From IMG/VR virus record IMGVR_UViG_3300023435_000009: a stretch of 64,000 bases of DNA; one strand, 5' to 3'. Under the pieces are notes generated by a model. That model worked only from the letters and a program-made list of their open reading frames with translations, made no database searches and had not been told where the DNA came from. This DNA is from a virus (Duplodnaviria > Caudoviricetes). The translations under genes and the position numbers were made by a program. Below are positions 1 to 64,000 of this stretch, piece by piece. Each line of letters starts with the position of its first letter. Positions within the stretch are counted from its first letter, which is position 1.

Positions 1-2
1 CA

Positions 3-284
3 GAGCCTGTGGCCGAGGCAGTAGTTGTAGAACCAGACCCCCTTGTGGAAGTGCCCCCTGTGGGGCCTACGTCGCTTGTGGACGAGCTTCTACCAGAGAC
101 TGGTGTGGTGGCTTCGGGTGAGGCTATCCTGCCTCCTACGGTGTCCGCTGAGTCCGCTGAGGTGTTCCTGGAGACCTTGACGATGAATGACGCCAGGAAG
201 GAACCCCCACCACCCCCCACTGGGAGGATGGCAATCCCCGAAGAGAATCTTTTAGATCTTCTTGCAGAATTTGAGGCTCCATAG
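3..284 (+). CDS. 3' end of a gene truncated by the window edge; acidic, Pro-rich C-terminus
   Basis: Open frame from base 3 to TAG at 282-284; low-complexity E/P/V-rich tail; same strand as the downstream operon. Confidence 0.5.
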   Translation, partial: EPVAEAVVVEPDPLVEVPPVGPTSLVDELLPETGVVASGEAILPPTVSAESAEVFLETLTMNDARKEPPPPPTGRMAIPEENLLDLLAEFEAP

Positions 285-319
285 AGTCCCTTTTTAATCC
301 CGTTCGGGTAGAAGATGAT

Positions 320-351
320 GACGGAACCTGTCTAGTAGACCTTGTTCCGTC
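320..351 (+). promoter_or_regulatory. Stem-loop in the leader of the SSB-like gene
   Basis: gACGGAAC...GTTCCGTc outer stem with inner GTCTA-g-TAGAC stem, about 20 nt upstream of the RBS (gggagg) and ATG. Confidence 0.3.
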
Positions 352-372
352 CATACAACAGCCGGGAGGCAA

Positions 373-1113
373 ATGATGAGCGACGGTACATTCAGTTTTG
401 GTCAGAACGACGACCACATCGGTTTCAAGACGAAGGCTTGGAAAGCGCAGGGTGGCAACACCTACCGTCTCTCCTTTGCCTGGTGGAGCCAGAACGAGGC
501 GGGAGAGCCCGATCTGGGAGAGGCGGACAGTGGGCAGGCCCCGCTGTTTTCGGGTGGACCCGTCAATTTCATCCAGGGTGCCGGGTACGTGATGAACAGG
601 GGGCCAGAGTACACGAAGATGGCTGGTGAGCCCCCCCGCCAGCGTATCGTGACCGTCGTCATCGTGTGGCCGACCGACAAGCGGGGTGCTCTGTCCTCGG
701 AGCGCCTCCAGGCCGGTGAGTACGAGGTTAAGCCCTGGGTCATTTCCGCCGACAAGTACAAGACGCTGGAGCAGATCCACGCCGAGTTCGGTTTCGGTGA
801 GCACGACGTTACTGCCAAGTGCGAAGAGGGTGGCACGCAGTTCCAGAAGATGACGTTCACCCCCTGCAAGGAGAATCTTTACCGTCAGTTCCTGACATCC
901 CCCAAGGGAGCGAAGGTGGCGGGCGAGATCAAGGAGGCCGTGGCGGGCCTCGTGGCGAACGTCCAGGACTTCATTGGGCGTGAAATGACGATCTCGCAGC
1001 TTCGGGAGAAGCTCCAGGGTGCTGGTGGGGCACCCGCCCCCCTCGACGTCGGGGACAATGCTGTCGCCTCCGGGGACATCGAGAGCGTGGTGAGCGGTCT
1101 CCTGGACGACTAA
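373..1113 (+). CDS. Putative phage single-stranded DNA-binding protein
   Basis: 246 aa, aromatic-rich beta-type core, acidic C-terminal tail (DIESVVSGLLDD), located immediately before the resolvase and recA. Confidence 0.5.
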   Translation: MMSDGTFSFGQNDDHIGFKTKAWKAQGGNTYRLSFAWWSQNEAGEPDLGEADSGQAPLFSGGPVNFIQGAGYVMNRGPEYTKMAGEPPRQRIVTVVIVWPTDKRGALSSERLQAGEYEVKPWVISADKYKTLEQIHAEFGFGEHDVTAKCEEGGTQFQKMTFTPCKENLYRQFLTSPKGAKVAGEIKEAVAGLVANVQDFIGREMTISQLREKLQGAGGAPAPLDVGDNAVASGDIESVVSGLLDD

Positions 1114-1131
1114 TTCAGGGAGGGGACGGGG

Positions 1132-1797
1132 ATGCGAGTTTTGGGGTTTGACCCAAGTCTTACGAATTTTGGGTGGGCCATCCATGACTCGGACACCCCT
1201 GAGGGCTCGACTGCTAGATGTCTGAGTCGGGGACGTTTTCAAACTAGCGCCAAGACGCTCTTCATCGACCGCTACTGCGAGTTGAGGGAGAGCGTCAGGC
1301 TGCTGGTTGAGCGGTGTGGGGTGACCTATGGGATCACCCTCGTCAGTTTGGAGTACCCCGTTTTCCACGAGATGTATAGTGAGGGACTGTATGGGCTGTT
1401 CCTGTACGTTTGTGAAGCGCTGCGAGCGGCACAGGTCGACGTGGTGTTCTTCTCCCCTGGGCAGATCAAGTCCCATTGTCACACCTTCCTCCAACGCCCC
1501 AAAGGCTGGAAGATGATGAAACCGGACATGGTAGAGGGGGCCAAGCTGGACGCCGGTGGGAAGGGTCGCTGGAACCATAATGAGGCCGATGCCTATTGGG
1601 CAGCGAGGGCTGGTGCCCGTTTCTGGTCGTTCTACAAGGGGGTCCTGAAGGAAAGCGATCTGACCCCCAAAGAACTGAAGCAGTTTACGGAGATCCACAC
1701 CTACCAGCGGGGCAAGAGGGCGGGTCAGACGGTAGTGCGGGGCATTTGTCACCGTGAGGATGAGCGTTTTTTCCTTTGGTCTAAGGGAGTCAACTGA
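1132..1797 (+). CDS. ruvC: RuvC-like Holliday junction resolvase
   Basis: N-terminal VLGFDPSLTNFGWA, central SLEYP, C-terminal HNEADAYWAA: RNase H-fold acidic residues. Confidence 0.8.
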   Translation: MRVLGFDPSLTNFGWAIHDSDTPEGSTARCLSRGRFQTSAKTLFIDRYCELRESVRLLVERCGVTYGITLVSLEYPVFHEMYSEGLYGLFLYVCEALRAAQVDVVFFSPGQIKSHCHTFLQRPKGWKMMKPDMVEGAKLDAGGKGRWNHNEADAYWAARAGARFWSFYKGVLKESDLTPKELKQFTEIHTYQRGKRAGQTVVRGICHREDERFFLWSKGVN

Positions 1798-3086
1798 TGG
1801 CACGGAAAAAGAAAGATACAGCGACGGGGAAAGTCCCGGAGAAGGATGTAGGGCTGTCAGCATTGGCACAGGCTCGTAGCGTCATGAACAAGGTGTTCCC
1901 AGACGAGAAGTCTTCTGAGGTACGGATTGATGAGGCTCGTTTCACACAGTCGCACCCACATCTTCCGACCGGGTCAGTTATTATCGACTTCCTGATCGGT
2001 GGTGTCCCCAACCGGGCGGGCGTGTTGCCGTGTCCGGGGTTCCCTCGTGGACGACTCATCAACCTCTACGGGGCCGAGACCTCGGGAAAAACGACGATGG
2101 CACTGACTGTCGCAGCCGAGACATGTAGGCGGGGAGGGTGTGTCGGTTTTATCGACTGGGAGCACGCCATCGATGTGGCCTATGCTAAGTCGCTGGGCGT
2201 CCCCATCGATGAACCCGACCGCTTCCTGCTCCTCCAGCCAGAGACCCTGGAGAAGGGCCTGGCCTACCTCTGGGGGATGGTCAAGGCGGGTGTGGATCTG
2301 GTCATTATTGACTCGGTGGCGGCTGGGGCCACGACGGCACAGTGGGACCAGAAGCTCGAAGACAAGGGTGAGATCGGACGGGTTGGGGCCAAGGCAGCCA
2401 AGTGGTCCGAGTACCTCCCGCAGCTTAAGGCGATGATGGCCCGCACGAATACCTGCGTGGTTGGTATCTCCCAGCTTCGTTCCAAGATCAACACTGGCGG
2501 CGGTGGTGGTTTCAACAAGGGGCCGCAGACGACCCAGCAGGGTGGTTACGCCTGGAAGTTCTACAGTGAGGTGCGTCTCGGATTGAGAAGGATAGCGACA
2601 GAGAAAGGGAAGCGGTACGATCCGATGACCCACACCAACATCGAAGTTCCTGTGGCCAATGTCGTTTTGGCCAAGATTGACAAGTGTAAGGTTTCCGCTT
2701 CACAGGGCCGGGAGGCCAAATTCTATCTCGTGTTTGGGGAGGGGATCGATGATGTCCGCTCCATGATCGACCTTTCCGCCAAGCGGGGGTTGGTTAAGAA
2801 GGCGGGTTCCTGGTACTCCTGGGAGCGGGCAGATGGTTCTTCCCTGCGGGCGCAGGGAATAGACGGTTTCAAGGATCTCATTAGGACCACCCCTGGTGCC
2901 TGGGAGGAGATACACACGTTGGCCCTCCAGTCACTGAACGCCAGCCCTGATGCTCCGATTGGGATCGGGGACGATTTCAACGAGGATGACGAATCTGAGA
3001 CCATCCGTGAGGTCATGGCTATCGTGGATGGTCAGGATCCGACGAAGAAGCCCGAGGTACCTAGTGCCGAAGAGGTAGAAGACTGA
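1797..3086 (+). CDS. recA: RecA recombinase
   Basis: GRLINLYGAETSGKTT Walker A, FIDWEHAID, VDLVIIDSVAA Walker B, ISQLRSKI, GGYAWKFYSEVRL, KKAGSWYS. Confidence 0.95.
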   Translation: MARKKKDTATGKVPEKDVGLSALAQARSVMNKVFPDEKSSEVRIDEARFTQSHPHLPTGSVIIDFLIGGVPNRAGVLPCPGFPRGRLINLYGAETSGKTTMALTVAAETCRRGGCVGFIDWEHAIDVAYAKSLGVPIDEPDRFLLLQPETLEKGLAYLWGMVKAGVDLVIIDSVAAGATTAQWDQKLEDKGEIGRVGAKAAKWSEYLPQLKAMMARTNTCVVGISQLRSKINTGGGGGFNKGPQTTQQGGYAWKFYSEVRLGLRRIATEKGKRYDPMTHTNIEVPVANVVLAKIDKCKVSASQGREAKFYLVFGEGIDDVRSMIDLSAKRGLVKKAGSWYSWERADGSSLRAQGIDGFKDLIRTTPGAWEEIHTLALQSLNASPDAPIGIGDDFNEDDESETIREVMAIVDGQDPTKKPEVPSAEEVED

Positions 3087-4306
3087 TGTCCGTCAAGATC
3101 CGAGTCCAGAACTTCCAGTCGCTGGTAGATGTGTCCATTGAGGTGGACCATCTGACTGTGGTGACCGGAGCGAACAACACTGGGAAGTCCTCTCTTATGC
3201 GGGCGATCCGAGCAGCCTTCCAGAATCTGAGGGGGACCAGCTTCATCCGGCACGGGGAAACCAAGGCTCGTGTGGACATCGAGTTTGACGATGGGCGCAC
3301 CTTGGCCTGGGAGAAGGGGAGGGCTCGGGGGGACAAACCGACCTACATTATAGATGGGGGGGATCCAATCTATCCCGGTCAAGGTGTCCCTCCTGAGGTA
3401 GCAGCGTTCGGGGTGTGCCCTATCACAGCAGCCAACCGAGAGATTTGGCCCCAGGTGGCACCCCAGTTTACGGGTCAGGTTTTCCTGCTGGATTTGCCTG
3501 GTTCTGTGATGGCAGAGGCTGTTGCCGACGTAGAGCGGGTCCGACAACTCAATGACGCTTTGCGCCTTGCTACGTCTGACAAACGTTCGGCCTCATCCGA
3601 GTTGGGTGTCCGCCGGGGGGACCACGAGAGGCTGACTATAGAGTTGGATCGCTTCGATGGTCTGGATGAGTTGGCTACGGAGGTAACCAGCCTTGAGGAG
3701 AGCGCCCAACTCGCCCAGCGGATAGAGGTTGCCCTTGAGTCCTTGTTCGGGCTGAGAGATCGATTGGTAGAGGCATCCACTGCGGTGTCAGATCTTTCGG
3801 GGATCGAGGACGTCACCCCTCCCGAGGACGCTGCTTTCACTACGGTGGATCTGTTGCATCGGCAGTTGCAGGGTTGTGTGCATCTTCAGGAACGGTTGAA
3901 CGAGGCGTCTACCGCTGTGGACTCTCTTTCGGGGATCGAGGCTGTGGCACCCCCCGAGACTGATGCCTTTGACACGGTGGCGTTACTTCAGGAAGAGCTG
4001 CGGGGTCATAAGCTGCTCAGGGATCGGCGGGTGGGGGCACAGGAAGGGGTGGCCTCCCTGGAGGGTGTTGAAGACGTTACCGTGGATGTAGACCCAGCTA
4101 AGGCGACACGGTTAGTAGAGGCTCTCCAGACGGCCAAGGATTTCCAGACCCGTCTGATCAAGGTGCGGGTTCAGATCGAGACCTTGGAGCAAGTGCTGAG
4201 TGAGGATGAGGCTGATGAGGCCGAGTTGACCAAGGAACTGCTGGAGACTCTCGGGACAATTGGGGCGTGTCCTGTTTGTGGATCCATTAATCACCAGGAG
4301 CACTAG
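3086..4306 (+). CDS. sbcC: SbcC/Rad50-like ATPase, N-terminal half ending at the Zn hook
   Basis: KIRVQNFQS, VVTGANNTGKSS Walker A, Q-loop region (VAPQFTGQVFLL), coiled coil, terminal CPVC at 4268-4279; no Walker B or signature motif in this ORF. Confidence 0.8.
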   Translation: MSVKIRVQNFQSLVDVSIEVDHLTVVTGANNTGKSSLMRAIRAAFQNLRGTSFIRHGETKARVDIEFDDGRTLAWEKGRARGDKPTYIIDGGDPIYPGQGVPPEVAAFGVCPITAANREIWPQVAPQFTGQVFLLDLPGSVMAEAVADVERVRQLNDALRLATSDKRSASSELGVRRGDHERLTIELDRFDGLDELATEVTSLEESAQLAQRIEVALESLFGLRDRLVEASTAVSDLSGIEDVTPPEDAAFTTVDLLHRQLQGCVHLQERLNEASTAVDSLSGIEAVAPPETDAFDTVALLQEELRGHKLLRDRRVGAQEGVASLEGVEDVTVDVDPAKATRLVEALQTAKDFQTRLIKVRVQIETLEQVLSEDEADEAELTKELLETLGTIGACPVCGSINHQEH

Positions 4307-4307
4307 A

Positions 4308-5375
4308 ATGGCCGTTTCACTTGTGTGGCGCACGGACGCCCATCTGGCGGATCAGCCCCCTCAGTCCCGTATTGATGACTGGGCTGATACTATCCTCAAC
4401 AAGCTCGTCCAGGTGGGAGATATTGCCAGACAGGCCGGTGCCTCTGCAGTGCTGGATGGTGGTGATCTTTTTCATGTTAAGAGTCCGTCCCGGACCAGCC
4501 ACGAGTTGATACAGCGGGTCACGGAGATCCATCGGGTTTACCCCTGTCCGACTCTGGGCATTGTGGGCAACCACGACGTGAAGTACGGAGACATACGGTT
4601 TCTGTCAGAGGCTCCTTTGGGGGTGCTGTTCAAGTCCCAGATCATCCAGCCCTGTTATGACCCGTTGGAGGTGTACTTCGGACAGTCCGATAAGAGTAGC
4701 CCCACGGTGAGAGCTTTTCTCTTCGACCGGGCAGGTACAGGTTGGGTCCAGGGTAGCCCCTTCGTCCCAGGTAGGACCGAACCTGTCGTGCGGGTGGTGG
4801 GCATCCCCTTCCATGGTACCCAGTATGACTTTGCTCGTTTCACTTCGATCATCAAGGGGGAGGAGGATTTCCTGGTCGTGATGGTCCATTGCCTGGCCAG
4901 CCAGCGTGGTGGGACCATGTTCGAGGCTGAGGACATCATTAAGTATGAGGAGCTTGCTTCTCTTGACCCTGATGTTTTCTGTTTCGGCCACTGGCATAAG
5001 GACCAGGGTGTGAAGGAGATTGCCAAGGGAAAGTGGGTCGTCAACACGGGGAGCCTTTCCCGTGGTTCCCTGAGCCAGGACGACCTGGAGCGCACCCCCA
5101 GTTGTGTGGTCCTCGGGTTCGACCAGGACGGGAAGATAACCCACGAGGTGAAGCCTCTGAAGGTGGCTCCTTCCGCTGAGGTGTTCGACCTCGTTGGTCG
5201 TGTCCGGCAGGAAGCCCGCAAGATGACGGTGGATGCCCTAGTTGACAGCCTCCACAGCGCCCTGGCTGTCCGTCAGGTCACTTCTCTCCTGGATGACGTG
5301 AGGGCACTCCCAGACGTGCCAGAGTTGGTGAAGGAACGTACCCTGGCTTACCTGGAGCAAACTGGAGCGAAGTGA
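4308..5375 (+). CDS. sbcD: SbcD/Mre11-like metallophosphoesterase nuclease
   Basis: TDAHL, DGGDLFH, VGNHD, MVH, FGHWH motifs; ATG at 4308 right after the sbcC-N stop. Confidence 0.85.
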   Translation: MAVSLVWRTDAHLADQPPQSRIDDWADTILNKLVQVGDIARQAGASAVLDGGDLFHVKSPSRTSHELIQRVTEIHRVYPCPTLGIVGNHDVKYGDIRFLSEAPLGVLFKSQIIQPCYDPLEVYFGQSDKSSPTVRAFLFDRAGTGWVQGSPFVPGRTEPVVRVVGIPFHGTQYDFARFTSIIKGEEDFLVVMVHCLASQRGGTMFEAEDIIKYEELASLDPDVFCFGHWHKDQGVKEIAKGKWVVNTGSLSRGSLSQDDLERTPSCVVLGFDQDGKITHEVKPLKVAPSAEVFDLVGRVRQEARKMTVDALVDSLHSALAVRQVTSLLDDVRALPDVPELVKERTLAYLEQTGAK

Positions 5376-5881
5376 CCGTCAAGACCTTCACCTTTGGAAA
5401 CGACCCCATCCCGAAGCGACCGACCAAACCGCTGTACATCGAGCTTGTTCCCTTTACAGCGTGGGCGGAGAACGTTCGTACCAAGTGCCCACGCTCCATG
5501 TGGGACCGATTCCGCCGGATGTGTTATCGCCGGGCGGAGTACCGTTGCGAGATCTGTGGTGAGTCAGGGAAGGACCAGGGTAGAGATTGGCCCGTAGAGT
5601 GCCATGAGGTCTGGAGCTACAACGAGGATCTCAGGATCCAGAAGCTCGTGGGCCTCGTTGCCCTGTGTCCTTTGTGTCACGAAGTTAAACATGCAGGACG
5701 GACGGCGAAGCTGGACGGTCCGAAAGGCATTGCCAGAATCTTGACACGCCTTCAGCGGCTCAACGACTGGACCGAGGATCAGGCGGGTGCCCACTTCAAG
5801 GAAGCTTTCCGTGTGTGGAACGTCCAGTCGCAGTGGGACTGGACCCTCGACCTGACTTTCCTAGACTCCGCAGCCCCCTGA
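5372..5881 (+). CDS. HNH-family endonuclease
   Basis: YRCEICG...VECHEVW...LVALCPLCHEVKH zinc/HNH pattern. Confidence 0.7.
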   Translation: MTVKTFTFGNDPIPKRPTKPLYIELVPFTAWAENVRTKCPRSMWDRFRRMCYRRAEYRCEICGESGKDQGRDWPVECHEVWSYNEDLRIQKLVGLVALCPLCHEVKHAGRTAKLDGPKGIARILTRLQRLNDWTEDQAGAHFKEAFRVWNVQSQWDWTLDLTFLDSAAP

Positions 5882-5916
5882 GGATCATCTCACCCGACTC
5901 CCGAGTAGTCTCAGTG
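5882..5916 (+). promoter_or_regulatory. Putative phage promoter GGATCATC-N13-GAGTAG, copy 1
   Basis: Same bipartite motif and spacing occurs at 6144 and 8153; each copy is followed by an RBS and a start codon. Confidence 0.45.
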
Positions 5917-5935
5917 TAAAGCCTACGAGGAGAGC

Positions 5936-6259
5936 GTGATGCCTAAGCCCACCCGTTTCCCGATTAACATCAAATGGTCAGAAATGCTCATGGACGAGCC
6001 GGGTGCAGTGACGGGCCGGTACCTCATCGTGGAGGATGGCAAAGCCATCAAGTGTCTGACGTGCGGGATGACATCTTGGAATCCCAACGACGTCAAGGAA
6101 CGGCACTGTGGCAAATGCCACGTGTTCCACGACGACCCAAAGTGGATCATCCTCCGGTTCGTCCGAGTAGACTGTGTAGGAGGTGCTCTATGGGTGAGAT
6201 CGTCATTCTTATGGGACCGCCGGGCAGTGGGAGATGTCCTTAGATGTGGGGTGCTTTAA
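5936..6259 (+). CDS. Small Zn-ribbon hypothetical protein
   Basis: CLTCGMTSWNPNDVKERHCGKCHVFH (CxxC...CxxC); RBS gaggag. Confidence 0.55.
   Translation: MMPKPTRFPINIKWSEMLMDEPGAVTGRYLIVEDGKAIKCLTCGMTSWNPNDVKERHCGKCHVFHDDPKWIILRFVRVDCVGGALWVRSSFLWDRRAVGDVLRCGVL
6144..6176 (+). promoter_or_regulatory. Putative phage promoter GGATCATC-N13-GAGTAG, copy 2
   Basis: GGATCATC 6144-6151, GAGTAG 6165-6170, then aggagg RBS and ATG at 6190. Confidence 0.45.
6190..6243 (+). pseudogene. Remnant N-terminus of a P-loop kinase
   Basis: MGEIVILMGPPGSG followed by RCP-stop; strong RBS and promoter motif upstream; abuts an inverted endonuclease gene. Confidence 0.35.
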
Positions 6260-6768
6260 TCGGAAAGGTTTTCCAGGTAAGCAACCACACGACGCAAATC
6301 ATCGAGATTGGCGTTGCTTTTAATTGTGTTTGCCTTGTAGGAAATCACCCTCACATTTTCTTTTGTGTATCCTTTACTGGGGACGATTCGGTCCAGCGAA
6401 ATTGAATTGGGGCCACAATGACCGTCATTTATAACGAGCAACAGACCAAGGACAGGGCATCTTTTTGGGATCGTTATGTCGTTGACACACAGATTGAAGG
6501 GGATGTTTTTCTTTCGAGCACGGGTCCGGGCTAGCTGGAGGAGGTATCTTGCAGGATGTTTTCTGTTTTGTTCCCTTTTGTATGCTCGGATTTGTTCAGG
6601 TCTGTTCCTTATGCTTTTTTGTGCTCTTTCAATGGCATGTTTCGGATCAGCCCAATAGGTTTTTTGGGAGTGTTCCTGGCAGCGCCTGCAACTTTTAACA
6701 GGGGAACCCTGAGAGTTGTAAAATTCTACCTTTGGTTTAGTCTGTTTACAGCGGCTACATTGTTGCAT
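6256..6768 (-). CDS. Free-standing HNH/EndoVII-like homing endonuclease
   Basis: N-terminal CSRC...CRRC; CPVLG...SLDRIVPSKGYTKENVRVISYKANTIK; AT-rich and inverted relative to neighbours. Confidence 0.7.
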   Translation of the reverse strand: MQQCSRCKQTKPKVEFYNSQGSPVKSCRRCQEHSQKTYWADPKHAIERAQKSIRNRPEQIRAYKREQNRKHPARYLLQLARTRARKKNIPFNLCVNDITIPKRCPVLGLLLVINDGHCGPNSISLDRIVPSKGYTKENVRVISYKANTIKSNANLDDLRRVVAYLENLSD

Positions 6769-6896
6769 TCAGGGTTCCTCCTGGGGAAAGTCCATCACCC
6801 AAAAAGGTTACACCATAAAGGAACTATTGTCGTTTTGGGTAGCCTGGAGGGTAGTGGGGTCTTGTGGGATTAGTTTCAGACCCCAATCGAGGTGTG

Positions 6897-7226
6897 ATGA
6901 AAAAGCAACTGGCCATCGTTGGTCCTCTGCAACCGGACGGCAGTACGCCGGTCACCCGGATGCGTGAGGGGGATGACGGTGAGACCGAGTACACCACGGG
7001 ACAGATAGTTCCGGCTGAGGACGGCAAAGCGATCCCACTGGGGGCTGAACTCATCTCGCTGAGTCCTTGTGGGGGGACGCCTTTCCACGAGGTGGAGGTG
7101 GTGCATTCCATGAGGGAGTCTGGGACCAAGTGGTCGAAGGGGCCATCCAAGGTTGCGTCCGACGCTTACCGTGATGGCTGGGAGAACATTTTTGGGCGGA
7201 AGCCTCGCCCGGAGGACTTGAACTGA
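6897..7226 (+). CDS. Hypothetical protein
   Basis: RBS gaggtg, GC3-rich codons, coupled to the next gene (TGATG). Confidence 0.6.
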   Translation: MKKQLAIVGPLQPDGSTPVTRMREGDDGETEYTTGQIVPAEDGKAIPLGAELISLSPCGGTPFHEVEVVHSMRESGTKWSKGPSKVASDAYRDGWENIFGRKPRPEDLN

Positions 7227-7417
7227 TGGTAGACATTTCACGAGATGATGTCAGGATTAGAGGCGACGAGATCGTGGATGGGGTGGTGCATCGGAGGTGT
7301 CCGAAGTGCCACAAGTTGCTCCCCCTGGATGCCTTCGGGATGCGTCGGATGGCGGGGCAGGGGAAGGGTGGTGTGGATCTGCTCACCAACCAGTCCCGTT
7401 GTAGGGGTTGCAGATGA
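7226..7417 (+). CDS. Small Zn-finger hypothetical protein
   Basis: CPKC...CRGC; coupled overlaps at both ends. Confidence 0.55.
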   Translation: MVDISRDDVRIRGDEIVDGVVHRRCPKCHKLLPLDAFGMRRMAGQGKGGVDLLTNQSRCRGCR

Positions 7418-7812
7418 ACCGTGAAGCAGAGTTGGCCCACTACCTTGAGAAGCACATGGTGCCCTACGACGAGTGGGCAACGTGCGGGGCGGACCCCGAG
7501 GCCGTCAGGATGGCCCAGGAGGGGACGGACGAGGGGTACCCGATCGCCCTTGCCAAGCATCCTATAATGGGCTTCTTCGTGATAGCCTCTGGCCAGGGTC
7601 CATATGTGGCGTGGCCTGACGACGAGGAGATACACAAACGCAGGAAAGCCGCCGAGAAGTTGAAGTCGGTCCAGCAGCAATTCGATTCTGCCGGGGACTA
7701 TCGGGACTGGGACGCCTGCAACCGCCTGGAAGATGAGAGGGACGCTCTGGTCCTGGATGCCCAGGGGAAGCGTGATTTCTACCTGGACGTTAAGATCGGG
7801 GGCACGGACTGA
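7414..7812 (+). CDS. Hypothetical protein
   Basis: ATGA overlap with the previous gene; native codon usage. Confidence 0.6.
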   Translation: MNREAELAHYLEKHMVPYDEWATCGADPEAVRMAQEGTDEGYPIALAKHPIMGFFVIASGQGPYVAWPDDEEIHKRRKAAEKLKSVQQQFDSAGDYRDWDACNRLEDERDALVLDAQGKRDFYLDVKIGGTD

Positions 7813-7813
7813 G

Positions 7814-8152
7814 ATGATTGAGCCTTTCTACTATCTTAACTCTCGTAACGGGATGGTCGCCCTCTCCATAGACGAGGGCGAGACGATGATGCTCCCCTCG
7901 GGGAAGGTGATGTCGGTTCGTCCCGATGTGTGGGATCTAGAACCGGAAGACCTGGAGGATGATCTGTCCCCCAAGCAGCAGGCGTTCCTGGCACACCACA
8001 ATGAGAAGCCCCCTATGGACTACATCGAGCAGCTTGCCTGGAAGCTCCGCAAGGGCCGACTGGCTGTTGCCAAGGATTTTGCACAGGCCCCGGAACCCCG
8101 TAAAAAGCCCCCCGTTTCAGCGATGGTCGTGAAGTCCGACTTCAAGGATTAG
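7814..8152 (+). CDS. Hypothetical protein
   Basis: ATG 1 nt after the previous stop; native codon usage. Confidence 0.55.
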   Translation: MIEPFYYLNSRNGMVALSIDEGETMMLPSGKVMSVRPDVWDLEPEDLEDDLSPKQQAFLAHHNEKPPMDYIEQLAWKLRKGRLAVAKDFAQAPEPRKKPPVSAMVVKSDFKD

Positions 8153-8186
8153 GGATCATCTGACGCTATCCTGGAGTAGAACAGTG
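8153..8186 (+). promoter_or_regulatory. Putative phage promoter GGATCATC-N13-GAGTAG, copy 3
   Basis: GGATCATC 8153-8160, GAGTAG 8174-8179, then gaggagg RBS and ATG 8198. Confidence 0.45.
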
Positions 8187-8197
8187 AGGAGGCCGAG

Positions 8198-8971
8198 ATG
8201 AAGCGTAAGGACAGAGCATACACACCCGAAGAGGTGTTTTCGGTGGTTCGTGCCACCGAGGAGAGCCGAACCAAGGCAAAGGTGCTGGTGGATTTCGACG
8301 GGGATCTTATCAAGGTCACCTCCTTGAGACTCCAGCTTTTCGCTTCCTCCGGGGTGACCTGCGTCAAGTGTGGCCTACATGGTCAGTACCTGTACAAGGA
8401 GCGGCACTCCCCGACAGGTCGGTACCACCTCAATCTCTATGGGGTACAGCCTGATGGGACAGAAGTGTTGATGACCAAGGACCACATCGTGCCTGTGTCC
8501 CGAGGCGGCAAAAACTACCTGGGCAACCTCCAGGTCATGTGCGCCCTTTGTAATGAGGCAAAGGCAGATGGTCGGACTTTGGATCCACCCCCCGAGGACG
8601 TTAACATGTCCAAGAGGTTGACCAGTCCGTTTAGGGTTGATGGGGTGAGATACAGGTGGCGGCTGATGGGGCGACGCCATTTCATTGGGCAGGCCAAACC
8701 GACCCCTTACTTGATTGTGCGGGTTTGTGCGGAGGAGCCGGGGGCGATCCTACGGTGTAGGCTCATCCCCAGGCATGCTGACGTCTTGGGGGATGCCAAG
8801 ATCACGGTGTCAACCGAGGACGTTGAGAGGGTCATCCGCCATGCTCTGGAGAAGGGGTGGTTGCCCTACGAAAGCGGTCCCGTGTGTTGTCCCCCTCATG
8901 GGGACATTGGGATGGCCATGTACTACATAGGCACAGAGGTACCTGAGGAGGCAACGTGGATCGGAGACTAA
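8198..8971 (+). CDS. HNH endonuclease with an additional C-terminal domain
   Basis: CVKCG...MTKDHIVPVSRGGKNYLGNLQVMCALCNEAK, a classic HNH motif. Confidence 0.75.
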   Translation: MKRKDRAYTPEEVFSVVRATEESRTKAKVLVDFDGDLIKVTSLRLQLFASSGVTCVKCGLHGQYLYKERHSPTGRYHLNLYGVQPDGTEVLMTKDHIVPVSRGGKNYLGNLQVMCALCNEAKADGRTLDPPPEDVNMSKRLTSPFRVDGVRYRWRLMGRRHFIGQAKPTPYLIVRVCAEEPGAILRCRLIPRHADVLGDAKITVSTEDVERVIRHALEKGWLPYESGPVCCPPHGDIGMAMYYIGTEVPEEATWIGD

Positions 8972-9138
8972 CCCGAGAGCAACTTCAGGAGATCCTGGCT
9001 GGGATGAAGCCCGGCACCTGTTTCACCCCGAATAAGGTGGGGAACTTGGCGGTGACAGACCCAGCCGGTGCCTATCTGGGGTACATCGATTTCAGGACCG
9101 GAGAGGTTGGCCTTTTCGAGGAGGCTCAGGGTGGCTGA
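8956..9138 (+). CDS. Small hypothetical protein
   Basis: Fills the gap between HNH and nucleotidyltransferase genes with short overlaps; RBS gaggagg. Confidence 0.5.
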   Translation: MDRRLTREQLQEILAGMKPGTCFTPNKVGNLAVTDPAGAYLGYIDFRTGEVGLFEEAQGG

Positions 9139-10219
9139 GAATACACACAAGATCCCATATGACGGGCCGCTGGAGTGGCTCGTGCCCCGCACGATCCTGT
9201 ACTGCACGTCGGGGAGCCGGGCCTACGGGACCAGCCGACCGGATTCGGACTATGACTTCAAGGGGGTCGCTATCCCCCCGAGGAAGTACCGGGATGGGTT
9301 CCTCCATCGATTCGAGCAGGCCCAGATCAAAGAGCCGGACGCCACGATCTTCGGGATACGGAAGTTCTTCGCCCTGGCGGCGGATTGCAACCCGAACATC
9401 ATCGAGGTGATGTGGGTGCCTAAGGAAGATCAACTGATTGTACTCCCCCAGGGCCAGTTGCTGATCGATGCCCGGTCCCGGTTCCTGAGCAAGAAGGCGC
9501 TGTATACTTTTCGAGGGTACGCCATCGCACAACTTAAGCGTATCAGGACACATCGCAAGTGGCTCTTGAACCCGCCTGACCATCAGCCTACCAGGGGCGA
9601 GTTCGATCTGCCCGAGCGGACGCTGATCCCCAAGGACCAGCTTGCGGCGGCGATGGCGGACATAAGGAAGAAGATTGACGGTTGGGAGGTGGACTTCGGG
9701 GATCTGAGTGAGTCCTCCAAGATTTACATCCAGGAGCAGGTTGCAACCCACTTGGCCGAGCTTGAGATCGGAGCGGACGAGAAGTTCCAGGCTGCGGCGA
9801 GGCTTATCGGCTATGATGAGAACTTCATCGTCCTGCTGGACCGGGAGAGGCACTACTCTGCGGCCTCCAAGAACTGGAGGCAGTACCAGGAGTGGAAGAC
9901 CACCCGGAACCCCATACGGGCGGCGCTGGAGGCGCACCACGGGTACGACACCAAGCACGGGATGCATCTCGTGAGGCTCATGCGGATGTGCCGGGAGATC
10001 CTCACCGAGGGAGTCGTCCATGTCCGGCGTGAGGACGCCAAGGAACTGCTGGCCATCCGTGATGGTGCTTGGAGCTACGACAAACTTATCGGTTGGGCCG
10101 AGGAGCAGGACGAGTCCTTAGTGGAGGTCGCCAAGGGGTCGGCCCTTCCGAAACAACCCGACAGGGTAGCGTTGGATGAACTTTGTCAGGAAATCGTCCG
10201 GTCTGTGCAGGAAGACTGA
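9131..10219 (+). CDS. Pol-beta-superfamily nucleotidyltransferase (RlaP/Nuc-transf-like)
   Basis: GSRAYGTSRPDSDYDFKGV (GS...DxD), CNPNIIEVMW, FRGYAIAQ, YDTKHGMHLVRL. Confidence 0.8.
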   Translation: MAENTHKIPYDGPLEWLVPRTILYCTSGSRAYGTSRPDSDYDFKGVAIPPRKYRDGFLHRFEQAQIKEPDATIFGIRKFFALAADCNPNIIEVMWVPKEDQLIVLPQGQLLIDARSRFLSKKALYTFRGYAIAQLKRIRTHRKWLLNPPDHQPTRGEFDLPERTLIPKDQLAAAMADIRKKIDGWEVDFGDLSESSKIYIQEQVATHLAELEIGADEKFQAAARLIGYDENFIVLLDRERHYSAASKNWRQYQEWKTTRNPIRAALEAHHGYDTKHGMHLVRLMRMCREILTEGVVHVRREDAKELLAIRDGAWSYDKLIGWAEEQDESLVEVAKGSALPKQPDRVALDELCQEIVRSVQED

Positions 10220-10287
10220 CGGTTTGTCCTGATGTCGTGGGTACAGTGTCCCTATTCAACAAGCGGCGGTGCCGCAAGGAGGAAGGG

Positions 10288-10545
10288 ATGCTGAGTAAAG
10301 ATGAACATGATATCGTCAAGGTGGCTGCGGAGTTGCTCAAGCGGGAACTGGAAGAGATCGCCCCCACCTCGCCGGATGAGAAGCCGGGCAAACTGGTGAT
10401 CTACAAGTTCGGTTCCTTCATTGTCAAGAGGGCCAAGGAACGTCAGGTTGTGAACCCGGCTGCGGGTGGCATGGTCACCGTACCTGAGCGTACCGCCGTG
10501 CGGTTCTCCGCATCCAAGACGTGGCTCAAGAGCCTCGGCAAGTAG
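10288..10545 (+). CDS. hup: HU/IHF-family DNA-binding protein
   Basis: LVIYKFGSFIVKRAKERQVVNPAAGGMVTVPERTAVRFSASKTWLK matches the HU arm motif. Confidence 0.85.
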   Translation: MLSKDEHDIVKVAAELLKRELEEIAPTSPDEKPGKLVIYKFGSFIVKRAKERQVVNPAAGGMVTVPERTAVRFSASKTWLKSLGK

Positions 10546-11575
10546 CCACCAGGGGGGTCTTCCGGTACTCCTGCATCAGTTTGAAAAGAGATGACTCTCC
10601 GGTTAGACCTCGTCCTCCGGTTCGCAAGGCACTGTCATAAGCTGTCCAGTTTTCTATCGGTTTGTCCGGCACCGTTTTTCCGTCATGTGCGATAGGGAAG
10701 CGTCCATGTAACAGTTTGAATCTGTCTACATCATCCAGGATACTGAGGATGGAAAGGGGCTTTCCTTTAAAACGTGTCTTTTTATCCCTCCGTCCGACAG
10801 GTTTTATTCGGGGACGGGATAGGGGAAGCGGATCAAGAGGTTCCCCCGGTTTTCCTGTGTCTTGGAACGTGCAGATCCGTTGGCACCACAGAAGAAATCT
10901 TGGCTGGCTGATGTTCTGTTTCATCCTGTTGATGTCCTTATGGACCCACTGGACATTGTCTATTGTGTAGGGGAGTTTTGAATCTCTGCGGTCTAGAGAG
11001 GCCGTTCCATCTGTTTTGTTTCGGATACATAGCACTAGGGGGAGTCCTGTTAGGGCACATTTCTGGTTTTGTGTGAGAAAAAGATCCCATAGCTGTTCCT
11101 TTGTTACCGCAAAGGTTAGCCCTCTTGTTCGGGCACCTGTCCGTAGGCTGGACATGTAGGCTCCTGAAAGATTTCCGATACCCCGAAAGTTTCCAAGTGG
11201 GAGACATCCACAGCTAATGGTTTTGTTTCGTTTTAATAATGCGATGAAGATATCCTTTTCACCCCCACAGTCACAGGTACAGTGGGCCATTCTCCGGGTC
11301 TTTTTGTTGCCACCTTCCAGATAGAAACTTTGAATTGTCAGTTTTCCGTACCGATCTCCTACGTTGTACCTGATGAGCCCCCTGTGTTTGCAGTGCCAGC
11401 AGCGGCTGTTTTCCGTCAACCTAATGGAACAGATTGTGAAGGTGCTGCCACAGGGACAAAGAACCTTTACTTTCTGGAAGGATCCCTTATTGGGGCTGTT
11501 GTGGTTAGGTAAGACAGTTGTAACATGCAGCCGTCCAATGACATCTCCGACTTGAAAAAGCTTTTCCTTCTCCAT
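10526..11575 (-). CDS. Free-standing HNH-like homing endonuclease with repeated N-terminal modules
   Basis: Repeats GDVIGRLHV...CPCG and GDRYGKLTI...CTCDCG; ASLDRRDSKLPYTIDNVQWVHKDINRMK; AT-rich, inverted; start chosen by GGAGAAGG RBS. Confidence 0.65.
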   Translation of the reverse strand: MEKEKLFQVGDVIGRLHVTTVLPNHNSPNKGSFQKVKVLCPCGSTFTICSIRLTENSRCWHCKHRGLIRYNVGDRYGKLTIQSFYLEGGNKKTRRMAHCTCDCGGEKDIFIALLKRNKTISCGCLPLGNFRGIGNLSGAYMSSLRTGARTRGLTFAVTKEQLWDLFLTQNQKCALTGLPLVLCIRNKTDGTASLDRRDSKLPYTIDNVQWVHKDINRMKQNISQPRFLLWCQRICTFQDTGKPGEPLDPLPLSRPRIKPVGRRDKKTRFKGKPLSILSILDDVDRFKLLHGRFPIAHDGKTVPDKPIENWTAYDSALRTGGRGLTGESSLFKLMQEYRKTPLVATCRGS

Positions 11576-11678
11576 TGTTTCCTTCTCCATCCTTTCGTTC
11601 TCTAAAGGATAGAGAAGATTTTTGGTCTGCACAAGGTCTTTTCGGGGTAGAGTACGATGAACCTTTGTTGAGGGTACC

Positions 11679-12665
11679 GTGATTAAGTCTTTCACCTTGT
11701 ATTTCAGTAGTTTTAAGATGTACGAAAACTGTTCCCAGCAGTTCCTGTGGACAAAGGGGTGGGGCAACATCGATTTGGGAAGAGGCCCCGGCAGAGGGAA
11801 GGCCCGTCCAGTCAAGAGATCGGAACACCACGCAGTGATGGGCACGGCCATCCAAGCCGTAATCGAACTTTTCTACAACGAAGAGTTATGGCGTCTGCTC
11901 CCACCAGACCAATTGCGTGACAGATTGCTGGAACTTGCCATCAAGGAAACGGACCTAGAGATCGCCAAGCGGTACATTGACTGGCGACAGGCCATTCCCC
12001 TGGAGGAGATGCGACAACTTATCCGGGACGGTGTCATGGGCTACATTCGGACGCTGAAGGCTCAGATGTTCCTCGGCCCTTACGCCAAGTCAGAAGTCGA
12101 GTTGCTGGCCTACATTAACAAGTGGAATCCGGTCGGTGGCCGGGTGGACATGATCATCCGGCGTGACGACACGGGCATCACGATTCTGGACGGAAAGAAC
12201 GGAAAGCGTTACAAAGACGGCAAAGGCGGTTGGATGACCTTCACCGACCCAGATCAGCTTCGCTGGTACGCCATGTTGTTCTACCTCTGCTACCAGAAGC
12301 TGCCCGACCGCCTGGGCTTCGTTTACTTCCGCTACCCAGCGGGCGATCCTGTCCTTGACCTGGAGGGGAACCCCACGGGGGAGAAGGAAGAGGGGGTCAC
12401 CTGGGTGCCCTTCTCAATGGACGACCTCAAGGGACTGGCCCAGCGAGCGGTGGACTGCCGGAAGGGCCTAGAGAAGGAACAGTTCGAGGCGAACCCCTCT
12501 TGGAAGCAGTGTAAGTTCTGCGACTTCGAGACCGTGTGTCCTGAGAGGATGGCGCAGAAGGAATCGAACCGGCGGAAGCCCCGAAAGAAAAAAGATGAGC
12601 TGAAGCTGACGGAATTTTCGGTTTTTACAATGGGGGCCGTTCCAAAGACGGACGGGAGCGAGTAG
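11679..12665 (+). CDS. PD-(D/E)XK exonuclease, Cas4/AddB-like with a 4-Cys Fe-S staple
   Basis: GRVDMII...ILDGKNG, QLRWYA; N-terminal Cys (YENCSQ) plus CKFCDFETVC. Confidence 0.75.
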   Translation: MIKSFTLYFSSFKMYENCSQQFLWTKGWGNIDLGRGPGRGKARPVKRSEHHAVMGTAIQAVIELFYNEELWRLLPPDQLRDRLLELAIKETDLEIAKRYIDWRQAIPLEEMRQLIRDGVMGYIRTLKAQMFLGPYAKSEVELLAYINKWNPVGGRVDMIIRRDDTGITILDGKNGKRYKDGKGGWMTFTDPDQLRWYAMLFYLCYQKLPDRLGFVYFRYPAGDPVLDLEGNPTGEKEEGVTWVPFSMDDLKGLAQRAVDCRKGLEKEQFEANPSWKQCKFCDFETVCPERMAQKESNRRKPRKKKDELKLTEFSVFTMGAVPKTDGSE

Positions 12666-12686
12666 TAGAACCGATGGGGGTGAACC

Positions 12687-12956
12687 ATGAAAGCAACCAC
12701 CGGGCAGGATCTGACGGCACTTGTTCAGCGCCGTGACACACTACGAGAGAACATCCAGCGGGTACGGGGGCGACTAGACTCGGCTCGTCAGGAGCTTGCT
12801 GACACCGAAGCGGAGTGTCGCAGCAAGAAAGTCGATCCGGACAAGATCGACACCGTGATCACCCAACTTGAGCAGAGGCTCGAAACAGAGGTAACTGATC
12901 TGTCGGCTCGACTGGAGCAGGCGGAGACCCAGGTCGCACCCTTTTTGGAGGAGTAG
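12687..12956 (+). CDS. Short all-coiled-coil protein (possible SbcC arm fragment)
   Basis: 89 aa with heptad-like L/E/Q/R pattern throughout. Confidence 0.6.
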   Translation: MKATTGQDLTALVQRRDTLRENIQRVRGRLDSARQELADTEAECRSKKVDPDKIDTVITQLEQRLETEVTDLSARLEQAETQVAPFLEE

Positions 12957-12958
12957 GT

Positions 12959-14167
12959 ATGAAATTCCAGGTCGCATTGTCGGATCTCACTGAGGCTTTG
13001 AACATCGTGGACGCAGCGATGTCTAGCGAGGCCGCAGACATGCAGGGGCATTTTTTGTTCCGAAAGTCCCAGACGGCTGGTCGTGTGGATGTGCTCACGC
13101 ATGAGCGTTGGTCACAGGCGTCCATATCTTTCGTGGCGGACGTTGAGCAGGGGGATGAGACCGCTTTCACAATCTTTGGGAAGGGTCTGATGAACTTCTT
13201 GGGTGCCGTCACATCCGAGACCCCTGATGCGCTGATGACGGTGGATTTCGATACGAAGACCTCCATCACCACGGTCTCCAATACGGCTATACCGAAGATC
13301 AACTACCCTTTCGGTACCCTTGGCCCGGACGCCTATCCTGATTTCGATAAGCGCTTGCAGGGTGCCAAGGTGACCGGGACGTGTCGTGCAGACCGTCTTC
13401 TGGGTGCCCTCGATGCTGCCAAGGGTTTCATCAGTACCGATGAGCAGCGGGGTCCGCAGAACACCGTGACCGAGTTCCGTGATGGGAAACTCATGGCCAC
13501 CACCCTCAAGACTCTTGGGATCATCAAGATGCCAGGTTTGGACAACGTTATACATCGTATCCAGGTGGGGCAGCACCTCCCGGCGGTCACGGCTTTCCTG
13601 ACGGCCTGTAAGGAGGACACCCTGGAAATGCTGGAGGCGAAAGAGGAGCCTGGAAAGGCTGCTGGGATGTTCTTCCTGCGTCGGGGGGACGGGGCGGTCC
13701 TTGGGTGGTCGCTGTATTCGAAGCCCTTCCCCAAGATCGCTCAGCCCAAGGCTGAGGATGACCGCTGGTGGAAGATCTCTCCGAAGTCCCTTGCAAACGG
13801 CCTCAGGGGTGTCCTGGCGGCGTTCAAGGGGAAGGAAGAGGCCCTGGTACGTTTCTCCCGTCCGACGCCACAGGGACCGTTGCTGTTGACGGCAGCTACC
13901 GAGACGGGGCGGAAGTCCGAGTGGGAGATCCCGGTCATGGACTCGGGGGACAACCCCAAGGCGGATCTGACTGGGATGCCCGATTCCTTCCAGCTTTCTC
14001 GGATCTCTTTGGAGACCCTCCTCAAGGCCATCAAGGACGAGACCATCACGCTGGGACTCAGCTACATGGCATCCATCAAGAAGGGCTATCTTCGGGTCCA
14101 GGAGTCACGGGGAAGCGAAGGGGATGAGTTCCTGTTCATGCTGGCTTGGTGGAGAGAAGGTGAATGA
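12959..14167 (+). CDS. dnaN: DNA polymerase III beta sliding-clamp-like protein
   Basis: MKFQVALSDLTEALNIV start, FGTLGPDAYPDF linker, LMATTLKTL, three-domain length of about 400 aa; dnaX nearby. Confidence 0.65.
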   Translation: MKFQVALSDLTEALNIVDAAMSSEAADMQGHFLFRKSQTAGRVDVLTHERWSQASISFVADVEQGDETAFTIFGKGLMNFLGAVTSETPDALMTVDFDTKTSITTVSNTAIPKINYPFGTLGPDAYPDFDKRLQGAKVTGTCRADRLLGALDAAKGFISTDEQRGPQNTVTEFRDGKLMATTLKTLGIIKMPGLDNVIHRIQVGQHLPAVTAFLTACKEDTLEMLEAKEEPGKAAGMFFLRRGDGAVLGWSLYSKPFPKIAQPKAEDDRWWKISPKSLANGLRGVLAAFKGKEEALVRFSRPTPQGPLLLTAATETGRKSEWEIPVMDSGDNPKADLTGMPDSFQLSRISLETLLKAIKDETITLGLSYMASIKKGYLRVQESRGSEGDEFLFMLAWWREGE

Positions 14168-14796
14168 CCATCCCAGTCCTGACGGGCCTTCGATCCAAGT
14201 TGGATCGAGCCACTGGGCTTCGGGATGGTGTCCGTTCCCGCCTGGTTTCCACAACCGCTGACATCAAGCAGTTGGAGGCGGAGGAGACCCTGTTGGCCTT
14301 GGTGCAAACCTTGCTGCAACAGCTTACAGACCAAGAAGTTACGGTCGGTGTGCAGGCAGTAGAGAAGCTCCAGACCGAGGGTCTCCAAGCGGTGTTCGGG
14401 GATCAGGACTTGCGGGTTAAAGCCGAGGTAGACATTCAGCGGGGCAAGGTTTCGGTGGACTTGGTCACCATCCAAAAGCACCCTGAGGGCCACGAGGTAG
14501 AGGGCCTTAGTGGTGACGCCTTCGGGGGTGCCGTAGCGACGGTGCAGTCGGTATTGTTGAGGATCATCATTCTTCTTCGCCGGGGTCTTCGTCCGCTCCT
14601 ATTGTTAGACGAGACGCTTCCGGCCTTCGATCACAACTACGTGATCAACATGGGTACGTTCCTTTCAGTTCTGTGTCGTCGGTTGGACATGGATATCCTT
14701 CTGGTCACGCACAACACGGCACTTGCCGAGGCGGCGGACCACGCCTATCGATTGGTACAGAAGGGTGGCGCTGTTAAAGTAGAGGCTGTACGATGA
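14164..14796 (+). CDS. sbcC: SbcC/Rad50-like ATPase, C-terminal half
   Basis: Short N-terminal coiled coil, signature-like FGGAVA, Walker B LLLLDE, D-loop PAFD, H-switch LVTHN; no Walker A. Confidence 0.8.
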   Translation: MTIPVLTGLRSKLDRATGLRDGVRSRLVSTTADIKQLEAEETLLALVQTLLQQLTDQEVTVGVQAVEKLQTEGLQAVFGDQDLRVKAEVDIQRGKVSVDLVTIQKHPEGHEVEGLSGDAFGGAVATVQSVLLRIIILLRRGLRPLLLLDETLPAFDHNYVINMGTFLSVLCRRLDMDILLVTHNTALAEAADHAYRLVQKGGAVKVEAVR

Positions 14797-15269
14797 CGGA
14801 TACGATCAGAACCGCCGGGCAAATCCGCCAGCAGTTGAAACAGGTGCTGTTCCGGCATCTTCAGAAGCTCCTCAAGGCCAACTTCCGCAAATCCCCGGAC
14901 ACATGCCATTACCGCCGTCAGGAGAACCTGGGGGATACCGGGATGAAGGTTGGTGTTTGCCGATGGGATGGACCTGATCGTTCAAGGTCTCCCCGAGGTA
15001 AGTTGTGCGACTCCCGTGTTTTCGGATGTGCGGCGATGGCTGGATCCTGTGGCTGGTGGAAACCCTTTCGGGGCAAGGATGATATCAAAGCCGAGTTTAA
15101 GGATCTGATGACCAATGGGAGTCGGGGGCAGATCGCTGCTCTCTATCCTGATGTTGCGGCTTTGATGTGGGTGCTGGATGGGGTCGACGTGTCCCAAGAG
15201 GTGTTGGACGCCGAGAACGAAGCGGACCCACCTGGGTTGGAGACGCCCCCTGAGCCGGAGGTACCATGA
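14793..15269 (+). CDS. Hypothetical Cys-rich protein
   Basis: Coupled ATGA overlaps; several Cys (CH, CR, CD, GC, SC). Confidence 0.6.
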   Translation: MTDTIRTAGQIRQQLKQVLFRHLQKLLKANFRKSPDTCHYRRQENLGDTGMKVGVCRWDGPDRSRSPRGKLCDSRVFGCAAMAGSCGWWKPFRGKDDIKAEFKDLMTNGSRGQIAALYPDVAALMWVLDGVDVSQEVLDAENEADPPGLETPPEPEVP

Positions 15270-15817
15270 GCAATCTGCTCCAGGTCGCCAAGTTCAACAC
15301 AAAAGTGATGAGGAAGAAGGGGGCACTACCTCTGATGGTGGAGTTCAATGTTGCCTCGGAAAGTGCCCCCTTCCTGGTGACATCCAGTCAGGCCGTTGTG
15401 TGGGTGGAGGAGGCGCATCCAGGCGATCTGGTTAAGGCAGCAGTGAGGGTAGCAACCCCTGGTGATCTGTTTACCGAGATCATTCGGGCTGTCGCACGGA
15501 GGGGCCTCGCTGACCAGTGGGGGAATGTCCATCCTTTCACCATCAAGGGATTGGAAGCGGCGATGCAGCATCTCCAGTCCTACGACTTCCACGAGTTGGA
15601 GATACTAGCAGCCCCGGTGAAGAAACAGTCCAGTCGTCCCGCTTGGTTGCGGGCACTTCCTGTCCGTCCAGCATCGTGGGTGCCCGCCAAGTGGGCCGTC
15701 GTTGTCCCTAAGGATCGGGAGTATGTTGGGCTCATTGGACACCTGGATCCCAAACATCTCGTATCCGTTGTCCACAATGCCAGCAGGGGTATGGCCATCA
15801 TCCGAACTGGACTCTAA
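15266..15817 (+). CDS. Hypothetical protein
   Basis: Coupled overlaps at both ends; RBS ggaggt. Confidence 0.6.
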   Translation: MSNLLQVAKFNTKVMRKKGALPLMVEFNVASESAPFLVTSSQAVVWVEEAHPGDLVKAAVRVATPGDLFTEIIRAVARRGLADQWGNVHPFTIKGLEAAMQHLQSYDFHELEILAAPVKKQSSRPAWLRALPVRPASWVPAKWAVVVPKDREYVGLIGHLDPKHLVSVVHNASRGMAIIRTGL

Positions 15818-16530
15818 TGTCTGGGTGGTTGGCTACCGCTTTGGAACGGTGTTCCGTCACCCCGGAAGTAGAGGACTATTTTCTTGGCAGGGGTGGCAAA
15901 GAGGAAACCCTCAGGGCGGAGGGGATCACGACCTGGACCGCATCCGACGTGCCTCTCCCTGATCAAAAGTTTCAGTTTCGGTACGGCAGGTACGGCGAAC
16001 GTCTCGACGGGATGTTGATCTGTCCGGTCCATTCCCCAAAGGGTGCTCTGATCGGATTTGAGGGGCGCTCTATCCACCGTAAGTACATCACGGACTACCG
16101 CCTTCCTGAGGAGAAATGGAACCCCTTCTTCCTGGGCACTCGGTCGGCTATGCCAGCGATCTGGGCTGGGGGCGACGTGTGGCTCGTGGAGGGCCTTTTC
16201 GACAAGTGTCCCTTGGAGTGGGCCGTGCCGCCTCAGGATGCTGTGCTGGCTACTGTTAGGGCGTCCCTGTCACGGAAGCACCTGGAGTTCCTGCGGAGAT
16301 TCTGTAAGGGCCGAGTGCATTTAGTGTATGATCGTGACGAAACAGGGCGCAAAGCAACCGTGGGTTGGGTAGATGAGACAGGCAAGCGGCGAATGGGAGC
16401 TTTGGATTTGCTCCGCAGAGCCGGTTTGAACTGTAGCGACGTGTTCTACACAGGGGGCAAAGACCCCGGTGAGATCTGGGATAAGGGCGGCGCTGTCGCT
16501 GTCCGGGCCGCATTCAACAGAAGGAGTTGA
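15817..16530 (+). CDS. dnaG: DnaG-like primase, TOPRIM core without a Zn-binding domain
   Basis: IGFEGRSI, VWLVEGLFD, VHLVYDRDETGRKA (DxD), GKDPGE. Confidence 0.75.
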   Translation: MSGWLATALERCSVTPEVEDYFLGRGGKEETLRAEGITTWTASDVPLPDQKFQFRYGRYGERLDGMLICPVHSPKGALIGFEGRSIHRKYITDYRLPEEKWNPFFLGTRSAMPAIWAGGDVWLVEGLFDKCPLEWAVPPQDAVLATVRASLSRKHLEFLRRFCKGRVHLVYDRDETGRKATVGWVDETGKRRMGALDLLRRAGLNCSDVFYTGGKDPGEIWDKGGAVAVRAAFNRRS

Positions 16531-16531
16531 C

Positions 16532-16990
16532 ATGGCTGAAATGTGGAAAGCAGGGGACGAGGTCATCACCATCGTCAAGGATCTTATTGCCAAGTACCAC
16601 CCACACCTGGCGCTCGTGGATGACGAGATCGCCGTCGTCTTCAAGGAGAAGGCGTCGACCGTGGGGACCGTGGACATCATAGGGAAGACGGGTAAGGCCC
16701 CGGCGATCCTCTCGGTGTTGGGCGACATCAAGTGGAAGTTCCTCCTCATCCTGGCGGCGGACTCCTGGAAAGGACTGTCGGACAAGCAGCGGGTGGCTCT
16801 TCTCGACCACCACCTGTGTGGATGTCGAGTGGAAGAGAATGCCCAGACCGGGGCCACCAAGTGCTTCGTGGCCCCGCCTGATGTGGCCTTCTACAAGGGC
16901 GAGATCGAGCGGCATGGCGTGTGGCGCACCACCGGGACGCCCCCCAGCCCGAACCTCATCCAGGAACTCTTCGGGTCCGACACCCCGTAA
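16532..16990 (+). CDS. Phage metallopeptidase-like protein with a degenerate active site
   Basis: IAVVFKEKA...IGKTGKA...FLLILAADSW..LSDKQRVALLDHHLCGC; HExxH position altered. Confidence 0.5.
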   Translation: MAEMWKAGDEVITIVKDLIAKYHPHLALVDDEIAVVFKEKASTVGTVDIIGKTGKAPAILSVLGDIKWKFLLILAADSWKGLSDKQRVALLDHHLCGCRVEENAQTGATKCFVAPPDVAFYKGEIERHGVWRTTGTPPSPNLIQELFGSDTP

Positions 16991-17043
16991 CCCGCAGGGA
17001 CGCATACAAAGCGTCCCGAAAAGCCAGAGGCTAAGGGGGTCTC

Positions 17044-17745
17044 ATTTCACTTGACACGAAATACCGCCCGCTGGGATATGACGATGTGCTGGGACAGGAG
17101 TCCTCCATCAAGATCCTCCGACGCTTTGTGGCAACAGGGAAGGGCCGTTATCAGTCCTACTTGTTCTGTGGCCCTTACGGCTCAGGGAAGACGACACTCG
17201 GGCGGATCCTGGCACGGGCGCTGCTGTGTGAACAGCCTACTCCCGAGGGAGATCCCTGTGACAAGTGCATCTCCTGTCAATCCATTTTGGAGTCAGGAAC
17301 ATCCTTGGATTTCACCGAGGTGGATGCAGCAACCAACTCAGGGGTGGCGGAGATACACAAGGTCGTAGAGTCCGTCCTTTACGATTCCTTCTCGGGACGG
17401 CGACGGTTGTTCCTCTTTGACGAGTGTTTCACCGAGAGCACATTGTTATTAACCCCTGATGGGTTGAAGTCGATTCGAGAGTTGGTTGAATCGGAGTATT
17501 CTGGCCAAGTGTTAGCCGCTGACTTGGATGAGGGGGATCCTCAATGGGTGTCTGTGGCAAATTGGTTTGTACAGGGTAAGCGCAAAACGGTCACGTTGAC
17601 TTTTGATAATGGTGTTGAGATCACCGTTACCGAGACGCAGAAGATTGCGACCCGGAATAGGGGGTGGGTGACAGCCCAGGATTTGACTTCCGATGACGAT
17701 GTGATAGAATGTCACGAGAGCGTCAAGGGGGTGAAGCATGGGTGA
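17044..17745 (+). CDS. dnaX: DNA polymerase III gamma/tau (clamp loader) N-terminal part fused to a split-intein N-fragment
   Basis: (M)SLDTKYRP..YDDVLGQ, YLFCGPYGSGKTTLGRILARALLC, CDKCISC, EVDAATNSGV, LFLFDE then CFTESTLL; only an ATT start at 17044 is available after the in-frame TAA at 17032. Confidence 0.9.
   Translation: MSLDTKYRPLGYDDVLGQESSIKILRRFVATGKGRYQSYLFCGPYGSGKTTLGRILARALLCEQPTPEGDPCDKCISCQSILESGTSLDFTEVDAATNSGVAEIHKVVESVLYDSFSGRRRLFLFDECFTESTLLLTPDGLKSIRELVESEYSGQVLAADLDEGDPQWVSVANWFVQGKRKTVTLTFDNGVEITVTETQKIATRNRGWVTAQDLTSDDDVIECHESVKGVKHG
17425..17742 (+). mobile_element. Split intein, N-fragment (106 aa)
   Basis: Block A CFTESTLLLTPDG; block B ITVTETQKIATRNRGWVTAQDL (His replaced by Gln); acidic tail, then stop. 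Confidence 0.85.
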
Positions 17746-18922
17746 TGATACCATTTTGTGCGCCTGCGGTTGTGGTACAGTTATCACAAGGCTTGGACTA
17801 AATGGGAAACCCCGGAAGTACAAACAGGGGCATCAGTGTTTAGGACGGAAGATTATCAAAGATGAGCGGTACTGGGGGATCAGACTTCGAAAATTGCACA
17901 CTAGAGCATCCTTATGTTTGTGCGGTTGTGGAGAGAAAGTGTTGGTGTCAATGAGATGGCTCAAAGAACAATCACAACGGGGGGACCGAAAAAAACGTTC
18001 TGTGTGGTTGCCGAAGTATAAAGAGGGGCATATGCCCCTGACTTATTGTGCCTGTGGTTGTGGGACTTTGATCCCTTCCATGGATTCGAGGAATCATAAG
18101 CGTTCTTTTGTTCCAGGTCACGCTGGGTTTTTGAAGAAAGGGATTGATGTCGTAAATTGGAAAAAACGCAAAGATGAGTGGGGTAAGGCTGCTCCTTTTT
18201 GTGCCTGTGGTTGTGGCGTGCAATTGAAACGTACTGAGAAACAGCTTAGGAGTCATATCCCAGATGCTAAGTATCTATCAGGACATGGGACTCGGAGGGG
18301 TTGTGTTCTTAAGTTGACTCAACAAGAAGAGTCCATTGTTTATGGGTGTCTCTTGGGGGACTTTTCGATCACCATTCCGAAAAAGACGGCCAGACTCGGT
18401 TTCACACATTGCATAGCGCAGAAATTGTATGCCTTACATAAAATAGAAATCTTAAAGAGACTGAGTTGGTGGTGGTGTGAGTTTGAAAGCGGGGGGTATA
18501 AGAAGGGAGGGGGCATGATTAGGGGTACCTCTGCATGTATGCCCATCTTGAATTCGGTTTGGGAAACGGTAAGGCCCTTTGGAGAGGGGAAGCAGGTGAC
18601 CTCTCAATGGCTGGACCACATCGATGAGCGTGCCCTAGCCTATTGGTATATGGATGACGGTTCCTGTGGTGTCCGTTTGGTAGATGGGAGCCCCGCTAGT
18701 TTATCGCTGCATACAGAAGGATTCACAGAGTCTGAAAACTTGTTGTTGGCAAGTTGGTTGCGCCACAAAGGGTATAGGGGGGCTAAAGTAGCCCCAACGA
18801 GAGGGTACTTTTATTTGTATCTCCCAAAATTTGCGGCTAGGAAATTTCTGGCCGATGTTTCTCCTTTTGTCCATTCCTCCATGGGATACAAGTTAGGGGC
18901 AGTGGATGGCACGACTAATTAA
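17738..18922 (+). CDS. Free-standing LAGLIDADG homing endonuclease with N-terminal CxCGCG repeats
   Basis: IVYGCLLGDFSI and ALAYWYMDDGS motifs; four CxCGCG...GH repeats; AT-rich; overlaps both dnaX halves. Confidence 0.85.
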   Translation: MGDDTILCACGCGTVITRLGLNGKPRKYKQGHQCLGRKIIKDERYWGIRLRKLHTRASLCLCGCGEKVLVSMRWLKEQSQRGDRKKRSVWLPKYKEGHMPLTYCACGCGTLIPSMDSRNHKRSFVPGHAGFLKKGIDVVNWKKRKDEWGKAAPFCACGCGVQLKRTEKQLRSHIPDAKYLSGHGTRRGCVLKLTQQEESIVYGCLLGDFSITIPKKTARLGFTHCIAQKLYALHKIEILKRLSWWWCEFESGGYKKGGGMIRGTSACMPILNSVWETVRPFGEGKQVTSQWLDHIDERALAYWYMDDGSCGVRLVDGSPASLSLHTEGFTESENLLLASWLRHKGYRGAKVAPTRGYFYLYLPKFAARKFLADVSPFVHSSMGYKLGAVDGTTN

Positions 18923-19028
18923 AAGAGTTGTTGGTGGGGAGCAGATTGTTTTTGATGTGACTACTGAACCTTGTCATAGTTTTTTTGCCTTCAGTGGGGG
19001 GGTGGAAGCTGGGATTTTGGTTCACAAT
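18906..19028 (+). mobile_element. Split intein, C-fragment (41 aa)
   Basis: Basic N-terminus, block F VFDVT, block G HN, +1 Ser at 19029. Confidence 0.85.
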
Positions 19029-20039
19029 AGTCACCAACTTTCTTCACAGGCACTTGATGCTTTGCTCAAACCCCTGGAGGAGAACTTCGAGGACACCCCG
19101 GAGAAGAAACTCGTCTGCATTTTTTGTACGACGGAACCTGAGAAGATGCGGGCCACCATTTTCAGTCGTTGTGCTCCCGCCTTCATCATCCAGCCGGTGA
19201 ATCCTGTCGAGGTTGCTGGGCGGTTGACGATGGTGTGTGACAAGGAGCAGATAGAGTACGAGCCGGAAATGCTGCTGGCTCTGGCCGAGATGACGGAGTG
19301 TCACATCAGGGATGCTTTGAAGGCTGTAGAGGGTATCTCCATGTTGGGGGGTATCACACGGGAGAACGTCATCTCCTATCTCCATCTGGACTTGAATAGT
19401 TCCTACCTGGATGTCCTTGAGGCGTTGGGCACGGACCTGGGGAAGGCTATGGAAACAGCCCATCAGATCCTTCTCCAGACTTCGCCCGCCATCTGCTACA
19501 AGAAGCTGGCCGAGACTGCGATGATGGCCTTTGCGTCCACTCTGGGAAACTCCCACATTCCGGTTTACCTGGATGTGGATCGGGTCCGAGCATTAGGGAA
19601 AAGTCAGGGGAATCAGCTTCTGGGGGTGGCCTCCCGGTTGGCCTCCCGACCGATGCGCCCCACAGAAGCGATGCTTCTCTGTGACCTTGGGGTTTTGCAC
19701 CACGGCGGCGGGGCCATTGGGAATGCTCCGGTGGTATTCATGCCCCAAGGTGCTGTCCCCAAAGAGGGGGTCGTGGTTACCCCTGAGCCAAAAACCTCTG
19801 TCCCCTCTACCCCTTCCAGGGGTACACTGGAAGCAGTTGTGATGCGGAGTGGTGAACCTGTGGTGGGGCGAGGGGCCGTCAATGATGGTACCGTACCTGA
19901 TGCATCCAAGAGGAAAGCATTCGTTACCGAAGGACTTGATGTCACTGAATTCGCTCAGATGTTGGGCCGAGCCCTACAAGACGAACTGAAAAGGGTATCC
20001 GTTGGATCAACGAGACACTCAGACGTGGGTGGCAATTGA
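18906..20039 (+). CDS. dnaX: Split-intein C-fragment fused to the DnaX C-terminal part
   Basis: MARLIKR...VFDVTTEPCHSFF...ILVHN then SHQLSSQALDALLKPLEE, FCTTEPEKMRATIFSRC, CHIRDAL. Confidence 0.9.
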   Translation: MARLIKRVVGGEQIVFDVTTEPCHSFFAFSGGVEAGILVHNSHQLSSQALDALLKPLEENFEDTPEKKLVCIFCTTEPEKMRATIFSRCAPAFIIQPVNPVEVAGRLTMVCDKEQIEYEPEMLLALAEMTECHIRDALKAVEGISMLGGITRENVISYLHLDLNSSYLDVLEALGTDLGKAMETAHQILLQTSPAICYKKLAETAMMAFASTLGNSHIPVYLDVDRVRALGKSQGNQLLGVASRLASRPMRPTEAMLLCDLGVLHHGGGAIGNAPVVFMPQGAVPKEGVVVTPEPKTSVPSTPSRGTLEAVVMRSGEPVVGRGAVNDGTVPDASKRKAFVTEGLDVTEFAQMLGRALQDELKRVSVGSTRHSDVGGN

Positions 20040-20562
20040 ACTTTCTCACCTTGGTGAGGAGAAGGTCCAAGACGGAACTCTTGTAGGCACCCTCCGCCAA
20101 GACCTTGGTGCAGGGGATGACTTCCCTATTTTCATTCCTGCAGCATCCTATCCCAAAGGTCGTAGACGTGTGACCCTTCTCCTGATGGAGGGTTATGTTT
20201 TTGTCGCTTCGGGACTTCCCGACACCAAGTATTTCGAACTGGAGAAACGTCCTTACATTGCACTGGTGATGTCCACGGTAAGTGGGGAGCATCAGATGCG
20301 TGCCGTGACAACGATCCCGAACAGCACAGTGGAGGATCTTCGGCAACAGCTACGGCAAATGGTGTCCTCTGACATCCCTTTGGATGCACGGGTTAGAGTT
20401 ACGGATGGTTCCTACCGAAATCTAGAGGGGATTGTCCGTGGGCTGACTAGGGGATATGCCTTCGTGGAGATTCATTTGCGTTCCTTAGAGGTTGTCGCCA
20501 CAATACCCTGTGTGATGTTGGAGGCTCTCGACCCACTTGCTGAAGAGGATAAAGGTCGGTAG
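20002..20562 (+). CDS. nusG: NusG/RfaH-family transcription elongation factor
   Basis: NGN-like TWVAIEL...LLMEGYVFV...VTTIPNSTVEDL; KOW RVRVTDGSYRNLEGIV...AFVEIHL. Confidence 0.75.
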   Translation: MDQRDTQTWVAIELSHLGEEKVQDGTLVGTLRQDLGAGDDFPIFIPAASYPKGRRRVTLLLMEGYVFVASGLPDTKYFELEKRPYIALVMSTVSGEHQMRAVTTIPNSTVEDLRQQLRQMVSSDIPLDARVRVTDGSYRNLEGIVRGLTRGYAFVEIHLRSLEVVATIPCVMLEALDPLAEEDKGR

Positions 20563-20621
20563 TATTCTTTTTGAGCTTCTCGGACTTTTTGAGCTGCACT
20601 ACAATCTGCGATGAGGTTGTG

Positions 20622-21224
20622 ATGGCTTGGTCCGGGCAATGCATTTTAGATCCCTCAGAGATCGAAGCCAGGTTTGGGGAAGATCTCGGCCTCGCTCATT
20701 TTGATCGCATCACGGAAGACACTACTGAAGAGGATCAGGCCCAGCTTGATCATGTCCGAGCCGTGATGGATCAACTCCCGCCTCGGGAGGCCGACTTTGT
20801 AGACCTCTACTACTTCAAGAAACTGAAGCAGACCGACATCGCTATGATCTTCGGGGTGAGTCAGCCCACCGTCTGTTACCGCCTTGCTCGTGCCGCTGAC
20901 CGTATCCGTTTCCTCCTCAATCTCCCCCAGGTGGAGCGGGAGGAGATGACCAAAGATCTAGCCAGCTATTTTTCGGATACCCTGGATGTGCAGATAATGG
21001 TTTTAATGTGGGAGACCACTTGTCAGAGTGAGGTGGCGAAGATGCTGGGGGTAACCCAGGGCCTCGTCCGGCACAGGTTCATGCGGACGCTGGCCAAAAT
21101 GCGGTCCCACCCTAAGTTCCTCCGGTACGTTGCCCTCTTCGATTACATCTCAGCCAACCTCAACATCCTGCGAGAGGTTCAGCGTCCTCTGTGGAACGAC
21201 AAACTGCTGCGCTGCATCCAATAG
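20622..21224 (+). CDS. Sigma70 region-4-like protein with tandem HTH domains and no region 2
   Basis: LPPREADFVDLYYFKKLKQTDIAMIFGVSQPTVCYRLARA and a second HTH CQSEVAKMLGVTQGLVRHRFMR. Confidence 0.65.
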   Translation: MAWSGQCILDPSEIEARFGEDLGLAHFDRITEDTTEEDQAQLDHVRAVMDQLPPREADFVDLYYFKKLKQTDIAMIFGVSQPTVCYRLARAADRIRFLLNLPQVEREEMTKDLASYFSDTLDVQIMVLMWETTCQSEVAKMLGVTQGLVRHRFMRTLAKMRSHPKFLRYVALFDYISANLNILREVQRPLWNDKLLRCIQ

Positions 21225-21286
21225 AGCGCTCCCGTTTGTCTGCCTATGAGTGATCTGTGTTGGGAGCTTCCTAAGGAGGGATCTCA

Positions 21287-21592
21287 GTGCCTACGGAAGA
21301 GAAACAGATTGTCATGGCAAAGACGCTGGCCCGGCGTTGGTTGGGCAAGGTGGCGTCTGCGGAATACCGTGTCCGAGTCATGTATAGCTCAAGGGAATAC
21401 CGAAATCTTCCGAACCTTCTCAGGGCTTTCAGGGACGGCAAGGTCAGAATCGCAGGGTTGGCACCAGTCAAGGATATGGGCATTCGGGACGAGTTTGACT
21501 TTGTAGAGGTGTGGTCTAGGGACCATGCCGGTCTCCTCCGGCTGGGCCAGTGGTTTGAGAAACAGGGCTTTGATACAACGGGGATCTGGTAA
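21287..21592 (+). CDS. Hypothetical late protein with an LARRWL/KVA motif
   Basis: RBS aaggaggg; MAKTLARRWLGKVASA. Confidence 0.6.
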   Translation: MPTEEKQIVMAKTLARRWLGKVASAEYRVRVMYSSREYRNLPNLLRAFRDGKVRIAGLAPVKDMGIRDEFDFVEVWSRDHAGLLRLGQWFEKQGFDTTGIW

Positions 21593-22275
21593 TGGCAGGA
21601 ATCCAGGAACAAGCCGTTTACACCTTCTCCACCACGGCTGGCGGGGCAACCTACCAGTACGACATCATTGTGGACTCCCAGGGTCTCATCTCCGCTCGGA
21701 ACTTCCGAACTCCGTTGGGGTTGATCGTTGATCCCTACACCACACTGCCCGCAATGGTTCTGGAGGACGTCTACAACGCCCAGGACCAGATCACTCAGCG
21801 GGCGACGACGGCAGAGGTGTCCAGCGGGACGCTGACCTGGGCGGGGGAAACCACCCTGCCCATAGTCATTGCCGGGGGCGTCCTCAACAATACTAACTAC
21901 CGTGTGGTCTACACCACCCCCGATGGGACGCCCTTACAGACCACAGGCAAGACCATCACGGGTTGTACCGCCGAGGCCCCCGCAGCCTACGGGACGGCAC
22001 TCGTACCGATCTCGGTGCCCTACACGGTCCTGGTGGCCACGGCCAGCGTCAGCACCTACGGGGGCACGACGACAATCCTGGCGGCGGATAGCGGCGCTGT
22101 GACGATCACTTTTCCCGTTGCAATGACGACCGAAAACTATCGAGTCGTGCTGACGCCCAACGGCATCTTCCCGGTGTACATCTCGGCCCAGACTAAGGCG
22201 AGCTTCACGATCCAGGTGGGCTACACGATGGTGGTGTTGAGTTCCGTAACCGTTGGTTATGACGTGTTTGTATAG
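21592..22275 (+). CDS. Putative virion structural protein (beta-rich, T/V/A-rich)
   Basis: Two similar beta modules (NNTNYRVVYT / TTENYRVVLT); composition typical of tail or head decoration proteins. Confidence 0.5.
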   Translation: MAGIQEQAVYTFSTTAGGATYQYDIIVDSQGLISARNFRTPLGLIVDPYTTLPAMVLEDVYNAQDQITQRATTAEVSSGTLTWAGETTLPIVIAGGVLNNTNYRVVYTTPDGTPLQTTGKTITGCTAEAPAAYGTALVPISVPYTVLVATASVSTYGGTTTILAADSGAVTITFPVAMTTENYRVVLTPNGIFPVYISAQTKASFTIQVGYTMVVLSSVTVGYDVFV

Positions 22276-22278
22276 GAG

Positions 22279-22524
22279 ATGACGATGATGACTGAACTAG
22301 AACAAGCGTGGGGTCGGACGATGGTAGCAGCTCTGCCGGTGCCCACCTCAGATGTCCGTAGCAACTACCACCAGATGTCTGACGGTGTGTCTGGTCTGGT
22401 AGACGTTGTTGATGCTGATCCGGTACTTCGTCGGGACCGGCGGTTGCAGGTTTTCATGGAGAAGTTGGTGTCGGCGGAGACACATCTGCGCCGACACCTT
22501 GACCGTTATTATCAGTGGGACTGA
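22279..22524 (+). CDS. Hypothetical protein
   Basis: RBS aggag; in operon. Confidence 0.55.
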   Translation: MTMMTELEQAWGRTMVAALPVPTSDVRSNYHQMSDGVSGLVDVVDADPVLRRDRRLQVFMEKLVSAETHLRRHLDRYYQWD

Positions 22525-22580
22525 GCAATGGGGCCTACCACAGAGGTGGCCACTACGTTTGGATTTTTGAGGGGTAACCA

Positions 22581-23843
22581 ATGGCTCAAGACCCTATACT
22601 GCTAGATCAGATTCAGATCGAACCGGGTAGTGCCGGGACGAGGCTTATCCGCATGGCTGCGGACGGGTCACTGGAGTTCGTGGACGCTCTCGTAACCGGC
22701 GGCATCACCGTGATGCAACTGGCCGGACTCAAGTCCATGCAGAACGTGCTGGTCGTGGGCAAGGCCGGAGCGGGTGCTGGGTATAACACGATCCAGGCAG
22801 CCCTGGACCTGATCCCCGCATCCAGCAGTCCCAGCAACCCTTACTATGTGCTAGTCGGACCGGGGCAGTACCGGGAGACCATCAACATCGCCCGGAACGG
22901 CGTCTACATCATCGGGTTCGGTGCCGTGCTCCAGTCGCTGGAGGAAGCCACCCCGGATGGTCCTGGGGCCTATCACACGGTTGTGATTCAGGCTGCCCTG
23001 GGGACAATCCCTCAGTTAGTTGTCCTACAGAACCTGGAGATCACCAACGTCCACGCCACCTATGCTGCCGTCCGGGTGGTTGGTGGGGCAGCCTCCACCG
23101 TAGGATCCGAAGGGATCAATCTAGTGGACTGCAAGCTGGCGGCGAATTCAGCGGTGGGGAACCATCCGCTGTGGGCCACGGCATCCAACATCATCCGCAT
23201 GCAGGGCGGCTCTATGTCCGACCCGAACGGCCTCGGTTTGACCGTGATCGAGGAGTGTTCCGAGGTGACCTTGTCCGGGGTGCTGACACCCGCACCGATT
23301 TCCTGTCGGTGGGTCACAACCAACCCGGTGCCCCTTCAGGCGCACGTGGGTCATTTCATCAACGCCTGCCCCCGCCTGGGTGTGGGTACGTCCCTGAGTC
23401 CTCTCGTTGCATTGACGACCTCGGCAGCCCCGAACGAGGGGAACCTCGTGATGTCCGGCGTGGCCGAGGATGTGAAACCCATCAGCATCGAGGTCACCAA
23501 CGGGACGGCCAAGTTGGTGGGGTGCAGTGTCGGTTCTGTTCTGTGTACGGGTGGTGAGGTGTCCCTGGAGCACACCCATGTGGCGAGTATGCTGACGGCT
23601 TCCTCGGGCACGATTGGACGGGAGCGGACGTTCGGCATCGAGGCGTTCGCCGGGGTGGCCACCAAGACGGTCACGTTCACGGCAGAGGCCCCGAGTGCGA
23701 ACTACAACGTAATGTTGGAAACGGACAGCGGCCCAACGAATCCGGGGCCTTGGATCGAGTCCAAGACAGCAACGGGATTCGAGATTCATTTCGCAGGGGT
23801 CGAGACGCTGGCCGTCAACTGGACGGCGCAGCACAACGATTAG
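22581..23843 (+). CDS. Pectin-lyase-like beta-helix protein (tailspike/fibre-like)
   Basis: VVGKAGAGAGYNTIQAALDLIP...VLVGPGQYRETINI beta-helix cap motif; C-terminal module similar to the 21592 ORF. Confidence 0.55.
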   Translation: MAQDPILLDQIQIEPGSAGTRLIRMAADGSLEFVDALVTGGITVMQLAGLKSMQNVLVVGKAGAGAGYNTIQAALDLIPASSSPSNPYYVLVGPGQYRETINIARNGVYIIGFGAVLQSLEEATPDGPGAYHTVVIQAALGTIPQLVVLQNLEITNVHATYAAVRVVGGAASTVGSEGINLVDCKLAANSAVGNHPLWATASNIIRMQGGSMSDPNGLGLTVIEECSEVTLSGVLTPAPISCRWVTTNPVPLQAHVGHFINACPRLGVGTSLSPLVALTTSAAPNEGNLVMSGVAEDVKPISIEVTNGTAKLVGCSVGSVLCTGGEVSLEHTHVASMLTASSGTIGRERTFGIEAFAGVATKTVTFTAEAPSANYNVMLETDSGPTNPGPWIESKTATGFEIHFAGVETLAVNWTAQHND

Positions 23844-23869
23844 GAGCTTCCTGAAGGATGAATAGGAGT

Positions 23870-24068
23870 GTTCATAAATGAGCTTCGAGACTAAGCTGGT
23901 TGTAAGCCGATCTTCAGCGGTGAGTTTGTTCAGCTATCTGTCCCCGGTAAGCACCTCCAGATGTGCTCAGTCGGGAGTTCTGCGGGCGGAGGAGAATGTT
24001 CGATTCCGCACTAAGAGACGGGGCGCAGTTTGTCGAGAGCAACAATTTCCCTTCGGGAGGTGTCTTAA
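23870..24068 (+). ncRNA. Putative omegaRNA scaffold
   Basis: About 200-nt non-coding leader with hairpins (agctt-cgagact-aagct) and segments (agcacctccagatgtgctcagtcgggag; tttgtcgagagc) resembling IscB omegaRNAs as I recall them; position is canonical. Confidence 0.6.
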
Positions 24069-25262
24069 ATGACACAGAAAGTCTTTGTGATTGACACTGA
24101 CGGGAGGCAGTTACTTCCCACTCACCCAGCACGCTCTAGGAAACTACTGCAAGCTGGTCGTGCTCAGGTACATCAAGTGGTACCCTTTACGATCCAGCTA
24201 ACCCGTGTCGTTGAGGATCCTGTTGGAGCCTTCACTGTTGGTGTTGACGACGGAGCGAAACACGTTGGCATAGCGATGGTAAACGAGCACACCAAGGAAG
24301 TAGTCTTCAGGGGTACCGTCCGGTTACGTCAGGATGTTAAGCGAAAAATGACACAACGGGCAGCGTATAGACGAACGAGGAGAAGTCGGAAGCTCCGACA
24401 TCGTCCAGCTCGATTCCTGAACCGAGGAAGGAAGGGTTTTTTGCCCCCCACTATTCGTCAGAAGAAGGACAGTATACTTCGGGTGATCAGAGATCTTGGG
24501 AAGGTTCTTCACATTACCAAGGCCGTTGTTGAAGAGGGACAGTTTGACATCAGCAGCCTAGCTGCAGGCAGGAAGTTGGTTGGTGCAGAGTTCCAACAGT
24601 CGGAATACGAGGGTCGGAACTTTCGAGCCAAGGTGCTCTGGCGGGATCGCTACAAATGCACACGTTGTGGTTTTACCGAGTGGCTCCAAGCACATCATGT
24701 CAAACCTAAAAGTGTGGGCGGTGGGAATTCTCCGAACAACGGCCTTACCTTGTGTAGAACTTGCCACAAGGAACTTCATGATGGGTTGTGGGCGTTAACT
24801 GCTAAACCCAAGCGGTTCCTTTATCCTGCCCATTTGCAAGCAGGAAAGAAGTACCTGCGGGAAGGGTTGTGTTCATGCGGGCTTGCCGTGAGCACTTGTT
24901 GTGGATGGATGACTAAGTTATGGCGTGACTTCATAGGGCTGCCCAAGGCGCACGATTTCGATGCTGTAGCGATGGTGTGCCGGAGTTACATGCCAAAGAT
25001 AGTGAAAGGGGCGTTCACTATTATCCCTCGTCGAACTAAGGTGTGGGAAGGCAATCCGACGAAGAAGTGCCATGAACGTAGAGGGTTTCGTCATTGGGAT
25101 TTGGTAAAGGCTAGTCATCGTACCCGTGGGATCGTTGTAGGGTCGGTACGGAGTTTAAAGAAGGCACGTTTAACTTTACGTACTGGATGGGACATTAATT
25201 TTCCCGTGTCTTACAGGAAAACACAGTTGCTATGGCGACCAAAAGGTCTGGTGTACATAAGT
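23870..25262 (+). mobile_element. IS200/IS605-superfamily IscB element (non-autonomous, no tnpA)
   Basis: omegaRNA-like leader plus iscB; ends are approximate and share an AGT microhomology (23867-23869 and 25260-25262). Confidence 0.6.
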
Positions 25263-25295
25263 ACGCTTGGGCTTCCCTGTCCAAGAGCCCTATAG
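24069..25295 (+). CDS. iscB: IscB RNA-guided endonuclease
   Basis: PLMP-like (LLPTHPARSRKLL...PFTIQL), RuvC-I VGVDDGAKHVGIA, bridge helix RRTRRSRKLRHRPARFLNR, RuvC-II VVEEGQFD, HNH AHHVKP...NNGLTLCRTCH, RuvC-III AHDFDAVAM. Confidence 0.93.
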   Translation: MTQKVFVIDTDGRQLLPTHPARSRKLLQAGRAQVHQVVPFTIQLTRVVEDPVGAFTVGVDDGAKHVGIAMVNEHTKEVVFRGTVRLRQDVKRKMTQRAAYRRTRRSRKLRHRPARFLNRGRKGFLPPTIRQKKDSILRVIRDLGKVLHITKAVVEEGQFDISSLAAGRKLVGAEFQQSEYEGRNFRAKVLWRDRYKCTRCGFTEWLQAHHVKPKSVGGGNSPNNGLTLCRTCHKELHDGLWALTAKPKRFLYPAHLQAGKKYLREGLCSCGLAVSTCCGWMTKLWRDFIGLPKAHDFDAVAMVCRSYMPKIVKGAFTIIPRRTKVWEGNPTKKCHERRGFRHWDLVKASHRTRGIVVGSVRSLKKARLTLRTGWDINFPVSYRKTQLLWRPKGLVYISTLGLPCPRAL

Positions 25296-25304
25296 GAGGA
25301 CGCC

Positions 25305-25871
25305 ATGAGTGGAGACTTCTGGGAAGAGATGAAGAGTGCCTACGTTGTAGGCTCATCCCTGGATGAGTACCTGGGAGATGGACGCCCCTTCGAGGGGGGT
25401 CACTACACATCGGTACGTACTCTAACGGACTCCTACAGGGAGGCCAATGCCCTAATCCTCCCCGTGGACGCCGGGACCAGGGTCAAATTCCTTGCTAACT
25501 TTGGTTCCGTGATGAGCTACGATGATTTCCCCAGCCCGAAGATTGACGGCACCGTCGTGACGGTCAAGACGGGGACGGGTGTCACGACAGCGCACGAGGG
25601 CCGGGTTTTCGTCCTGTGGGATGATGGGAAGTTCCGACCCATCATGGCAGAGCATCTCCGTCCCGCTGGGGTGACATCCAAGCGAGGGAACGCCGTGAGG
25701 ATGGTTGTGGCCGACCTTGGGGATATCGCTTCCTTCTTCACTCCCGTGACAGGGAGCAGGGACGAGTTGGTTCACAAGGCTACCAAGGATCTCTGGTCCT
25801 TCCGTGAGGACGGAGGCCAGTTCGTGATCGAGCGGCTATTCAATGACAGTGGCGACCCACTGAAGGTGTAG
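25305..25871 (+). CDS. Hypothetical late protein
   Basis: RBS aggagg; native codon usage. Confidence 0.65.
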   Translation: MSGDFWEEMKSAYVVGSSLDEYLGDGRPFEGGHYTSVRTLTDSYREANALILPVDAGTRVKFLANFGSVMSYDDFPSPKIDGTVVTVKTGTGVTTAHEGRVFVLWDDGKFRPIMAEHLRPAGVTSKRGNAVRMVVADLGDIASFFTPVTGSRDELVHKATKDLWSFREDGGQFVIERLFNDSGDPLKV

Positions 25872-26860
25872 TGATGAAGAAGGACAGACTGGGAACCAAG
25901 TGGGTATTCAACGTGTACCCAGGCCGAATGGGGGTCGTGTACGGTGCCAGGGTAGACGACGAGCCCATCAGAATCGCTCTCGATGATGGTGGCGTTGGTT
26001 GGCGACTTGACTACGGTGGACTGATGGCCCGGATGGGTGGTCCGTGGGAAGCTCTGACCTGTGACGTCTATGACACCCCCCAGGAAGCGGCCAAGGTGTT
26101 GGCAAGGATGCACCAGAGTGGGGCGCTTGATAGACGTCTACGCAGGGCGTCCTTGGAGAAGCAGTGGGGGCCGACAGCCGCTGTCCACAAAGAGGCCAAC
26201 TCGGGATACGACGTCCTGATGACTGTTCTTGACTTGAACTCCTCGGCATACCTGAAGATGCACTCCTCAATTGGGAAGGACGACGAGCAGTCCGCCGATC
26301 TTCTACAGGATGTGATGTCCAAGCTTTCCGATGAGTTGGAGATCTCCAACCGAGCAGAGGGTGCCCTGACCCGGATTCAGGGTGTTGTCAAGAACCATAA
26401 GCACTGGAGTCCTGACCTTCTTCGCAACAACATTTTCAAGGCTGCCAACTCCCTTGGGATACATCTCCCCAGCGGGATGTTCGCCTCCGAGGTTGTGTCC
26501 GCTGTCCATAAGTTGAAGAAGGATCTCAAGGTCAAGAACGGCGACGCTATCCCGATGGGTGTGCGTGTCAAGGTGAAGTTCCTGGGCCGACACAACCGAG
26601 AGGGCAGCCAAGCCTGTCTGGTGGCCGCCAACTGGACAAGCCAGGAGTCAGGGCGTGACTATACACTAGACCCGGTGAAGCTGCGTATCGTGTCCCTTCC
26701 CAAGTTTGTGACGGGTTTCAAGATCCCCTCCATCAGTTCGATGCAGCGACTGGAGGAACAGAAGGGGGTTTCTCTGACCCCAACTGGAAAGAGGGTCGAA
26801 CCTGACGGTTACGGCCCTGATGATTCCCCCAGTTGGATGCTGGTGCTGGGGTATGTTTAA
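25871..26860 (+). CDS. Multi-module hypothetical protein
   Basis: Coupled to the previous gene; C-terminal TPTGKRVEPDGYGPDDSPSWMLVLG module. Confidence 0.6.
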   Translation: MMKKDRLGTKWVFNVYPGRMGVVYGARVDDEPIRIALDDGGVGWRLDYGGLMARMGGPWEALTCDVYDTPQEAAKVLARMHQSGALDRRLRRASLEKQWGPTAAVHKEANSGYDVLMTVLDLNSSAYLKMHSSIGKDDEQSADLLQDVMSKLSDELEISNRAEGALTRIQGVVKNHKHWSPDLLRNNIFKAANSLGIHLPSGMFASEVVSAVHKLKKDLKVKNGDAIPMGVRVKVKFLGRHNREGSQACLVAANWTSQESGRDYTLDPVKLRIVSLPKFVTGFKIPSISSMQRLEEQKGVSLTPTGKRVEPDGYGPDDSPSWMLVLGYV

Positions 26861-26910
26861 GCGCTAGTCGTCCTATGAGAGTACGCCAGTAGGACGATCG
26901 GAGGTTTGTA

Positions 26911-27549
26911 ATGGGGACCGACAAAGCCAACGCACTCGCCAGGCGATACCTGAAGCAAGCAGGGATGAGCCGGGTGGCCGGAGAGGTCCGGTTTATCAAG
27001 GACCGGGGCGGCGACAAGAATGAGTGGGGGTGGGGTACTCCTGGTCCTTCCGAGCGGGAGATGAACGAGGGATTCACCTTCAATCCCAAGAACTTAAAGC
27101 CTCTGTCAAAGACCTTGCGGTCCACAGTGGCATCTATGGGGCACGCTCTCTCGGCCTACGACACGTTCACCAGGCTCAAGGCATCTCAGGTGTCCCCTGA
27201 CGGTTCCCTGGGCGGCAAAGGCTATATCCAGAAGATCAATGAGATGCGTCGGCAACTCATGAACGCCATCGAAGCGTTGTCCGCTATCTCCGATACCCTG
27301 CACGACGAGATTCACGCCCCCCACTGGGATCCGGTCAAGGAAGACCAGGACAAACGGGAGCGGGAAGAGGTCAAGGACATCTTGGACGACGCTGATGAGA
27401 TCCGAAAGGATCCCGAGGGCTGGGCTGAGGGGGAGGAAGCAGAGATGGACTCCTCCAAAATCCCCGGTGGGATGGATGCGGAGCCAAAGTCGGAACCGAA
27501 GCCGAAACAGGCGTCTAGGATCAGCATGCATCAGAGGAGGGCAAAATGA
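26911..27549 (+). CDS. Hypothetical late protein with an LARRYL/KQA/RVA motif
   Basis: RBS ggagg; helical; acidic C-terminus. Confidence 0.65.
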   Translation: MGTDKANALARRYLKQAGMSRVAGEVRFIKDRGGDKNEWGWGTPGPSEREMNEGFTFNPKNLKPLSKTLRSTVASMGHALSAYDTFTRLKASQVSPDGSLGGKGYIQKINEMRRQLMNAIEALSAISDTLHDEIHAPHWDPVKEDQDKREREEVKDILDDADEIRKDPEGWAEGEEAEMDSSKIPGGMDAEPKSEPKPKQASRISMHQRRAK

Positions 27550-29465
27550 GCCCCAAGAACAGTGACTGGATGGATACGCTGGCGGAGTCCTCTTTGCCGG
27601 ATGATGAGTTGACCTTTTCCACAGGTAACAACTACGGGTTGGATGGGTTCCAGTTTGATACCCCCTACGAGACGGGCGGTGACGACGCCCATCTGCCTGA
27701 GACCAAAGGTATTTCGGGATTGCCCGATGGTGCCATCATCATTGGGGACGAGATCGTGGATCTGGACATCCAGGAGTTGACGGAGACCGAGGATGGGGCC
27801 TTCCTGGACACCGACATCTCGGGGGACAAGCAAGCCTCTCTGGTGGACCTGGAGTGGCTCGACCCGACACAGGAGCAGGATCCTGATCGTCTTCCCGATG
27901 GTGCCGCTACCCTGGACTCGAAGTCCCAGCTTGAGGAAGCGTGGGGTACGGACCGGAGGACGGACGGGGTCCATCTGACCCCCAACAAGGATCTGGATGC
28001 GACTCGGTACGAGAAGTCCCTTGAGGAGGGCACCCACTCAGAGCTACCCCCCGAGAAGAAGGCCCAGGTGAAGGAACTGGCGCTCTCCGCTGTCCGTCAG
28101 GCGCACTTCGGACACGCCCTGAAGAAGATCCAGTTGACGTTGTCCCCATTCTCCCAGCAGACCCGAGGTGTTCTGGCGAAGATCCAGGAGGAGCACGGTT
28201 TGATGGGGAAGGTCTATGTGCAAGCCTCCGCTTTCCCCGGCATCAAAAATGGCCAGTGGGTTAAGGAACTTCGCCGTTCGTGCCGCACTGCTCGTTACGT
28301 CATCACGGATGATGAGGCCGTGGCCACTAAGTTGGGCATGCGGATGGTTTCCGATGTGCCCTGGAGGGCAGCGCTGAGGCACTACAGTCCCACGTTCACT
28401 GCCGCAGGGCACAAAATGGCCTCTGGCGACCCCAGGGAGGCCCTCAGAAAGGCTTTCCTGGGCACCCTGGACACACCCGCCCCCACCTCCTACAAGCCCG
28501 TAGTGAAGCCCGCTGTGGCTTCACAGGGTGAGGCCACAGCGGCATTGTCCGCTTCTGTCGACGTCATTACGCCTGTGTCTCCCGAGGATCAGGCACGGGT
28601 GGCCAAGACTCGGAAGGCTTTGGTGCAGATTGCTCGTTGGGTGAAGGGGGGTCGGCTGTCTCAGTTGGACGCCCGTCGCCTGCATGCCTCTTCCACCAAG
28701 GTCCGCCCCGAGGCGCTCCTCGCTTCTGCGGCCAAGCTGATGACAGCGTCTCTCAACGTCCCCATCTACGATGGGACTGGAGCGCAGCTTCCGGCGGGGG
28801 CGCAGGCTGCCCGTCAGACAGTGTGGGCCTCTCTGGAGGGTGAGGATCAGGCACGGGTGGCTAAGACTCGGAAGGCTTTGGTGCAGATTGCTCGTTGGGT
28901 GAAGGGGGGTCGGTTGTCCCAGTTGGACGCCCGCCGTCTTCACAAGCTTTCCACCAAGGTCATCCCTGAGGTGCTTCTTGCCTCTGCTGCCAAGCTGATG
29001 ACGGCTTCCCCCAGTGTTTCTGTTTATGATGGGACTGGAGCGCAGCTTCCGGCGGGGGCACAGGCTGCCCGTCAGACAGTGTGGGCCTCCCCGGAGGATC
29101 CGGGTGCAGCCGTTCAGGTCACAATGGACACACGGGCCAAGGTTGCTCTGAGGAAGGCGGTGGCCAAGGGCCTCCTGACATCCAAGGAGGCGGTACGGAT
29201 CGCTAAGAAGGCGGGTGACTCTGCCGAGGTGCCCACACTCATCGCAGCGGTCATTAGTGCGAAGAACCGGGGTGATGACCGGGATGTTGTGACAGCAAAG
29301 GTTCTCAAGCAGGCCGATGATCCCTCTGAGGAGGCTCTGACGGGCCTGTTCGATCCAGAGGAGTATGACCTGAACAATGAGGACGCAATGGACTTTGGAC
29401 TGGACGAGACGATCTCTGCGGAACACCTGGGTGAGGTTCTCTTCGGTTCCGGTCCTGAACTGTGA
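27546..29465 (+). CDS. Large hypothetical protein with an 86-aa internal tandem duplication
   Basis: 639-aa ORF with acidic N- and C-termini; direct repeat 28584-29089. Confidence 0.65.
   Translation: MSPKNSDWMDTLAESSLPDDELTFSTGNNYGLDGFQFDTPYETGGDDAHLPETKGISGLPDGAIIIGDEIVDLDIQELTETEDGAFLDTDISGDKQASLVDLEWLDPTQEQDPDRLPDGAATLDSKSQLEEAWGTDRRTDGVHLTPNKDLDATRYEKSLEEGTHSELPPEKKAQVKELALSAVRQAHFGHALKKIQLTLSPFSQQTRGVLAKIQEEHGLMGKVYVQASAFPGIKNGQWVKELRRSCRTARYVITDDEAVATKLGMRMVSDVPWRAALRHYSPTFTAAGHKMASGDPREALRKAFLGTLDTPAPTSYKPVVKPAVASQGEATAALSASVDVITPVSPEDQARVAKTRKALVQIARWVKGGRLSQLDARRLHASSTKVRPEALLASAAKLMTASLNVPIYDGTGAQLPAGAQAARQTVWASLEGEDQARVAKTRKALVQIARWVKGGRLSQLDARRLHKLSTKVIPEVLLASAAKLMTASPSVSVYDGTGAQLPAGAQAARQTVWASPEDPGAAVQVTMDTRAKVALRKAVAKGLLTSKEAVRIAKKAGDSAEVPTLIAAVISAKNRGDDRDVVTAKVLKQADDPSEEALTGLFDPEEYDLNNEDAMDFGLDETISAEHLGEVLFGSGPEL
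28584..29089 (+). repeat. 258-bp-period in-frame direct repeat, 2 copies
   Basis: gaggatcaggcacgggtgg at 28584 and 28842; gtgtgggcctc at 28821 and 29079. Confidence 0.9.
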
Positions 29466-29473
29466 GGTGACCG

Positions 29474-30001
29474 ATGACAATCCGTAAAGTTACCTCACCG
29501 GGTAACTTCAGAATGCTGCTGGGCACCCGAGCCGAGTGTTTCGATCCGGCCTGGGATGGTTATACCATCCCGACCCCGAGGACTACGGTGGATCAGGGTG
29601 TGGTGGTCAAGGGCGGCACCAACAGGAACGCTCGAATCACAGGCACTGCACCCCCAGTGGGGCAGACGGCTGTTTTTACCGTGGCCGATAATGATTTCAC
29701 CACGGGGAGGGCTGAGGTTCACATCGGGAACGTGCGCCTTCTCAGCGTGCTCGACTTTGTCATAGGGGCCGGTGTCAATAACACCGCCACCAACATTGCT
29801 GTGGCGATCAGCACCTTGGAGGACTTCGCCGCTGTTGCTGTAGGGGCTGTTGTGACCGTGACATATTTGCCTCCGCTGGATGAGGTGACTTTCCGGGTGG
29901 CTCACTACGGGACCGTCACCAATTTCACGCCGCTGGTTCCCGCCACCGGCTTTATGACGAGTACAGGTGACCCCGTCATTGGTCCTCCTTTGTTCACATA
30001 A
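29474..30001 (+). CDS. Putative virion structural protein
   Basis: T/V/G/A-rich, RBS gaggtg, in the late operon. Confidence 0.5.
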   Translation: MTIRKVTSPGNFRMLLGTRAECFDPAWDGYTIPTPRTTVDQGVVVKGGTNRNARITGTAPPVGQTAVFTVADNDFTTGRAEVHIGNVRLLSVLDFVIGAGVNNTATNIAVAISTLEDFAAVAVGAVVTVTYLPPLDEVTFRVAHYGTVTNFTPLVPATGFMTSTGDPVIGPPLFT

Positions 30002-30011
30002 GAGGCAGCCC

Positions 30012-30689
30012 ATGGCACGTCGTAGTAAAGAGAAAGAAGAGCAGGAAAGACTGCTCGCCTTGGTTCCTGACACAGCTAAGTACGTTCAGGTACTCTCAGA
30101 AAAGGGTGAGCAGAAGTACCGGCTCATCCAGGATTTGGCGACTACCGACGTCATTCAAACGGGCAGGGATGGAAAACCCATCGTAATGAAGGGCAAACCG
30201 GGCCGTCCCAAGAGTGTCATCTTGGCTCCTATTAATTCCGTTGTTGCTGAAATGGTGAAGCGGAAGCAAGAGGCCATCGTTAAGGACAAGGTGCTTTTGG
30301 CTGTCCAGGCAAGTCCCGAGGACACCGCCGTTCTCCATCAGGTGCTGTTGGCCCTGGGTGAGGAAGCGGCCAGCCTGGGGTTCGACCGGACAGAGGCCGA
30401 GCGTGGGGGTAAGGAGACGTCCAACATCTCAGTCAGACGGGTCAACACCCTGAAGGCTATCGTGGACACCTGGCTCAAGCGCAAGGATCAAATCGTGAGC
30501 CGGGGTGTGGATCTGCAAGCCCCAGCTTTCAAGACACTGCTCAAGTTCCTGCTCGAAACTTTCAGGGAGGCCATGGCGGACTCTGGCGAACGTCCCGAGA
30601 TGGTTGAGACTGTTTTTGCTAGGTTGGCTGAGGCCATGGACGATGGCTGGGAAGTAGAGGCCAAGAGCAGGATGAAAAATGACATCTAG
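30012..30689 (+). CDS. Putative terminase small subunit
   Basis: Helical protein immediately upstream of the large terminase; function inferred from position only. Confidence 0.4.
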   Translation: MARRSKEKEEQERLLALVPDTAKYVQVLSEKGEQKYRLIQDLATTDVIQTGRDGKPIVMKGKPGRPKSVILAPINSVVAEMVKRKQEAIVKDKVLLAVQASPEDTAVLHQVLLALGEEAASLGFDRTEAERGGKETSNISVRRVNTLKAIVDTWLKRKDQIVSRGVDLQAPAFKTLLKFLLETFREAMADSGERPEMVETVFARLAEAMDDGWEVEAKSRMKNDI

Positions 30690-30697
30690 GGGGCTTT

Positions 30698-33600
30698 ATG
30701 GGCTTGTCAAATCTTGTTCGAGATGTAGGTCGAATCCGACAGGGTCCTAGCGAAGTAGCCGACATCATTGCTTTCATTGAGTCCCCCTGGGGACTCAACC
30801 CGGAAAGGTCCTTGTACCTCTTCCCTGTCCAACGGGTGATTTTGAAGGCCCATTATGGGTTGGAACTGGATGACAAGGAAACCTTCCAGATAACGGATTG
30901 GCGGAAGGAGAACGCTCGGAACTTCACCGAGGCGGGATACCTCCGATACCTCTACGATGAGGGCCGCTCCAACATCAAAGAGGTCGACCACGAGCGACGG
31001 GAGATGGTCTTAGCAGTCGGTAGACGCTCAGGCAAGTGTATTCTGGGGGACAGTCTGGTTCTAACAAGTCAGGGCGTTCATAGAATTGATGAGCTGGGCG
31101 ATCCTGAAGGGCCAGAAGTGCAGCCCCTTCAAATTGGGGTTGCCCAAGAAGGTACCGTGCAGTCCCGTTCCGCCTATTTCTACAACGGGGGTGTGAGGAG
31201 CACACGCAAACTGACCACACATTGTGGTTATCAGCTTGGCGGTACGGACAACCATCGGATCAAGGTACTTTCCGAACAGGGCAATATAGAATGGCGCTAC
31301 CTGGCGGATCTCCGAGTGGGGGACGTGGTATGTGTCCATAGAGACACGGACCTATGGGCCACAGAGTATGTAGATTGCAGTCCCTTCCACAACACGGCGG
31401 GACTGAAAAGGTTGGCTTTTCCTCAGACGCTCACTGAGGATTGGGGTCGTTTACTGGGTTATCTGGTAGGGGACGGTCTGTGGAACTACCGAGACAGAAC
31501 GGAAGTCACTGTTGAACATCCTGAAACGTGGGAGACCCTTAAGGATCTTTTCACACAGCTTCTGGGTGGCTACTACATATACAAGGACAAACGCACCCAA
31601 AATACCGGAGCCGTCAAATTCTCCAGTGTGGGGATGCGAAAGTTTCTTCATGATTTAGGATTTCAACTGGGTACGGATCGAGACGCTAAAATGGTACCCT
31701 GGTCGATTCTCCAGTCTCCAAAATCTGTTGTTCAGGCTTTCCTCAGGGGTCTTTTTGAGGCCGATGGTGGTGTCGAGTCTGGGGGCAAAACAGTGTCCTT
31801 CAGTACTGCGAGCAAACGTCTAGCACATGAGGTGCAGACGTTGTTACTTAACCTGGGGGTCGTGAGCAGGGTTAAGCCGAAGATCGTTAAGGGGCGAACT
31901 TATTGGTTGCTGGTCGTTAGGGGTCTTCACAGTAGAAAGGTGTTTGCTGAGAAGGTCGGTTTCGATTCCCACAAAAAGATGGATCCCCTCTTGGCGTCCC
32001 TGGAAAAGGTGAGCAAGGAGGGGGGCAACACGGAGAGTGTCCCTCACCAGCGGCAATGGCTTAACAGGTTGCTCAAGTCCGTCCCCAGGGCTTACGGTAA
32101 TGAGCACACACCTGGTCGTTGTTGGCGGAGGTCAAGACTCCGGGAGGTACTTGGGAATACTATCAAGCCGAGTTCACAGGAGAACGTGACTTACCCTCGG
32201 TTGTTTAAGTTGTTTCCGGTGGCTGAGGACTTGAATGCTGATCCTGTAGTCCTTCAACACTTCCGGGATCTGTTTGATACCCATTATTTTTTTGACGCCG
32301 TGACAGAGATCGAAGAGGGGGAGAACCCTGTTTATGATCTCAATGTTCCTGAGGGTGAGTCCTTTGTAGCCAATGGTTTGACAAATCATAACACGTTCTT
32401 GGCGGCTGCTATTGCAGCATATGAGACCTACAAGCTCCTTCTGAAGGGTGATCCACAATCGTTTTACGGGTTGCCTGCTTCGAACAACGTCCAGATCATC
32501 TCAGTTGCAACAGACAAGGACCAGGCGGGACTCCTCTACCAGGAGGCATCAGGACATTTCCGGAATTGCGGGTTCTTCAGCCCGTACATGGCCAACAACA
32601 CCCAAAGTTACGCTCGGTTCCAGACCCCAAAGGACATCGAGCGGTTTGGTCGGTACGCAGACGATCAGACAGCCAAGGCAACCATTAAAGTGACCTTCCG
32701 GTCCTGTGTTGCGAAGGGGCTTCGTGGTGCCGGTAACTTCGTGGTGATCCTGGATGAGATGGCGCACTTCACGGATGAGGGGCAATCCTCCGCCGACGCC
32801 GTCTACACAGCGGTGACACCGTCCACGGCTACCTTCTCCCCGAAGGCTGAGAGGGTGCTTCCTGAGGGGGACTTTGACCCCCAGGGGGACGGTTCCGAGG
32901 GACGCCACTACCGGGAGGCCACCGACTCCAGTGATGGTCGCATCATCTCCATCTCGTCCCCTCTGGGTCGTCAGGGGATGTTCTACAAGAACTTCCAGCT
33001 TGGGATGAGTGGGGGGAAGGCTGCTGAGAACTATCTGTGCATTCAGGCTCCCACGTGGGAGGTCAACCCCACGGTACCCTCGACGGAGTTGGAAAAGCAC
33101 TACGTCAAGGATCCTGTTGTGTTCTTCACGGAGTTCGGTGCAGAGTTTTCTGACCGGACGAAGGGGTTCATCGAGGACGAGAAGGACTTTATGGCTTGTG
33201 TGCCCCCTACGGCCAAGCCCGCCTCAATGGGGCTTTCACGCCGTCCTCATTATGTTGGACTGGATATCGCTCTGGTGGGTGATGCCTCGGCCATTGCTAT
33301 TGGGCACCTGGACGATGACGACCGGATTGTGCTGGATGTAGTGGACCAGATCAAGGCGGGAGATGGGAAGTACGAGCATCATGAACGGTTGGAGTTCGAT
33401 GACGTTGCTGATTGGGTGGCGGAGTATGCCCGAAAGTTCTTTTTTTCCGAAGGTATGTTTGATCACTGGGCTGGGATCCCCTTTGAGCAGGCCCTCCACA
33501 AGCGGGGGCTTCAGCAGTGCAATGCAGAGCACATGACCCGTAATTTGAACTCTGACATCTTCAAGAATTTCAAGGATATGATGTGGGACAAACGGTTGGT

Positions 33601-33967
33601 ACTCTACGATTGGCCTCTCTCGGAGGACAAGAGCAAGGAGCACTGTCCGTACATCACGGAGATGCTTGAGCTTCAGGCGGAGTACCACTCGAAGTATGTG
33701 ATCGAGGTCCACGCCCCCAAGATCGCTGGCAAGCACGACGATATGTCTGATGCCATCGTGCGGATGGTGTGGCTGGCTTCCAAGCACCTTGCCAATCCTC
33801 GTTACATCTCACGAGGTGGGGGGAAGCACAGGACTAGGACACAGCAGCAGAAGGCCAACAATGCAGGAGACGCTCGACGTGCCCTTATCCGGTCACGGCG
33901 AATGGGCAGCAGTCCTGATCGGCAGTTGTCCCGGTCACGTCCCGGTTGTATCCGAGGGAGACGTTGA
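30698..33967 (+). CDS. terL: Terminase large subunit with an intein
   Basis: LAVGRRSGK|T Walker A, VILDEMAHF Walker B, IISISSP coupling motif, nuclease YVGLDIA...GKHDDMSDA. Confidence 0.9.
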   Translation: MGLSNLVRDVGRIRQGPSEVADIIAFIESPWGLNPERSLYLFPVQRVILKAHYGLELDDKETFQITDWRKENARNFTEAGYLRYLYDEGRSNIKEVDHERREMVLAVGRRSGKCILGDSLVLTSQGVHRIDELGDPEGPEVQPLQIGVAQEGTVQSRSAYFYNGGVRSTRKLTTHCGYQLGGTDNHRIKVLSEQGNIEWRYLADLRVGDVVCVHRDTDLWATEYVDCSPFHNTAGLKRLAFPQTLTEDWGRLLGYLVGDGLWNYRDRTEVTVEHPETWETLKDLFTQLLGGYYIYKDKRTQNTGAVKFSSVGMRKFLHDLGFQLGTDRDAKMVPWSILQSPKSVVQAFLRGLFEADGGVESGGKTVSFSTASKRLAHEVQTLLLNLGVVSRVKPKIVKGRTYWLLVVRGLHSRKVFAEKVGFDSHKKMDPLLASLEKVSKEGGNTESVPHQRQWLNRLLKSVPRAYGNEHTPGRCWRRSRLREVLGNTIKPSSQENVTYPRLFKLFPVAEDLNADPVVLQHFRDLFDTHYFFDAVTEIEEGENPVYDLNVPEGESFVANGLTNHNTFLAAAIAAYETYKLLLKGDPQSFYGLPASNNVQIISVATDKDQAGLLYQEASGHFRNCGFFSPYMANNTQSYARFQTPKDIERFGRYADDQTAKATIKVTFRSCVAKGLRGAGNFVVILDEMAHFTDEGQSSADAVYTAVTPSTATFSPKAERVLPEGDFDPQGDGSEGRHYREATDSSDGRIISISSPLGRQGMFYKNFQLGMSGGKAAENYLCIQAPTWEVNPTVPSTELEKHYVKDPVVFFTEFGAEFSDRTKGFIEDEKDFMACVPPTAKPASMGLSRRPHYVGLDIALVGDASAIAIGHLDDDDRIVLDVVDQIKAGDGKYEHHERLEFDDVADWVAEYARKFFFSEGMFDHWAGIPFEQALHKRGLQQCNAEHMTRNLNSDIFKNFKDMMWDKRLVLYDWPLSEDKSKEHCPYITEMLELQAEYHSKYVIEVHAPKIAGKHDDMSDAIVRMVWLASKHLANPRYISRGGGKHRTRTQQQKANNAGDARRALIRSRRMGSSPDRQLSRSRPGCIRGRR
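31037..32392 (+). mobile_element. Intein with LAGLIDADG endonuclease (452 aa) in the terminase Walker A
   Basis: CILGDSLVLT, GGTDNHRI, LLGYLVGDG, FLRGLFEADG, VYDLNV...LTNHN, +1 Thr. Confidence 0.93.
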
Positions 33968-35406
33968 CTTTTTATACAAAGACACCCACACTAAAAGATG
34001 GGGGGTTTTACAAACGTCTTGAAGGTCACCCGAATACTTTTTTCTAAAGACCTCAATGCAGGCAAGTTTGCCGTCTTAGAGGAACAAGCACGTCGATTAG
34101 GACAACTTCGTTCAGAAATATGGCAACGATTCGGATCCATAAATGGCGTTGGGAAATCGGATAGAGAAATCCGAGACGAATGGTTGCAACAGAAAAGAGA
34201 GTTTGATGTTCCAGCCAACGCCTGGAAAGAAACCCTGAGAGACGCTATCTCAGATGTCAGGGCATCCCGAGAAGCTGCAAAGGTCAAAGTACGAAAGACA
34301 ATACATTGTCACACAAAGGACACTGCCGAAAGAAAACATCGGTACACGCTTCTTAAGTCAGATAACTGGACAACTGACCCTTACCTGACTCGTGTCATGC
34401 GAAAGCATTGGAAGCGTGGACACAATCACACACATAATCAAATTATCGTTCGTGCCGACAAGTACAGGATCTTTGAGCTTGATAGTCGGGTTTGGCTCAA
34501 GATACCAGGGCTAACACCACGAAAAATGGTTACAATACCTTTGGACACAACCGTACACCCAACAGGTACTCTCCGACTGATCCTTCGGGACGATAGGGTC
34601 GAGATTCACTACCAAATTGAAGTCAAAAAGGAGAATCGTCACGGAGATACCGTACTAGGTGTGGACAAGGGGTACACAGAAGTCTTTGTAGACTCTGACG
34701 GAGAACACCATGGGAAAGAACTTGGGAAACTGTTATCCTCGGAGTCCGATTACTTAAAAACCAAGCATCAACGACGGAACAAGATCAAAGCAATTACTGA
34801 AAGGAAGCCACACAAAAGAGCGAACATCGAACGAAACAATCTTGGTCGAAAGAAATTGGATCGACGAGATCGGGTTGTGAAAGCCCATGTTCGGGACAAG
34901 GTTTTCAAGGCTGCTCATGCTGTCGTTGACAAGGCAGAGGTAGTTGTTGCTGAGGATCTGACTTTCCCCATTTCTTCGAGGAAATCTTACGGAAGGAATA
35001 TGAACAGGAGACTTTCTGCTTGGACCAAGGGTGTCATTGCGGAGAGTCTTGATTCCGTATCTCAGCGTAGAGGTTCTACGCTTGCACTCGTTAATTGTGC
35101 ATATACATCGCAAGTGGATTCTCGTTATGGTGTTCTTCGTGGACGTCGTAGAGGGGACTCATTTTACTGTTTTGATGGGGTTGTTTTGCACTCTGATGAG
35201 AATGCTGCACGAAACGTTTTGGCAAGACATTACGACTTTGAGATAGGTCGTTGGACTTCATACCGGGAGGTTCGGAGTATTTTGCTTGAACGGACTGAAT
35301 GCCATCGGTTGGGACTGCTCAACCAGGACACCAGTTGCAGACCTGAGGGTCTATCAACGGTGAGCGAATTACCTTTTGGACACATGTCCTACTTAAAAAG
35401 GAACAG
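33961..35406 (+). mobile_element. tnpB-only IS200/IS605- or IS607-type element
   Basis: AT-richer block flanked by AGACG direct repeats (33959-33963, 35405-35409); removal restores terL ...RGRR-TAA overlapping the next ATG. Confidence 0.7.
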
Positions 35407-35413
35407 ACGCTAA
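33998..35413 (+). CDS. tnpB: TnpB RNA-guided nuclease
   Basis: RuvC-I VLGVDKGY, RuvC-II VVVAEDL, VNCAYTSQ, RuvC-III HSDENAARNV; Zn-finger cysteines mostly lost. Confidence 0.85.
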   Translation: MGGFTNVLKVTRILFSKDLNAGKFAVLEEQARRLGQLRSEIWQRFGSINGVGKSDREIRDEWLQQKREFDVPANAWKETLRDAISDVRASREAAKVKVRKTIHCHTKDTAERKHRYTLLKSDNWTTDPYLTRVMRKHWKRGHNHTHNQIIVRADKYRIFELDSRVWLKIPGLTPRKMVTIPLDTTVHPTGTLRLILRDDRVEIHYQIEVKKENRHGDTVLGVDKGYTEVFVDSDGEHHGKELGKLLSSESDYLKTKHQRRNKIKAITERKPHKRANIERNNLGRKKLDRRDRVVKAHVRDKVFKAAHAVVDKAEVVVAEDLTFPISSRKSYGRNMNRRLSAWTKGVIAESLDSVSQRRGSTLALVNCAYTSQVDSRYGVLRGRRRGDSFYCFDGVVLHSDENAARNVLARHYDFEIGRWTSYREVRSILLERTECHRLGLLNQDTSCRPEGLSTVSELPFGHMSYLKRNRR

Positions 35414-35426
35414 TGGGAATTCTGAG
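35270..35426 (+). ncRNA. Putative TnpB reRNA/omegaRNA overlapping the tnpB 3' end, with a flank-derived guide at about 35407-35426
   Basis: Canonical position; the tnpB C-terminus after the RuvC-III motif looks non-conserved; 5' boundary is a guess. Confidence 0.4.
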
Positions 35427-35670
35427 TCCTCTCAGTCCTGTCCGGGCGGACCACCGCTACATCCAAACCCTGATGCAGTCCATTTTGGGTGGTAAGGTAG
35501 AGCAGGTGCCAGAGGAGTGCAGCATGGTGTCAAGGGTCTTCCTGAAGGCAGGGGGGTCGTGGCAGCGTTTGTTCCAGGGTTCACCAGAGGACACGATCCT
35601 GCTCAAGCGTATTCTCAGGCACGCTTTCAAAACGAAGAGGCTGACCCCGAAGAGGAACTGGAAAGCATGA
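35413..35670 (+). CDS. Small hypothetical protein
   Basis: TAATG coupling; ATGA overlap with the next gene. Confidence 0.6.
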   Translation: MGILSPLSPVRADHRYIQTLMQSILGGKVEQVPEECSMVSRVFLKAGGSWQRLFQGSPEDTILLKRILRHAFKTKRLTPKRNWKA

Positions 35671-35966
35671 GGGATGGTAGGCAACAGAGAGCGGCTGACG
35701 CTTTTAACGCCCATGTGAGCAACGCCTCCAGATCTTTGTCCCAAGCTTCCCGTTGTGTTACGGAATTCCTCGGGGGGCGGGACATCCTCCGACGTTTGTC
35801 GAGGATGCAGGCGGAACTTGCGGGATTGCATGCCCCCAATGCTCGGACCACTGACGACCACGATCTCCTCCCGGAGGAGACACAGGCGGAACGCTCCCGT
35901 GCCCGTAGACAGAAGCGGGCGGAGGAGCGGAAACACAAGGTAGAGGCAAATGGCCAAACGCACTAA
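35667..35966 (+). CDS. Small helical hypothetical protein
   Basis: Coupled overlaps; likely start 35667 rather than 35517. Confidence 0.5.
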   Translation: MRDGRQQRAADAFNAHVSNASRSLSQASRCVTEFLGGRDILRRLSRMQAELAGLHAPNARTTDDHDLLPEETQAERSRARRQKRAEERKHKVEANGQTH

Positions 35967-38900
35967 GTCCGACGACGCCGTGGAGGTCAAAGCGATCCCA
36001 CCCCGAAAAGGTGTAAGGACCGGCAAACCGGGCAAGATCGTCACCTCTGCCATGCGGATGAAGACTGCCATGGGTCTCCCCACGGCAGGGACGATGATGG
36101 GTGTGGGGGGCAACTACTACTCCCCCGAGTTGTCTACCGATTTCCTAGAGTTGCCCCAGAGCAGAGACGAACAGCGCAACTTCTACCGTTTCTTCTATGA
36201 TTACGAGCCCTTCGTCGGCCAGGCCATCGACCAGCACACGGAACTGCCCCTGTCCAAGCTTCGGCTCCGTATGCCTGTGGCCAAGAACCGGGAACTGGCC
36301 GAGAAGTCCATGCGGTTCTGTGAGCGCTGGGCGAAGAAGATCAAGCTCCTCCAGAAGCTGATGCGGATCACCCATGAGTACCACCTGATGGGTGAGGCCA
36401 ACATCTTCTGTGAGGATACCAACGAGGAGATGCCGGACGAGGTTCGGGCGCAGTTGATCCGAGAGATCAAAGAGGACGGGACTCTGGTCGAGCGTTGGGA
36501 CGAGTATGAGGACGCTGATGAGCGGGCCGTTGCGTGGTTGAAGAAGAACTACAAGGGCTGGACGGCGGTTCGGGTGCTGCCCCCGGAACAGGTCAAGGTG
36601 GAGAGCTTCCCCTTCACGGATGAGAAGTTGGTCGAGCTTGTGCCGGACGCCAAGAGCAAGGCCATCGTGGAAAGAGCCCGTGGCGGTGACCCAAACGCCG
36701 AGCGCATCGTGAACTCGATGCCCACCGACATTGTGCAGGCAATCCTAGAGGGTCGGAACCCGGTCCTCAACACGGACAAGGACGCTGGCTCTTTCGTTTA
36801 TACCCTGGAGCGGAAAAGGTCGGACTACGAACCTCACGGTAAGTCCATTCTTCAGCGGTGTTTTCTGCCAGGCACCCCCATTTGGGTCAGTCGAGGTGGT
36901 GTGCCCCAAGAAGTACCCGTTGAGGACGTTCAGAACGGGGAGATGGTGTTGACCCATAATGGTCGGTTCCGATCATGTCAGGTGGGATCTCGCTCCGTGG
37001 ATGAAGAGATCACCGTGATTGACGTGGAGGGGATCCAAGATCCTTTGCGTCTGACATCTGAACACAGAGTGATGCGAATTGCCGAGGACGGTACCGAGGA
37101 GTGGGTTGAGGCCCGGCACATGCGAGTGGGTGACTTGGTGCGTGAAGCACACATCGCTCCTGAGAGTGACGACGTTCCAAGTGTTGTTGATCTGGTCGAA
37201 TGGTGGCAGGGTCGGCAGTTGTTGTCGACCAAGAGGGGACGACCAAAGCTGGGACTGTCAGAAACGGATCGTCAGTTGCAGGTGCTGTCCAGTACCGCAG
37301 ATTCAGAACTGACTGTTTGTTTTGAGTACCTGTCTGATAACAGAAATCATTTGCGAGCAACAGAAGGTTTGACTCGACTTCTGCAATGGGCACACAAGCT
37401 CACTGCACCCGTTGTCAAAACACAATCTGAGGTGGCCCTGGAAGCGGGGGTTTCCGCACGGGATGTACGGGTCTATGCCCCCAGGTTGCGGAAAGAAGGT
37501 TTACTCAAAACGGAAGCTGTCTCATTAGGCCGAGGTAAACAGGTAACATGGTACCCATCTACGACGTCTGAATTACCGTCCGTTCAGACCACAATAACGT
37601 CTCCAGTTAGTTCAATTAACGTTACAGAGGAGTTTTGTTACCTCCTTGGGACATGGTTGGGGGACGGTTCCATCTGGACAGAAAAAGAGACCCTTTTGAA
37701 CGTGCATTCTCTCAAGTGGTCCCTCCATGATGAGGGAATGCGAGAAAGGATTCGGGGTCTGATCAAAGAGTGTTTTCCTGGTGTGGACATTATCACTGGT
37801 TCTCTGATGAGTAAAAAGGGACATCAGGGTGACGTTCGTGTGGAGGACCCCCTTCTAGCCCGTTGGTTCCTTGAGGAATTTGGGCACGGGTTCGATGGCA
37901 AACATCTGCCGGAATGGGTTTTCAATCTTCCTGTGTTGATGTTGCGGGCTCTCCTTCAAGGAGTGGTTGATACGGACGGATGGGTGAAGAAGGACGGAAC
38001 CACTTTAACTATAGACTTGAGGAACAAAGTCCTGGTACAGCAGCTCCATCTGTTGGCAAACCGAGTGGGGTTTCATACTCAGGTGCGGAAAACAATCCAG
38101 CGTCCGCACGTTTGGAAAAGAAAGTGGGAGAATCAACAGGGAGCACAGGAAAAGACGTACTCCTACGAGGAGCGGGAGTGTTGGAAGGTTGAATGTTGCC
38201 GCTCTGATGATATCCGGGCATGGACAGAGGGGGGGCTAAAAACCCCCACCTTGAGTGTTCCCCAACAGAAATACACCTGGTGTTCCCGTTTTAAGGGGGG
38301 GCATCTCACCCGTAAGGTCCGAGATGTTAGAATTCGCCCGTACCAGGGAGTTGTGTACTCCTTTGGTGTTGTTGGGGATGAGTCCCATATAACTGGGGGC
38401 ATCACTACTCACAACTGTATGAGAACTCTCGTCTTTAGAGACAAAGTTCGACAGTCGCTCACATCGATAGCTTCCCGACATATGACACCTTACCGTCTGG
38501 TTTATGCCGAGGACATGAACGAGGAGCAGACCGAGGCCCTCCGTGAGCAAGTCGACTTAGCTCTTCAAGACCCTGACTACTCAATCGTTACGAACTTCCA
38601 GGTCAACTGGGAGGAGATGGGTGCTGACCAGCGGCTCCCGGACTGGTCCTGGGTGTGGGACAACACGAATCAGCAGCTTTATGCTGGTCTCGGTGTGACC
38701 GAGGCTCTTTTGTCAGGTGAATCCAGCTACTCTGGGGACAGGATTTCCCTGGAGGTCATCAACAGCCGCTACATGTTCCTGAGGGAGGTGCTTCAGGACT
38801 TGGTGGAGGAGAACTTCTTCGAGCCAATGTGTCGCCGGATGGGTTTTGTGGAGGAGGATGAGGATGGGAACATGCAGGTAATCGTTCCTGGCCTGTCCTT

Positions 38901-39201
38901 CACCCGGTTGGCCCTGCGGGACACGGCGGACACATTCGACGCTCTGTTCAATTTGTACCAGAAGGGTTCGTTGGATATTGATGTGATCCTCGATCTTATG
39001 AATATCGATCCGGTGACCACCCAGGAGAAGCTCAAGCGGGATCTGTTCACGTTGAATGATGCCACCTTCAACGAGCTTCTCCGGGGCGTGTATGGCAAAG
39101 CTGGGGATCTGCTTGTGGACGGTACAACCATCATGGAGAAGATCGCAGAGAACCTGGGCCTCAAGTATGTGAAGCCCAAGGACGATGCCGGTCGTTTCTA
39201 A
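35950..39201 (+). CDS. Portal-like protein with an intein
   Basis: Follows the terminase; about 560 aa after splicing; FFYDYEPFVGQAIDQHTELPLSKL, YEPHGKSILQR|CMRTL; helical C-terminal half. Confidence 0.65.
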   Translation: MAKRTKSDDAVEVKAIPPRKGVRTGKPGKIVTSAMRMKTAMGLPTAGTMMGVGGNYYSPELSTDFLELPQSRDEQRNFYRFFYDYEPFVGQAIDQHTELPLSKLRLRMPVAKNRELAEKSMRFCERWAKKIKLLQKLMRITHEYHLMGEANIFCEDTNEEMPDEVRAQLIREIKEDGTLVERWDEYEDADERAVAWLKKNYKGWTAVRVLPPEQVKVESFPFTDEKLVELVPDAKSKAIVERARGGDPNAERIVNSMPTDIVQAILEGRNPVLNTDKDAGSFVYTLERKRSDYEPHGKSILQRCFLPGTPIWVSRGGVPQEVPVEDVQNGEMVLTHNGRFRSCQVGSRSVDEEITVIDVEGIQDPLRLTSEHRVMRIAEDGTEEWVEARHMRVGDLVREAHIAPESDDVPSVVDLVEWWQGRQLLSTKRGRPKLGLSETDRQLQVLSSTADSELTVCFEYLSDNRNHLRATEGLTRLLQWAHKLTAPVVKTQSEVALEAGVSARDVRVYAPRLRKEGLLKTEAVSLGRGKQVTWYPSTTSELPSVQTTITSPVSSINVTEEFCYLLGTWLGDGSIWTEKETLLNVHSLKWSLHDEGMRERIRGLIKECFPGVDIITGSLMSKKGHQGDVRVEDPLLARWFLEEFGHGFDGKHLPEWVFNLPVLMLRALLQGVVDTDGWVKKDGTTLTIDLRNKVLVQQLHLLANRVGFHTQVRKTIQRPHVWKRKWENQQGAQEKTYSYEERECWKVECCRSDDIRAWTEGGLKTPTLSVPQQKYTWCSRFKGGHLTRKVRDVRIRPYQGVVYSFGVVGDESHITGGITTHNCMRTLVFRDKVRQSLTSIASRHMTPYRLVYAEDMNEEQTEALREQVDLALQDPDYSIVTNFQVNWEEMGADQRLPDWSWVWDNTNQQLYAGLGVTEALLSGESSYSGDRISLEVINSRYMFLREVLQDLVEENFFEPMCRRMGFVEEDEDGNMQVIVPGLSFTRLALRDTADTFDALFNLYQKGSLDIDVILDLMNIDPVTTQEKLKRDLFTLNDATFNELLRGVYGKAGDLLVDGTTIMEKIAENLGLKYVKPKDDAGRF
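36859..38415 (+). mobile_element. Intein (519 aa) with LAGLIDADG endonuclease and an HTH insert
   Basis: CFLPGTPIWV, LRLTSEHRV, LLGTWLGDGS, LLQGVVDTDG, VYSFGV...ITTHN, +1 Cys. Confidence 0.9.
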
Positions 39202-39236
39202 GCCTATCCCTTCCCTCCCTTAGAGGGGGATCTATC

Positions 39237-42200
39237 GTGAAAAGAGCCGACGCAGAAAACGGGAAAAAGACGGGTGACCGTTCAGACGTTGGTCTGTTTA
39301 TCCCTCTTCCCGGAGATTTGGCATCCCAGTTTCCTGATCTAGGTAGCAACGACCAGTCGGTGCCTCACTCCACCTTCCTCTTCGTAGGATCCGTCCCGCA
39401 GGGCCGGGAAGAGCGGCTGCTGGAGGTGGTGAGGGGTGTGCTGGCAGAGTTGTCCGGTCCGGTCCGGGCGCAACTGGCGTCGGACATTGAGTACTTTGTA
39501 CATCCGGCCAAGCAACGTCGGGTGGCGGTCCTCCCCGTCCGTTTTAGCCATGATCTGGCGGCGATTCGATGGAAGCTCCGGGACGCTCTGGTAGATGACG
39601 GGTTTGATGTGGATGACAGCTTCCCATTGATCTACCGTCCCCATGTGACCTTGGAGTATCTTAACGACCTGGACGAGACCTATGTCGGGACTGTCCCGTC
39701 CGGTGGGTGGTCCCTCAACGGGATCGAAGTCTGGGGTCTGCCCCGTGTGGTGGAGGTCCCCTTCAGCAGCGTCAGCAAGTTGGCCCACCGGCATGTGGAG
39801 TCCAAGGCCCACCACCGTTCCGTCGCACTCATGAAGTTCCTTTCAGGGGTAGCCCGGAAGCTGGGCGTTGGTAACGACGTGTACGTCGTCGGTGGTGCCG
39901 TCCGGAACTTTGTGCTGGATCCCACGGGTCTGAAGTATCCGATTAAGGACATAGATGTCGTCATAGATCCTGTAGCGCTCCGCCGCCCTGACGCCTCCGA
40001 CTGGTTCGCCCAGAAGGTGAAGCGGGCCATCCCCGTGGACGTGAGCCTCGTGACTAACTCGTATGGGGTGAGCATTGTTACAATTACGGGGGATTGGATC
40101 CTGGATGGTGTGTCCATGGCTGGGGAAGTCATAGAGATCGCCAACGCCCGGACCGAGTCCTATGGCGGCACTGCTGGTAAGGGTTACAAACCCCATTTGG
40201 TGGAGCCTGCGACCATCGAAGAGGATGTTAAACGCAGAGACTTCAGTTTTAATACCCTCCTCTGGCGGATGCATGACCTTGCCAACGGCCCGGATCAAGT
40301 GGCGATTCTGGACCTGACGGGCTGCGGGATGAAGGATCTCCAGGATGGGTGGATGCGCTGCCCCTCCAAGCCGGACAGGACCTTCTCGGACGATCCTTCG
40401 AGGATGGTCCGAACTATAAAGTTCATGTTGAAATACGGTTTCAAGATCAGCTCCGAGGTCAAGGCGTCCATCAAGAAGAACGCCCCGAAGCTCAAGAACA
40501 TCCCACCGGGGCACCTGTCCAATATGATCATTGAGACTTTCTTCACGCCCGGTGTGGGAAAGAAGGCCCTCCTGGAGATGGACAAGCTGGGGCTGCTTGA
40601 GGTGACACGGGACATCGCCAGGAAGGATAAGAAGTTCCGGCAGGCTTTGGCCAACTGGGCGGACGCTCATGCCTCCGTGGAGTTCATCTTCGATCTGATG
40701 GATCTGGGGATGCCTTCCGGCAAGCGGTTGGGTTTCCTGAAGCCTGCACAGAAGGATCGTGTACGGGAGATCACCGTACAGATGGATGCCGATGGGTCGG
40801 ATGCCTTTGTGCGGCTGTTGGAGCAGCCGGGCAAGGTCCTCGACATGCCCGGACTCATTACAGAATATGGGTTCAAGGGTGCTGAGATCCGTGCCCTTGT
40901 AGAGGCAGCCCGCACGGCTCTGTTGGACGAGCCTCTCCTGGCCTCGTCCGGTCGGAAGTGGGAGGACAAGATCCGGCGCAGGCTGGGTAAACCTGCTGGG
41001 AAGACCGCTGGAAATGAGGCTCATGTGGTAGCCTCTAAGCCTGTTGTGATTGACGAGGTTCACCTCAAAAAGCTCAAGAAGGACTTCCTCACCTTCACCC
41101 GACAGATTAAGAAACCGAAGGACTACGACCAAGCCCGGTATATGGCTGACGCCTATACTCGTTGGCGGGTGCAGTTCGAGGATTTCATCAAGCGTCTCTG
41201 GAAGTACATGGATGGCCTTCACTGGAGGCATCCGAATTTGTTCTCTGAAAACGACAGAGACTACTGGCGTCGAGTCGTTGGGGAGGATACCTGGGTCCTT
41301 CAAACTGAGAACTTCCCGCTACAGCATCCTGATGACTACTGGACAGAGGAACAGTGTGTTGCTGAGTTTGAGCAGCGACGTGGGCCATGGGTCCGAAAAG
41401 TTCAGAGAGGGGCTCGGGAGGCTTGGTCCCGTCTTGATGACTTCGTCTCGTGGATGGAGACCAACCGTCTCCAAGCGCTACAGACAGAGGGGGACAAGGT
41501 CACACTTGAGTACCCCGAGGTTTACAAGGAGAACATCGACGGTTTCCAGTTGACGTTCAAGGGAATCGAACCGGATGACCGGGCGGAGGTTAAGGGGTTC
41601 TTGGCAGGGCTGAAGAGGTATAAGGCACTGGCTGCGAAGCGTATGCCCCTTCTTCTTCGGAGGAAACTCCCCATCGTCGTGAACAGTATGGGTGAGGTGG
41701 GGCTTGAGTGGGGTGGTCAGTACCACACCCGTTACATTGATTTCAACCTTGCCTCGTCCAGTAGCTCAGGGATACAGAATCGCACTGTTCATGTCTTGGC
41801 TCATGAGATGGGGCATCATATCTTCAAGTCTCTTGGCAGTAAGTCCCGGAAGTTCTGGGACACCCTCATCCGGGGGGACATGGAGCCGTTGGATCTGAAA
41901 AAGATTTACCCCCTGATGAAGGCGGGGGAGGATCTTCAGTGGCTTGCTTTCGACATCGAGGAGAAAGATCCAATCCTTGCCCTCCAGTTAACAGGGGTGA
42001 GCGAGGACTGGCGATGGAAGCACAATGTCCCGACTAAAGAGAAGGTCAAGGAGTTCATTGACGGCGGTGAGGTGCAGATCCATGTTCCCAAGCGCCCCAT
42101 CACCTACTACGCCTCAAAGAACCCAGAGGAAGCCTTCTGTGAGGTGGTCGGGCTTCTGGTTGCCAATGGCCCTGGGTCGGTGGACAACGAGATCCTCCAC

Positions 42201-45200
42201 TGGCTTCGGGTGATCGTACCGTCAGCCAAGATCGCCAACCTCCAGGGTGTGGTGGAAGTCCCGAAAAACACCCACCCAGTCAAGGTGGAGCCGCCCAAGG
42301 CCAAGAGGAAGCAGTTTCCCTTCGTAGGGTACATCGACTTCCAGGGCATCAAGATTGACGTTGAGAATAAGCAGGGGGACGTGCGGAAGGGTGTCAGCCC
42401 TGATGGTGAAGAGTGGGAAACCCACATGTTCCACCATTATGGCGAAATTCGGAATACTGAGGGTACAGATGGCGATAAATTAGATGTTTATGTGGGGGAC
42501 AATCACGACTCTTCCCTGGCGGTCGTTGTCCACCAGCAGGATCCTGACTCAGGCAAGTTCGATGAGGACAAGGTCATGCTCGGCTTTGATTCGGTCGAGG
42601 AGGCCATCGGAGCCTACAAGAAGCAGTACGACCAGCCTGGGTTCTACGTTGAGGGCGAGCACCTGGAGATGCCCATAGGGCAGTTCTGGCGCTGGGTCAA
42701 TGAGGACCGGAACAAGGGTAAGAAGGTCAAGGATGCTGTTGTGCATACAGCGGCCCAGCACGCCCCCTCTACGGCCCCGACGTGGTTTCCCGAGGTAGAG
42801 GGGCGGGTCACAGACATAGCGGCGTCAGGGGACAACGACGAGGGTTGGAAGGCAGCGTCCCAGCGGAGGACTGCCGAGCATAATGACGATTACCAGAGAC
42901 GGGAGAAGGTGCTGCCGGAGGACCTAGACTTTGCCCGGAAGCACCATCTGCCCTTAGAAGAGGATCAGTATTGGGGCACTGTGGTGCCCCTTAAAGCGCT
43001 TTATACAAAGCGTCCCCAATACCACATTTTTGGCATGAACTTAGGTGATCAGAAGCGGTTTGTTTTCGCATCCATTCCTTTGTCCTTGTTAGTCCCGGCT
43101 CAAGAAACTGTCTCGTTGATAGGGCTGCATCGCTACACCGAAGGAAATGTGCGGAGTGACAAGGGTGTACCAGAAGTAGTGCTCTGTGAGTCAGCTTTTT
43201 TTGTCATGGAGGGGCACACCCGGTTGGCCGCAGAGAGGCTCAGAGGGCACTCACGGGCCGAGGTGAAGCTGTTCCTTTATGACGGTAAGAAGTTTCGGAA
43301 GCCTACAGATGAGGATCTGCCCTCATCTGTGCGGCTCCTTAAAAGGAGGCGGAGAGCAACCGCCGCCCAGCGGATAGCAGATCGTTACGTTGAGGGCCTG
43401 CAGATCAACCTGAACGTGGGTGACCCCGTTTTCTACGGGAAATGGAAGTCTTCGCCAGGTACCATCAAGGACTTCAAAACGGATCCCAAGAGCGGTGACC
43501 CTGTTGTGACGGTCGAACCTTATCCGAAGGGACGCAAGAAGCCGAAGGATCTCAAGCTCCTCAAGATCAGGGAGCGGCAGCCCAAGCCAGAAGAGAAGAA
43601 GGCTGGGATGCTGGAGCCGCCTCCGGCGATGGTGAAGTCTGTCCTTGAGTGGGTCATGGCCGTGACACAGAGCACTAAGGCGTTCCGGGCCAAGGAGGAT
43701 TTGGCAAAGGCTCAGGATGTCCTTCAGGCGTTGACAGCACTCAAGCGGGACATGACGAAGCAGCGGGGTGTTCTTGAGGACGCCGTTGCGGATCCGAAGG
43801 TCGGTGTCCGGGCCGAGTACGCAGCCCTTAAGCAGTACGTGGAGACCCTCTTTGAGGACAACCGGAGGACGGCGGTCTTTGTGCAGCGTCTCGTGTGGGG
43901 GCCTCCCAAGTTCAAGAAGTTCACTGAGGCCCACAACAAGGGTGACCTGCCAAGGTATGTGAGGTCAGTCGGTGACGAGGTAGACGAGGCCCTTGCGGAC
44001 AGGATGAAGGCCGTTAAGGGACAGGTCCAGAAGCTCCGGGCCGGGGCCGGTGGTCCCTCAAAGGTGCAGCCAATAATGCCCGGAAAGGAACTGGTAACCC
44101 GGATCCCCGTAGATCTGCGTGGGTGGAAGTACGAGGGGCAGGTTACCGTAGAGAAGGGGGTCAAGGGACTTGTAGATGTCATCACCAAGGCCATGGCCCG
44201 TAAGACGGACATCGATGAGGAGTCCCGGAAGTTCTTTGACGAGTTGATGGAGGGCAACAAGAAGCAGTGGCAGTCTATCGCTGTAAAGTTGGACCCGAAC
44301 CAGACCCCTCACGGGAGATGGCAGTCCGCAACCAAGATGCTGACCCTGAAGTTCGGTGGTCCCGAGAAGGACGCCGCATGGTACCGCCCCCTCATCGAAC
44401 ATGAGTTGCGGCACGTTGCACAGGATCTGATCAATTTCTCCGAGGGTCTGTATGACAGAGGGGGCCGACCTTCTCGTAAGATGCTTACTCCAGACTACAC
44501 CCAGCAGGACGAGGATGCGGCGAGGCAGAAGCTGAGGGCCGTGGGCATCGATCCACGTCAGGTAGCGATTCATCATCTGGACGATGTGGAGTTCTACACG
44601 GACCTGGCAGACGCTGTCGGAGAGTACAAGAGGCAGCAGCCAAAGTTCGACCATCTCCCTCGTAATGAGACCATCAGGTTCTTTGTGGGTGGGAAGGCCA
44701 ATCCTGAGGTGGCACAGGAACTTCGCAGTTTGCGGATGCACCCCCTCCCCTTCTTCACGACGTTGAAGAGGGTTCCTTCCGCAAGGGGTAAGTACCAGAA
44801 GGCTGTGAATGAACTGCTTAAGGCCACGGGCGGGTCCGCTACCAGGGTGGCTCTCCGTTACCTCCAGGGGAAGCAGGCTGGCGTGTTCCAGGGGCCACCG
44901 GCGCTGTTGAAGACCATCCAGGAGTGGGCGCTGGCCACCTACGCCGGACACATCCTCGCTGGGGTTGAGACAGACCTAGAAACGATCCTTGACGCCAAGG
45001 GGCCGATCAAGAGGGCCATCCAGGACATGGGCAAGGGATACGATGAGGTCACTAAGGCGGGCAGTCTTTCCGTTGGCGGATCCTTCAAGTTCCCGATGAC
45101 GGACACCTTCGGCGGTTCCAGTAGTCTCTCCAAGAGTGTCTGGGGGGTCAAAAGGACGGGGGAAGACGTCTACCTGATCGGGAAGGGTGACCGTTCCGTT

Positions 45201-48200
45201 TCCTGGAAGCCCCAACAGTTGCCCTGGCAGTGGGGTCGTGGACCGTGGACCCTTGAGGAAGTCAAAAAGCATCTGATGCCCTACATCAGCAGGGCGACGC
45301 AGAGGATGCGGTCGAAGCTGGATCAACCTGTTGTTGACCCCAACATGCCCAAGGCCGTGGAGTTAACCCTCCTGAAGCGAAAGTGCCTCCAGTACACGAC
45401 TAAGGCCAAGCATTACTCCGGGAAGGCCACCACTAAATTCAAGCTGGATCTGTCCGGTTGGAAGTACCTACCCAATCCCCGAGAGGCCGAAAAGCACATC
45501 AAGGATGAAGAAGGTTGGGATGTGGTGAAGGTGGTGCTGGACTTCAAGGGGAGCCAGACAAAGGGCGGCTACTGGTCCCTCAAGGAGAGGACCCTGGACG
45601 TAGAGATCGGGGCCGGGGCCACCAGCCACTATATCCGAACACCAGAGCAGGCCCGGACGGTGTCTCTGTTCGAGACAGGTATAACGCAGATCACAGGGAC
45701 TTGTCGTCATGAGGTCCAGCATATTGGACAGGATGCCCTGAGGCTCGCTAAGGGATTATCGGAGGACGCAGGTCTCCCTGGCCGCACTCTACGGAACCCG
45801 GACTTCACCCCCGAGGGGCGGAAGCTGCACGTCCCTGAGGGGGATGCTCCTTCTGGGAAGGTACACCCGCTTCGGGATGTGGAGTTCCATACCCGGATCC
45901 AGGACGAGATAGAGAAGTTCTCTCGCTTTGTGCGGAAGGGTGTTGTCGCCAAGGCTAAGATCAAGGAGGCCCTCCATATCTGGGTGGGGGCGTCCCCCGA
46001 GAATGAGATGAAGGATCCAGACGGCAAGGTCATCATGACCACGCAGCAGTTCTTCTACTCCCTGCGGAAGTACGAGAAGGGGAAGTGGCAGAAGGCCGTC
46101 GATGAGTTCAGGAAGGGTCTTATGCGGAAGGGTCTCCGGATCAGTTCTGAGGACATCCAGTCGGCCATGACGCAGAGGGTCAGGCAGGACCAGGAGTACT
46201 TTGCCTCGCTCTTGGGCACTGTCGCTCAGATCCAGTCCGAGATCGATGCTCATCCCGATTATTACTCTACATCGGACAAGAACAGGAAGCTCTGGTTGGC
46301 GTGGAAAGATCTGGCTTTGCTAGGGGATCGGCTGGCCAGGGCCGTGTTGGATCAGAAGAGCATCCCGCCGGGCAAGAATAAAGCCTTCGAGTTGGCTGCT
46401 CGTGCCTTCATCTCTATACGGGGGACTCCCCGTGACATTGAGAAGTGGATGGTGAAGAACAAGCGGCACATCAACCTTCTCAACGACACCGTAGACTGGC
46501 CAGACAAGTCAGAGGACGAGAAGCTCAAGGTGGGGGCCTTTACGGTACACAACACCCTTGGGTTGGAAGGGGCGGACCTTGACCGAAGTAAGAAGAACGT
46601 TCAGAAGGCTGAGTCGCTGATTCGTCGGATGCCCTTTCCGAAGGGACTCAAACAGGTTCTTTATGGGGACGTTTACATAGTAGCTCGGCTAAACAAAACC
46701 AAAACGTGGGCCTTCTACTACCCTCGGGACGACAACGTCTATGTCAGGGCTGACACCAAGGGTGTGTTGGGAGAGACTCACAGCCTTATTCACGAACTGG
46801 CTCATCGCTATTGGGAACAGTTCGCATCCGTTTCCAAGAAGCACGCCTGGATCCGCCACCACGCCCATATGTCCGGCAAGAGCATGCCCGCCGAGAAGAT
46901 GCCGATGCCGAACGTTGGGGAGACTCTCCCCCTCAAGATTCCGGGTGCCCCTCGGGGGTTCGAACCTGTGGTTTCCCATGTCCATGCCGGGAAGTACTGG
47001 TTCGATGTGCCCTCCAAGGATGGGAAGACGACCAGGACGATGAACTACCCCGTCCACGAGATGGCGAAGTTCCTTTATGACCGGGACGAGAGGACAAAGC
47101 GGCGGGAGACCTTCCCGACCCCCTATGCAGCGAAGAACGCTGAGGAACACTTCTGTGAATCCACGGCATTGAGGGCATTGGGCAAACTGAAGGGGTCAAA
47201 CTTGGATGAGTACGACCGAATCTGGGGTGGCTCAGGGGGGCGGGTGGCCAGTCAGGACTCATCAGTAGAGGCCAAAGTGGACTTCTCTGGCACTCGTTGG
47301 GTAGTGGCACCCCCGTCCAAGTTGGACGAGGCACAGGCTGAAACCGTTTGGCAGGTTTATCATACATCCTATGGGAACCTTGGTGAACACATCTCAAACC
47401 TGTCGGAGCTGTTGTCCAAGTACCAGTTGTTCTGGCTCGTGGATGTAGACGGGGATGAGAAACCGGATGCGTTCATTGCCTATAAAAAGACCCCAGCGGG
47501 TAAGAAGATAGGTGTTATCGGTTCTGACGGGTCTCCGTTGGCCAAGCGACTAGTGGTACGGAAACTCCTCCAGTTGTTTCAGGGCAACGGGTACTACGTC
47601 GAGGCTTCGGGACGACCGGCACAAATGCTAGACTCCGCTGGGGTGCCCCATGTGACGGATCAGGCTGATGTGGAGGCCGTGATGGCTCCGAAAAAGATCC
47701 ACTGGTTGGGGGACGGTAAGTACACCAGGGCCATTGGTGGTTTGGGGACGAAGGAGAAACGCTTGTACGGACATCCCAGGATCCCACGAGCACGTAAGCA
47801 GGCACGTCGGTTGGCCACCCGCTGGCTCAGGTCCTCTGCGAGCATCCCGGCCCAGCAGATTGCAGCACGTTATCTGGAGGCCGGTGCCTACCCCACAAGC
47901 CGTTTGGTGGAGGGTCCACTCATTGACGGGCATATCCCACCGAGAACCCCACAGGGACGGCCTCCGGCGTATTTATACCGCTCTATGCCGGTGGCGGAGT
48001 ACGAGGCAGCAGTGTCTCGGGGTCAGATGCGGGGGCGTCCGCTCCACGCCGCAGGCGAGCCTGTTTTCTACACCCTCAACCCAGGCGAGAACGTCCTGGT
48101 CGCAATAGAGTACCGTGACCGAGATGGCTGGGACTCCAAGGTGGGTATGGGAGGCAGCACCATTTACGCCATCACCCACGACGCTATTCCGATGTCGAGA

Positions 48201-48335
48201 GTTGCTGAGTTGGCACGGGGGGCCAAGGGGGATCTGAAACGGTGGAAGTCCGCTGCCAAGTTCAAGGACAAGAAGAAGGTCAAGAAGCAGGATGGCGGCG
48301 AGATGACCGGAGGTAAAGCTGATGTGTTCTTCTAA
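39237..48335 (+). CDS. Giant polyvalent protein (2H phosphoesterase, CCA/poly(A)-type nucleotidyltransferase, four HExxH zincin modules, InPase, ParB-like, SH3-like, possible GNAT- and ART-like domains)
   Basis: PHST/PHVT; VVGGAVRN..IKDIDVV..RRDFSFN..FSDDPSRM; HEMGH 41802, HELRH 44400, HEVQH 45708, HELAH 46791; HYGEIRNTEGTDGDKLDVYVG..DEDKVMLGF; VMEGHTRL. Confidence 0.85.
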   Translation: MKRADAENGKKTGDRSDVGLFIPLPGDLASQFPDLGSNDQSVPHSTFLFVGSVPQGREERLLEVVRGVLAELSGPVRAQLASDIEYFVHPAKQRRVAVLPVRFSHDLAAIRWKLRDALVDDGFDVDDSFPLIYRPHVTLEYLNDLDETYVGTVPSGGWSLNGIEVWGLPRVVEVPFSSVSKLAHRHVESKAHHRSVALMKFLSGVARKLGVGNDVYVVGGAVRNFVLDPTGLKYPIKDIDVVIDPVALRRPDASDWFAQKVKRAIPVDVSLVTNSYGVSIVTITGDWILDGVSMAGEVIEIANARTESYGGTAGKGYKPHLVEPATIEEDVKRRDFSFNTLLWRMHDLANGPDQVAILDLTGCGMKDLQDGWMRCPSKPDRTFSDDPSRMVRTIKFMLKYGFKISSEVKASIKKNAPKLKNIPPGHLSNMIIETFFTPGVGKKALLEMDKLGLLEVTRDIARKDKKFRQALANWADAHASVEFIFDLMDLGMPSGKRLGFLKPAQKDRVREITVQMDADGSDAFVRLLEQPGKVLDMPGLITEYGFKGAEIRALVEAARTALLDEPLLASSGRKWEDKIRRRLGKPAGKTAGNEAHVVASKPVVIDEVHLKKLKKDFLTFTRQIKKPKDYDQARYMADAYTRWRVQFEDFIKRLWKYMDGLHWRHPNLFSENDRDYWRRVVGEDTWVLQTENFPLQHPDDYWTEEQCVAEFEQRRGPWVRKVQRGAREAWSRLDDFVSWMETNRLQALQTEGDKVTLEYPEVYKENIDGFQLTFKGIEPDDRAEVKGFLAGLKRYKALAAKRMPLLLRRKLPIVVNSMGEVGLEWGGQYHTRYIDFNLASSSSSGIQNRTVHVLAHEMGHHIFKSLGSKSRKFWDTLIRGDMEPLDLKKIYPLMKAGEDLQWLAFDIEEKDPILALQLTGVSEDWRWKHNVPTKEKVKEFIDGGEVQIHVPKRPITYYASKNPEEAFCEVVGLLVANGPGSVDNEILHWLRVIVPSAKIANLQGVVEVPKNTHPVKVEPPKAKRKQFPFVGYIDFQGIKIDVENKQGDVRKGVSPDGEEWETHMFHHYGEIRNTEGTDGDKLDVYVGDNHDSSLAVVVHQQDPDSGKFDEDKVMLGFDSVEEAIGAYKKQYDQPGFYVEGEHLEMPIGQFWRWVNEDRNKGKKVKDAVVHTAAQHAPSTAPTWFPEVEGRVTDIAASGDNDEGWKAASQRRTAEHNDDYQRREKVLPEDLDFARKHHLPLEEDQYWGTVVPLKALYTKRPQYHIFGMNLGDQKRFVFASIPLSLLVPAQETVSLIGLHRYTEGNVRSDKGVPEVVLCESAFFVMEGHTRLAAERLRGHSRAEVKLFLYDGKKFRKPTDEDLPSSVRLLKRRRRATAAQRIADRYVEGLQINLNVGDPVFYGKWKSSPGTIKDFKTDPKSGDPVVTVEPYPKGRKKPKDLKLLKIRERQPKPEEKKAGMLEPPPAMVKSVLEWVMAVTQSTKAFRAKEDLAKAQDVLQALTALKRDMTKQRGVLEDAVADPKVGVRAEYAALKQYVETLFEDNRRTAVFVQRLVWGPPKFKKFTEAHNKGDLPRYVRSVGDEVDEALADRMKAVKGQVQKLRAGAGGPSKVQPIMPGKELVTRIPVDLRGWKYEGQVTVEKGVKGLVDVITKAMARKTDIDEESRKFFDELMEGNKKQWQSIAVKLDPNQTPHGRWQSATKMLTLKFGGPEKDAAWYRPLIEHELRHVAQDLINFSEGLYDRGGRPSRKMLTPDYTQQDEDAARQKLRAVGIDPRQVAIHHLDDVEFYTDLADAVGEYKRQQPKFDHLPRNETIRFFVGGKANPEVAQELRSLRMHPLPFFTTLKRVPSARGKYQKAVNELLKATGGSATRVALRYLQGKQAGVFQGPPALLKTIQEWALATYAGHILAGVETDLETILDAKGPIKRAIQDMGKGYDEVTKAGSLSVGGSFKFPMTDTFGGSSSLSKSVWGVKRTGEDVYLIGKGDRSVSWKPQQLPWQWGRGPWTLEEVKKHLMPYISRATQRMRSKLDQPVVDPNMPKAVELTLLKRKCLQYTTKAKHYSGKATTKFKLDLSGWKYLPNPREAEKHIKDEEGWDVVKVVLDFKGSQTKGGYWSLKERTLDVEIGAGATSHYIRTPEQARTVSLFETGITQITGTCRHEVQHIGQDALRLAKGLSEDAGLPGRTLRNPDFTPEGRKLHVPEGDAPSGKVHPLRDVEFHTRIQDEIEKFSRFVRKGVVAKAKIKEALHIWVGASPENEMKDPDGKVIMTTQQFFYSLRKYEKGKWQKAVDEFRKGLMRKGLRISSEDIQSAMTQRVRQDQEYFASLLGTVAQIQSEIDAHPDYYSTSDKNRKLWLAWKDLALLGDRLARAVLDQKSIPPGKNKAFELAARAFISIRGTPRDIEKWMVKNKRHINLLNDTVDWPDKSEDEKLKVGAFTVHNTLGLEGADLDRSKKNVQKAESLIRRMPFPKGLKQVLYGDVYIVARLNKTKTWAFYYPRDDNVYVRADTKGVLGETHSLIHELAHRYWEQFASVSKKHAWIRHHAHMSGKSMPAEKMPMPNVGETLPLKIPGAPRGFEPVVSHVHAGKYWFDVPSKDGKTTRTMNYPVHEMAKFLYDRDERTKRRETFPTPYAAKNAEEHFCESTALRALGKLKGSNLDEYDRIWGGSGGRVASQDSSVEAKVDFSGTRWVVAPPSKLDEAQAETVWQVYHTSYGNLGEHISNLSELLSKYQLFWLVDVDGDEKPDAFIAYKKTPAGKKIGVIGSDGSPLAKRLVVRKLLQLFQGNGYYVEASGRPAQMLDSAGVPHVTDQADVEAVMAPKKIHWLGDGKYTRAIGGLGTKEKRLYGHPRIPRARKQARRLATRWLRSSASIPAQQIAARYLEAGAYPTSRLVEGPLIDGHIPPRTPQGRPPAYLYRSMPVAEYEAAVSRGQMRGRPLHAAGEPVFYTLNPGENVLVAIEYRDRDGWDSKVGMGGSTIYAITHDAIPMSRVAELARGAKGDLKRWKSAAKFKDKKKVKKQDGGEMTGGKADVFF

Positions 48336-49152
48336 CTTTATCGGACAGGTTTATTCCTTGCATGATCCTGTGACACAGGAGTTGCGTTATGTTGGACAAA
48401 CAACACACACACTGGAACATCGTTTGAAACAACACTTGAAGCAGTTGAAAAAAAGCACACACAAAAACAACTGGATTCGGTCTCTTCTTCCTAGTCGACC
48501 TTTGATTCGGCACGTTTGTTTCGCTGCCTCTCAGTCTGAATTGGATCTTCTGGAGATAGGCCACATCGCAAAAACAAAAACCTCTGGGTGTCGTCTGACT
48601 AATGCAACTACAGGGGGGAGGGGAGGGAGGCATTCTGCTGAGACCATCGCAAAAATGAGAGTGGCACACACAGGAAAAGTGTTTTCACAGGAGGCTCGAC
48701 AAAACATGTCCAAGGCAAAAAAGGGTCATCCTGTTTCGGAAGAGACCAGACGTAAAATTGCTGCCGCAAATACAGGACATGTGCCATCGCTGGACACTCG
48801 AACCAAATTAAGTTTAGCACTTCTTGGCCATACCGTTACAAGTGAGACGAGACAACGCATCTCAGAGGGTAACAAGGGCAAAGAGCGTACTGCTGCTTTT
48901 CGAAGACATCTATCGAAAATTAACCTTGGAAAGAAACACACGGAAGAGTCTAGGCTTCGAATGTCGGGGCGGGTGATGCCTGAGGAGACCCGACAGAAAA
49001 TTTCTAGGGCATTGAAAGGGCGAGCAAAAGAGGGGATGTCCGAAGAAACCAAGCGTAAGATTTCGGATGCCAAAAAAGGAAAGACACTGTCCTTTGAGAC
49101 CAGGCAACGAATGTCAGAGGCGCAAAAAGTCCGATGGGCAAAACAAAAATGA
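48322..49152 (+). CDS. GIY-YIG homing endonuclease with NUMOD3 repeats
   Basis: VYSLHDP...RYVGQT...RLKQH; repeated SEETRRKI/SETRQRIS units; AT-rich; ggaggt RBS. Confidence 0.88.
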   Translation: MCSSNFIGQVYSLHDPVTQELRYVGQTTHTLEHRLKQHLKQLKKSTHKNNWIRSLLPSRPLIRHVCFAASQSELDLLEIGHIAKTKTSGCRLTNATTGGRGGRHSAETIAKMRVAHTGKVFSQEARQNMSKAKKGHPVSEETRRKIAAANTGHVPSLDTRTKLSLALLGHTVTSETRQRISEGNKGKERTAAFRRHLSKINLGKKHTEESRLRMSGRVMPEETRQKISRALKGRAKEGMSEETKRKISDAKKGKTLSFETRQRMSEAQKVRWAKQK

Positions 49153-52100
49153 AGACCTTTTTTGATGATGAAAGGGTGGTGCGCCGGATTGCAACCCTGT
49201 ACGTATGCCGGGTTGCACAGGATCACAAATACAAAAAAAGGCACAAGTCCCCTGGCGGAACTAAGATATACGAGTACAGCGACCGTCATGTGAACGACCG
49301 GAACAAGGGCAAAGCCCAGAAGGTTGAAAAGCTTCGGCATGGCATCACCAAGCTCCGGGGTCAGGTCCATAAGGATCTCAAGTCCAAGGATGAGAAGACC
49401 CGTGCAACGGCCCTGGCTGTTGGTCTCATGGACGCCACCTACGAAAGAATTGGTAATCCGACTTCTGCCAAAGAGGGCCATTTTGGGGTCACTGGATGGA
49501 AGGCCCAACACATCACATTTTCCGGGGGCACAGCCACCATCAAGTACGTTGGGAAATCCGGCGTGAAGCATGAGAAGGTCATCAGCACCCCAGGTTCTGT
49601 GGCGGCGCTCAAGGCTGCTGTGAAGGGTAAGAAGCCCGGAGACACCGTGGTGGACGCCTCAGCAGAGGATGTGAACGGATACCTCAAGCCCTTCGGTGTC
49701 ACCGCCAAAGATATTCGTGGCTTTCATGCTAATACAGAGATGCAAACCCGGCTCAAGGCTATCCGGTCCAAGGGCGGCAAGCTGCCCACCGACAAAAAGG
49801 AGCGAGAGAAGGCCCTCAAGGAGGAGTTCAAGAAGGCCCTGGCTGAGACAGCCGAGGCGGTAGGGCATGAGGCAGCTACGTTGAAGAGCCAGTACCTTGT
49901 GCCAGGTTTGGAGTCCGATTTCCTTAAGGATGGAACGGTCAACGACAAGATGGTGAAGAAAGGCTCAGAGTTGGCACACCGCTGGTTGAAGACGGCCATC
50001 ATCAACATCAACAACGCCACCGATGGTCCCGAAGGAGATCTGATGTTGAGGGGCGACTACGGGCTCCAGTCCAGCCTGACTTACTACGAGCAGGCGATCA
50101 TGCAGGATTTGATCATCCACCACCACCCGATCCTGAACACTCCCGAGGGGTATACGCTCAGGGGGCACAAGGTCGGCCCCAGTGCTGTGTGTGAGTTGAT
50201 GGGAGCCGGATACCTGGAGGACCATGGCGGGGAGATATACTTGTCCCCTATGTACGAAGCCAAGCAGAAGCTCTACCGGACAGCCTCTTCATCCAGACTG
50301 ATCCTGTTGTATGAGCGGCACTACCCACCCGAGGACAGGTCCATCGAGCATTACGCTGCTTGGCGCAACAGCCTGACCCTCCCGATGGCCCGGACGGCAG
50401 CCTATGACATCATCAGACACTGCCCCCATTGTCAGTGCGTCCTGCACGACGGTCCTCGCTACCATGAGCACTGCGACGACTGTGGGTACGACGTAGATTT
50501 CCCAGGCGGACGGGAGCGTCTGAAGGACGGGGAATGGACACCCATCCCCGAGGATGACCCCCGGCTGGTCCTGTTCAAAGAGAAGAAGGCAACGCAACTG
50601 GATGCTTTCGAGAAGATGTGGCGGACGGCAACCAAGACCCACGGGGAACGTGAGGACGAGGAAGCCGAGCGGTTGCTACGCCCCGAGCCTAAGAAGAAGC
50701 CCCCCCGGAATGATCTCCGCCGGGAGCAGATGAACACGGACAAGGACAAGGACACAGAGTCGGAGGGTGCTGACGGGGACAAGGACCTCTCTTTGAATTA
50801 CAAGCGGATTGCCCTGCGCTGGCTCGCTGCGGCTGGTGAACACAAGCCCGGCGAGGTGTGGCAGACGGAGTCCGGTTGGGCAGGGCAGAACCCAGACGGT
50901 GTCCCTCATACCTTCAAGGATCGGACGAAAGCCGAAGCCTACGCCAAGGGTCAGTCCGAGGCCCCTGAGGACGAGGAGAAAGCTGCCCCTGAGGAGGAGC
51001 AGTCCCCTGAGACCACCCCTCAGCCTGAGGAACCGAAGAAGAAGCCGAAGCCCCGGAAGGATCCTGAGCAGGTTCGATTTGACCGGAAGGTCCAACGGGA
51101 GGTGAAGAACCTGAGGGCAGAACGTAAGGGTGTCAAGGACGCCAAGGTGGAGCTTCGTCAGGCCAAAAAGGATCTCAAGGAGGCTCGTGCAGAACTCAAG
51201 GCAACCCAGAAGGGAACGCCTGGGTACGTCATAGCTAAGGATACAGTCGACACTGCCAAGGAGTTGGTGGACCAGGCCCAGGAACAGTTGGACACGGCAA
51301 CGGAGTCTTTCGAGGCCACCAAAAAGCGGGTGGAGGAGATAAAGTCAGAGCGGGTGGAACGCTACCCCGACAGCAATACGGAGTTGGGCCGTATTCGTTT
51401 GCTCCTTCGAGAGTTTGATCAGACGTCAGATGATGACAATGACGGGAGTATGAGGGCCGAGACGCTTGAGGATAAACTCTCCAAGTACGACGTTGCTTCT
51501 CAGGAGCAGGCAGCCTCTGCTTTCCAGAAGGAAAGCACCTCCTTGGCCCATCAGGAGTTAACCCCTGAGTTGGTTCAGGAGATCGTGGCAGCCGAGAAGC
51601 AGCTTAAAAAGAAGGGCCTGTCCGCCGAGGTTTTCGGGGAGTTGACTGCCCGTGTGATGTTCGGGCACAGCATCCTGGCGAACCCCACCAAGGTTTCGCC
51701 TATGCGTGGAGTCGAGGTGGATGGTGCGGAGCAGGCGAAGATCGCCAGAGACTCCTACGATCACTACTCTAAGCTCAATCCCGAACTCCGGGCCAACGCA
51801 TTCCGGCAGGCAGCGGAGGAACTCAAAAAGCACCCGGACGATTCACCCGATAGTGTCCATCTGTCCCGTGTGGTGGATGGTCTCTACCTGGCCTCAGTAG
51901 CGGCTGGGGATGATGACTCCGTGAGGGAGACGGACGGGAAGAGACTCATTCCTGAGCCGTCCGGCATCTTCAAGGCCCTGGTTAAGATGCAGAAGGGCGA
52001 CGACAGTTTTGGGAGCGAATCAGGTGACCTTGTAGATCTCATGTCTACTGAGTTCTATGGACCCAAGGGAAGGGCTGCACTGCGGACCCGGATCTCAGAA

Positions 52101-52718
52101 TTGGATGACAATGACCTGACCAACCTGTTTACGGGAGGGGATCAGGAACTGGATCGGATGATCCAGGACGCCCTTTCCAAAATGACAGAGCCTTGGCAGC
52201 GGGAGTTGCTCAGGGGTCTGATGCAGGATCTGACCCTGGACTCAATGACGACCCAGCATGCAATCCTGACGAGTCAGGCGGGGGCTGAGGAAGGCCCCGA
52301 AACTCTGAAAAACCAGGGCACCCGGTCCATGCCTAAGACCCCGGAGGAGATGGACTACACGCTGACGGACTATCGGCGTCGGGCAGCAGATGCTGCTTCG
52401 GATGAGATGGAGGCTCTCTTGGCGTGCCTGAGGGGGCATAAGGATTCTGAGACCGCTCGTCAGGCGTGTCAGGAGAAGGCAAATGCGTACCGGATCAAGT
52501 CCCACGCTGGGTTCCTGCAACTCGTAACTGATGAGTTTGGTATCCGAGATGAACTAGATCCTTTCCTGGTTCAGTTACGAACGATGTTGGATCGTCAGGA
52601 TCTCGCAGAACTTGATTTCAAGTTTGTTTCTGAGGGAGCAAAAACGGCGTTTACACGGAAAACAGTCCGTGCAGTTCAATCCTCTGCCTATACGGATGAC
52701 ATAAAGGCGAGGGGCTGA
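49149..52718 (+). CDS. Polyvalent protein with an N-terminal type IB topoisomerase catalytic domain
   Basis: ERIGN (R), YVGKSG (K), TAKDIR (R), AVGH (H), SQYL (Y) pentad; followed by unrelated modules and a coiled coil. Confidence 0.8.
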   Translation: MKTFFDDERVVRRIATLYVCRVAQDHKYKKRHKSPGGTKIYEYSDRHVNDRNKGKAQKVEKLRHGITKLRGQVHKDLKSKDEKTRATALAVGLMDATYERIGNPTSAKEGHFGVTGWKAQHITFSGGTATIKYVGKSGVKHEKVISTPGSVAALKAAVKGKKPGDTVVDASAEDVNGYLKPFGVTAKDIRGFHANTEMQTRLKAIRSKGGKLPTDKKEREKALKEEFKKALAETAEAVGHEAATLKSQYLVPGLESDFLKDGTVNDKMVKKGSELAHRWLKTAIININNATDGPEGDLMLRGDYGLQSSLTYYEQAIMQDLIIHHHPILNTPEGYTLRGHKVGPSAVCELMGAGYLEDHGGEIYLSPMYEAKQKLYRTASSSRLILLYERHYPPEDRSIEHYAAWRNSLTLPMARTAAYDIIRHCPHCQCVLHDGPRYHEHCDDCGYDVDFPGGRERLKDGEWTPIPEDDPRLVLFKEKKATQLDAFEKMWRTATKTHGEREDEEAERLLRPEPKKKPPRNDLRREQMNTDKDKDTESEGADGDKDLSLNYKRIALRWLAAAGEHKPGEVWQTESGWAGQNPDGVPHTFKDRTKAEAYAKGQSEAPEDEEKAAPEEEQSPETTPQPEEPKKKPKPRKDPEQVRFDRKVQREVKNLRAERKGVKDAKVELRQAKKDLKEARAELKATQKGTPGYVIAKDTVDTAKELVDQAQEQLDTATESFEATKKRVEEIKSERVERYPDSNTELGRIRLLLREFDQTSDDDNDGSMRAETLEDKLSKYDVASQEQAASAFQKESTSLAHQELTPELVQEIVAAEKQLKKKGLSAEVFGELTARVMFGHSILANPTKVSPMRGVEVDGAEQAKIARDSYDHYSKLNPELRANAFRQAAEELKKHPDDSPDSVHLSRVVDGLYLASVAAGDDDSVRETDGKRLIPEPSGIFKALVKMQKGDDSFGSESGDLVDLMSTEFYGPKGRAALRTRISELDDNDLTNLFTGGDQELDRMIQDALSKMTEPWQRELLRGLMQDLTLDSMTTQHAILTSQAGAEEGPETLKNQGTRSMPKTPEEMDYTLTDYRRRAADAASDEMEALLACLRGHKDSETARQACQEKANAYRIKSHAGFLQLVTDEFGIRDELDPFLVQLRTMLDRQDLAELDFKFVSEGAKTAFTRKTVRAVQSSAYTDDIKARG

Positions 52719-52785
52719 GTGCCCAGCGCTTACCTCCTTTGGGAGGAGCTAATCCGGTCGGCAGACCACATGAGGAGGAATTCCG

Positions 52786-53622
52786 ATGACTGAAATGACG
52801 AAGAAGGGCGCTCAGGTAGTGACCAATGATCTGGATCGGGTTGCGACCCTGTTCCAGCAGGATTGGGCCACGCTGGGTATTCCGCAGAAGCTGGCCGTGG
52901 ATTTCGCATACCGTTGTGATCTTCTGAGCGACGCCGTCGAGAAGAGAGCTGGGGTGCCGAAGACCGCAGCGCCGGACTTCAACCCTGAGGAAATCGGGGA
53001 GGAGAAGGCCGGGCCACTCGAAGACGAGCTGGACGAGGCTTTCATGAAGGGCGAGTTCACCCAGCAAGAGAACCGGGAACTGCGTGAGCGGTACCAGGAC
53101 GGCGACCTGGGCATCACCCCCAACCTCGACCCACAGGCCCCCGCCAGCGGCAAGCAGGGTTTCGAGCAGGTCGGCAGGGACAGCCTGAGCAGCAGGCTCG
53201 CAGCGCTGTGTACCCGTGTGCAGGGTCATGCCACCCGGTGTGGATCATCTGATCCGGCCCTTGCCGGACGCATGTTCCGGCTCGCCAGTGCCCTCCTGGA
53301 CGTGCAGCGGGACGTGCTGACGGGGAAGACCTCGGCGGACCACGCTGTTCGGACGCTCCAGGCCAGCAATCTCCTGAACACTGACAGCCCCTCGGACAAG
53401 TTCGCAGCGCTGGTCGCCCATGCAACCAGGGTGGCGAAGAAGTCCGAGGACGAAGACGAGGACGTTCCTGACGAGGGCAAGGAAGCCGGAAAGATCCCAC
53501 CCCAGTTCAAGGAATTCCTCGATAAAAAGAAGGACGAGAAGGGCGACGAGGACAAGGATGACGACAAGGCCGACGACAAGGGCGACAAGAAGGCCCACGG
53601 CTACAACCTGTTCGCCCAGTAA
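52786..53622 (+). CDS. Putative capsid assembly/scaffold-like protein
   Basis: RBS gaggagg; highly GC3-biased; acidic and Lys-rich tail with GKIPPQF. Confidence 0.5.
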   Translation: MTEMTKKGAQVVTNDLDRVATLFQQDWATLGIPQKLAVDFAYRCDLLSDAVEKRAGVPKTAAPDFNPEEIGEEKAGPLEDELDEAFMKGEFTQQENRELRERYQDGDLGITPNLDPQAPASGKQGFEQVGRDSLSSRLAALCTRVQGHATRCGSSDPALAGRMFRLASALLDVQRDVLTGKTSADHAVRTLQASNLLNTDSPSDKFAALVAHATRVAKKSEDEDEDVPDEGKEAGKIPPQFKEFLDKKKDEKGDEDKDDDKADDKGDKKAHGYNLFAQ

Positions 53623-53632
53623 GGAGCCCAGC

Positions 53633-54214
53633 ATGACATCCACCAAATCCGCAGCTTACGTGGATTTCCAACAGAGGGCTAAGGAGTTCTCTGTCGGGGA
53701 TGAGGTGTCACCGCTGTTCTCCCTCCAGGTCATCGTAGGACGTGTCGTAGCCGTGTGGCCCGCCATCGGAATGGTGGACGTTGAGTGGCCGCACGGCTCC
53801 GAACGAGTCCCCGTAGAAGACCTCCAGCGGGGGAATGGTTCCGAGTTTACCCCACCCGAGACGGACAGCGCTAATGTCCCTGGTGGTGAGGGTACGGTTT
53901 CAGTCCCCGGTGGTCCCAAGGACGCTGTCACCAGGGTCGCCACTGCTTATCTGAAAAAGTCCCTTTACTGGGCAGCCCGTGATCGTCACTACAAGGCAAC
54001 AGCCGAGGAGATCACCAGCGGGCAGTTCAACTGTCCCAAGTGCAAGGGTGCCTTCCTTCGTCCTGCCACGTACAAGCGGGCGGAGGGTGTGAGTGATCGT
54101 CTGCTGGCCTGTCCGGAGTGCCTGTTCCTCATCAAGAGGAGCGCCCTGATAGGGCATCCTGACTACATTGACGATGGGATTGACGGTGTCCAGGCGGATA
54201 GGAAGGTGGTCTAA
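53633..54214 (+). CDS. Hypothetical protein (SH3-like plus Zn ribbon)
   Basis: FSVGDEV...GRVVAVW..MVDVEW; CPKC...CPEC; RBS aaggag. Confidence 0.6.
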   Translation: MTSTKSAAYVDFQQRAKEFSVGDEVSPLFSLQVIVGRVVAVWPAIGMVDVEWPHGSERVPVEDLQRGNGSEFTPPETDSANVPGGEGTVSVPGGPKDAVTRVATAYLKKSLYWAARDRHYKATAEEITSGQFNCPKCKGAFLRPATYKRAEGVSDRLLACPECLFLIKRSALIGHPDYIDDGIDGVQADRKVV

Positions 54215-55791
54215 TGGCGTTCTTTCGTTACGCCAATGCCAAGGTCGTTCACCCACAGGTCTCCAAGACCCAGTGGATGAATGTCCGCACGGCTGCGAAG
54301 AAGGTAGCCACCGAGGACGGTGAGATCGCCCCTAGTCTGATTCAGCGGGCGTCCGAGTTCCTGGGTGCGGAGTTCAGCCCTAAGCGGTACCTCCTAACCC
54401 ACGCCACGATCATTGCCTCCGTGGATGTGTCCTCCCCTCCGGGTGTGAAGACAGGGTCCATCATGGAGGACGGTTTCCGGGTGATGCGGAAGTACTCGGA
54501 TTTCCGGGTCACAACCGAGACCGATAAGTACATAAACAACAATTTTGACGCCTGGTCCCGTGGTGTGTTGCTCAAGGCATTCCAGACCTTCATTGGGGGC
54601 CATAATTTCTTGGAGCACGTTCAGATCGAGGACTTATCGAAAGGTCGCATTATTGATGCGGTTGCTCGGGATGTTGGCGACTCGATCTATGTGGACATTC
54701 TGATCGCTACAGACCGGAGGCATAAGGATCTCGTCAAGGCCATCGAGAGTGGCAAGATGGGAACCTTGTCCATGGGCTGTACAGTCGATTTTACGATATG
54801 TACGAAATGTGGGCATGTTGCAGCCGATGAGACCGAAATGTGCCCACATGTAAAATATAAGAAGGGTAACCTCTTCTTTGATGAGCAGGGTCAGAAAAAT
54901 CGGGTAGCAGAATTGTGTGGACATGAGTCACTTGATCCCACCGGAGGGGTGACCTTCATCGAGGCTTCCTGGGTGGAGACTCCGGCTTTCACCGGGGCCG
55001 TGATGCGGAACGTGCTCGAACCCTCCGTTCAAATGTCCCAACAGATTCAGAAAGTCCTGGCATCAACCCCTCCACAGTGGTTGGAGGATGCGACGGCTAA
55101 GGCGGCATCCATGGACGGTGTCATCACCCGCAATTTCCAGAATCCCACCCGGACCCAGTTCCGTACCTCCGACTTCATAGCGGGGGATGTCTTCCTGGCT
55201 GGGTGGTTGGAAGATGATGGGGGATCTGAAGAGCCAGAGGGCGAACCTGCAGAGACGGCCCCCGAGGAAGAGCCGACAGAGACGGCTCCTGAAGAGACGA
55301 CTCCAGCAGAGACCCCCACCAGTCCGCTCAAGGACATGGAGGATGAGGTTTACAAGGACGTACTAGAGAAGCTGAAGCAGCGTCTCAAAGACGACATGCA
55401 ACAGCCTAGTACCGAGGAGCCACATACCCCCTCGGAGTCCACCAACGAGAACTTGAATCATCAAGCCGCCGTCCGAGCCTATCAGGCCGGATTGCAGGTT
55501 GTTTGTAGAACGGCTTCATCTGATGTTGCTCTGGTTGACGGCGTGGCGCAGTTCAATCAGCAACTCGGAGTCGATGTTCCTGTGTTGTTGTATCGGGTGG
55601 CACTCAAGGTGGGGGATCCCGCTGAACATGGCTCGTCCCAAGCATACCGCAAGGCATGCAGGACGGCGATGGAGCGGAAACCTACATCTAGGGAGTCTTT
55701 GGTACTTGCTCGGTTAGGACAGTTGCTCTTCAGGAGAGGGTCTCTTGAGGGCGGATACGATGGCAAACGCCACGGAGGAGATGGATCATGA
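54214..55791 (+). CDS. Prohead maturation protease (assemblin/HK97-type fold) with an acidic C-terminal extension
   Basis: NNNFDAW, NFLEH (His), TLSMGC (Ser) followed by CTKC..CPH; located before the scaffold and capsid genes. Confidence 0.7.
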   Translation: MAFFRYANAKVVHPQVSKTQWMNVRTAAKKVATEDGEIAPSLIQRASEFLGAEFSPKRYLLTHATIIASVDVSSPPGVKTGSIMEDGFRVMRKYSDFRVTTETDKYINNNFDAWSRGVLLKAFQTFIGGHNFLEHVQIEDLSKGRIIDAVARDVGDSIYVDILIATDRRHKDLVKAIESGKMGTLSMGCTVDFTICTKCGHVAADETEMCPHVKYKKGNLFFDEQGQKNRVAELCGHESLDPTGGVTFIEASWVETPAFTGAVMRNVLEPSVQMSQQIQKVLASTPPQWLEDATAKAASMDGVITRNFQNPTRTQFRTSDFIAGDVFLAGWLEDDGGSEEPEGEPAETAPEEEPTETAPEETTPAETPTSPLKDMEDEVYKDVLEKLKQRLKDDMQQPSTEEPHTPSESTNENLNHQAAVRAYQAGLQVVCRTASSDVALVDGVAQFNQQLGVDVPVLLYRVALKVGDPAEHGSSQAYRKACRTAMERKPTSRESLVLARLGQLLFRRGSLEGGYDGKRHGGDGS

Positions 55792-57089
55792 AGAGAGAAC
55801 GTCTGACGAACAGGGCAGCGTCGGCTCCGCCCGCAAACCCAGGGTACGGTACGGAAGATCAGGATCACCCGGCGCACCAGGCCGATCCGGCACACGGTGA
55901 CTACGCCAAGGGCGACCCTGATGCATGGGCCGAGACCCCGAACCCCCCGCCGTATGCCGAGGGAAACCCCCCTGCGGATCCCGGCTATGACGTCGAGGAC
56001 CAGGATCACCCCGCCCACACGAAGAACCCTCGGGTTCCGAAGGAGGCACGGGGACTCCAGGCTGCCATCCTTTCGATGGCCGAGGCGAAGGCTGACAAGT
56101 GCCTCAAGGTAGCCAAGGCGATGCTTCGGGGTCGGAAGGGCATCACCGCCTCAATGGTCGAGGAGCAGGCATTCACGATGATGGACTGGTCGGATGCCCA
56201 CCTTGCTTCCACTCAGGAGCGACTCGGCGGCGGGTTCCTGGCCGAAGAGTTCGAGGACGACCTCGGTCCGGTGGACATGGACATCCTCGGGGATGACGAT
56301 CTGCCCCCCCCGGACGAGACCGAGTACCTGGAAGACGATGAGTTGGACGCCCTCCTGGCGGATGACGACGAGTTGGACGATGACATGGGCGACCCCATGG
56401 CTATGCTCACTGCCAAGGTCGAGACCCTCACCTCCGAGTTGACCGCCATGAAGGCTGCGGCCAAGAAGGGTGAGGACGACGAGGAAGTCGTAGAGGGCAA
56501 GAAGAAGGCCAAGAAGGGCGAGGACGAGGATGCCCCGGAGGAGAAGGACCCCAAGGAGGTAGATGCCAGCATGTTCGCCTCCGCCGACGAGATGGGCAAC
56601 CCCATCCAGATGACCGCTGAGGATTCGATCCTCAACGAGATCTTCGGTTCCAAGAAGTCTGAGGACGAAGACGAGGAAGCGGACGAGGACGACGATAAGG
56701 AAGCCAAGAAGAAGAAGGCCAAGAAGTCTGAGGACGAAGACGACGTCGAAGAGGACGAGGACAAGGAAGCCAAAAAGAAGAAGGCCAAGAAGTCCGAGGA
56801 CGAAGACGACGTTGAGGAGGACGTTGAAGAGGACGACGACAAGGAAGCCAAGAAGAAGAAGGCCAAGAAGTCCGAGGACGAAGACGACGTCGAGGAGGAC
56901 GTTGAAGAGGATGAGGACAAGGAAGCCAAGAAGAAGAAGGCTTCCAAGCAGCGTCCCCAGCCCCGTAAGCCCTCCAAGGGTGTCAGCCGGGTCGGTTCCG
57001 TGACCCGCACGAGCGGCGGCGAGATCAATGACCTCTCCAAGCTCTGGGAGACCTCCCCCGACGTGTCCGACGTCTTCAACGGCAAGTAG
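55788..57089 (+). CDS. Putative scaffolding protein
   Basis: Very acidic, repeated KKSEDED...KEAKKKKA blocks, duplicated PGY..EDQDHPAH; between protease and capsid genes. Confidence 0.65.
   Translation: MKRERLTNRAASAPPANPGYGTEDQDHPAHQADPAHGDYAKGDPDAWAETPNPPPYAEGNPPADPGYDVEDQDHPAHTKNPRVPKEARGLQAAILSMAEAKADKCLKVAKAMLRGRKGITASMVEEQAFTMMDWSDAHLASTQERLGGGFLAEEFEDDLGPVDMDILGDDDLPPPDETEYLEDDELDALLADDDELDDDMGDPMAMLTAKVETLTSELTAMKAAAKKGEDDEEVVEGKKKAKKGEDEDAPEEKDPKEVDASMFASADEMGNPIQMTAEDSILNEIFGSKKSEDEDEEADEDDDKEAKKKKAKKSEDEDDVEEDEDKEAKKKKAKKSEDEDDVEEDVEEDDDKEAKKKKAKKSEDEDDVEEDVEEDEDKEAKKKKASKQRPQPRKPSKGVSRVGSVTRTSGGEINDLSKLWETSPDVSDVFNGK
56652..56942 (+). repeat. Four imperfect in-frame tandem units (KKSEDED...DKEAKKKKA)
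   Basis: Repeated aagaagtc(t/c)gaggacgaagac starts; variable unit length. Confidence 0.85.
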
Positions 57090-57096
57090 CATTCAC

Positions 57097-57141
57097 AACT
57101 GCAGCCTGGTCTTAGCCATGTTTCAAGACCAGGCTGCAGTT
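57097..57141 (+). terminator. Perfect 17-bp inverted repeat after the scaffold gene (terminator or processing hairpin)
   Basis: aactgcagcctggtctt-N11-aagaccaggctgcagtt, followed by T-rich sequence. Confidence 0.6.
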
Positions 57142-57374
57142 TGGATCTGATACTCTTCGTATTTCCTTGTTTTACATCCCTTGTCTTTTCGTTTCCCCCT
57201 CTTTTGTGTGTAACAAGTAACTTTTCTGCCCGTTTGGGGCGGTAGAACCCTTATATTTGCACCATAAGCATGAAAGGGCAGAAGCCCACTGTCGGTTGTC
57301 ATAGGGGCACCCGGCGGATAGGAACTCGGCGGAGAAATCCACCGGACCTGTAAACAGAGTGCAAGGAGGGTAAA

Positions 57375-58109
57375 ATGCCACTGCACGGACAGGCCAGCGG
57401 CGGGTGGACCGAATCGTCAAGCGCACTGCGGATTTTGAATCTCGGGATTCGGAACTCCATTGGTGTGCTCGCTGACGATGCGTTCACGCAAGCCAACCCG
57501 GTTGCGGTTGCAACAGGGATCTCGACTCGTCTCGACGTCACCCAGGTGGGCGTCCTGAGCGGGTCTGTGTGTTTCGGACGCCCCGCAGCGGGCAACAACT
57601 TCGTAGGTGGTCCCGGTACCAATGCGATCCAGACCCTGATCCAGGCCAGCCCGATTCGGGCACTGACCTACAGGCCTCTCGGCGTGTTCATCAACAGCGC
57701 TTCGGGCAATGCCTACGAGAACACCCCGGCGGTGGCCTCCGGCATCGGTCCCTACGTCAGCGCTATGGGCACCTACGCCTCGGCGCTCTACGAGACCGAC
57801 GTCATCGACACGGTGGCGGATGCGGGTGGTGGTGCAGGTTCCTGGGCCATCGGTGACAACCTCGTTTACACCACGGGCAACGAGCTGATCACCTCACGGA
57901 ACGGTTTCCTGATGCCCAAGTGGCAGGCGTGTTCCGGTGGTGCAGCGCTCATGGCAGTGGCCGGACTCGACCAGCCGGAACTGGCCGCACAGTCCTTCGT
58001 AGGAATCGGCGGCGCAGCCGGTGTGCGTGGTTCCTCCACCATCATCGGTGTGGTCAAGATGGCTCCCGATGCTTTCCAGACGGAAGTCGTCTGGGACCAG
58101 CGGGTTTAA
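57375..58109 (+). CDS. Putative capsid decoration/cement protein
   Basis: G/A/V/T-rich, strong RBS aaggagg, directly upstream of the MCP. Confidence 0.55.
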   Translation: MPLHGQASGGWTESSSALRILNLGIRNSIGVLADDAFTQANPVAVATGISTRLDVTQVGVLSGSVCFGRPAAGNNFVGGPGTNAIQTLIQASPIRALTYRPLGVFINSASGNAYENTPAVASGIGPYVSAMGTYASALYETDVIDTVADAGGGAGSWAIGDNLVYTTGNELITSRNGFLMPKWQACSGGAALMAVAGLDQPELAAQSFVGIGGAAGVRGSSTIIGVVKMAPDAFQTEVVWDQRV

Positions 58110-58121
58110 GGGAGGTACATC

Positions 58122-59000
58122 ATGAGTGAGATGACCAATGCAGTGAAACAGCAGGTAATCGGTGAGTACATCAAGACCCCCGGTGGTCGTGCCAAGCTCG
58201 CCGCCTCCATGACCCAGCCCCTGCGCCTCCGCAGGGACTATGCCGCTGTCGGACGCAAGACCTTCCTGGTCGAGCAGCTTCCCGATGGCGCTCTTCCGAT
58301 TTACGATAAAGACCCCGATGTTACGGCATATGTGGTAGGTGAGGAAGGTCAGAACATCCTCGCCATCACCAAGCCTCGTCGGGTGATCTTCCCGCTGTTC
58401 GAGATCGCCTCGAACCCCGAGATCCCCTTGACCCAGATCAAGGAACGGCGCTTCGATCTGATCGAGCGTTCCCTCGACCTGGCCAAGGCTCAGATCCAGG
58501 CGGCAGAGGACGAGCGGGTCTTCGCAGTCCTCGACTCCATCGCCACGGCGGGCTTCGACTCCCTGGCTGGCCAGATCAACCCCGACATTCCGGTGGTTGC
58601 ACCCGTGTCCGGTGCGGTTCTGTCCGACGCCTTCGGGCTGATCGAGCGCCACGACCTCCGGGTCGCCCGTGTATACATGAACGCCCGTGACTACGCAGAC
58701 CTCCGCAAGTTCGGGCGGGACATCCTCGACATCGAGAGCCAGGCCACCCTGCTGAAGACCGGCCTGATGGCGACCCTTTGGGGCGCTCAGATCATCGTCA
58801 GCCGTCTGGTGCCGGTCGGCACCGTGTACGTTTGCTGCGAAGGGGAACACTTCGGGAGGATTCCGGTTCGTACGGAACTCACCGTCCTCAGCGCCGACGA
58901 CCCGAAGGCACGCACCATCGGTTTCTCGGTCTTCGAGAATTTGGGCATCGGGGCGTTCAACCCTCGTGGCCTCACCCGCCTCACTATCACCCGCGCATAG
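58122..59000 (+). CDS. Major capsid protein (HK97 fold, no delta domain)
   Basis: Highest GC3 bias in the window; PLRLRRDY..GRKTFLVEQLPDGALPIY, FEIASNPEIPL..IKERRFDLIER; follows protease and scaffold; followed by a terminator. Confidence 0.8.
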   Translation: MSEMTNAVKQQVIGEYIKTPGGRAKLAASMTQPLRLRRDYAAVGRKTFLVEQLPDGALPIYDKDPDVTAYVVGEEGQNILAITKPRRVIFPLFEIASNPEIPLTQIKERRFDLIERSLDLAKAQIQAAEDERVFAVLDSIATAGFDSLAGQINPDIPVVAPVSGAVLSDAFGLIERHDLRVARVYMNARDYADLRKFGRDILDIESQATLLKTGLMATLWGAQIIVSRLVPVGTVYVCCEGEHFGRIPVRTELTVLSADDPKARTIGFSVFENLGIGAFNPRGLTRLTITRA

Positions 59001-59009
59001 TCCCATAAT

Positions 59010-59050
59010 TTCGGGGGGTTTGGGCGATGCCTGAACCCCCCGAAGTTGTT
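59010..59050 (+). terminator. Intrinsic terminator after the MCP gene
   Basis: ttcggggggtt...aaccccccgaa hairpin followed by gttgttct. Confidence 0.65.
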
Positions 59051-59186
59051 CTCCCATCCAGATTTCCGTTGCTAAGATAGCCCCAGGACGGTGCGTTCAA
59101 TGGGATCTGCCTGTCCCTGATGCTCCTAGAAACCTGTAGAAACCCTTTTAGGTTTGTGTTACAGTGGGATCCTGATAGGGGGGTGC

Positions 59187-61721
59187 ATGAGGTGGTATGA
59201 AGCAGCCGGGTTGGGCAGGCAAGGGTTGTTTGATCTGTACCAGGAAAAAACGGACAAGGAAATAGCAGCAACGTATGGGGTTACAGATGCCTCCGTGTTG
59301 CAGGCCAGGAGGGGTTTTGGCATTCCTAGCCTGACGATGAGAGAAAGGCGGGAGCTTGTAAACCCTCCTGAGAGAAGCCTTTCCGATCTGACCCCTTCTG
59401 CCTTGGCTGATTTGTATAATCAGATGGGCGATGTGCAGATTGCTAAGATATTTGGGGTTGCCAAACCAGCCATTCAGAGACTGAGACGGAGATGGGGCAT
59501 TGCACCGTTGTCAAAGGCGGACCGCTCTGTGATACGTTCCGTTGCCTTTACAGCGGAACAAAAGGAAATTTGTATCGGGACCGTGTTGGGAGATGGGCAC
59601 ATTCTAAGCAGGGGGGTTCTTAAGGTGGCCCATTCGATTAATCAGCTCACCTATACGAGAAGGATGCACAGCCTTCTGTCCCCCCACACCCGTCCAATGT
59701 TTTACGAAGAAAAAAGGATGCGAGACAGCGGGGCTCTTACTTTCGGGTTTGGCTTCTGTACCGTACAGCATCCATGGTTAGCGCATCTGAGAGAAGTGTT
59801 TTACCCATACGGGGTGAAGGTGTTTCCTGATGATGTTCTACGGAATCTGACTGCTCGGTCTCTAGCCTACTGGTATTTCGATGACGGTCACTTGGCTGAT
59901 GGACTTCCAAGTATAGCTCTCGGGGACTTTACGACCGACGAAGCGCAGCGGATTATCGAAACTGTACGGGACAACTTCTATTTTGATGCATACCAGAGGG
60001 TTTCCTCCTCAACATGCAAGGTGTTCAGGCTTAGGGCTCGATCCGCCGACTCCTTTTACGCCTTGATTCGGGACTATGCGACTCCTGATATGTTCTACAA
60101 GTTGCCGCCTCATCATCGGCCTATTGGGGTGTCCTCTACAGCACTTATAACTCCTGTGACGGTGCCACTGAGTCCTGATCTACCTCAGAGCTTAAGAAGT
60201 CGGTCTAAGCAGTGGACATCCTTGGGCAACACAGAACGTCGTTGTTTGGTAAAGGATGTGGTTGGGTATTGGCGTGGGCAGGGGTTCCCCCATTCGGAAG
60301 CCAAGGTGGCCGAGTTGTTCACATTGTCAGGGCTGGAACAGGCTCAAGTGATTCAGGGGGGTGTTATTAAGGCCCGCCAGGTGGGACAGGCCCTTTGTCA
60401 TGCCTTTTGCCCTCACATATGGAAGGCTCGCAACTGGGACGGCACCCTGAGTCCCATGGCTATCTTCCAGGATGACCGCATGTTGGGGGAGGCGTTACGA
60501 CGAGGACTAGACGCAGATTATGTGCCAAATGGGGCACAAGTTCGGAGAGCGGTTCGTTACTACAAGAGGTCCGGGGTCTATAATTTCAGACCGTCAGCGG
60601 CTAAGGTACTGGTGGATCGTTATTGTATTCCCGGTGGTGTTGTGTGGGATCCTTGTGCTGGATACGGGGGTCGGATGCTTGGCACGGTTTTGTCGAAGCA
60701 GCGCCCACAGTATGTGGCATGTGATCCCCAACCCGAGACCTACGTGAGTCTCCTAAAATTCCAGGACTGGTTGGATGATTACGTCCCTGGGGTTACACAG
60801 AGAATTAGTCTTCACAACATTCCAGCGGAGGATTTTAACCCCCCTGACGTTGATATGGTCATGACATCTCCTCCTTACTGGAAGAAGGAGATGTACGGGG
60901 ATGGTGCAAACCTGGCAGGTAATAGATATCCCACATATGAGGCATGGCTGTCAGGGTTTTGGGTGCCTGTCCTTCAGAAAGCTGCGGATGCCCTTAAGCC
61001 GGGTGGTTGGTTGGTTCTGAACGTCGATGATTTTAAAATCGGCAGGAAGGAATACTCCTTGATTCGGGATACCCTGCGGGTTGTCGAAGGTACCGGGGTG
61101 TTTGAGAAGCCTGAGACATACATTTACGCCATGCCTATCGGGAAGGACCAAGAAAATGCTGAGAAGGTCTTTTGTTGGGTGAAAAGGGGGGTGCCAGAGG
61201 GGACGTCTACGGGCCACCAAGGTGCCGTTGTCGTTAGTGCCGAGAAATGTGTAGGCTGTGGGGGCATCTTTCCGAGTCACCTGATGGAGAAGGGGCGATG
61301 CGTCAAGTGTGTAGCAACACCCGTGAAGCGTTTGTGTAAGGGGTGTGGGAAGGAGTTTGAGCCAACTCGGGCGGACCATGAGTTCCATTCGAAGAATTGT
61401 CACGCCAGGTGGAGACGTCGGGAATACAGGAAGACGCACCCGGCAAAAAAAACACGGACGTTCGTATGTGTAGACTGTGGCAGGAAATGGCAGACGGAAC
61501 TGTTGGGGCATTTTACCCGTTGTCTGTCCTGTGCTGAGATTAAAAAGAACCATGCTCGGGACAAGCTGTGTCAGTACCATAAGTGCAGGAGGCCGTTCCA
61601 TGACAACTCCCCCAAGAATTCCATGCAGTATTGCCATCCTGAACACAGAAGACGAGAAAAGTTGTTTCGATTGGGGCAGGCACCGGAAAAATTCAGGAAG
61701 GACGATCCAGTGTTGGGCTAG
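59187..61721 (+). CDS. HTH-LAGLIDADG endonuclease / amino-DNA-methyltransferase / Zn-finger fusion
   Basis: Two HTH repeats; ICIGTVLGDG and SLAYWYFDDG; MTase VWDPCAGYGGR (60639) and TSPPYW (60864); C-terminal CxxC repeats; atypical codon usage. Confidence 0.8.
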   Translation: MRWYEAAGLGRQGLFDLYQEKTDKEIAATYGVTDASVLQARRGFGIPSLTMRERRELVNPPERSLSDLTPSALADLYNQMGDVQIAKIFGVAKPAIQRLRRRWGIAPLSKADRSVIRSVAFTAEQKEICIGTVLGDGHILSRGVLKVAHSINQLTYTRRMHSLLSPHTRPMFYEEKRMRDSGALTFGFGFCTVQHPWLAHLREVFYPYGVKVFPDDVLRNLTARSLAYWYFDDGHLADGLPSIALGDFTTDEAQRIIETVRDNFYFDAYQRVSSSTCKVFRLRARSADSFYALIRDYATPDMFYKLPPHHRPIGVSSTALITPVTVPLSPDLPQSLRSRSKQWTSLGNTERRCLVKDVVGYWRGQGFPHSEAKVAELFTLSGLEQAQVIQGGVIKARQVGQALCHAFCPHIWKARNWDGTLSPMAIFQDDRMLGEALRRGLDADYVPNGAQVRRAVRYYKRSGVYNFRPSAAKVLVDRYCIPGGVVWDPCAGYGGRMLGTVLSKQRPQYVACDPQPETYVSLLKFQDWLDDYVPGVTQRISLHNIPAEDFNPPDVDMVMTSPPYWKKEMYGDGANLAGNRYPTYEAWLSGFWVPVLQKAADALKPGGWLVLNVDDFKIGRKEYSLIRDTLRVVEGTGVFEKPETYIYAMPIGKDQENAEKVFCWVKRGVPEGTSTGHQGAVVVSAEKCVGCGGIFPSHLMEKGRCVKCVATPVKRLCKGCGKEFEPTRADHEFHSKNCHARWRRREYRKTHPAKKTRTFVCVDCGRKWQTELLGHFTRCLSCAEIKKNHARDKLCQYHKCRRPFHDNSPKNSMQYCHPEHRRREKLFRLGQAPEKFRKDDPVLG

Positions 61722-62296
61722 CCCTTCAGTTCGGGTGCATGCTTTTCCAGCCACGCTATAGCGACCAGGGCTGCAGGGCCTGGGATGCCTCCCAGCTTGA
61801 GGGTGGGGACGGACAGTTTGAGGTATTTGTAGAAGAACGTCAGGTGTGCCTCATCCAGGCCGTAGTTTCGGGCAGCATTCACGTAGCCTTCGACGGGGGG
61901 GACCTTTCCCCGGTGCCAGGTTTCCATGTTCATGCTTGTTCTGTAGGCTTCTCCTTCGTAGGTGGCCCGCCATGTCTGGTCAAGAAGGTACCGCACGGGG
62001 AAGAGTGCGTCTCGGGCTTGTACGACGTGTTCGTGTTCATGGGCACAGATGACCATCTGAGCCCATAAGCCGTGTCCAGGGGCCGCTACGCCTACCGTGA
62101 AGGGTGTGTAGATGGTTCTCCCGATGGTGGTGGTGAATTGGGTCAGGAAAGCGTCTTTGTCCAGGATGCCCATCACATCTAGGACACGCCCGATGAGTTG
62201 CATTTCTTCCGCTGACGCTTTGTTCTGAACTTCCGATCCATAGGTCTCGGTCATGTGTGTCCAGAGTGCTTTGACTTGTTCCGGTGTCGGTTTCAT
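61718..62296 (-). CDS. Zincin-like metallopeptidase
   Basis: ICAHEHEHVVQA (HExxH) with a downstream YEGEAY glutamate; overlaps the stop of the adjacent lipoprotein gene. Confidence 0.6.
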   Translation of the reverse strand: MKPTPEQVKALWTHMTETYGSEVQNKASAEEMQLIGRVLDVMGILDKDAFLTQFTTTIGRTIYTPFTVGVAAPGHGLWAQMVICAHEHEHVVQARDALFPVRYLLDQTWRATYEGEAYRTSMNMETWHRGKVPPVEGYVNAARNYGLDEAHLTFFYKYLKLSVPTLKLGGIPGPAALVAIAWLEKHAPELKG

Positions 62297-62526
62297 TCTG
62301 CATTTCCCCAGAGGCAGGAGTGCCCCTCCGTTGTTTCCGCACAATACCATCCGTCCCCTATGTTGCAGTCCATCATGATTATCCAGTGACCCTGAGGGCT
62401 GCACAGTTCTACCCTGTTGTCAGTAGAACAGCGGGAGCGGTTGGCGGGGGCACACTCCTCTCCTTCTGGTGCAAGGGGGCTGCACCCCATAAGGCACAGG
62501 AAAAATAACGTTAGTAGTTTTTTCAT
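62293..62526 (-). CDS. Small Cys-rich lipoprotein
   Basis: MKKLLTLFFLCLMG|C lipobox; six further Cys; RBS gaggagg. Confidence 0.7.
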   Translation of the reverse strand: MKKLLTLFFLCLMGCSPLAPEGEECAPANRSRCSTDNRVELCSPQGHWIIMMDCNIGDGWYCAETTEGHSCLWGNAE

Positions 62527-62666
62527 CTTGATTCCTCCTCCTTTCAGTGTACCCCGAAATCGGAGGTGGTTTCGGTAGAAGTATGATAAACGGCATCTTA
62601 GGTAGGGCCTGTTGTTTGTCCCTTTGGGCGAAGTCACAGAGGTGGCCTACATGTGGGGGATGCCTC

Positions 62667-63185
62667 GTGCCTGAGACCTTCAGAAACCGAGACTGTGTGA
62701 CGTTTAACAAGTCCGACACAGTCACGTCTGAGGTAGATGACGCTCTGGCTACTAATGGTTGGCCCGGCGGCGTGGCTGTTAACTGGGCTACTGACCCGGT
62801 AGAGCGGTTCGCTGTGACTCGGTCTGATGGAGCTGGGATGGGGTTCCTCCTCAAAGGTTCCGATGAGGTTGGGGACAGGTACACGGCGCAGACCAGGAAT
62901 CAGGTGTACTACAGGGTGGCGACCCTTTGTTTCGGTGGCTGGTTGATGATGACGACTTCCTTCGAGCGTTACACCTGGGCGTCTCGTCAAGTTGGACCCC
63001 TGGTGGAGATTCCGTATGCTGAGAGCGACCGTTTGCACTTTTCCAATAGGGGCTTGTGGACGAACGAGGATGAGTGGACTCTTTCCGGTGACCCGAGAGC
63101 ACCTAATTCACAAGTGGTGGGGACTGTGATGCAGGTGCCCACCGTAGCCAACGACCACTTCATAACCATCCAGACGTTGCTGTAA
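62667..63185 (+). CDS. Virion protein paralog family, copy 1
   Basis: MPETFRNRDCV...NGWPGG..W...GFLLKGSDE...WTNEDEWTLSGDPRAPN. Confidence 0.65.
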   Translation: MPETFRNRDCVTFNKSDTVTSEVDDALATNGWPGGVAVNWATDPVERFAVTRSDGAGMGFLLKGSDEVGDRYTAQTRNQVYYRVATLCFGGWLMMTTSFERYTWASRQVGPLVEIPYAESDRLHFSNRGLWTNEDEWTLSGDPRAPNSQVVGTVMQVPTVANDHFITIQTLL

Positions 63186-63706
63186 TGCCTGAGATCATCA
63201 GAACACGAGACTGCGTGGCACACTTCAAGGGTGATGCCTACCCCGTGGCCATCTCAGACGTCCTGATTACGAACGGGTGGCGTGGTTGCCAGGGTGTGAT
63301 GTGGACGGACTCCCCTGAAGACGAGTTCATGGTAACTCTCTCTGACGGTATGTTTGGTGGGTTCCTTCTTTGGGGGTCTGACGAGGTTCCTGACATGTTT
63401 ACGGGGATGTCGGGGAATCAGGTCCGAGAGGGTTATGGTATTTTGTGTACTGGGGGCTGGTTGTTATCCACCCCTGTGTTCGAGCAGTTCACATATGCCA
63501 GTCGGGTGGGTGGTCCTCCATTGGTCCCCCTCGTTTACACTGCGGGAGAGCGCCTCTTGTTTTCCCTCAGGGGTCGATGGACAAATGAGGATGAATGGAC
63601 CCTGTCTGGTGATCCTAGAGCGCCTAACGATAACTTTGCTGGTAGTGTCTGTCAGCCCCCTCGGACGCTGAACAACAACTGCCTAGTTCTGACGACGGTT
63701 TTGTAA
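63185..63706 (+). CDS. Virion protein paralog family, copy 2
   Basis: MPEIIRTRDCV...NGWRGCQGVMW...GFLLWGSDE...WTNEDEWTLSGDPRAPN. Confidence 0.7.
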   Translation: MPEIIRTRDCVAHFKGDAYPVAISDVLITNGWRGCQGVMWTDSPEDEFMVTLSDGMFGGFLLWGSDEVPDMFTGMSGNQVREGYGILCTGGWLLSTPVFEQFTYASRVGGPPLVPLVYTAGERLLFSLRGRWTNEDEWTLSGDPRAPNDNFAGSVCQPPRTLNNNCLVLTTVL

Positions 63707-64000
63707 TGGCAAGAAAACTCATCACTGAGATCGTCCGGGCACGGGACAGCATCGTCTTCTACAAGGTGGACTCTACGACCGTCACAATAGATCCGGTTAT
63801 GTTGGCTGCGGGGTGGTCCGGTGGTCAGGGTGTGCAATGGGTTGCAGGGGTCGATGACGAGCGCACAATAACCTTTTCTGATGGTCGGTTTGGTGGTTTC
63901 CTTATCTGGGGTTCCGACGAGCTTGCAGACCAACTCACTGCTGTCACGGATAGTCAGGTGGCTTACCGATACACCACAATGCTGTTCGGTGGGTGCCTCT
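63706..64000 (+). CDS. Virion protein paralog family, copy 3 (runs off the window)
   Basis: MARKLITEIVRARDSIV...AGWSGGQGVQW...GFLIWGSDE; open to the window end. Confidence 0.65.
   Translation, partial: MARKLITEIVRARDSIVFYKVDSTTVTIDPVMLAAGWSGGQGVQWVAGVDDERTITFSDGRFGGFLIWGSDELADQLTAVTDSQVAYRYTTMLFGGCL

Follow-up and report, generated by a model that had tools for sequence, protein, structure and literature searches.

How can a clamp-loader gene that is broken in the middle of its ATPase motifs still give rise to a complete protein, and what is an endonuclease gene doing between its halves? Both questions are raised by positions 17,044 to 20,039 of the window, a 64,000-nucleotide stretch of viral DNA (Duplodnaviria; Caudoviricetes; IMG/VR record IMGVR_UViG_3300023435_000009). 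Our results make it quite probable that an uncultured large phage here carries a fractured dnaX gene, in which a two-piece intein of class 1 type sits right after the Walker B Asp-Glu and acts by trans-splicing, with an I-SceI-type mobility nuclease encoded between the two pieces.

The locus consists of three open reading frames, all on the plus strand and each in a different frame. ORF1 (17044-17745) encodes the N-terminal part of DnaX followed by the first intein half (IntN), ORF2 (17738-18922) a free-standing endonuclease in its own frame (+1), and ORF3 (18906-20039) the second intein half (IntC) followed by the C-terminal part of DnaX; ORF1 and ORF2 share 8 nt and ORF2 and ORF3 share 17 nt. 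The N-extein (17044-17424, 127 codons) matches positions 4-127 of the TIGR02397 dnaX_nterm model (4e-34), holds Walker A (GPYGSGKTT) and ends within Walker B, its last residues being FDE. The C-extein (19029-20039, 336 codons and a stop) matches positions 124-273 of the same model (1.8e-23) and begins with the +1 Ser of SHQLS, followed by sensor 1, the SRC arginine finger (FSRCAP) and the lid domain. Judged by their sequences, the two co-oriented ORFs would together make up one host protein, DnaX: Walker A, Walker B (LFDE), the SRC finger and the lid are all present, as are matches to PF13177, PF22608 and phrog_5846 (clamp loader). The initial annotation had placed the break directly after FDE, and the exact extein junctions bear this out.

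The frame of ORF1 is open from 17035, and the ATT at 17044 is the probable start codon of dnaX, given that relatives show ATG (MSLDTKYRP) at that codon. A Shine-Dalgarno-like run (AAGGGGG, 17033-17039) lies ahead of it, and the same ATT occurs in a near-identical separate assembly (L015). The apparent ATT start was counted against the main reading.

When the intein is removed and the exteins are joined, the product aligns without gaps to the uninterrupted DnaX of three contigs (L001, L003 and L004), in which the junction reads LFDE(S/A)HQLS. These contigs match the window in synteny, with a primase, a metallopeptidase-like gene, dnaX, a NusG-like gene and a sigma-4 protein. The intein-less site reconstituted earlier, ctctttgacgag|agtcaccaactt, is correct. 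Over the insert, GC content drops from 57-62% to 43-50%. A search of 16900-20200 against Rfam for a group I intron yielded nothing with E values up to 1. Among GenBank phages the sole match is a weak one (68% identity over 11% of the query) to an unannotated 485-kb uncultured phage. In IMG/VR, a 30-mer taken from the endonuclease matched nothing exactly.

IntN (17425-17745) comprises 106 codons and a TGA stop at 17743-17745. Its match to Pfam Intein_splicing (7e-4) falls under the cut-off, and its best match by sequence among solved structures in the PDB is the NrdJ-1 split intein (2e-4). Cys1 (17425-17427), the nucleophile expected at position 1 of class 1 inteins, is invariant in 12 family members, and the six aligned members agree without exception in C1, F2, T3, the block B Thr and NRGWV. 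IntC (18906-19028, 41 codons) starts with MARL, contains block F (VFDVTT..H) and block G, and ends in VHN. Its residues M1, A2, R3, L4, D17, H40 and N41 are invariant across six members. All six aligned members have the features expected of blocks F and G in class 1 inteins: Asp in block F, a terminal His-Asn, and Ser or Cys at +1. Five of them also keep the His of block F, in place of which L011 has Gln. Throughout the family IntN measures 100-109 residues and IntC 39-44 residues, and the +1 residue is Ser or Cys.

An acidic tail on IntN and a basic IntC had also been proposed in the initial annotation. While the lengths, the IntN stop, the terminal HN and the +1 Ser all stand, the charges hold only in part. 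IntN has a net charge of -8 and a conserved DLTSDDDVIE patch, its last eight residues being mildly basic. IntC of the window has a net charge of -1 and is basic only in its first seven residues, compared with +2 to +4 in relatives. The lack of an overall basic IntC, which makes the two halves less complementary in charge than those of relatives, was counted against the main reading.

Structure prediction nevertheless docks the two halves. The IntN-IntC complex passed with an ipSAE of 0.76 versus 0.01 for the best control; 58 of 80 solved complexes reach the mark, as do 2 of 110 mismatched pairs. The pass may reflect likeness, split-intein complexes being already solved. Partner pLDDT was at least 75, runs agreed in at least 95% of contacts, and at least 222 contacts were confident. 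The models, that of the contiguous relatives described below included, assign the intein a predicted HINT fold.

Splicing, DNA cleavage and mobility we infer to proceed as follows. ORF1 would yield DnaX(1-127)-IntN and ORF3 would yield IntC-DnaX(128-463), and overlaps of 8 and 17 nt suggest that their translation is coupled. IntN and IntC would associate into one HINT fold; trans-splicing would then run from a Cys1 thioester through attack by the +1 Ser to cyclisation of the terminal Asn, giving a full-length clamp-loader ATPase. The ORF2 product would cut intein-less or endonuclease-less dnaX alleles of co-infecting phages, and the element would spread in this way.

One difficulty for trans-splicing lies in block B (17629-17640), which reads Thr-Glu-Thr-Gln: the Thr of the class 1 Thr-x-x-His pattern is kept and Gln stands where His is expected, a replacement that had been noticed and entered as a caveat from the outset. 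The block B His normally plays an important part in the N-S acyl shift, and very few natural inteins lack it (PMC6333167); the Gln was counted against trans-splicing. If the loss of His had left the intein splice-dead, IntN and IntC could merely hold the DnaX fragments together non-covalently, in the manner of the tails of phage Aeh1 NrdA. Non-covalent rescue of an endonuclease-fractured gene is documented (PMC3045599), and the tight predicted interface between IntN and IntC would suit mere association equally well. We regard this alternative as improbable, though the best placed of those considered. Cys1, the penultimate His, the terminal Asn and the +1 nucleophile are kept in every split member at 41-59% identity, which argues against it because association needs none of them. 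Moreover, Gln predominates in this clade: it occupies block B in five of six split members and in all six contiguous members, with His in L014, P0057 and P0060. The six contiguous mini-inteins with Gln (143-151 residues) lie at the identical dnaX site and break Walker B within one polypeptide; they must be excised by splicing, because DnaX would otherwise not be whole. Their AlphaFold2 model (pLDDT 93.4) shows a canonical HINT fold, with TM scores of 0.86-0.92 against the Mtu RecA mini-intein and of 0.84 against NrdJ-1. Two members (L014 and P0057) have returned to His through a single-base change, a further point against loss of splicing. Since contiguous clade members carry Gln too, this residue is a trait of the dnaX intein clade and probably compatible with splicing, and the caveat is softened to that extent.

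Trans-splicing of DnaX would account for the outer two genes; ORF2 supplies the candidate mobility nuclease. The claim of a separate LAGLIDADG gene overlapping both neighbours proved right: the 394-residue product matches PF03161 (LAGLIDADG_2) at 9e-20, and its closest sequence matches in the PDB are I-WcaI (1.8e-7) and I-SceI (3.5e-4). The I-SceI-like LAGLIDADG domain (approximately 18332-18847) has two motifs, LLGD (D208) and MDDG (D306, D307), with the catalytic Asp codons at 18359-18361 and 18653-18658. The AlphaFold2 model (pLDDT 85.8) predicts a monomeric double alpha-beta-beta-alpha-beta-beta-alpha LAGLIDADG fold, for which Foldseek returned I-WcaI (3.4e-13, TM 0.79) and I-SceI (TM 0.78-0.81). 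The N-terminus forms an extra domain of some 190 residues with four Cys3His modules (CxCGCG...GH, approximately 17759-18307), which are probably DNA-binding. ORF2 thus resembles I-SceI and I-WcaI in its LAGLIDADG_2 family, its two motifs with catalytic Asp and its fold (TM 0.79-0.81), whereas those enzymes belong to group I introns of organelles and ORF2 lies between intein halves and carries the additional 190-residue array. A promoter-like sequence just 5' of the endonuclease start (TTGACT-16-TAGAAT, 17683-17710) was set aside, such sites being no commoner than chance.

Could ORF2 have ceased to be a mobility nuclease and become a domesticated DNA-binding or maturase-like factor, with the element inherited only vertically? 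In the five endonuclease-bearing lineages, divergence of the intein and the endonuclease is about equal to that of the exteins, which fits long vertical co-inheritance, and the endonuclease has decayed to a remnant in one relative (L018) and been lost from another (L007). Yet the Asp residues of both motifs are invariant in 17 homologues at approximately 50% identity, and close DnaX relatives in the extein tree carry a mixture of split and contiguous alleles, a pattern pointing to gain and loss that are still under way. Domestication therefore seems unlikely to us. The extein tree alone was informative; the intein tree (none of 11 branches supported) was not used to infer the order of events or the donor.

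Relatives at the dnaX site also bear on the integrity of the locus itself. The initial annotation had named assembly error in a contiguous intein as one explanation that would overturn it. In its full form this alternative would have a contiguous LAGLIDADG intein suffer two frameshift errors, whether through faulty sequencing or assembly or through decay into a pseudogene. IntN and IntC are indeed of the size that the two splicing halves have in canonical inteins with an endonuclease. Comparison of assemblies speaks against the error: L015, assembled separately, aligns gaplessly with the locus over 2357 nt at 99.87% identity and shares both the stop and the frame change. (L016, 100% identical to 17862-21792, was left out of the independent support.) No fewer than five divergent lineages (L005; L009/L010; L011-L013; L014; L019-L023) have the same three genes in this arrangement, their inteins being 41-59% and their endonucleases 46-53% identical; with relatives only about 50% identical, synonymous sites are saturated. 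IntN ends in TGA or TAG in these lineages, and each IntC ORF opens with an ATG of its own (MARL or MAK), preceded by a purine-rich stretch. ORF2 also belongs to an intron-type family, and its N-terminal extra domain is absent from canonical intein endonuclease domains. An artefact or pseudogene is consequently very improbable. Equally improbable are programmed +1 ribosomal frameshifts at both overlaps that would give a contiguous, cis-splicing IntN-endonuclease-IntC precursor: both frame changes are +1, and a relative (L017, P0061) has IntN and the endonuclease joined in a single frame, but no slippery sequence or stimulatory structure was found at the junctions, which fold no better than shuffled sequences (z = -1.1 and +0.5) and vary among relatives, L009 having an intergenic gap in place of an overlap, and the relative that lost the endonuclease is still split. 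To judge from these sequences, the dnaX fracture is confirmed: it is a genuine variant of the known "fractured gene" arrangement that has been conserved, and every intermediate from whole to split inteins is found at this site among relatives.

The fractured genes described by Dassa et al. (2009) are the closest known system to the trans-splicing arrangement proposed here. In both, a replication gene is divided into two adjacent co-oriented ORFs in phage or environmental DNA, with IntN ending the first and IntC starting the second, and the endonuclease has an ORF of its own in between, which overlaps IntC at its start (by 17 nt here and by 6-69 bp in the published cases; PMC2677866). In both, the split falls at the canonical endonuclease insertion point, and NrdJ-1, the best match of IntN, belongs to their set. 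The published endonucleases are only of the GIY-YIG and Vsr-like families, and the eight enzyme types affected do not include dnaX, although gene fracture by LAGLIDADG enzymes was expressly predicted (PMC2677866). The locus differs in its dnaX host, its I-SceI-type LAGLIDADG enzyme and its block B Gln, and in having contiguous, endonuclease-less, fused and remnant forms all at one site. Novel with respect to that study are the host gene and the endonuclease family. No published description of a split dnaX intein with a LAGLIDADG enzyme was found in the searchable literature, against which the earlier supposition that the pairing was undescribed holds.

According to the model of Dassa et al., a free-standing endonuclease invades an intein and breaks up the gene that harbours it, and a canonical intein may arise later by in-frame fusion; their data contain neither a LAGLIDADG example nor a series of states at a single site (PMC2677866). 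The dnaX site presents seven: empty, contiguous mini-intein, split without endonuclease, split with a free-standing endonuclease, IntN-endonuclease fusion, decayed endonuclease and clade-wide Gln. The next-nearest relatives of ORF2 (31-36% identity) are of the overprinted type, within SF2 helicase inteins at DE|CH. We tentatively propose, with somewhat less than even confidence, that phage dnaX Walker-B inteins splice without the block B His, by means of Gln or some compensating residue; that this one site has been repeatedly fractured, fused to a mobile I-SceI-type endonuclease and freed again; and that the endonuclease has moved between the DExH boxes of SF2 helicases and the DE|(S/C)H of DnaX. 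If so, the site would offer a living series of steps in endonuclease gain and loss by inteins, and new orthogonal split inteins with Ser at +1 would be obtainable from it. With seven states at one site, both the gene-breaking model and catalysis without the block B His become directly testable with few constructs. The family supplies several natural split inteins, related to the NrdJ-1 and gp41-1 group, which is in use for protein engineering, and ORF2 supplies a LAGLIDADG scaffold with extra modular, putatively DNA-binding units.

Two further systems share single features with the split dnaX. In non-canonical inteins (Gorbalenya 1998, as cited; actinobacteriophage survey, bioRxiv 10.1101/2025.01.02.630785), the endonuclease frame likewise differs from that of the splicing domain, and a free-standing endonuclease invading an intein is the proposed origin; as described there, the intein frame is open across the endonuclease, whereas here it is closed, making a true split. 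The cyanobacterial DnaX inteins (Ssp and Spl; Pol III gamma/tau) are inserted at the same point right after Walker B (PMC4760082), as the initial annotation had stated for Ssp, and the Ssp intein is reported with a separately encoded antisense LAGLIDADG ORF (bioRxiv 10.1101/2025.01.02.630785). They are contiguous and reported only in cyanobacteria, whereas the present intein is split and phage-borne and its endonuclease is on the same strand. The Spl DnaX mini-intein is weakly similar, with E = 0.15 versus IntN and a fold TM of 0.78-0.84 to the model of the contiguous relatives.

The dnaX locus of the window (17044-20039) comprises three open reading frames in one orientation, each in its own frame. 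ORF1, open on the plus strand from 17035 to a TGA at 17743-17745, encodes the N-terminal part of DnaX followed by IntN, the N-terminal part of a split intein; its codons 1-127 match positions 4-127 of TIGR02397, the DnaX N-terminal model (E = 4e-34), and the DnaX part also matches PHROG clamp loader 5846. ORF2 (17738-18922, plus strand, 394 aa) matches LAGLIDADG_2 (PF03161, 9e-20). ORF3 (18906-20039, plus strand) begins with a 41-residue IntC, which contains blocks F and G and ends in Val-His-Asn, and continues with Ser-His-Gln-Leu-Ser into the C-terminal part of DnaX (TIGR02397 positions 124-273, 1.8e-23). ORF1 and ORF2 overlap by 8 nt (ATGGGTGA), ORF2 and ORF3 by 17 nt. GC content is 57-62% in the flanks versus 43-50% over 17400-19000. 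The region gave no match to any Rfam family, hence none to a group I intron.

The first ATG, GTG or TTG codon of ORF1 is the GTG at 17086, and a start there would lose the conserved KYRP motif. Because the initial Met of relatives (M-S-L-D-T-K-Y-R-P) falls at the same codon as an ATT in the window (ATT-S-L-D-T-K-Y-R-P, ATT at 17044-17046), behind a Shine-Dalgarno-like AAGGGGG, dnaX probably starts at this ATT, in agreement with the start at 17044 chosen in the initial annotation. The ATT is also present in the near-identical assembly L015.

The same annotation had described a fractured dnaX and had allowed for an assembly error in a contiguous intein. In four related IMG/VR contigs the genes around dnaX follow the same order as in the window (primase, PF18894 protein, dnaX, NusG-like gene, sigma-4 protein), and in three of them (L001, L003, L004) dnaX is uninterrupted and its junction reads LFDE(S/A)HQLS. 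The joined exteins of the window (463 residues) align to these three DnaX proteins without a gap at the junction. L015, deposited separately, is 99.87% identical to window positions 15972-18328 with no indels, and it contains the same stop and frame change. The three-gene layout was also found in environmental contigs L005, L009/L010, L011-L013 and L014 by searches with IntN and the endonuclease, and in L019-L023 from IMG/VR. These lineages are only 41-59% identical in the intein and 46-53% in the endonuclease, their IntN stop codon is either TGA or TAG, and each IntC ORF has a Met start of its own (MAK in L017 and L018, otherwise MARL). Judged from these comparisons, the fractured layout is confirmed and is not an artefact, and profile matches, exact junction and recurring layout support the interpretation of the locus as a fractured dnaX with a split intein.

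In the fourth syntenic contig, L002, dnaX is interrupted in its Walker A loop by another intein, which is contiguous and contains an endonuclease (4489-7089; junctions GSGK / C...HN / T; LAGLIDADG-like motifs seen by eye), and the Walker B site is empty. Over 2357 nt, the window and L015 differ only at 17387, 17390 and 17399, all within 13 nt and 26-38 nt ahead of the point at which the intein is inserted (DSFSGRRR to DYCSGLRR). This cluster could be a footprint of recombination or co-conversion, or could reflect strain mixing in assembly.

The 106-residue IntN opens with a Cys at 17425, directly after the Walker B Phe-Asp-Glu. It scores below the cut-off against Pfam Intein_splicing (7e-4), and among solved structures it best matches NrdJ-1, a naturally split intein (2e-4). 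All six aligned split members keep Cys1, the Thr of block B, the segment with NRGWV and DDD(V/I), the Asp of block F, the His-Asn terminus and a Ser or Cys at +1; the block F His is kept in five, with Gln in L011. The block B His, as the initial annotation had cautioned, is replaced by Gln in the window, and the same is true of four other split members and all six contiguous mini-inteins at the dnaX site. His is retained in L014, P0057 and P0060 and in related inteins of other exteins (DnaE-like, NrdJ-like, helicases). DnaX cannot function unless a contiguous intein is removed from its Walker B motif, so the Gln is a trait of this clade and very probably allows splicing.

The model of the contiguous relatives (pLDDT 93.4) has a canonical HINT fold, and its TM score is 0.86-0.92 against the mini-intein of Mtu RecA, 0.84 against NrdJ-1 and 0.78-0.84 against the mini-intein of Spl DnaX. 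The predicted IntN-IntC complex of the window reached an ipSAE of 0.76 versus 0.01 for the best control, with partner pLDDT of at least 75 and contacts agreeing by at least 95% between runs; the mark used for such predictions is passed by 58 of 80 complexes of solved structure and by 2 of 110 mismatched pairs. Because split-intein complexes have already been solved, this docking shows likeness to them rather than proof of binding. Charge complementarity of the halves, proposed earlier, is weaker in the window than in relatives: IntN is acidic (-7 to -15), and the window IntC has a net charge of -1 versus +2 to +4 in relatives. We infer that the window intein splices in trans.

The architecture is that of the published fractured genes, 26 of which were described with GIY-YIG or Vsr-like endonucleases in hosts that include gp41 helicase, IMPDH, DnaE, NrdA, NrdJ, ligase and terminase, with endonuclease/IntC overlaps of 6-69 bp (Dassa et al. 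2009, PMC2677866). The words DnaX and LAGLIDADG are absent from the text of that paper, which predicted that "LAGLI-DADG" (the authors' spelling) and HNH enzymes are able to fracture genes. Inteins of Pol III gamma (DnaX) were reported only from cyanobacteria, at one site right after Walker B (Novikova et al. 2016, PMC4760082). A 2025 actinobacteriophage survey (bioRxiv 10.1101/2025.01.02.630785) described contiguous inteins with out-of-frame endonucleases and cited the dnaX intein of Synechocystis as having a LAGLIDADG in antisense. No report of a naturally split DnaX intein or of a gene fractured by a LAGLIDADG enzyme turned up in literature searches, in line with the novelty claimed for this pairing. 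Measured against the literature searched, the locus is new in its host gene, in the family and additional modules of its endonuclease and in the Gln of block B.

The main value of the locus is that a whole series of states can be compared at a single site. A profile built from the IntN alignment led us, at the DnaX DE| site, to six mini-inteins that are contiguous and 143-151 aa long (P0058, P0059, P0066, P0067, P0069, P0070) and a split intein without endonuclease, where IntN stop and IntC start overlap (ATGA; L007). In L017/P0061 (L017 3001-5761) IntN and endonuclease are fused in frame in a 531-aa ORF, and in L018/P0064 (L018 2633-4637) IntN is joined to the remnant of a decayed endonuclease, made up of one Cys module and the final ~30 residues; each is followed by a separate IntC ORF starting MAKI or MAKL. 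The intein tree did not resolve the branching order, and no polarity is claimed. On the extein tree, split and contiguous alleles are intermixed within well-supported groups (L007, L018 and P0070, support 100/100; L017 and P0059, 97/92; the window and L005, 95/94), so the intein state has changed more than once or alleles have been exchanged.

The C-terminal 200 residues of ORF2 are I-SceI-like (PDB sequence matches to I-WcaI, 1.8e-7, and I-SceI, 3.5e-4), and its AF2 model (pLDDT 85.8) gives TM scores of 0.79-0.81 to both enzymes. Both LAGLIDADG motifs have a catalytic Asp that does not vary among 17 homologues, and ORF2 would be expected to cleave DNA. By its Pfam match (LAGLIDADG_2) it is of the intron-type family, unlike the family usual inside inteins, which fits invasion by a free-standing gene.

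Ahead of this domain, the N-terminal 190 residues contain four CxCGCG...GH units (residues 8-190; 17759-18307, plus strand) each with three Cys and one His. In units 3 and 4 the positions of Cys, Gly and His are invariant in 17/17 sequences, and units 1 and 2 are conserved in homologues that have that region. Such units also precede HNH, HNH_3 and NUMOD3 endonucleases from metagenomes (P0040-P0056), and their sole Pfam match is one of 15 residues to DUF6527. In homing endonucleases they probably represent an undescribed modular unit for zinc-dependent DNA binding. A promoter-like TTGACT-16 nt-TAGAAT (17683-17710), preceded by a TG, lies in the end of the IntN coding region, 28 nt before the ORF2 ATG; sites of this type are as numerous in the region as expected by chance.

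At least 449 relatives of the ORF2 endonuclease are present in IMG/VR. Classification of the best 80 by IntN, endonuclease and IntC profiles gave seven three-ORF splits (five in dnaX, two in SF2 helicases), 16 contiguous intein ORFs on which the endonuclease is overprinted in a different frame, nine canonical in-frame inteins and 48 with one or no intein part detected by the profiles. Outside dnaX, the nearest relatives (31-36% identity, with two Cys modules) occupy inteins of SF2 ResIII/DEAD helicases at motif II (DE / CH). Because helicase and dnaX sites have the same DExH-like motif and a common DNA core, GA(C/T)GA(G/A) / TG(C/T)CA(C/T)CG, movement of the endonuclease between hosts is plausible but unproven. 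In the helicase inteins the intein frame is mostly open and the endonuclease overprinted (L024-L030, L033, L081); two are split (L031, L083). Related LAGLIDADG_2 domains, several of them in-frame intein parts, were also found in metagenome bins of giant viruses, on GVMAG contigs (L046, L056, L058, L063, L075, L079, L080, L095, L098), so this endonuclease family spans phage and giant-virus inteins.

Follow-up and report, generated by a model that had tools for sequence, protein, structure and literature searches.

The DNA analysed here (the window; 64,000 nt) comes from a huge, salt-lake phage, and includes a head module in the order portal, cargo, acidic protein, Zn-ribbon protein, protease, acidic repeat protein and major capsid protein (MCP). 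The positions of these genes, and of the short motifs within and upstream of them, are collected in Table 1. The cargo gene is split by a homing endonuclease gene, and is a single ORF in relatives. Its 3032-aa product contains 2H phosphoesterase (aa 41-147), PolyA_pol/CCA (aa 215-373) and InPase (aa 1031-1154; Pfam PF18823) domains, and an HExxH motif is located near aa 853-860.

Table 1. Coordinates of genes, tags and [KR]-x-A junctions in the window.
Feature	Position (nt)	Strand	Remarks
Tag LARRWL	21326..21343	+	residue 14 of 101-aa protein (gene 21287-21592); 19.7 bits
Tag LARRYL	26935..26952	+	residue 9 of 212-aa protein (gene 26911-27549)
Portal protein gene, intein-containing	35950..39201	+	directly upstream of cargo gene
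Polyvalent cargo protein, 3032 aa	39237..48335	+	adjoins portal gene
Degenerate tag LAHRHV	39780..39797	+	aa 182, between 2H and CCA modules
Junction K-T-A (in GKTA)	41001..41009	+	aa 589-591, end of CCA module
Tag IADRYV	43374..43391	+	aa 1380; 15.4 bits
Junction K-K-A (in EKKA)	43596..43604	+	aa 1454-1456, end of small module after IADRYV
Tag VALRYL	44847..44864	+	aa 1871; 19.7 bits
Junction R-V-A (in GRVA)	47241..47249	+	aa 2669-2671
Paired tags LATRWL, IAARYL (47811, 47859)	47811..47876	+	11.9 and 14.1 bits
GIY-YIG/NUMOD3 homing endonuclease gene	48322..49152	+	splits cargo gene
Cargo protein, 1194 aa	49134..52718	+	type IB topoisomerase, aa 55-251 (Topoisom_I), and further modules
Degenerate N-terminal tag IATLYV (aa 19), then junction R-V-A (aa 26-28)	49188..49217	+	
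Tag LAHRWL (aa 280), then junction K-T-A (aa 286-288)	49971..49997	+	just past TopIB domain
Junction R-T-A	50622..50630	+	aa 497-499, ahead of conserved TKTHGE block
Tag IALRWL, best copy	50808..50825	+	aa 559; 25.3 bits; W563 invariant
Junction K-T-A	52641..52649	+	aa 1170-1172, end of C-terminal helical module
Acidic scaffold-like protein, 278 aa	52786..53622	+	tag-like RVATLF at aa 18
Zn-ribbon protein, ~193 aa	53633..54214	+	tag-like VATAYL at nt 53936, 10.8 bits
Head maturation protease, 525 aa	54214..55791	+	PHROG 18299, E 5e-12
K296-x-A298 (KAAS)	55099..55107	+	end of protease domain; invariant in 15 orthologues
Acidic repeat protein, 433 aa	55788..57089	+	KEA, KKA repeated; [KR].A z 2.3
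HK97-fold major capsid protein	58122..59000	+	PHROG 2522, E 9e-47

A sequence-only reading of this DNA had listed 11 peptides of one motif family in the late proteins. All are present in + strand frames where it had placed them, with a single shift (KLAHRHVESKA starts at 39777, not 39778). The strict pattern [ILV]A.R[WY][LV] has eight matches in the 20,164 aa of window proteins; 500 per-protein shuffles average 0.16 matches and never exceed 2. They are confined to nt 21326-50808, falling in genes 21287-21592, 26911-27549, 39237-48335 (n=4) and 49134-52718 (n=2). No match occurs in the 6,380 aa encoded upstream of 21287, in agreement with the earlier remark that the early replication proteins lack the helix, nor in the 2,843 aa after 54214. 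Three of the quoted sites (LAHRHV, IATLYV and VATAYL) are degenerate and do not fit the strict pattern. At the orthologous positions of these three the relatives have motif-like sequences, several of them canonical: RLASRYV, RVASTHL and RMASKYI in place of LAHRHV, and an RVAAKY-type sequence in place of IATLYV in 8/9 relatives compared. VATAYL is embedded in a longer conserved helix of the Zn-ribbon protein, whose gene lies just upstream of the protease gene in 17/21 related loci. The tag is common to the phage and its relatives.

Taken together the instances give an 11-residue consensus, A-x-R-[VIL]-A-x-R-[WY]-[LVI]-x-A. Arginine is found at −1 in 27/35 instances and alanine at −3 in 20/35, both being positions outside the regex selection. 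The variable positions in the logo (−2, +2 and +6) form a single helix face, so that the conserved residues cover about three quarters of the helix surface; the helix is therefore probably bound in the groove of a common partner. Synonymous codon changes occur at every position of the tag, indicating that selection acts at the level of the protein.

Note that the pattern was defined only after the sites had been seen, so an artefact of chance or composition has to be considered, as does a DNA-level element (e.g. a recombination linker) lying in coding frames. The excess is 50- to 150-fold. A scoring matrix trained solely on the relative G003 (436 kb) and then run on the window found seven sites of at least 10 bits (0.67 expected) and five of at least 14 bits (0.03 expected). 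The Arg, Val and Ala codons are free to vary, and conservation extends to flanking positions outside the selection. When the window is taken together with 21 loci, 19 strict matches fall on the + strand and none on the − strand. We consider this explanation refuted by the enrichment, the codon variation, the flanking conservation and the G003-trained matrix, and its remaining probability to be negligible.

The tag is a real, conserved amphipathic helix motif, placed at the termini and inter-domain linkers of unrelated late proteins. The tagged enzymes are diverse (2H, CCA/PolyA_pol, InPase, two TopIB, HAD_SAK_1 and a C39-like peptidase), and the tags lie outside their Pfam domains. Placement at domain junctions had been claimed earlier, and is borne out by site 182, between 2H and PolyA_pol, and site 280, after Topoisom_I. 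AlphaFold models the three tag copies of the 1194-aa protein (m54a3964bd50e) as lone helices in linkers of low pLDDT: aa 13-29 for IATLYV (segment pLDDT about 30), aa 274-293 for LAHRWL and aa 550-567 for IALRWL. A literature search found no published description of the tag motif.

The tags are frequently accompanied by a second element, [KR]-x-A. This is a weak pattern, of three residues only. The R-[VIL]-A of the tag itself fits it, so the two elements can overlap. In the 101-aa protein LARRWL is followed by GKVA and then by a conserved domain, and the orthologues in G001, G002 and G003 have the tag at the same place. In the 212-aa protein SRVA directly precedes a conserved GEVRF domain; two orthologues have KVAARH or QVAARH, and then KTA ahead of GEVRF. 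Thus [KR]-x-[AS] is kept at the border of tag and domain among the orthologues of both small proteins. Over 24 tags a flanking [KR].A is found beside 13 (6.2 expected) and is absent beside 11. Because of these 11, and of five G003 copies near the C-terminus, the suggestion that a helix is followed by a downstream cut fails as a general rule.

The blocks of the 3032-aa protein have been shuffled, lost or gained among nine relatives compared by BLASTP, and the edges of the alignments define the borders of the modules. They coincide with tags. Eight alignments start at aa 1365-1392, around IADRYV, which directly precedes a small module found in 9/9 relatives, and nine start or end at aa 276-295 of the 1194-aa protein, around LAHRWL and its K-T-A. 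None of the relatives compared has a block homologous to the stretch around VALRYL. GKTA, EKKA and GRVA had been proposed as junctions, and each does coincide with a cluster of alignment ends (six at aa 584-591, six at aa 1447-1460 and three at aa 2664-2667 respectively). In the 1194-aa protein six alignments start at aa 489-499, at R-T-A, and five end at aa 1161-1173, at the final K-T-A. IALRWL is conserved in 10/10 aligned sequences. In L004 an insertion of ~95 aa separates NYKKRA from this tag.

Over the two giant proteins [KR]-x-A is present at 10/11 block edges, compared with 3.2 expected, and the control patterns [DE].A, [KR].L, [KR].G and [KR].S are not enriched at the same edges. The [KR]-x-A sites coincide with module borders, but the pattern is not frequent in general, with no enrichment overall (z 1.3 for cargo and 1.4 for early proteins). 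The largest [KR].A excess among the window proteins is that of the 278-aa acidic protein (11 against 4.4 expected, z 3.8).

In an alternative reading, favoured by the degeneracy of [KR]-x-A and its lack of overall enrichment, the helix is a real tag while [KR]-x-A is left uncut by the prohead protease and reflects linker composition. The giant proteins might stay intact, as does the N4 virion RNA polymerase, which is packaged unprocessed according to the part of PMC5512222 covered here. Equally, as the giant protein has an HExxH of its own, another peptidase could do the processing; in the same part of that paper polyvalent proteins are suggested to be autoprocessed through their MPTase domains. 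Against this stand the border association with its four flat controls, and the fact that most relatives keep the junction motifs while missing the HExxH block. Moreover the residue before TKTHGE is Ala in 8/10 sequences (Gly in 2/10) despite upstream sequence that cannot be aligned, and the protease domain closes with an invariant K-x-A. We regard this explanation as unlikely.

G003 has 15 copies of the tag where 0.10 are expected. Eight of these are within 25 residues of a protein end (2.7 under random placement), and five are within 14 residues of the C-terminus, with 2-7 residues following. Terminal short motifs common to many enzymes are typical of hub binding, and the tag might bind a hub other than the capsid, which would bring these enzymes together in the cytoplasm or set their timing; such a hub might be a chaperone, a degradation adaptor or a complex of phage or host origin. 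Most tagged proteins are nucleic-acid enzymes, and several tagged genes of G003 (at 154, 179 and 252-255 kb) are distant from the head module. Yet all 15 G003 copies share the strand of the head genes. In the window the late-region rate predicts 4.7 copies for the replication module, which has none, and the density peaks in the giant protein encoded between portal and protease, and in the products of the two small genes that immediately precede the protease gene. We regard such a hub as improbable.

Gene 54214-55791 had been called a prohead protease, and its PHROG match agrees; neither Pfam nor the PDB gave a sequence match, and the family assignment is that of the PHROG match alone. Alignment and an AlphaFold model indicate a protease domain, an acidic linker and a conserved helical C-terminal domain, the model of the protease domain being poor (pLDDT 47). 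K296-x-A298 is a candidate self-cleavage site. The 433-aa acidic repeat protein encoded next is probably the scaffold. The MCP is 86-94% identical across the clade, compared with 40-60% for other head proteins, as would be expected for a hub reading a tag common to many clients, and is a candidate for the receptor of the tag.

The tag could instead be an extended recognition or docking site of the prohead protease, marking substrates and carrying no capsid address; cleavage would then occur at R-[VIL]-A, with x-R-[WY]-L acting as P′ side or exosite. The first three residues of the tag do match the junction pattern, and in some relatives NYK[KR][VR]A and the tag are fused into one sequence. The clade, which has no cultured member, adds the C-terminal helical domain to its protease. 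The protease of Tunturi_5, the nearest cultured phage by protease similarity, is without this domain, and no tag was found in the 40 kb around the Tunturi_5 head genes, although this is a single case. On the other hand the conservation has helical periodicity with a free face, where an extended strand would give contiguous pockets, and where a copy is followed by only 2-7 residues before the C-terminus, a cut would free no more than a tiny peptide. We regard a protease site as improbable.

The known systems provide partial parallels. In phage T4 the internal proteins IPI-III and Alt carry a capsid targeting sequence that is removed by the prohead protease gp21, and prohead cleavage is after Glu. 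Encapsulin cargo-loading and microcompartment encapsulation peptides are likewise short and terminal, occur on diverse enzymes and dock inside a protein shell, that of encapsulins having the HK97 fold. Their consensus sequences differ from that of the tag, whose docking is putative, and the phage, being a virus, packages and ejects DNA. The T4 sequence is a short peptide that encapsidates unrelated proteins into the scaffolding core (PMC3012670). The phage tag resembles it in being shared by otherwise unrelated proteins, and in the position of the genes in or near the head module with a prohead protease gene adjacent. Unlike it, the tag is also C-terminal and internal, the two have no sequence similarity, the cargo includes polyproteins of >4,000 aa, and the putative cleavage follows Ala and has K/R at P3; in SPN3US too cleavage follows Glu (AXE; PMC10052503).

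Herpesvirus assemblin cleaves after Ala at its R-site and M-site. For PrV, YLQA-T and VQA-S are predicted; cleavage at the R-site separates the protease domain from a C-terminal extension, and cleavage at the M-site removes the C-terminal, MCP-binding tail of the scaffold (PMC4498786). The phage protease domain similarly ends in the invariant K-A-A-S, and the tags are often flanked by [KR]-x-A. The candidate P3 residue is basic in the phage and V/L/I in herpesvirus, the clients are enzymes and not the scaffold alone, MCP binding by the tag is putative, and the phage protease is assigned by PHROG match. Polyvalent proteins have been described in phages and conjugative elements (Iyer, Burroughs, Anand, de Souza, Aravind 2017; PMC5512222). 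In the part of that paper covered here they are multi-enzyme polypeptides encoded beside portal and virion genes and are predicted to be packaged and injected; packaging in the virion is predicted also for the phage proteins bearing InPase, a signature domain present in the 3032-aa protein. Processing there is proposed to be by MPTase domains, unlike the scheme suggested here, and neither a docking helix common to the proteins nor a [KR]-x-A code for junctions was found in that part.

Our best reading, to which we give a probability of about 0.5, is that the helix is a docking tag for loading polyvalent cargo into the prohead, with Ala-type cuts at the junctions; packaging, receptor, cleavage and the protease responsible are parts of it that we infer. 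The clade attaches the helix to the N-terminus, C-terminus or inter-domain linkers of many unrelated enzymes, among them the modules of a polyvalent protein of >4,000 aa, which is encoded in the interval from the portal gene to the prohead protease gene. The helix is probably seated in the groove of one highly conserved partner, which may be the MCP or a core or scaffold component, and its most likely purpose is recruitment of cargo into the assembling prohead. The prohead protease would then probably cleave after the Ala of [KR]-x-A at module borders, which would free the modules and detach the tags, much as assemblin cuts after Ala and the scaffold is released from the capsid shell. On this reading the tag system is a variant of the capsid-targeting theme of T4, and is itself new.

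A short helical motif, which we call the tag, recurs in the late proteins of the window. Every peptide quoted for it in the sequence-only reading is present where it had been placed, and its strict form [ILV]A.R[WY][LV] occurs eight times in 20,164 aa of window proteins, compared with 0.16 matches in shuffled proteins (500 runs of shuffling per protein, with a maximum of two strict matches in any). All eight lie within nt 21326-50808. The helix had been said to be missing from the early proteins, and 6,380 aa of these contain no strict match. The strict pattern was drawn up after the sites had been seen, so independent checks were run. The motif is found at orthologous places in related loci, and over the window and 21 loci the 19 strict matches are all in plus-strand ORFs, with none in minus-strand ORFs. 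A genome-wide survey of a complete relative of 435,804 bp (G003) gave 15 occurrences of R[ILV]A.R[WY][LVI], against 0.10 expected. A weight matrix derived from G003 alone finds seven window sites at 10 bits or above (0.67 expected) and five at 14 bits or above (0.03 expected), and all the window sites it finds are among those listed in the sequence-only reading. It is very improbable that the motif is an artefact.

Conservation extends beyond the search pattern: of 35 instances, 27 have R at position -1 and 20 have A at position -3. The Arg, Val and Ala codons within the tag vary freely, and the constraint is therefore at the protein level, not the DNA level; this synonymous variation rules out a DNA-level element such as a recombination linker. 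Literature searches of incomplete coverage found no published description of the motif.

The consensus of the tag is A-x-R-[VIL]-A-x-R-[WY]-[LVI]-x-A. In the logo, conservation is lost at -2, +2 and +6, which are spaced four residues apart and fall on one face of the helix. The remaining three quarters of the helix is conserved, from which we infer that it may sit in a groove. AlphaFold modelled the 1194-aa topoisomerase IB (TopIB) protein with a mean pLDDT of 66, and in this model the tag forms helices at residues 13-29, 274-293 and 550-567. The proposed location at domain junctions agrees with the model, where all three helices are in segments of pLDDT <50 between the confidently modelled domains (TopIB, 55-273; a small domain, 569-611; a helical domain, 643-1164).

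As had been claimed, the same short peptide is carried by unrelated proteins of one phage. The tagged enzymes are a 2H phosphoesterase, a CCA/poly(A) polymerase-type nucleotidyltransferase, an InPase, two TopIB proteins, a C39-like peptidase, a HAD_SAK_1 RNA-repair phosphatase and a DUF4240 protein. The Pfam domains of these proteins exclude the tags. Eight of the 15 tags in G003 are within 25 residues of a terminus (2.7 under random placement); five are within 14 residues of the C-terminus, with just 2-7 residues beyond, and three are near the N-terminus. The peptide LARRWLGK suggested a twin-arginine (Tat) signal, which we rejected: only one Arg is present there in most copies, many copies are internal or at the C-terminus, and the tag is not followed by a hydrophobic h-region. 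We note that tagged stand-alone enzymes are clustered in G003 (loci L035 and L036) at 73589-74566, 81025-84036 and 83979-84575, namely a C39-like peptidase, a second TopIB and a HAD_SAK_1 RNA-repair phosphatase. From this cluster it seems that the tagged set repeatedly includes RNA-repair functions.

The genes of the window are on the plus strand nearly throughout, with replication-type genes in the first 21 kb and the late region beginning after the sigma factor gene. The inteins of the terminase and portal genes both have LAGLIDADG domains. Just after the gene for the major capsid protein (MCP), an 855-aa ORF (59154-61721) has PHROG matches of both LAGLIDADG homing endonuclease and DNA methyltransferase-like type. 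The Zn-ribbon protein was listed as a 264-aa ORF at 53420-54214, with a start more probably at Met72 (nt 53633); the first 70 residues of the listed ORF are rich in Arg and Thr and overlap, out of frame, the sequence for the acidic tail of 52786-53622.

Positions of the sigma factor gene and of genes of the late region in the window
Feature	Position (nt)	Remark
Sigma factor gene	20571-21224	precedes late region
Large terminase with intein	30698-33967	late region
Transposase	33998-35413	late region, between terminase and portal
Portal with intein	35950-39201	late region
3032-aa protein	39237-48335	directly downstream of portal gene
GIY-YIG/NUMOD3 homing endonuclease	48322-49152	between genes of 3032-aa and TopIB proteins
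1194-aa protein with type IB topoisomerase domain	49134-52718	late region
278-aa acidic protein	52786-53622	late region
Zn-ribbon protein, ~193 aa	53633-54214	just upstream of protease
Head maturation protease, 525 aa	54214-55791	PHROG 18299, E 5e-12
Acidic repeat protein, 433 aa	55788-57089	late region
244-aa protein	57375-58109	late region
HK97-type MCP, 292 aa	58122-59000	PHROG 2522, E 9e-47; family PF25209

The relatives are huge uncultured phages of 300-536 kb. By protease similarity the nearest cultured phage is Tunturiibacter phage Tunturi_5, with 40% identity over the protease domain; the pre-protease protein has no detectable similarity to its positional counterpart there. DNA matches to the Lu11, Erwinia and Burkholderia jumbo phages are on the low-complexity acidic repeat of 55788-57089 and are uninformative on kinship.

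The 3032-aa protein has 2H, PolyA_pol and InPase domains and the TopIB protein a Topoisom_I domain. In nine relatives the two are a single ORF of 1,425 to >2,740 aa. The cargo gene of the window is split by the homing endonuclease gene, which overlaps the two halves by 14 and 19 nt; the downstream half retains a tag at its new N-terminus. BLASTP blocks of these giant proteins are shuffled, gained or lost among relatives, and residues 600-1365 of the 3032-aa protein, including InPase, are missing from most of them. Defining an internal border as a cluster of at least three BLASTP alignment ends gives 11 borders in the two proteins, four of which carry a tag (aa 1380 of the 3032-aa protein; aa 19, 280 and 559 of the TopIB protein).

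The tripeptide [KR]-x-A had been put forward as lying near the cleavage sites of the prohead protease at such junctions. Its association with module borders holds: [KR].A lies within four residues of 10 of the 11 borders (3.2 under random placement, P < 0.0002) and [KR][TV]A at six (0.93), and none of the control tripeptides ([DE].A, [KR].L, [KR].G, [KR].S) departs from chance. A global excess does not hold, the early proteins (z 1.4) being similar to the cargo (z 1.3); the sole form that stands out in the cargo is [KR]TA (9 vs 2.7). The junctions GKTA, EKKA and GRVA named in the earlier reading coincide with borders of the 3032-aa protein, at 588-591, 1453-1456 and 2668-2671, and with RTA (497-499) and KTA (1170-1172) of the TopIB protein and KAA (~614) they place [KR]-x-A at six of the seven untagged borders. 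At the RTA border the Ala directly precedes a conserved TKTHGE in eight of ten sequences, although the sequence upstream does not align.

Tags have a flanking [KR].A in 13 of 24 cases (6.2 expected, P 0.0005) and are without one in 11. Beside C-terminal tags the tripeptide is often upstream, not downstream. A role of the tag itself as a docking or recognition site for the protease is improbable. The best tag (aa 559) is preceded in some relatives by a separate NYK[KR][VR]A and a spacer (a domain of ~95 aa in one relative); NYK[KR][VR]A and the tag are merged in the window. The tripeptide and the tag are therefore separable and can overlap.

The gene put forward as that of the prohead protease matches PHROG 18299 (head maturation protease); sequence searches of Pfam and the PDB gave no match. 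Its AlphaFold model is poor, with a pLDDT of 47 overall and values <50 across much the greater part of the protease domain. Assemblin-type Ser proteases have a His-Ser-His triad; several His and several Ser residues do not vary among the orthologues here, and K296-x-A298 (KAAS or similar) is present in 15 of 15, at the exact point where the protease domain gives way to a variable acidic linker. K296-A-A298-S is a candidate for the self-release site of the protease domain. It resembles the herpesvirus R-site, and the [KR]-x-A-flanked tags resemble the M-site, where cleavage takes off the tail by which the scaffold binds the capsid protein (PMC4498786). Cleavage in the giant phage SPN3US is different and follows A-x-E (PMC10052503). 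In orthologues of the 212-aa protein a conserved GEVRF domain is directly preceded by [KR]-[VT]-A, and in those of the 101-aa protein the corresponding residue is small (Ala or Ser), with a basic residue at P3 or P4. Taken with K296-x-A298, these aligned junctions would support cutting after Ala. We also note four invariant Cys in the protease domain (C189, C196, C199 and C210) that look like an inserted Zn-ribbon, and, after the acidic linker, a C-terminal domain that is helical and conserved (aa 412-511, pLDDT 72-90); the 287-aa protease of Tunturi_5 is without this extension.

There is an HExxH motif (LAHEMGHH) in the 3032-aa protein at about 41790-41815 (aa ~853-860), just upstream of the InPase domain. 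Its region has Reprolysin-like Pfam matches only, all sub-threshold (E 0.05-0.2), and a homologous block is seen in one relative only (L013). The region may be an MPTase-type autoprocessing domain. That the tag is real and the prohead protease cuts none of these proteins, which would be processed, for example, by this HExxH motif, or not at all, is unlikely.

We put the probability that the tag is a capsid address at about one half. This reading is indicated because the setting is between the portal and protease genes, because tag-like helices are also present in the two small proteins encoded immediately before the protease, because the replication module is without the tag, and because the T4 capsid targeting sequence (CTS) provides a precedent (PMC3012670). 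The MCP is 86-94% identical among relatives, compared with only 40-60% for the protease, scaffold-like and other head proteins; it has 2,075 homologues at E <= 1e-5, and identity is 86% or more in each of the best 120. Such conservation is as expected of a hub read by many clients and is an indirect hint of encapsulin-like loading, in which the tag would bind the inner face of the HK97-fold shell. Complex prediction for the MCP (alignment A3) and the 101-aa tagged protein (A4) scored 0.01 against a mark of 0.32, a result that carries no weight either way. A hub motif with no relation to capsids is a rather unlikely alternative to the capsid address.

As in the T4 CTS system, one short peptide is found on otherwise unrelated proteins of one phage, and the system looks like that of T4 in function, yet it differs in other respects. 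The T4 CTS is N-terminal, whereas the tags are N-terminal, C-terminal and internal; the consensus A-x-R-V-A-x-R-W/Y-L is unlike the T4 sequence when the two are compared without alignment; and the logo has no conserved Glu after the tag, unlike the Glu-type prohead-protease site of T4. The 3032-aa protein matches the published description of polyvalent phage proteins, for which packaging and injection are predicted and InPase is a signature domain (PMC5512222). There too unrelated enzyme domains share one polypeptide, as in the 3032-aa and TopIB proteins fused in relatives, and the portal and virion context is matched here by the portal directly upstream and the protease and MCP downstream. 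A zincin-like MPTase autoprocessing domain is common but not obligatory in the class. The phage is a candidate for combining the CTS idea with polyvalent proteins and an Ala-type, herpesvirus-like cut.

As a sequence signal the tag is robust, widespread and open to direct testing; its function we infer. We tentatively suggest, as a possibility with the odds against it, that in a large clade of huge phages a portable 11-residue helix docks on a near-invariant MCP to load dozens of enzymes and polyproteins of >4,000 aa, whose modules are separated by an Ala-cutting, assemblin-like prohead protease. The extreme conservation of the MCP would then be explained, since it would be held fixed by many clients reading one site, and RNA-repair enzymes (2H, CCA-adding and HAD_SAK) and topoisomerases would be delivered ahead of gene expression. 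An Ala-cutting prohead protease would add to the known parallels in capsid maturation between phages and herpesviruses. If the tag is a capsid address, it would serve as a portable label that could be put on either end of a foreign protein for loading into HK97-type capsids, and the injected protein set of these uncultured phages of 400-540 kb could be read directly from sequence. The set here would comprise tRNA/RNA-repair enzymes, a pyrophosphatase, topoisomerases and peptidases, which would point to pre-emptive counter-defence.

Follow-up and report, generated by a model that had tools for sequence, protein, structure and literature searches.

A short helix motif on unrelated proteins of huge uncultured phages: a candidate capsid-targeting tag

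The head module and its split polyprotein

The window (the whole 64,000-nt stretch analysed here, with 20,424 aa of protein searched for the motif) belongs to a clade of huge uncultured phages of 0.4-0.6 Mb. Its replication/recombination block (1-21 kb) encodes RecA, SbcCD-like proteins, a PD-(D/E)XK nuclease, Toprim, a clamp loader and a sigma factor. The genes of the head module that matter here are the following.

39237..48335, + strand: 3032-aa polyvalent protein, encoded immediately behind the portal gene; it is the upstream half of a split polyprotein
48322..49152, + strand: free-standing GIY-YIG/NUMOD3 homing endonuclease gene, which splits the ancestral polyprotein
49134..52718, + strand: 1194-aa protein, downstream half of the polyprotein, with TopIB (residues 55-251) and small domains
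53633..54214, + strand: Zn-ribbon protein of about 193 aa, its start likely at an internal Met
54214..55791, + strand: head maturation protease homologue, core about 58-268 (phrog_18299, phrog_2774)
55788..57089, + strand: scaffold-like protein, so assigned because its gene follows that of the protease and precedes the decoration/MCP genes, an order shared with Tunturi_5
58122..59000, + strand: major capsid protein (MCP), 292 aa (phrog_2522, E 9e-47)

The 3032-aa protein combines a 2H phosphoesterase (41-147, below the Pfam cut-off), a CCA-adding/PolyA_pol domain (215-425) and an InPase (1031-1154). The PHROGs matched by the InPase are labelled minor head protein, virion structural protein and DarB-like. 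HExxH motifs occur four times in the 3032-aa protein, at residues 856, 1722, 2158 and 2519; the 1194-aa protein has a long helical C-terminal region. In relatives the polyprotein is unsplit, as a single ORF of 1800-2740 aa. The ORF at 54214-55791 had been taken for a protease in the preliminary description, and its matches to PHROGs, Tunturi_5 and phage G identify it as a head-maturation-protease homologue (43.5% identity with Tunturi_5 gp331, E 4e-55; 33% with phage G gp19). It carries a C-terminal extension, a helical bundle at about 421-510, that is present in 56 window-clade loci versus 0 Tunturi-clade loci; the Zn-ribbon family is found in 57 window-clade loci. The scaffold-like protein is conserved over its N-terminal ~230 aa and C-terminal ~50 aa, around an acidic/K-rich low-complexity middle. 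The MCP is 86-96% identical across 80 loci.

An enriched motif at termini and in linkers

The preliminary description had noticed a short helix motif, placed at N-termini and domain junctions of otherwise unrelated late proteins. Its account of the helix and of the coordinates stands: all eleven strings that it cited occur at their positions in + strand ORFs (KLAHRHVESKA starts at 39777). The consensus is [RK]-[VIL]-A-x-R-[WY]-L, with Ala preferred at +8/+9, and the sites in the window, with motif-profile scores, are these.

21326..21343, + strand: N-terminal tag LARRWL, residues 14-19 of a 101-aa ORF (21287-21592); score 22.7
26935..26952, + strand: N-terminal tag LARRYL, residues 9-14 of a 212-aa ORF (26911-27549); score 22.2
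39780..39797, + strand: degenerate tag LAHRHV, residues 182-187, between the 2H and CCA domains; score 13.3
43374..43391, + strand: tag IADRYV, residues 1380-1385, followed by a small beta module (VGDPVFYGKWK...); score 25.5
44847..44864, + strand: tag VALRYL, residues 1871-1876, closing an HExxH module on its C-terminal side; score 25.1
47811..47876, + strand: tandem tags LATRWL (2859-2864) and IAARYL (2875-2880); scores 22.9 and 25.1
48237..48254, + strand: degenerate tag remnant KRWKSA at the conserved pre-TopIB junction, end of the 3032-aa ORF
49188..49205, + strand: degenerate tag IATLYV, residues 19-24, upstream of TopIB; below the profile threshold
49971..49988, + strand: tag LAHRWL, residues 280-285, directly after TopIB; score 16.9
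50808..50825, + strand: tag IALRWL, residues 559-564; score 29.3
53936-53953, + strand: tag-like helix VATAYL, between a beta domain and the Zn ribbon; score 14.1

Enrichment over shuffled proteins is clear, since the strict form [ILV]A.R[WY][LV] has 8 matches in the window against 0.11 +/- 0.32 expected (300 per-protein shuffles, with a maximum of 2 in any of them), and a profile trained on 39 instances gives 10 matches scoring at least 13 against 0.18 expected. Out of sample, the window-derived expression was applied to two independent complete relatives: G001 has 8 matches where 0.85 are expected (2 with the reversed motif as control), and G003 has 13 where 0.77 are expected (0 with the control). 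The codons vary synonymously at each motif position, which places the selection at the protein level, and the consensus is maintained among proteins with only 40-60% overall identity. Comparison of the copies in the window and in relatives reveals no conserved flank outside -3 to +9.

The three looser examples are degenerate copies at places where relatives have strict tags. LAHRHV corresponds to R-LASRYV in locus L006; VATAYL corresponds to R-IADRWV in the L020 orthologue of the Zn-ribbon protein; IATLYV, which lies in helix H5-32 of the AF2 model (pLDDT ~50), corresponds to VAARWL/VAAKYQ ahead of TopIB in relatives, the consensus among 22 homologues being R-x-A-A-K-Y. The KRWKSA site aligns with R-VAARWL-KSAAGKYKDKKTVKKQDGGEMT of L020. 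At the IALRWL site, DLSLNYKR-VA-x-x-WL is kept in nearly all homologues. The orthologues of ORF 21287-21592 in G001 and G003 have VARRWV at the equivalent site, and in the family of ORF 26911-27549 the tag, N-terminal in the window, is C-terminal in G001, where a weak N-terminal copy accompanies a strong C-terminal one, RVASRYLLQERDQ*.

The 60 unique copies divide into 13 at N-termini, 23 at the extreme C-terminus (0-13 residues after the motif) and 24 internal ones, mostly in giant proteins. The extreme C-terminus, overlooked at first, is thus the commonest terminal site in relatives, and the terminal bias is marked both in G001 (10/17 matches versus 2.7 expected, P = 6e-5) and in G003 (11/20 versus 2.35). 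For internal copies, the position at domain junctions is borne out by Pfam, no internal window copy lying inside any Pfam domain match, and by the AF2 model of the 1194-aa protein, in which tags 280-285 and 559-564 form the isolated helices H277-293 and H556-567 within segments of pLDDT <50 (275-315 and 515-568), both linkers being flanked by confident domains. The model thus shows internal copies as isolated helices in predicted disordered linkers. A few profile matches do fall within folded domains, for instance in the RNB RNase of G001, and are probably due to chance.

Could the motif simply have been inherited as part of a mobile structural module that domain shuffling has spread, with no shared binding function? 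An example would be the helix that leads or trails the small beta module VGDxVxYGK[YW]K: copies adjoin such a module at residues 1380-1440 and 559-610 in the window (the AF2 model places a beta domain at 570-610, after IALRWL), and the module that follows IADRYV is again found beside tags in L065, L075 and L094. We consider this very improbable, as most terminal copies have no adjoining beta module, similarity stops at -3 to +9, the helix sits on at least 10 unrelated domain families at either end, orthologues gain or lose it at either end, and its consensus outlasts the divergence of its carriers.

What the helix may do

The carriers, about 15-20 genes per genome, include TopIB, the CCA-adding enzyme, 2H and HAD_SAK_1 (HAD) RNA-repair modules, GNAT, C39-like and other peptidases, SWIM-finger proteins, a DUF3293/SAM-lyase-like protein with tags at both ends, and a Dps/ferritin-like protein of G001. 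The CCA-adding enzyme is fused in the window but is a separate protein in L021, where its tag is C-terminal, and the window HExxH module with VALRYL is homologous to a stand-alone G001 protein of 265 aa (206237-207034) that has its tag at the C-terminus. Internal copies of the polyprotein thus match terminal copies of stand-alone homologues, so that modules bring their own tag upon fusion.

It had also been proposed that the protease cuts near [KR]-x-A, so that the helix and this triplet would form the recognition and cleavage code by which the prohead protease (54214-55791) releases separate enzymes. A genuine homologue of head maturation proteases does adjoin the polyproteins, internal tags lie in exposed linkers, T4 and phiKZ-like phages trim targeting propeptides at short consensus sites (PMC10052503; PMC9958956), and [KR]-x-A is indeed 3.3-fold enriched within 10 aa downstream of the helix (16/39 unbiased instances versus 4.8 expected). 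However, the triplet is present in only 16 of these copies and its Ala falls almost exclusively at +8/+9, on the hydrophobic face with A1, W4 and L5, so that we take it for the helix end, not for a site of its own; the other flanking positions are unconserved. Moreover, a cut downstream of the 23/60 tags that end their protein would free nothing, and releasing cargo would need a cut on one side of N-terminal tags but on the other side of C-terminal ones. The further junctions once listed (GKTA, EKKA, GRVA) and the KEA/KKA repeats of the scaffold, a low-complexity K/E/A protein, cannot be distinguished from chance, [KR]-x-A occurring in ~12% of all 10-aa windows of these proteins; WKSA is part of the degenerate tag that ends the 3032-aa ORF. 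We therefore regard a cleavage code as improbable. The four HExxH motifs make self-processing by embedded zincin-like modules an alternative (PMC5512222).

The distribution of the tag bears on its possible destination. The early replication proteins had been said to lack the helix, and neither the strict expression nor the profile has a match in the 1-21 kb block of the window, whereas the densest cluster of tags lies between portal and protease. The profile finds no tag in the protease itself. In complete genomes the carrier genes form clusters. They are spread over 100-500 kb of the complete relatives, so that the tag is not limited to the head module: about half of the carriers lie far from it and have no known function. 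The window clade has 31 unique tag copies in 615k aa and the sister Tunturi_5 clade, whose MCP is only 48% identical, 1 in 488k aa; judging from these sequences, only one clade, with a 91%-conserved MCP, has the tag.

This dispersal would equally suit a helix that docks on a non-capsid hub and has nothing to do with packaging, be it a replication/transcription compartment, a chaperone, or an AAA+ unfoldase/protease (phage or host) reading terminal degrons. Such a hub predicts identical sequence statistics, and many carriers are nucleic-acid enzymes equally able to act within the infected cell. Degrons recognised by ClpX are typically terminal, and the terminal bias seen here is typical of degrons too. 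Nevertheless, C-terminal tags are followed by anything from 0 to 13 residues, and the internal copies that lie in linkers are conserved as well, a poor fit to a free-end degron; three near-complete clade genomes have no ClpP and no ClpX-type AAA_2 gene; replication proteins are untagged, and the densest carriers, the head-module polyproteins, are of a class predicted to be packaged. We think that a non-capsid hub is unlikely, though it is the alternative to be taken most seriously.

We favour, with a probability of roughly one half, the hypothesis of a portable capsid-targeting peptide that works in any position, in the manner of the T4 capsid-targeting sequence (CTS) or the cargo-loading peptides of encapsulins. 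A docking helix of ~10-12 residues, [RK]-[VIL]-A-x-R-[WY]-L-x-x-[A], would present a hydrophobic face (V0, A1, W/Y4, L5, A8/9) between two arginines, on flexible linkers at the N-terminus, at the C-terminus or between modules. It would most likely address proteins to the assembling prohead, and tagged proteins would then be packaged alongside DNA and delivered into the next host; encapsidation and injection are what we infer from sequence as its outcome. Capsid packaging is predicted for phage polyvalent proteins whose genes lie beside those for portal/terminase (PMC5512222), and enzymes of kinds known or predicted to be packaged by phages, the density of tags in the head module and the untagged replication genes all fit a cargo tag. 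The tagging half of the original proposal is thus compatible with all computed results; the protease-release half finds no support in them. The partner would be a prohead component: the MCP, the scaffold, the C-terminal extension of the protease or a small head-module protein. The MCP and the scaffold-like protein are candidate receptors; a conserved tag requires a conserved partner, and the MCP fits, being 91% identical between the window and G001 when all other shared proteins are 24-74% identical.

Comparison with known systems

Encapsulin cargo-loading peptides are short and conserved, follow a flexible linker, are usually C-terminal, and load enzymes, ferritin-like proteins among them, into a shell of HK97 fold. 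The Dps/ferritin-like protein of G001, which terminates in RVASRYMK*, recalls them. However, the present case is a genuine tailed phage, which has a portal, a terminase and DNA; its consensus bears no relation to theirs, and any binding to the shell protein is hypothetical (for an overview of encapsulins see PMC8346489).

The T4 CTS of IPII and IPIII (Mullaney and Black 1996, via PMC9958956), as far as that account describes it, is likewise a peptide of ~10 residues common to unrelated proteins; it directs foreign proteins into the core and is thought to address the prohead interior, and T4 cargo includes anti-defence proteins delivered with the DNA. It is described there as strictly N-terminal, on 2-3 proteins, and followed by a gp21 cleavage site, whereas the clade tag is N-terminal, C-terminal or internal, marks ~15-20 genes per genome with another consensus, has no cleavage site detected beside it, and has a putative targeting role. 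P1 DarB, whose first 30 residues suffice for capsid targeting (PMC9024508), is a giant polyvalent anti-restriction protein that bears a targeting signal and is packaged in the head; the clade tag differs in being a sharp consensus common to many proteins. T4 gp21, phiKZ gp175 and SPN3US gp245 resemble the present protease as head maturation proteases near internal head proteins, in giant phages too, but their 3-4-residue cleavage consensi were mapped by MS and their propeptides have no common sequence (PMC10052503), in contrast to a common helix with no inferable cleavage consensus.

Finally, the 3032-aa and 1194-aa proteins are textbook examples of the polyvalent proteins of phages and conjugative elements, with many effector domains (2H, CCA-adding, InPase, zincin-like HExxH, TopIB) beside the portal. 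Iyer et al. 2017 (PMC5512222) described the domain repertoire of such proteins and their possible processing by peptidases; no common inter-module or terminal address motif is described there, nor does the word "linker" occur, whereas the proteins of this clade do have such a motif.

A short peptide shared by unrelated proteins

The preliminary description had noticed a helix motif that recurs in otherwise unrelated late proteins, and this observation stands: all eleven strings offered as examples are found in the window where they had been placed, and the strict pattern [ILV]A.R[WY][LV] occurs eight times in 20,424 aa, versus 0.11 times in shuffled sequences (2 at most). Three looser examples turn out to be degenerate copies, the same positions in relatives carrying strict tags. 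Since the pattern had been picked after inspection of the window, it was tested on independent data. The strict pattern gives, in 100 related loci, 40 matches on the coding strand versus 2 on the other strand, and the complete huge-phage relatives G001 and G003 contain 8 strict matches versus 0.85 expected (reversed motif, 2) and 13 versus 0.77 expected (reversed motif, 0), respectively. A profile made from 39 unique copies matches 10 times in the window (0.18 expected), 17 times in G001 (about 1.2) and 20 times in G003 (about 0.6).

The consensus reads [RK] at position -1 followed by [VIL]-A-x-R-[WY]-[LV], with Ala favoured at -3 and +8/+9 and no further conserved position. Codons vary freely and synonymously at every motif position, which indicates that selection acts on the peptide; a DNA-level repeat as the origin of the motif is ruled out by these same differences. 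A Tat-like signal can be rejected as well, because most copies lack an RR pair (position 2 is R in 5 of 39), its spacing is unlike that of the Tat consensus, and tags are also found at C-termini.

The relatives of the window are huge uncultured phages (IMG/VR contigs of up to 618 kb, with major capsid proteins, MCPs, 86-96% identical), and one of them, the complete G001 (536 kb), is syntenic with the window in its segment at 128-181 kb. Megablast detected no match between the window and cultured phages; by MCP identity, Tunturiibacter phage Tunturi_5 (48%) and Bacillus phage G (38%) are distant cultured relatives. For the window's clade, head-module loci amounting to 615k aa yield 31 unique strict tags; for the Tunturi_5 clade, eighty loci (488k aa) yield a single one, no more than chance would give. 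Weaker variants occur in LR745208.1 (485 kb, MCP 85% identical), among them a C-terminal tandem, VAMRHL...VAKRHL. No tag is present in the head regions of Tunturi_5 and phage G, save two motif-like strings in the phage G portal gp14 (LARRYM and VARRYL, 37 residues apart; L101:13494-13622). A de novo scan for terminus-enriched motifs in a reduced alphabet was too noisy to be of use: it recovered the known tag only at rank 922, because multidomain carriers were merged by single linkage, spurious ORFs were included and the background contained internal copies.

Main genes of the window (nearly all window genes are on the plus strand; the head module starts at about 30 kb)
1-21 kb: replication/recombination block (RecA, SbcC/SbcD-like pair, RlaP nucleotidyltransferase, PD-(D/E)XK nuclease, Toprim, clamp loader, sigma factor)
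30698-33967: large terminase
33998-35413: transposase-like ORF (phrog_506/12300), between terminase and portal
35950-39201: portal
39237-48335: 3032-aa polyvalent protein
48322-49152: GIY-YIG homing endonuclease
49134-52718: 1194-aa TopIB protein
Next, before the Zn-ribbon protein: 278-aa protein
Between the 278-aa protein and the protease: Zn-ribbon protein, about 193 aa
54214-55791: head maturation protease homologue
55788-57089: scaffold-like protein
Between scaffold-like protein and MCP: decoration-position ORF
58122-59000: MCP

The 60 unique copies of the tag are borne by at least 10 unrelated domain families.

Carriers of the tag
TopIB, in three separate versions
CCA-adding enzyme
2H phosphoesterase RNA-repair module
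HAD_SAK_1 RNA-repair module
GNAT
C39-like peptidase
HExxH modules
L129:6984-7478, minus strand: Dps/ferritin-like protein of G001, 164 aa, last residues RVASRYMK, then stop
DUF3293/SAM-lyase-like protein, with a tag at both ends
SWIM-finger proteins of 500-970 aa, just downstream of the MCP
Conserved helical protein of about 125 aa, downstream of the MCP, with Gly-linker and C-terminal tag
Several small proteins of unknown function

Carrier genes are clustered (P = 0.002 in G003, P = 0.024 in G001) and are nonetheless spread genome-wide, beyond the head module. Two small N-terminally tagged genes each have, about 40 nt upstream, the 10-mer CCTATGAG[AT]G (21243-21252 and 26872-26881, its only exact occurrences in the window); it may be a common promoter element, two sites being too few to evaluate this. 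In the early region, the intergenic stretches upstream of 5936 and 8198 have GGATCATCT-N-AC...GAGTAG in common.

Position of the tag and rearrangement of its carriers

Among the 60 unique strict copies, 13 are N-terminal (at most 25 residues from the end; the relatives' genes being crude longest-ORF sets, some of these offsets may be wrong by a few residues), 23 are C-terminal, with 0-13 residues after the motif, and 24 are internal, the median length of their carriers being 1381 aa. Terminal tags account for 10 of 17 copies in G001 versus 2.7 expected (P = 6e-5) and for 11 of 20 in G003 versus 2.35 expected. The C-terminal ones come after Gly-rich linkers (e.g. ...AFGGGG...R-VAxRYL), and no tag lies inside any Pfam match. 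In a model of the 1194-aa protein (folded with a 22-sequence alignment; mean pLDDT 70), the tags at 280-285 and 559-564 are predicted to be short isolated helices (H277-293 and H556-567) within long segments of pLDDT below 50, between TopIB (about 30-275) and small confident domains. Burial inside folded domains, which would have spoken against the original proposal, is thus not what this model predicts. A small beta module (VGDxVxYGK[YW]K...VEPxPKGRKK) often adjoins tags (window 43419-43556 and 50841-50960; related loci L065, L075 and L094), and the N-terminal domain of the Zn-ribbon protein resembles it.

Comparison of stand-alone and fused forms suggests how internal tags arose. The ORF26911 family has an N-terminal tag in the window and, in G001, a weak N-terminal and a strong C-terminal copy; the CCA-adding enzyme, a domain of the 3032-aa protein in the window, is in the related locus L021 a separate protein tagged at its C-terminus; the HExxH module that ends at window tag 1871 has as its G001 counterpart a stand-alone 265-aa protein with a C-terminal tag; and in G003, tags separate the 2H, CCA-adding, TopIB and GNAT domains of a 2493-aa protein. 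The internal tags are thus most plausibly former terminal tags, kept by modules that were later fused.

The large proteins of the window have the features of phage polyvalent proteins (2-15 effector domains in a head/portal context), with 2H, CCA-adding, InPase and TopIB domains and four HExxH motifs, and the gene of the 3032-aa protein is directly 3' of the portal gene. The PHROGs matched by the InPase module bear the annotations minor head protein, virion structural protein and DarB-like. Four of the five HExxH motifs in the whole window are in the 3032-aa protein (residues 856, 1722, 2158 and 2519, i.e. nt 41802, 44400, 45708 and 46791); two of them lie in repeats of the module that in G001 is a stand-alone, C-terminally tagged protein, and the fourth module (residue 2519) groups with ATLF/M90/Mx1-type zincin peptidases in a language-model atlas lookup, which we take as a lead only.

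The 3032-aa and 1194-aa ORFs are, by comparison with relatives, a single ancestral polyprotein split by a GIY-YIG gene. This free-standing GIY-YIG/NUMOD3 gene (48322-49152) sits exactly within the conserved junction ...tag-KYKDKK-VKKQDGGEMT / VYEYS..., the break being between ...KKQDGGEMT and (V/I)YEYS (48237-48335; 49134-49260), and relatives have one continuous ORF of 1800-2740 aa at this site. Both halves retain a diverged tag copy and a K-rich linker at the break.

The portal has 1083 aa versus 565-570 aa in G001 and G003; between its two conserved parts (residues about 1-305 and 816-1083) lies an insert, in all likelihood an intein, that matches LAGLIDADG_3/Hom_end at about 665-728. ORFs 17086-17745 and 18906-20039 match one clamp-loader-like protein of 472-473 aa in G001 and G003 and are separated by a LAGLIDADG_2 endonuclease ORF (17738-18922); by sequence, a mobile element, or possibly an intein or intron, has split this gene too. 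The large terminase has 1089 aa versus 624-653 aa in relatives, the extra N-terminal part of about 500 aa, with weak helicase/endonuclease-like PHROG matches, being either an insertion or a fusion. The transposase-like ORF has no counterpart in G001 or G003, and an 855-aa ORF just after the MCP (59154-61721), with LAGLIDADG homing-endonuclease and DNA-methyltransferase-like PHROG matches, is at a position where relatives have other genes.

The maturation protease and the proposed cleavage code

ORF 54214-55791 had been taken for the protease of this phage, correctly in our opinion: it is homologous to head maturation proteases (phrog_18299, E 5e-12), is 43.5% identical to Tunturi_5 gp331 (E 4e-55) and 33% identical to phage G gp19, and lies between the internal-protein genes and the scaffold/MCP genes. 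Phmmer found no match to it among PDB sequences, and its AF2 model (mean pLDDT 45.5) is too low in confidence to be used for the fold and catalytic residues. Given this homology, maturation cleavage very probably occurs in this phage.

That the protease would cut at or near the tag, at a [KR]-x-A code, is another matter, and we found no sequence evidence for it. [KR]-x-A is indeed 3.3-fold enriched beside the helix, but only 16 of 39 copies have it, and the Ala at +8/+9 belongs to the helix face; no position is conserved outside -3 to +9 of the tag, and more than one third of all tags end their protein. Because [KR]-x-A is present by chance in about 12% of the 10-residue windows of these proteins, the GKTA, EKKA and GRVA junctions and the KEA/KKA repeats of the low-complexity scaffold, which had been advanced as further cleavage sites, are without information. 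As an alternative route, the 3032-aa protein might process itself through its four HExxH motifs; embedded metallopeptidases have been proposed as self-processing agents of polyvalent proteins (Iyer et al., PMC5512222).

Probable docking, candidate receptors and known systems

Judging by its consensus, the tag would be a classic amphipathic helix that docks into a hydrophobic groove rimmed by acidic residues: V0, A1, W/Y4, L5 and A8/9 lie on one side of it, with R-1 and R3 flanking them. We are confident that the helix is a docking peptide; that it is a capsid-targeting tag, the reading suggested by analogy with the T4 capsid targeting sequence (CTS), the P1 DarB signal and the cargo-loading peptides of encapsulins, we consider an even bet. 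The step from docking peptide to capsid is one that we infer, and it agrees with the predicted packaging of phage polyvalent proteins (PMC5512222). A degron for phage-encoded ClpXP is without support, since G001-G003 (three near-complete genomes of the clade) have no ClpP or ClpX-type AAA_2 gene.

A well-conserved tag requires a conserved partner, and the MCP, 91% identical between the window and G001 when every other shared protein is 24-74% identical, is the most conserved protein, so that its interior is the first candidate receptor. Over 80 loci this 292-aa protein is 86-96% identical versus 44-61% for neighbouring head proteins, an unusually strong constraint. Other candidates are the scaffold, of which both ends are conserved, the small head-module proteins and the C-terminal extension of the protease (55414-55791, residues about 400-525), a predicted helical bundle of pLDDT 64-86 in an otherwise poor model. 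This extension, which may serve as tag receptor or anchor the scaffold, occurs in 56 loci of the window's clade versus none in the Tunturi clade (median protease length 503 aa versus 300 aa). BLAST detected none of the Zn-ribbon, 278-aa, scaffold and decoration proteins in the Tunturi clade, and for this reason phylogenetic profiling does not separate the candidates. Complex prediction with the tag peptide (residues 1-45 of ORF26911), MCP and scaffold gave a score of 0.08 (mark, 0.32), values that speak neither for nor against binding.

We put forward with some caution, at a probability of roughly 0.45, the hypothesis that one position-independent address peptide lets this clade load its HK97-fold capsid, in an encapsulin-like manner, with an "injectome" of some 15-20 proteins per genome. 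The injectome would include RNA-repair enzymes, TopIB, a SAM-lyase-like protein, a Dps-like protein, peptidases and giant polyvalent proteins, whose modules would retain the tag while shuffling between stand-alone and fused forms.

The contents of the heads of huge phages, and how they are selected, are largely unknown because almost none of these phages is cultured. With a sharp tag that can be recognised in the sequence, one could predict, for hundreds of metagenomic genomes and in a testable manner, which proteins are injected; if our reading is true, sequence would suffice to list the injected set, and the tag would be a compact handle for loading foreign proteins into very large capsids. 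It would also explain the assembly of polyvalent proteins from tagged modules that undergo fusion and splitting, the splitting being here even due to a homing endonuclease. Even with a non-capsid partner, a motif on about 15-20 unrelated proteins per genome would point to an undescribed hub in huge-phage biology.

Our searches of the literature turned up no shared, position-independent tag described for huge phages. For P1, the packaged Dar proteins yielded no consensus (PMC9024508), and reports on phiKZ-like phages cover propeptide lengths and cleavage motifs, a shared address sequence being unmentioned (PMC10052503). The natural comparison for a capsid-targeting tag is the T4 CTS (PMC9958956), a short peptide common to unrelated head-internal proteins, and in this the tag (60 copies in at least 10 families) resembles it. 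However, the T4 CTS is at the extreme N-terminus, where only 13 of 60 tags are (23 being C-terminal and 24 internal), and it is followed by a prohead-protease cleavage consensus through which it is removed, whereas the tag is without such a consensus. As a short terminal peptide on a flexible linker (Gly-rich or of pLDDT below 50), it also fits the cargo-loading peptides of encapsulins, and the tagged Dps/ferritin-like protein of G001 parallels their ferritin-like cargo; but an encapsulin shell is non-viral, with no portal, terminase or genome, and the window encodes terminase, portal, protease, scaffold and MCP. By these analogies, the tag seems to behave like a CTS or a cargo-loading peptide, departing from the T4 CTS in two of its defining features, and it belongs to a true virus.
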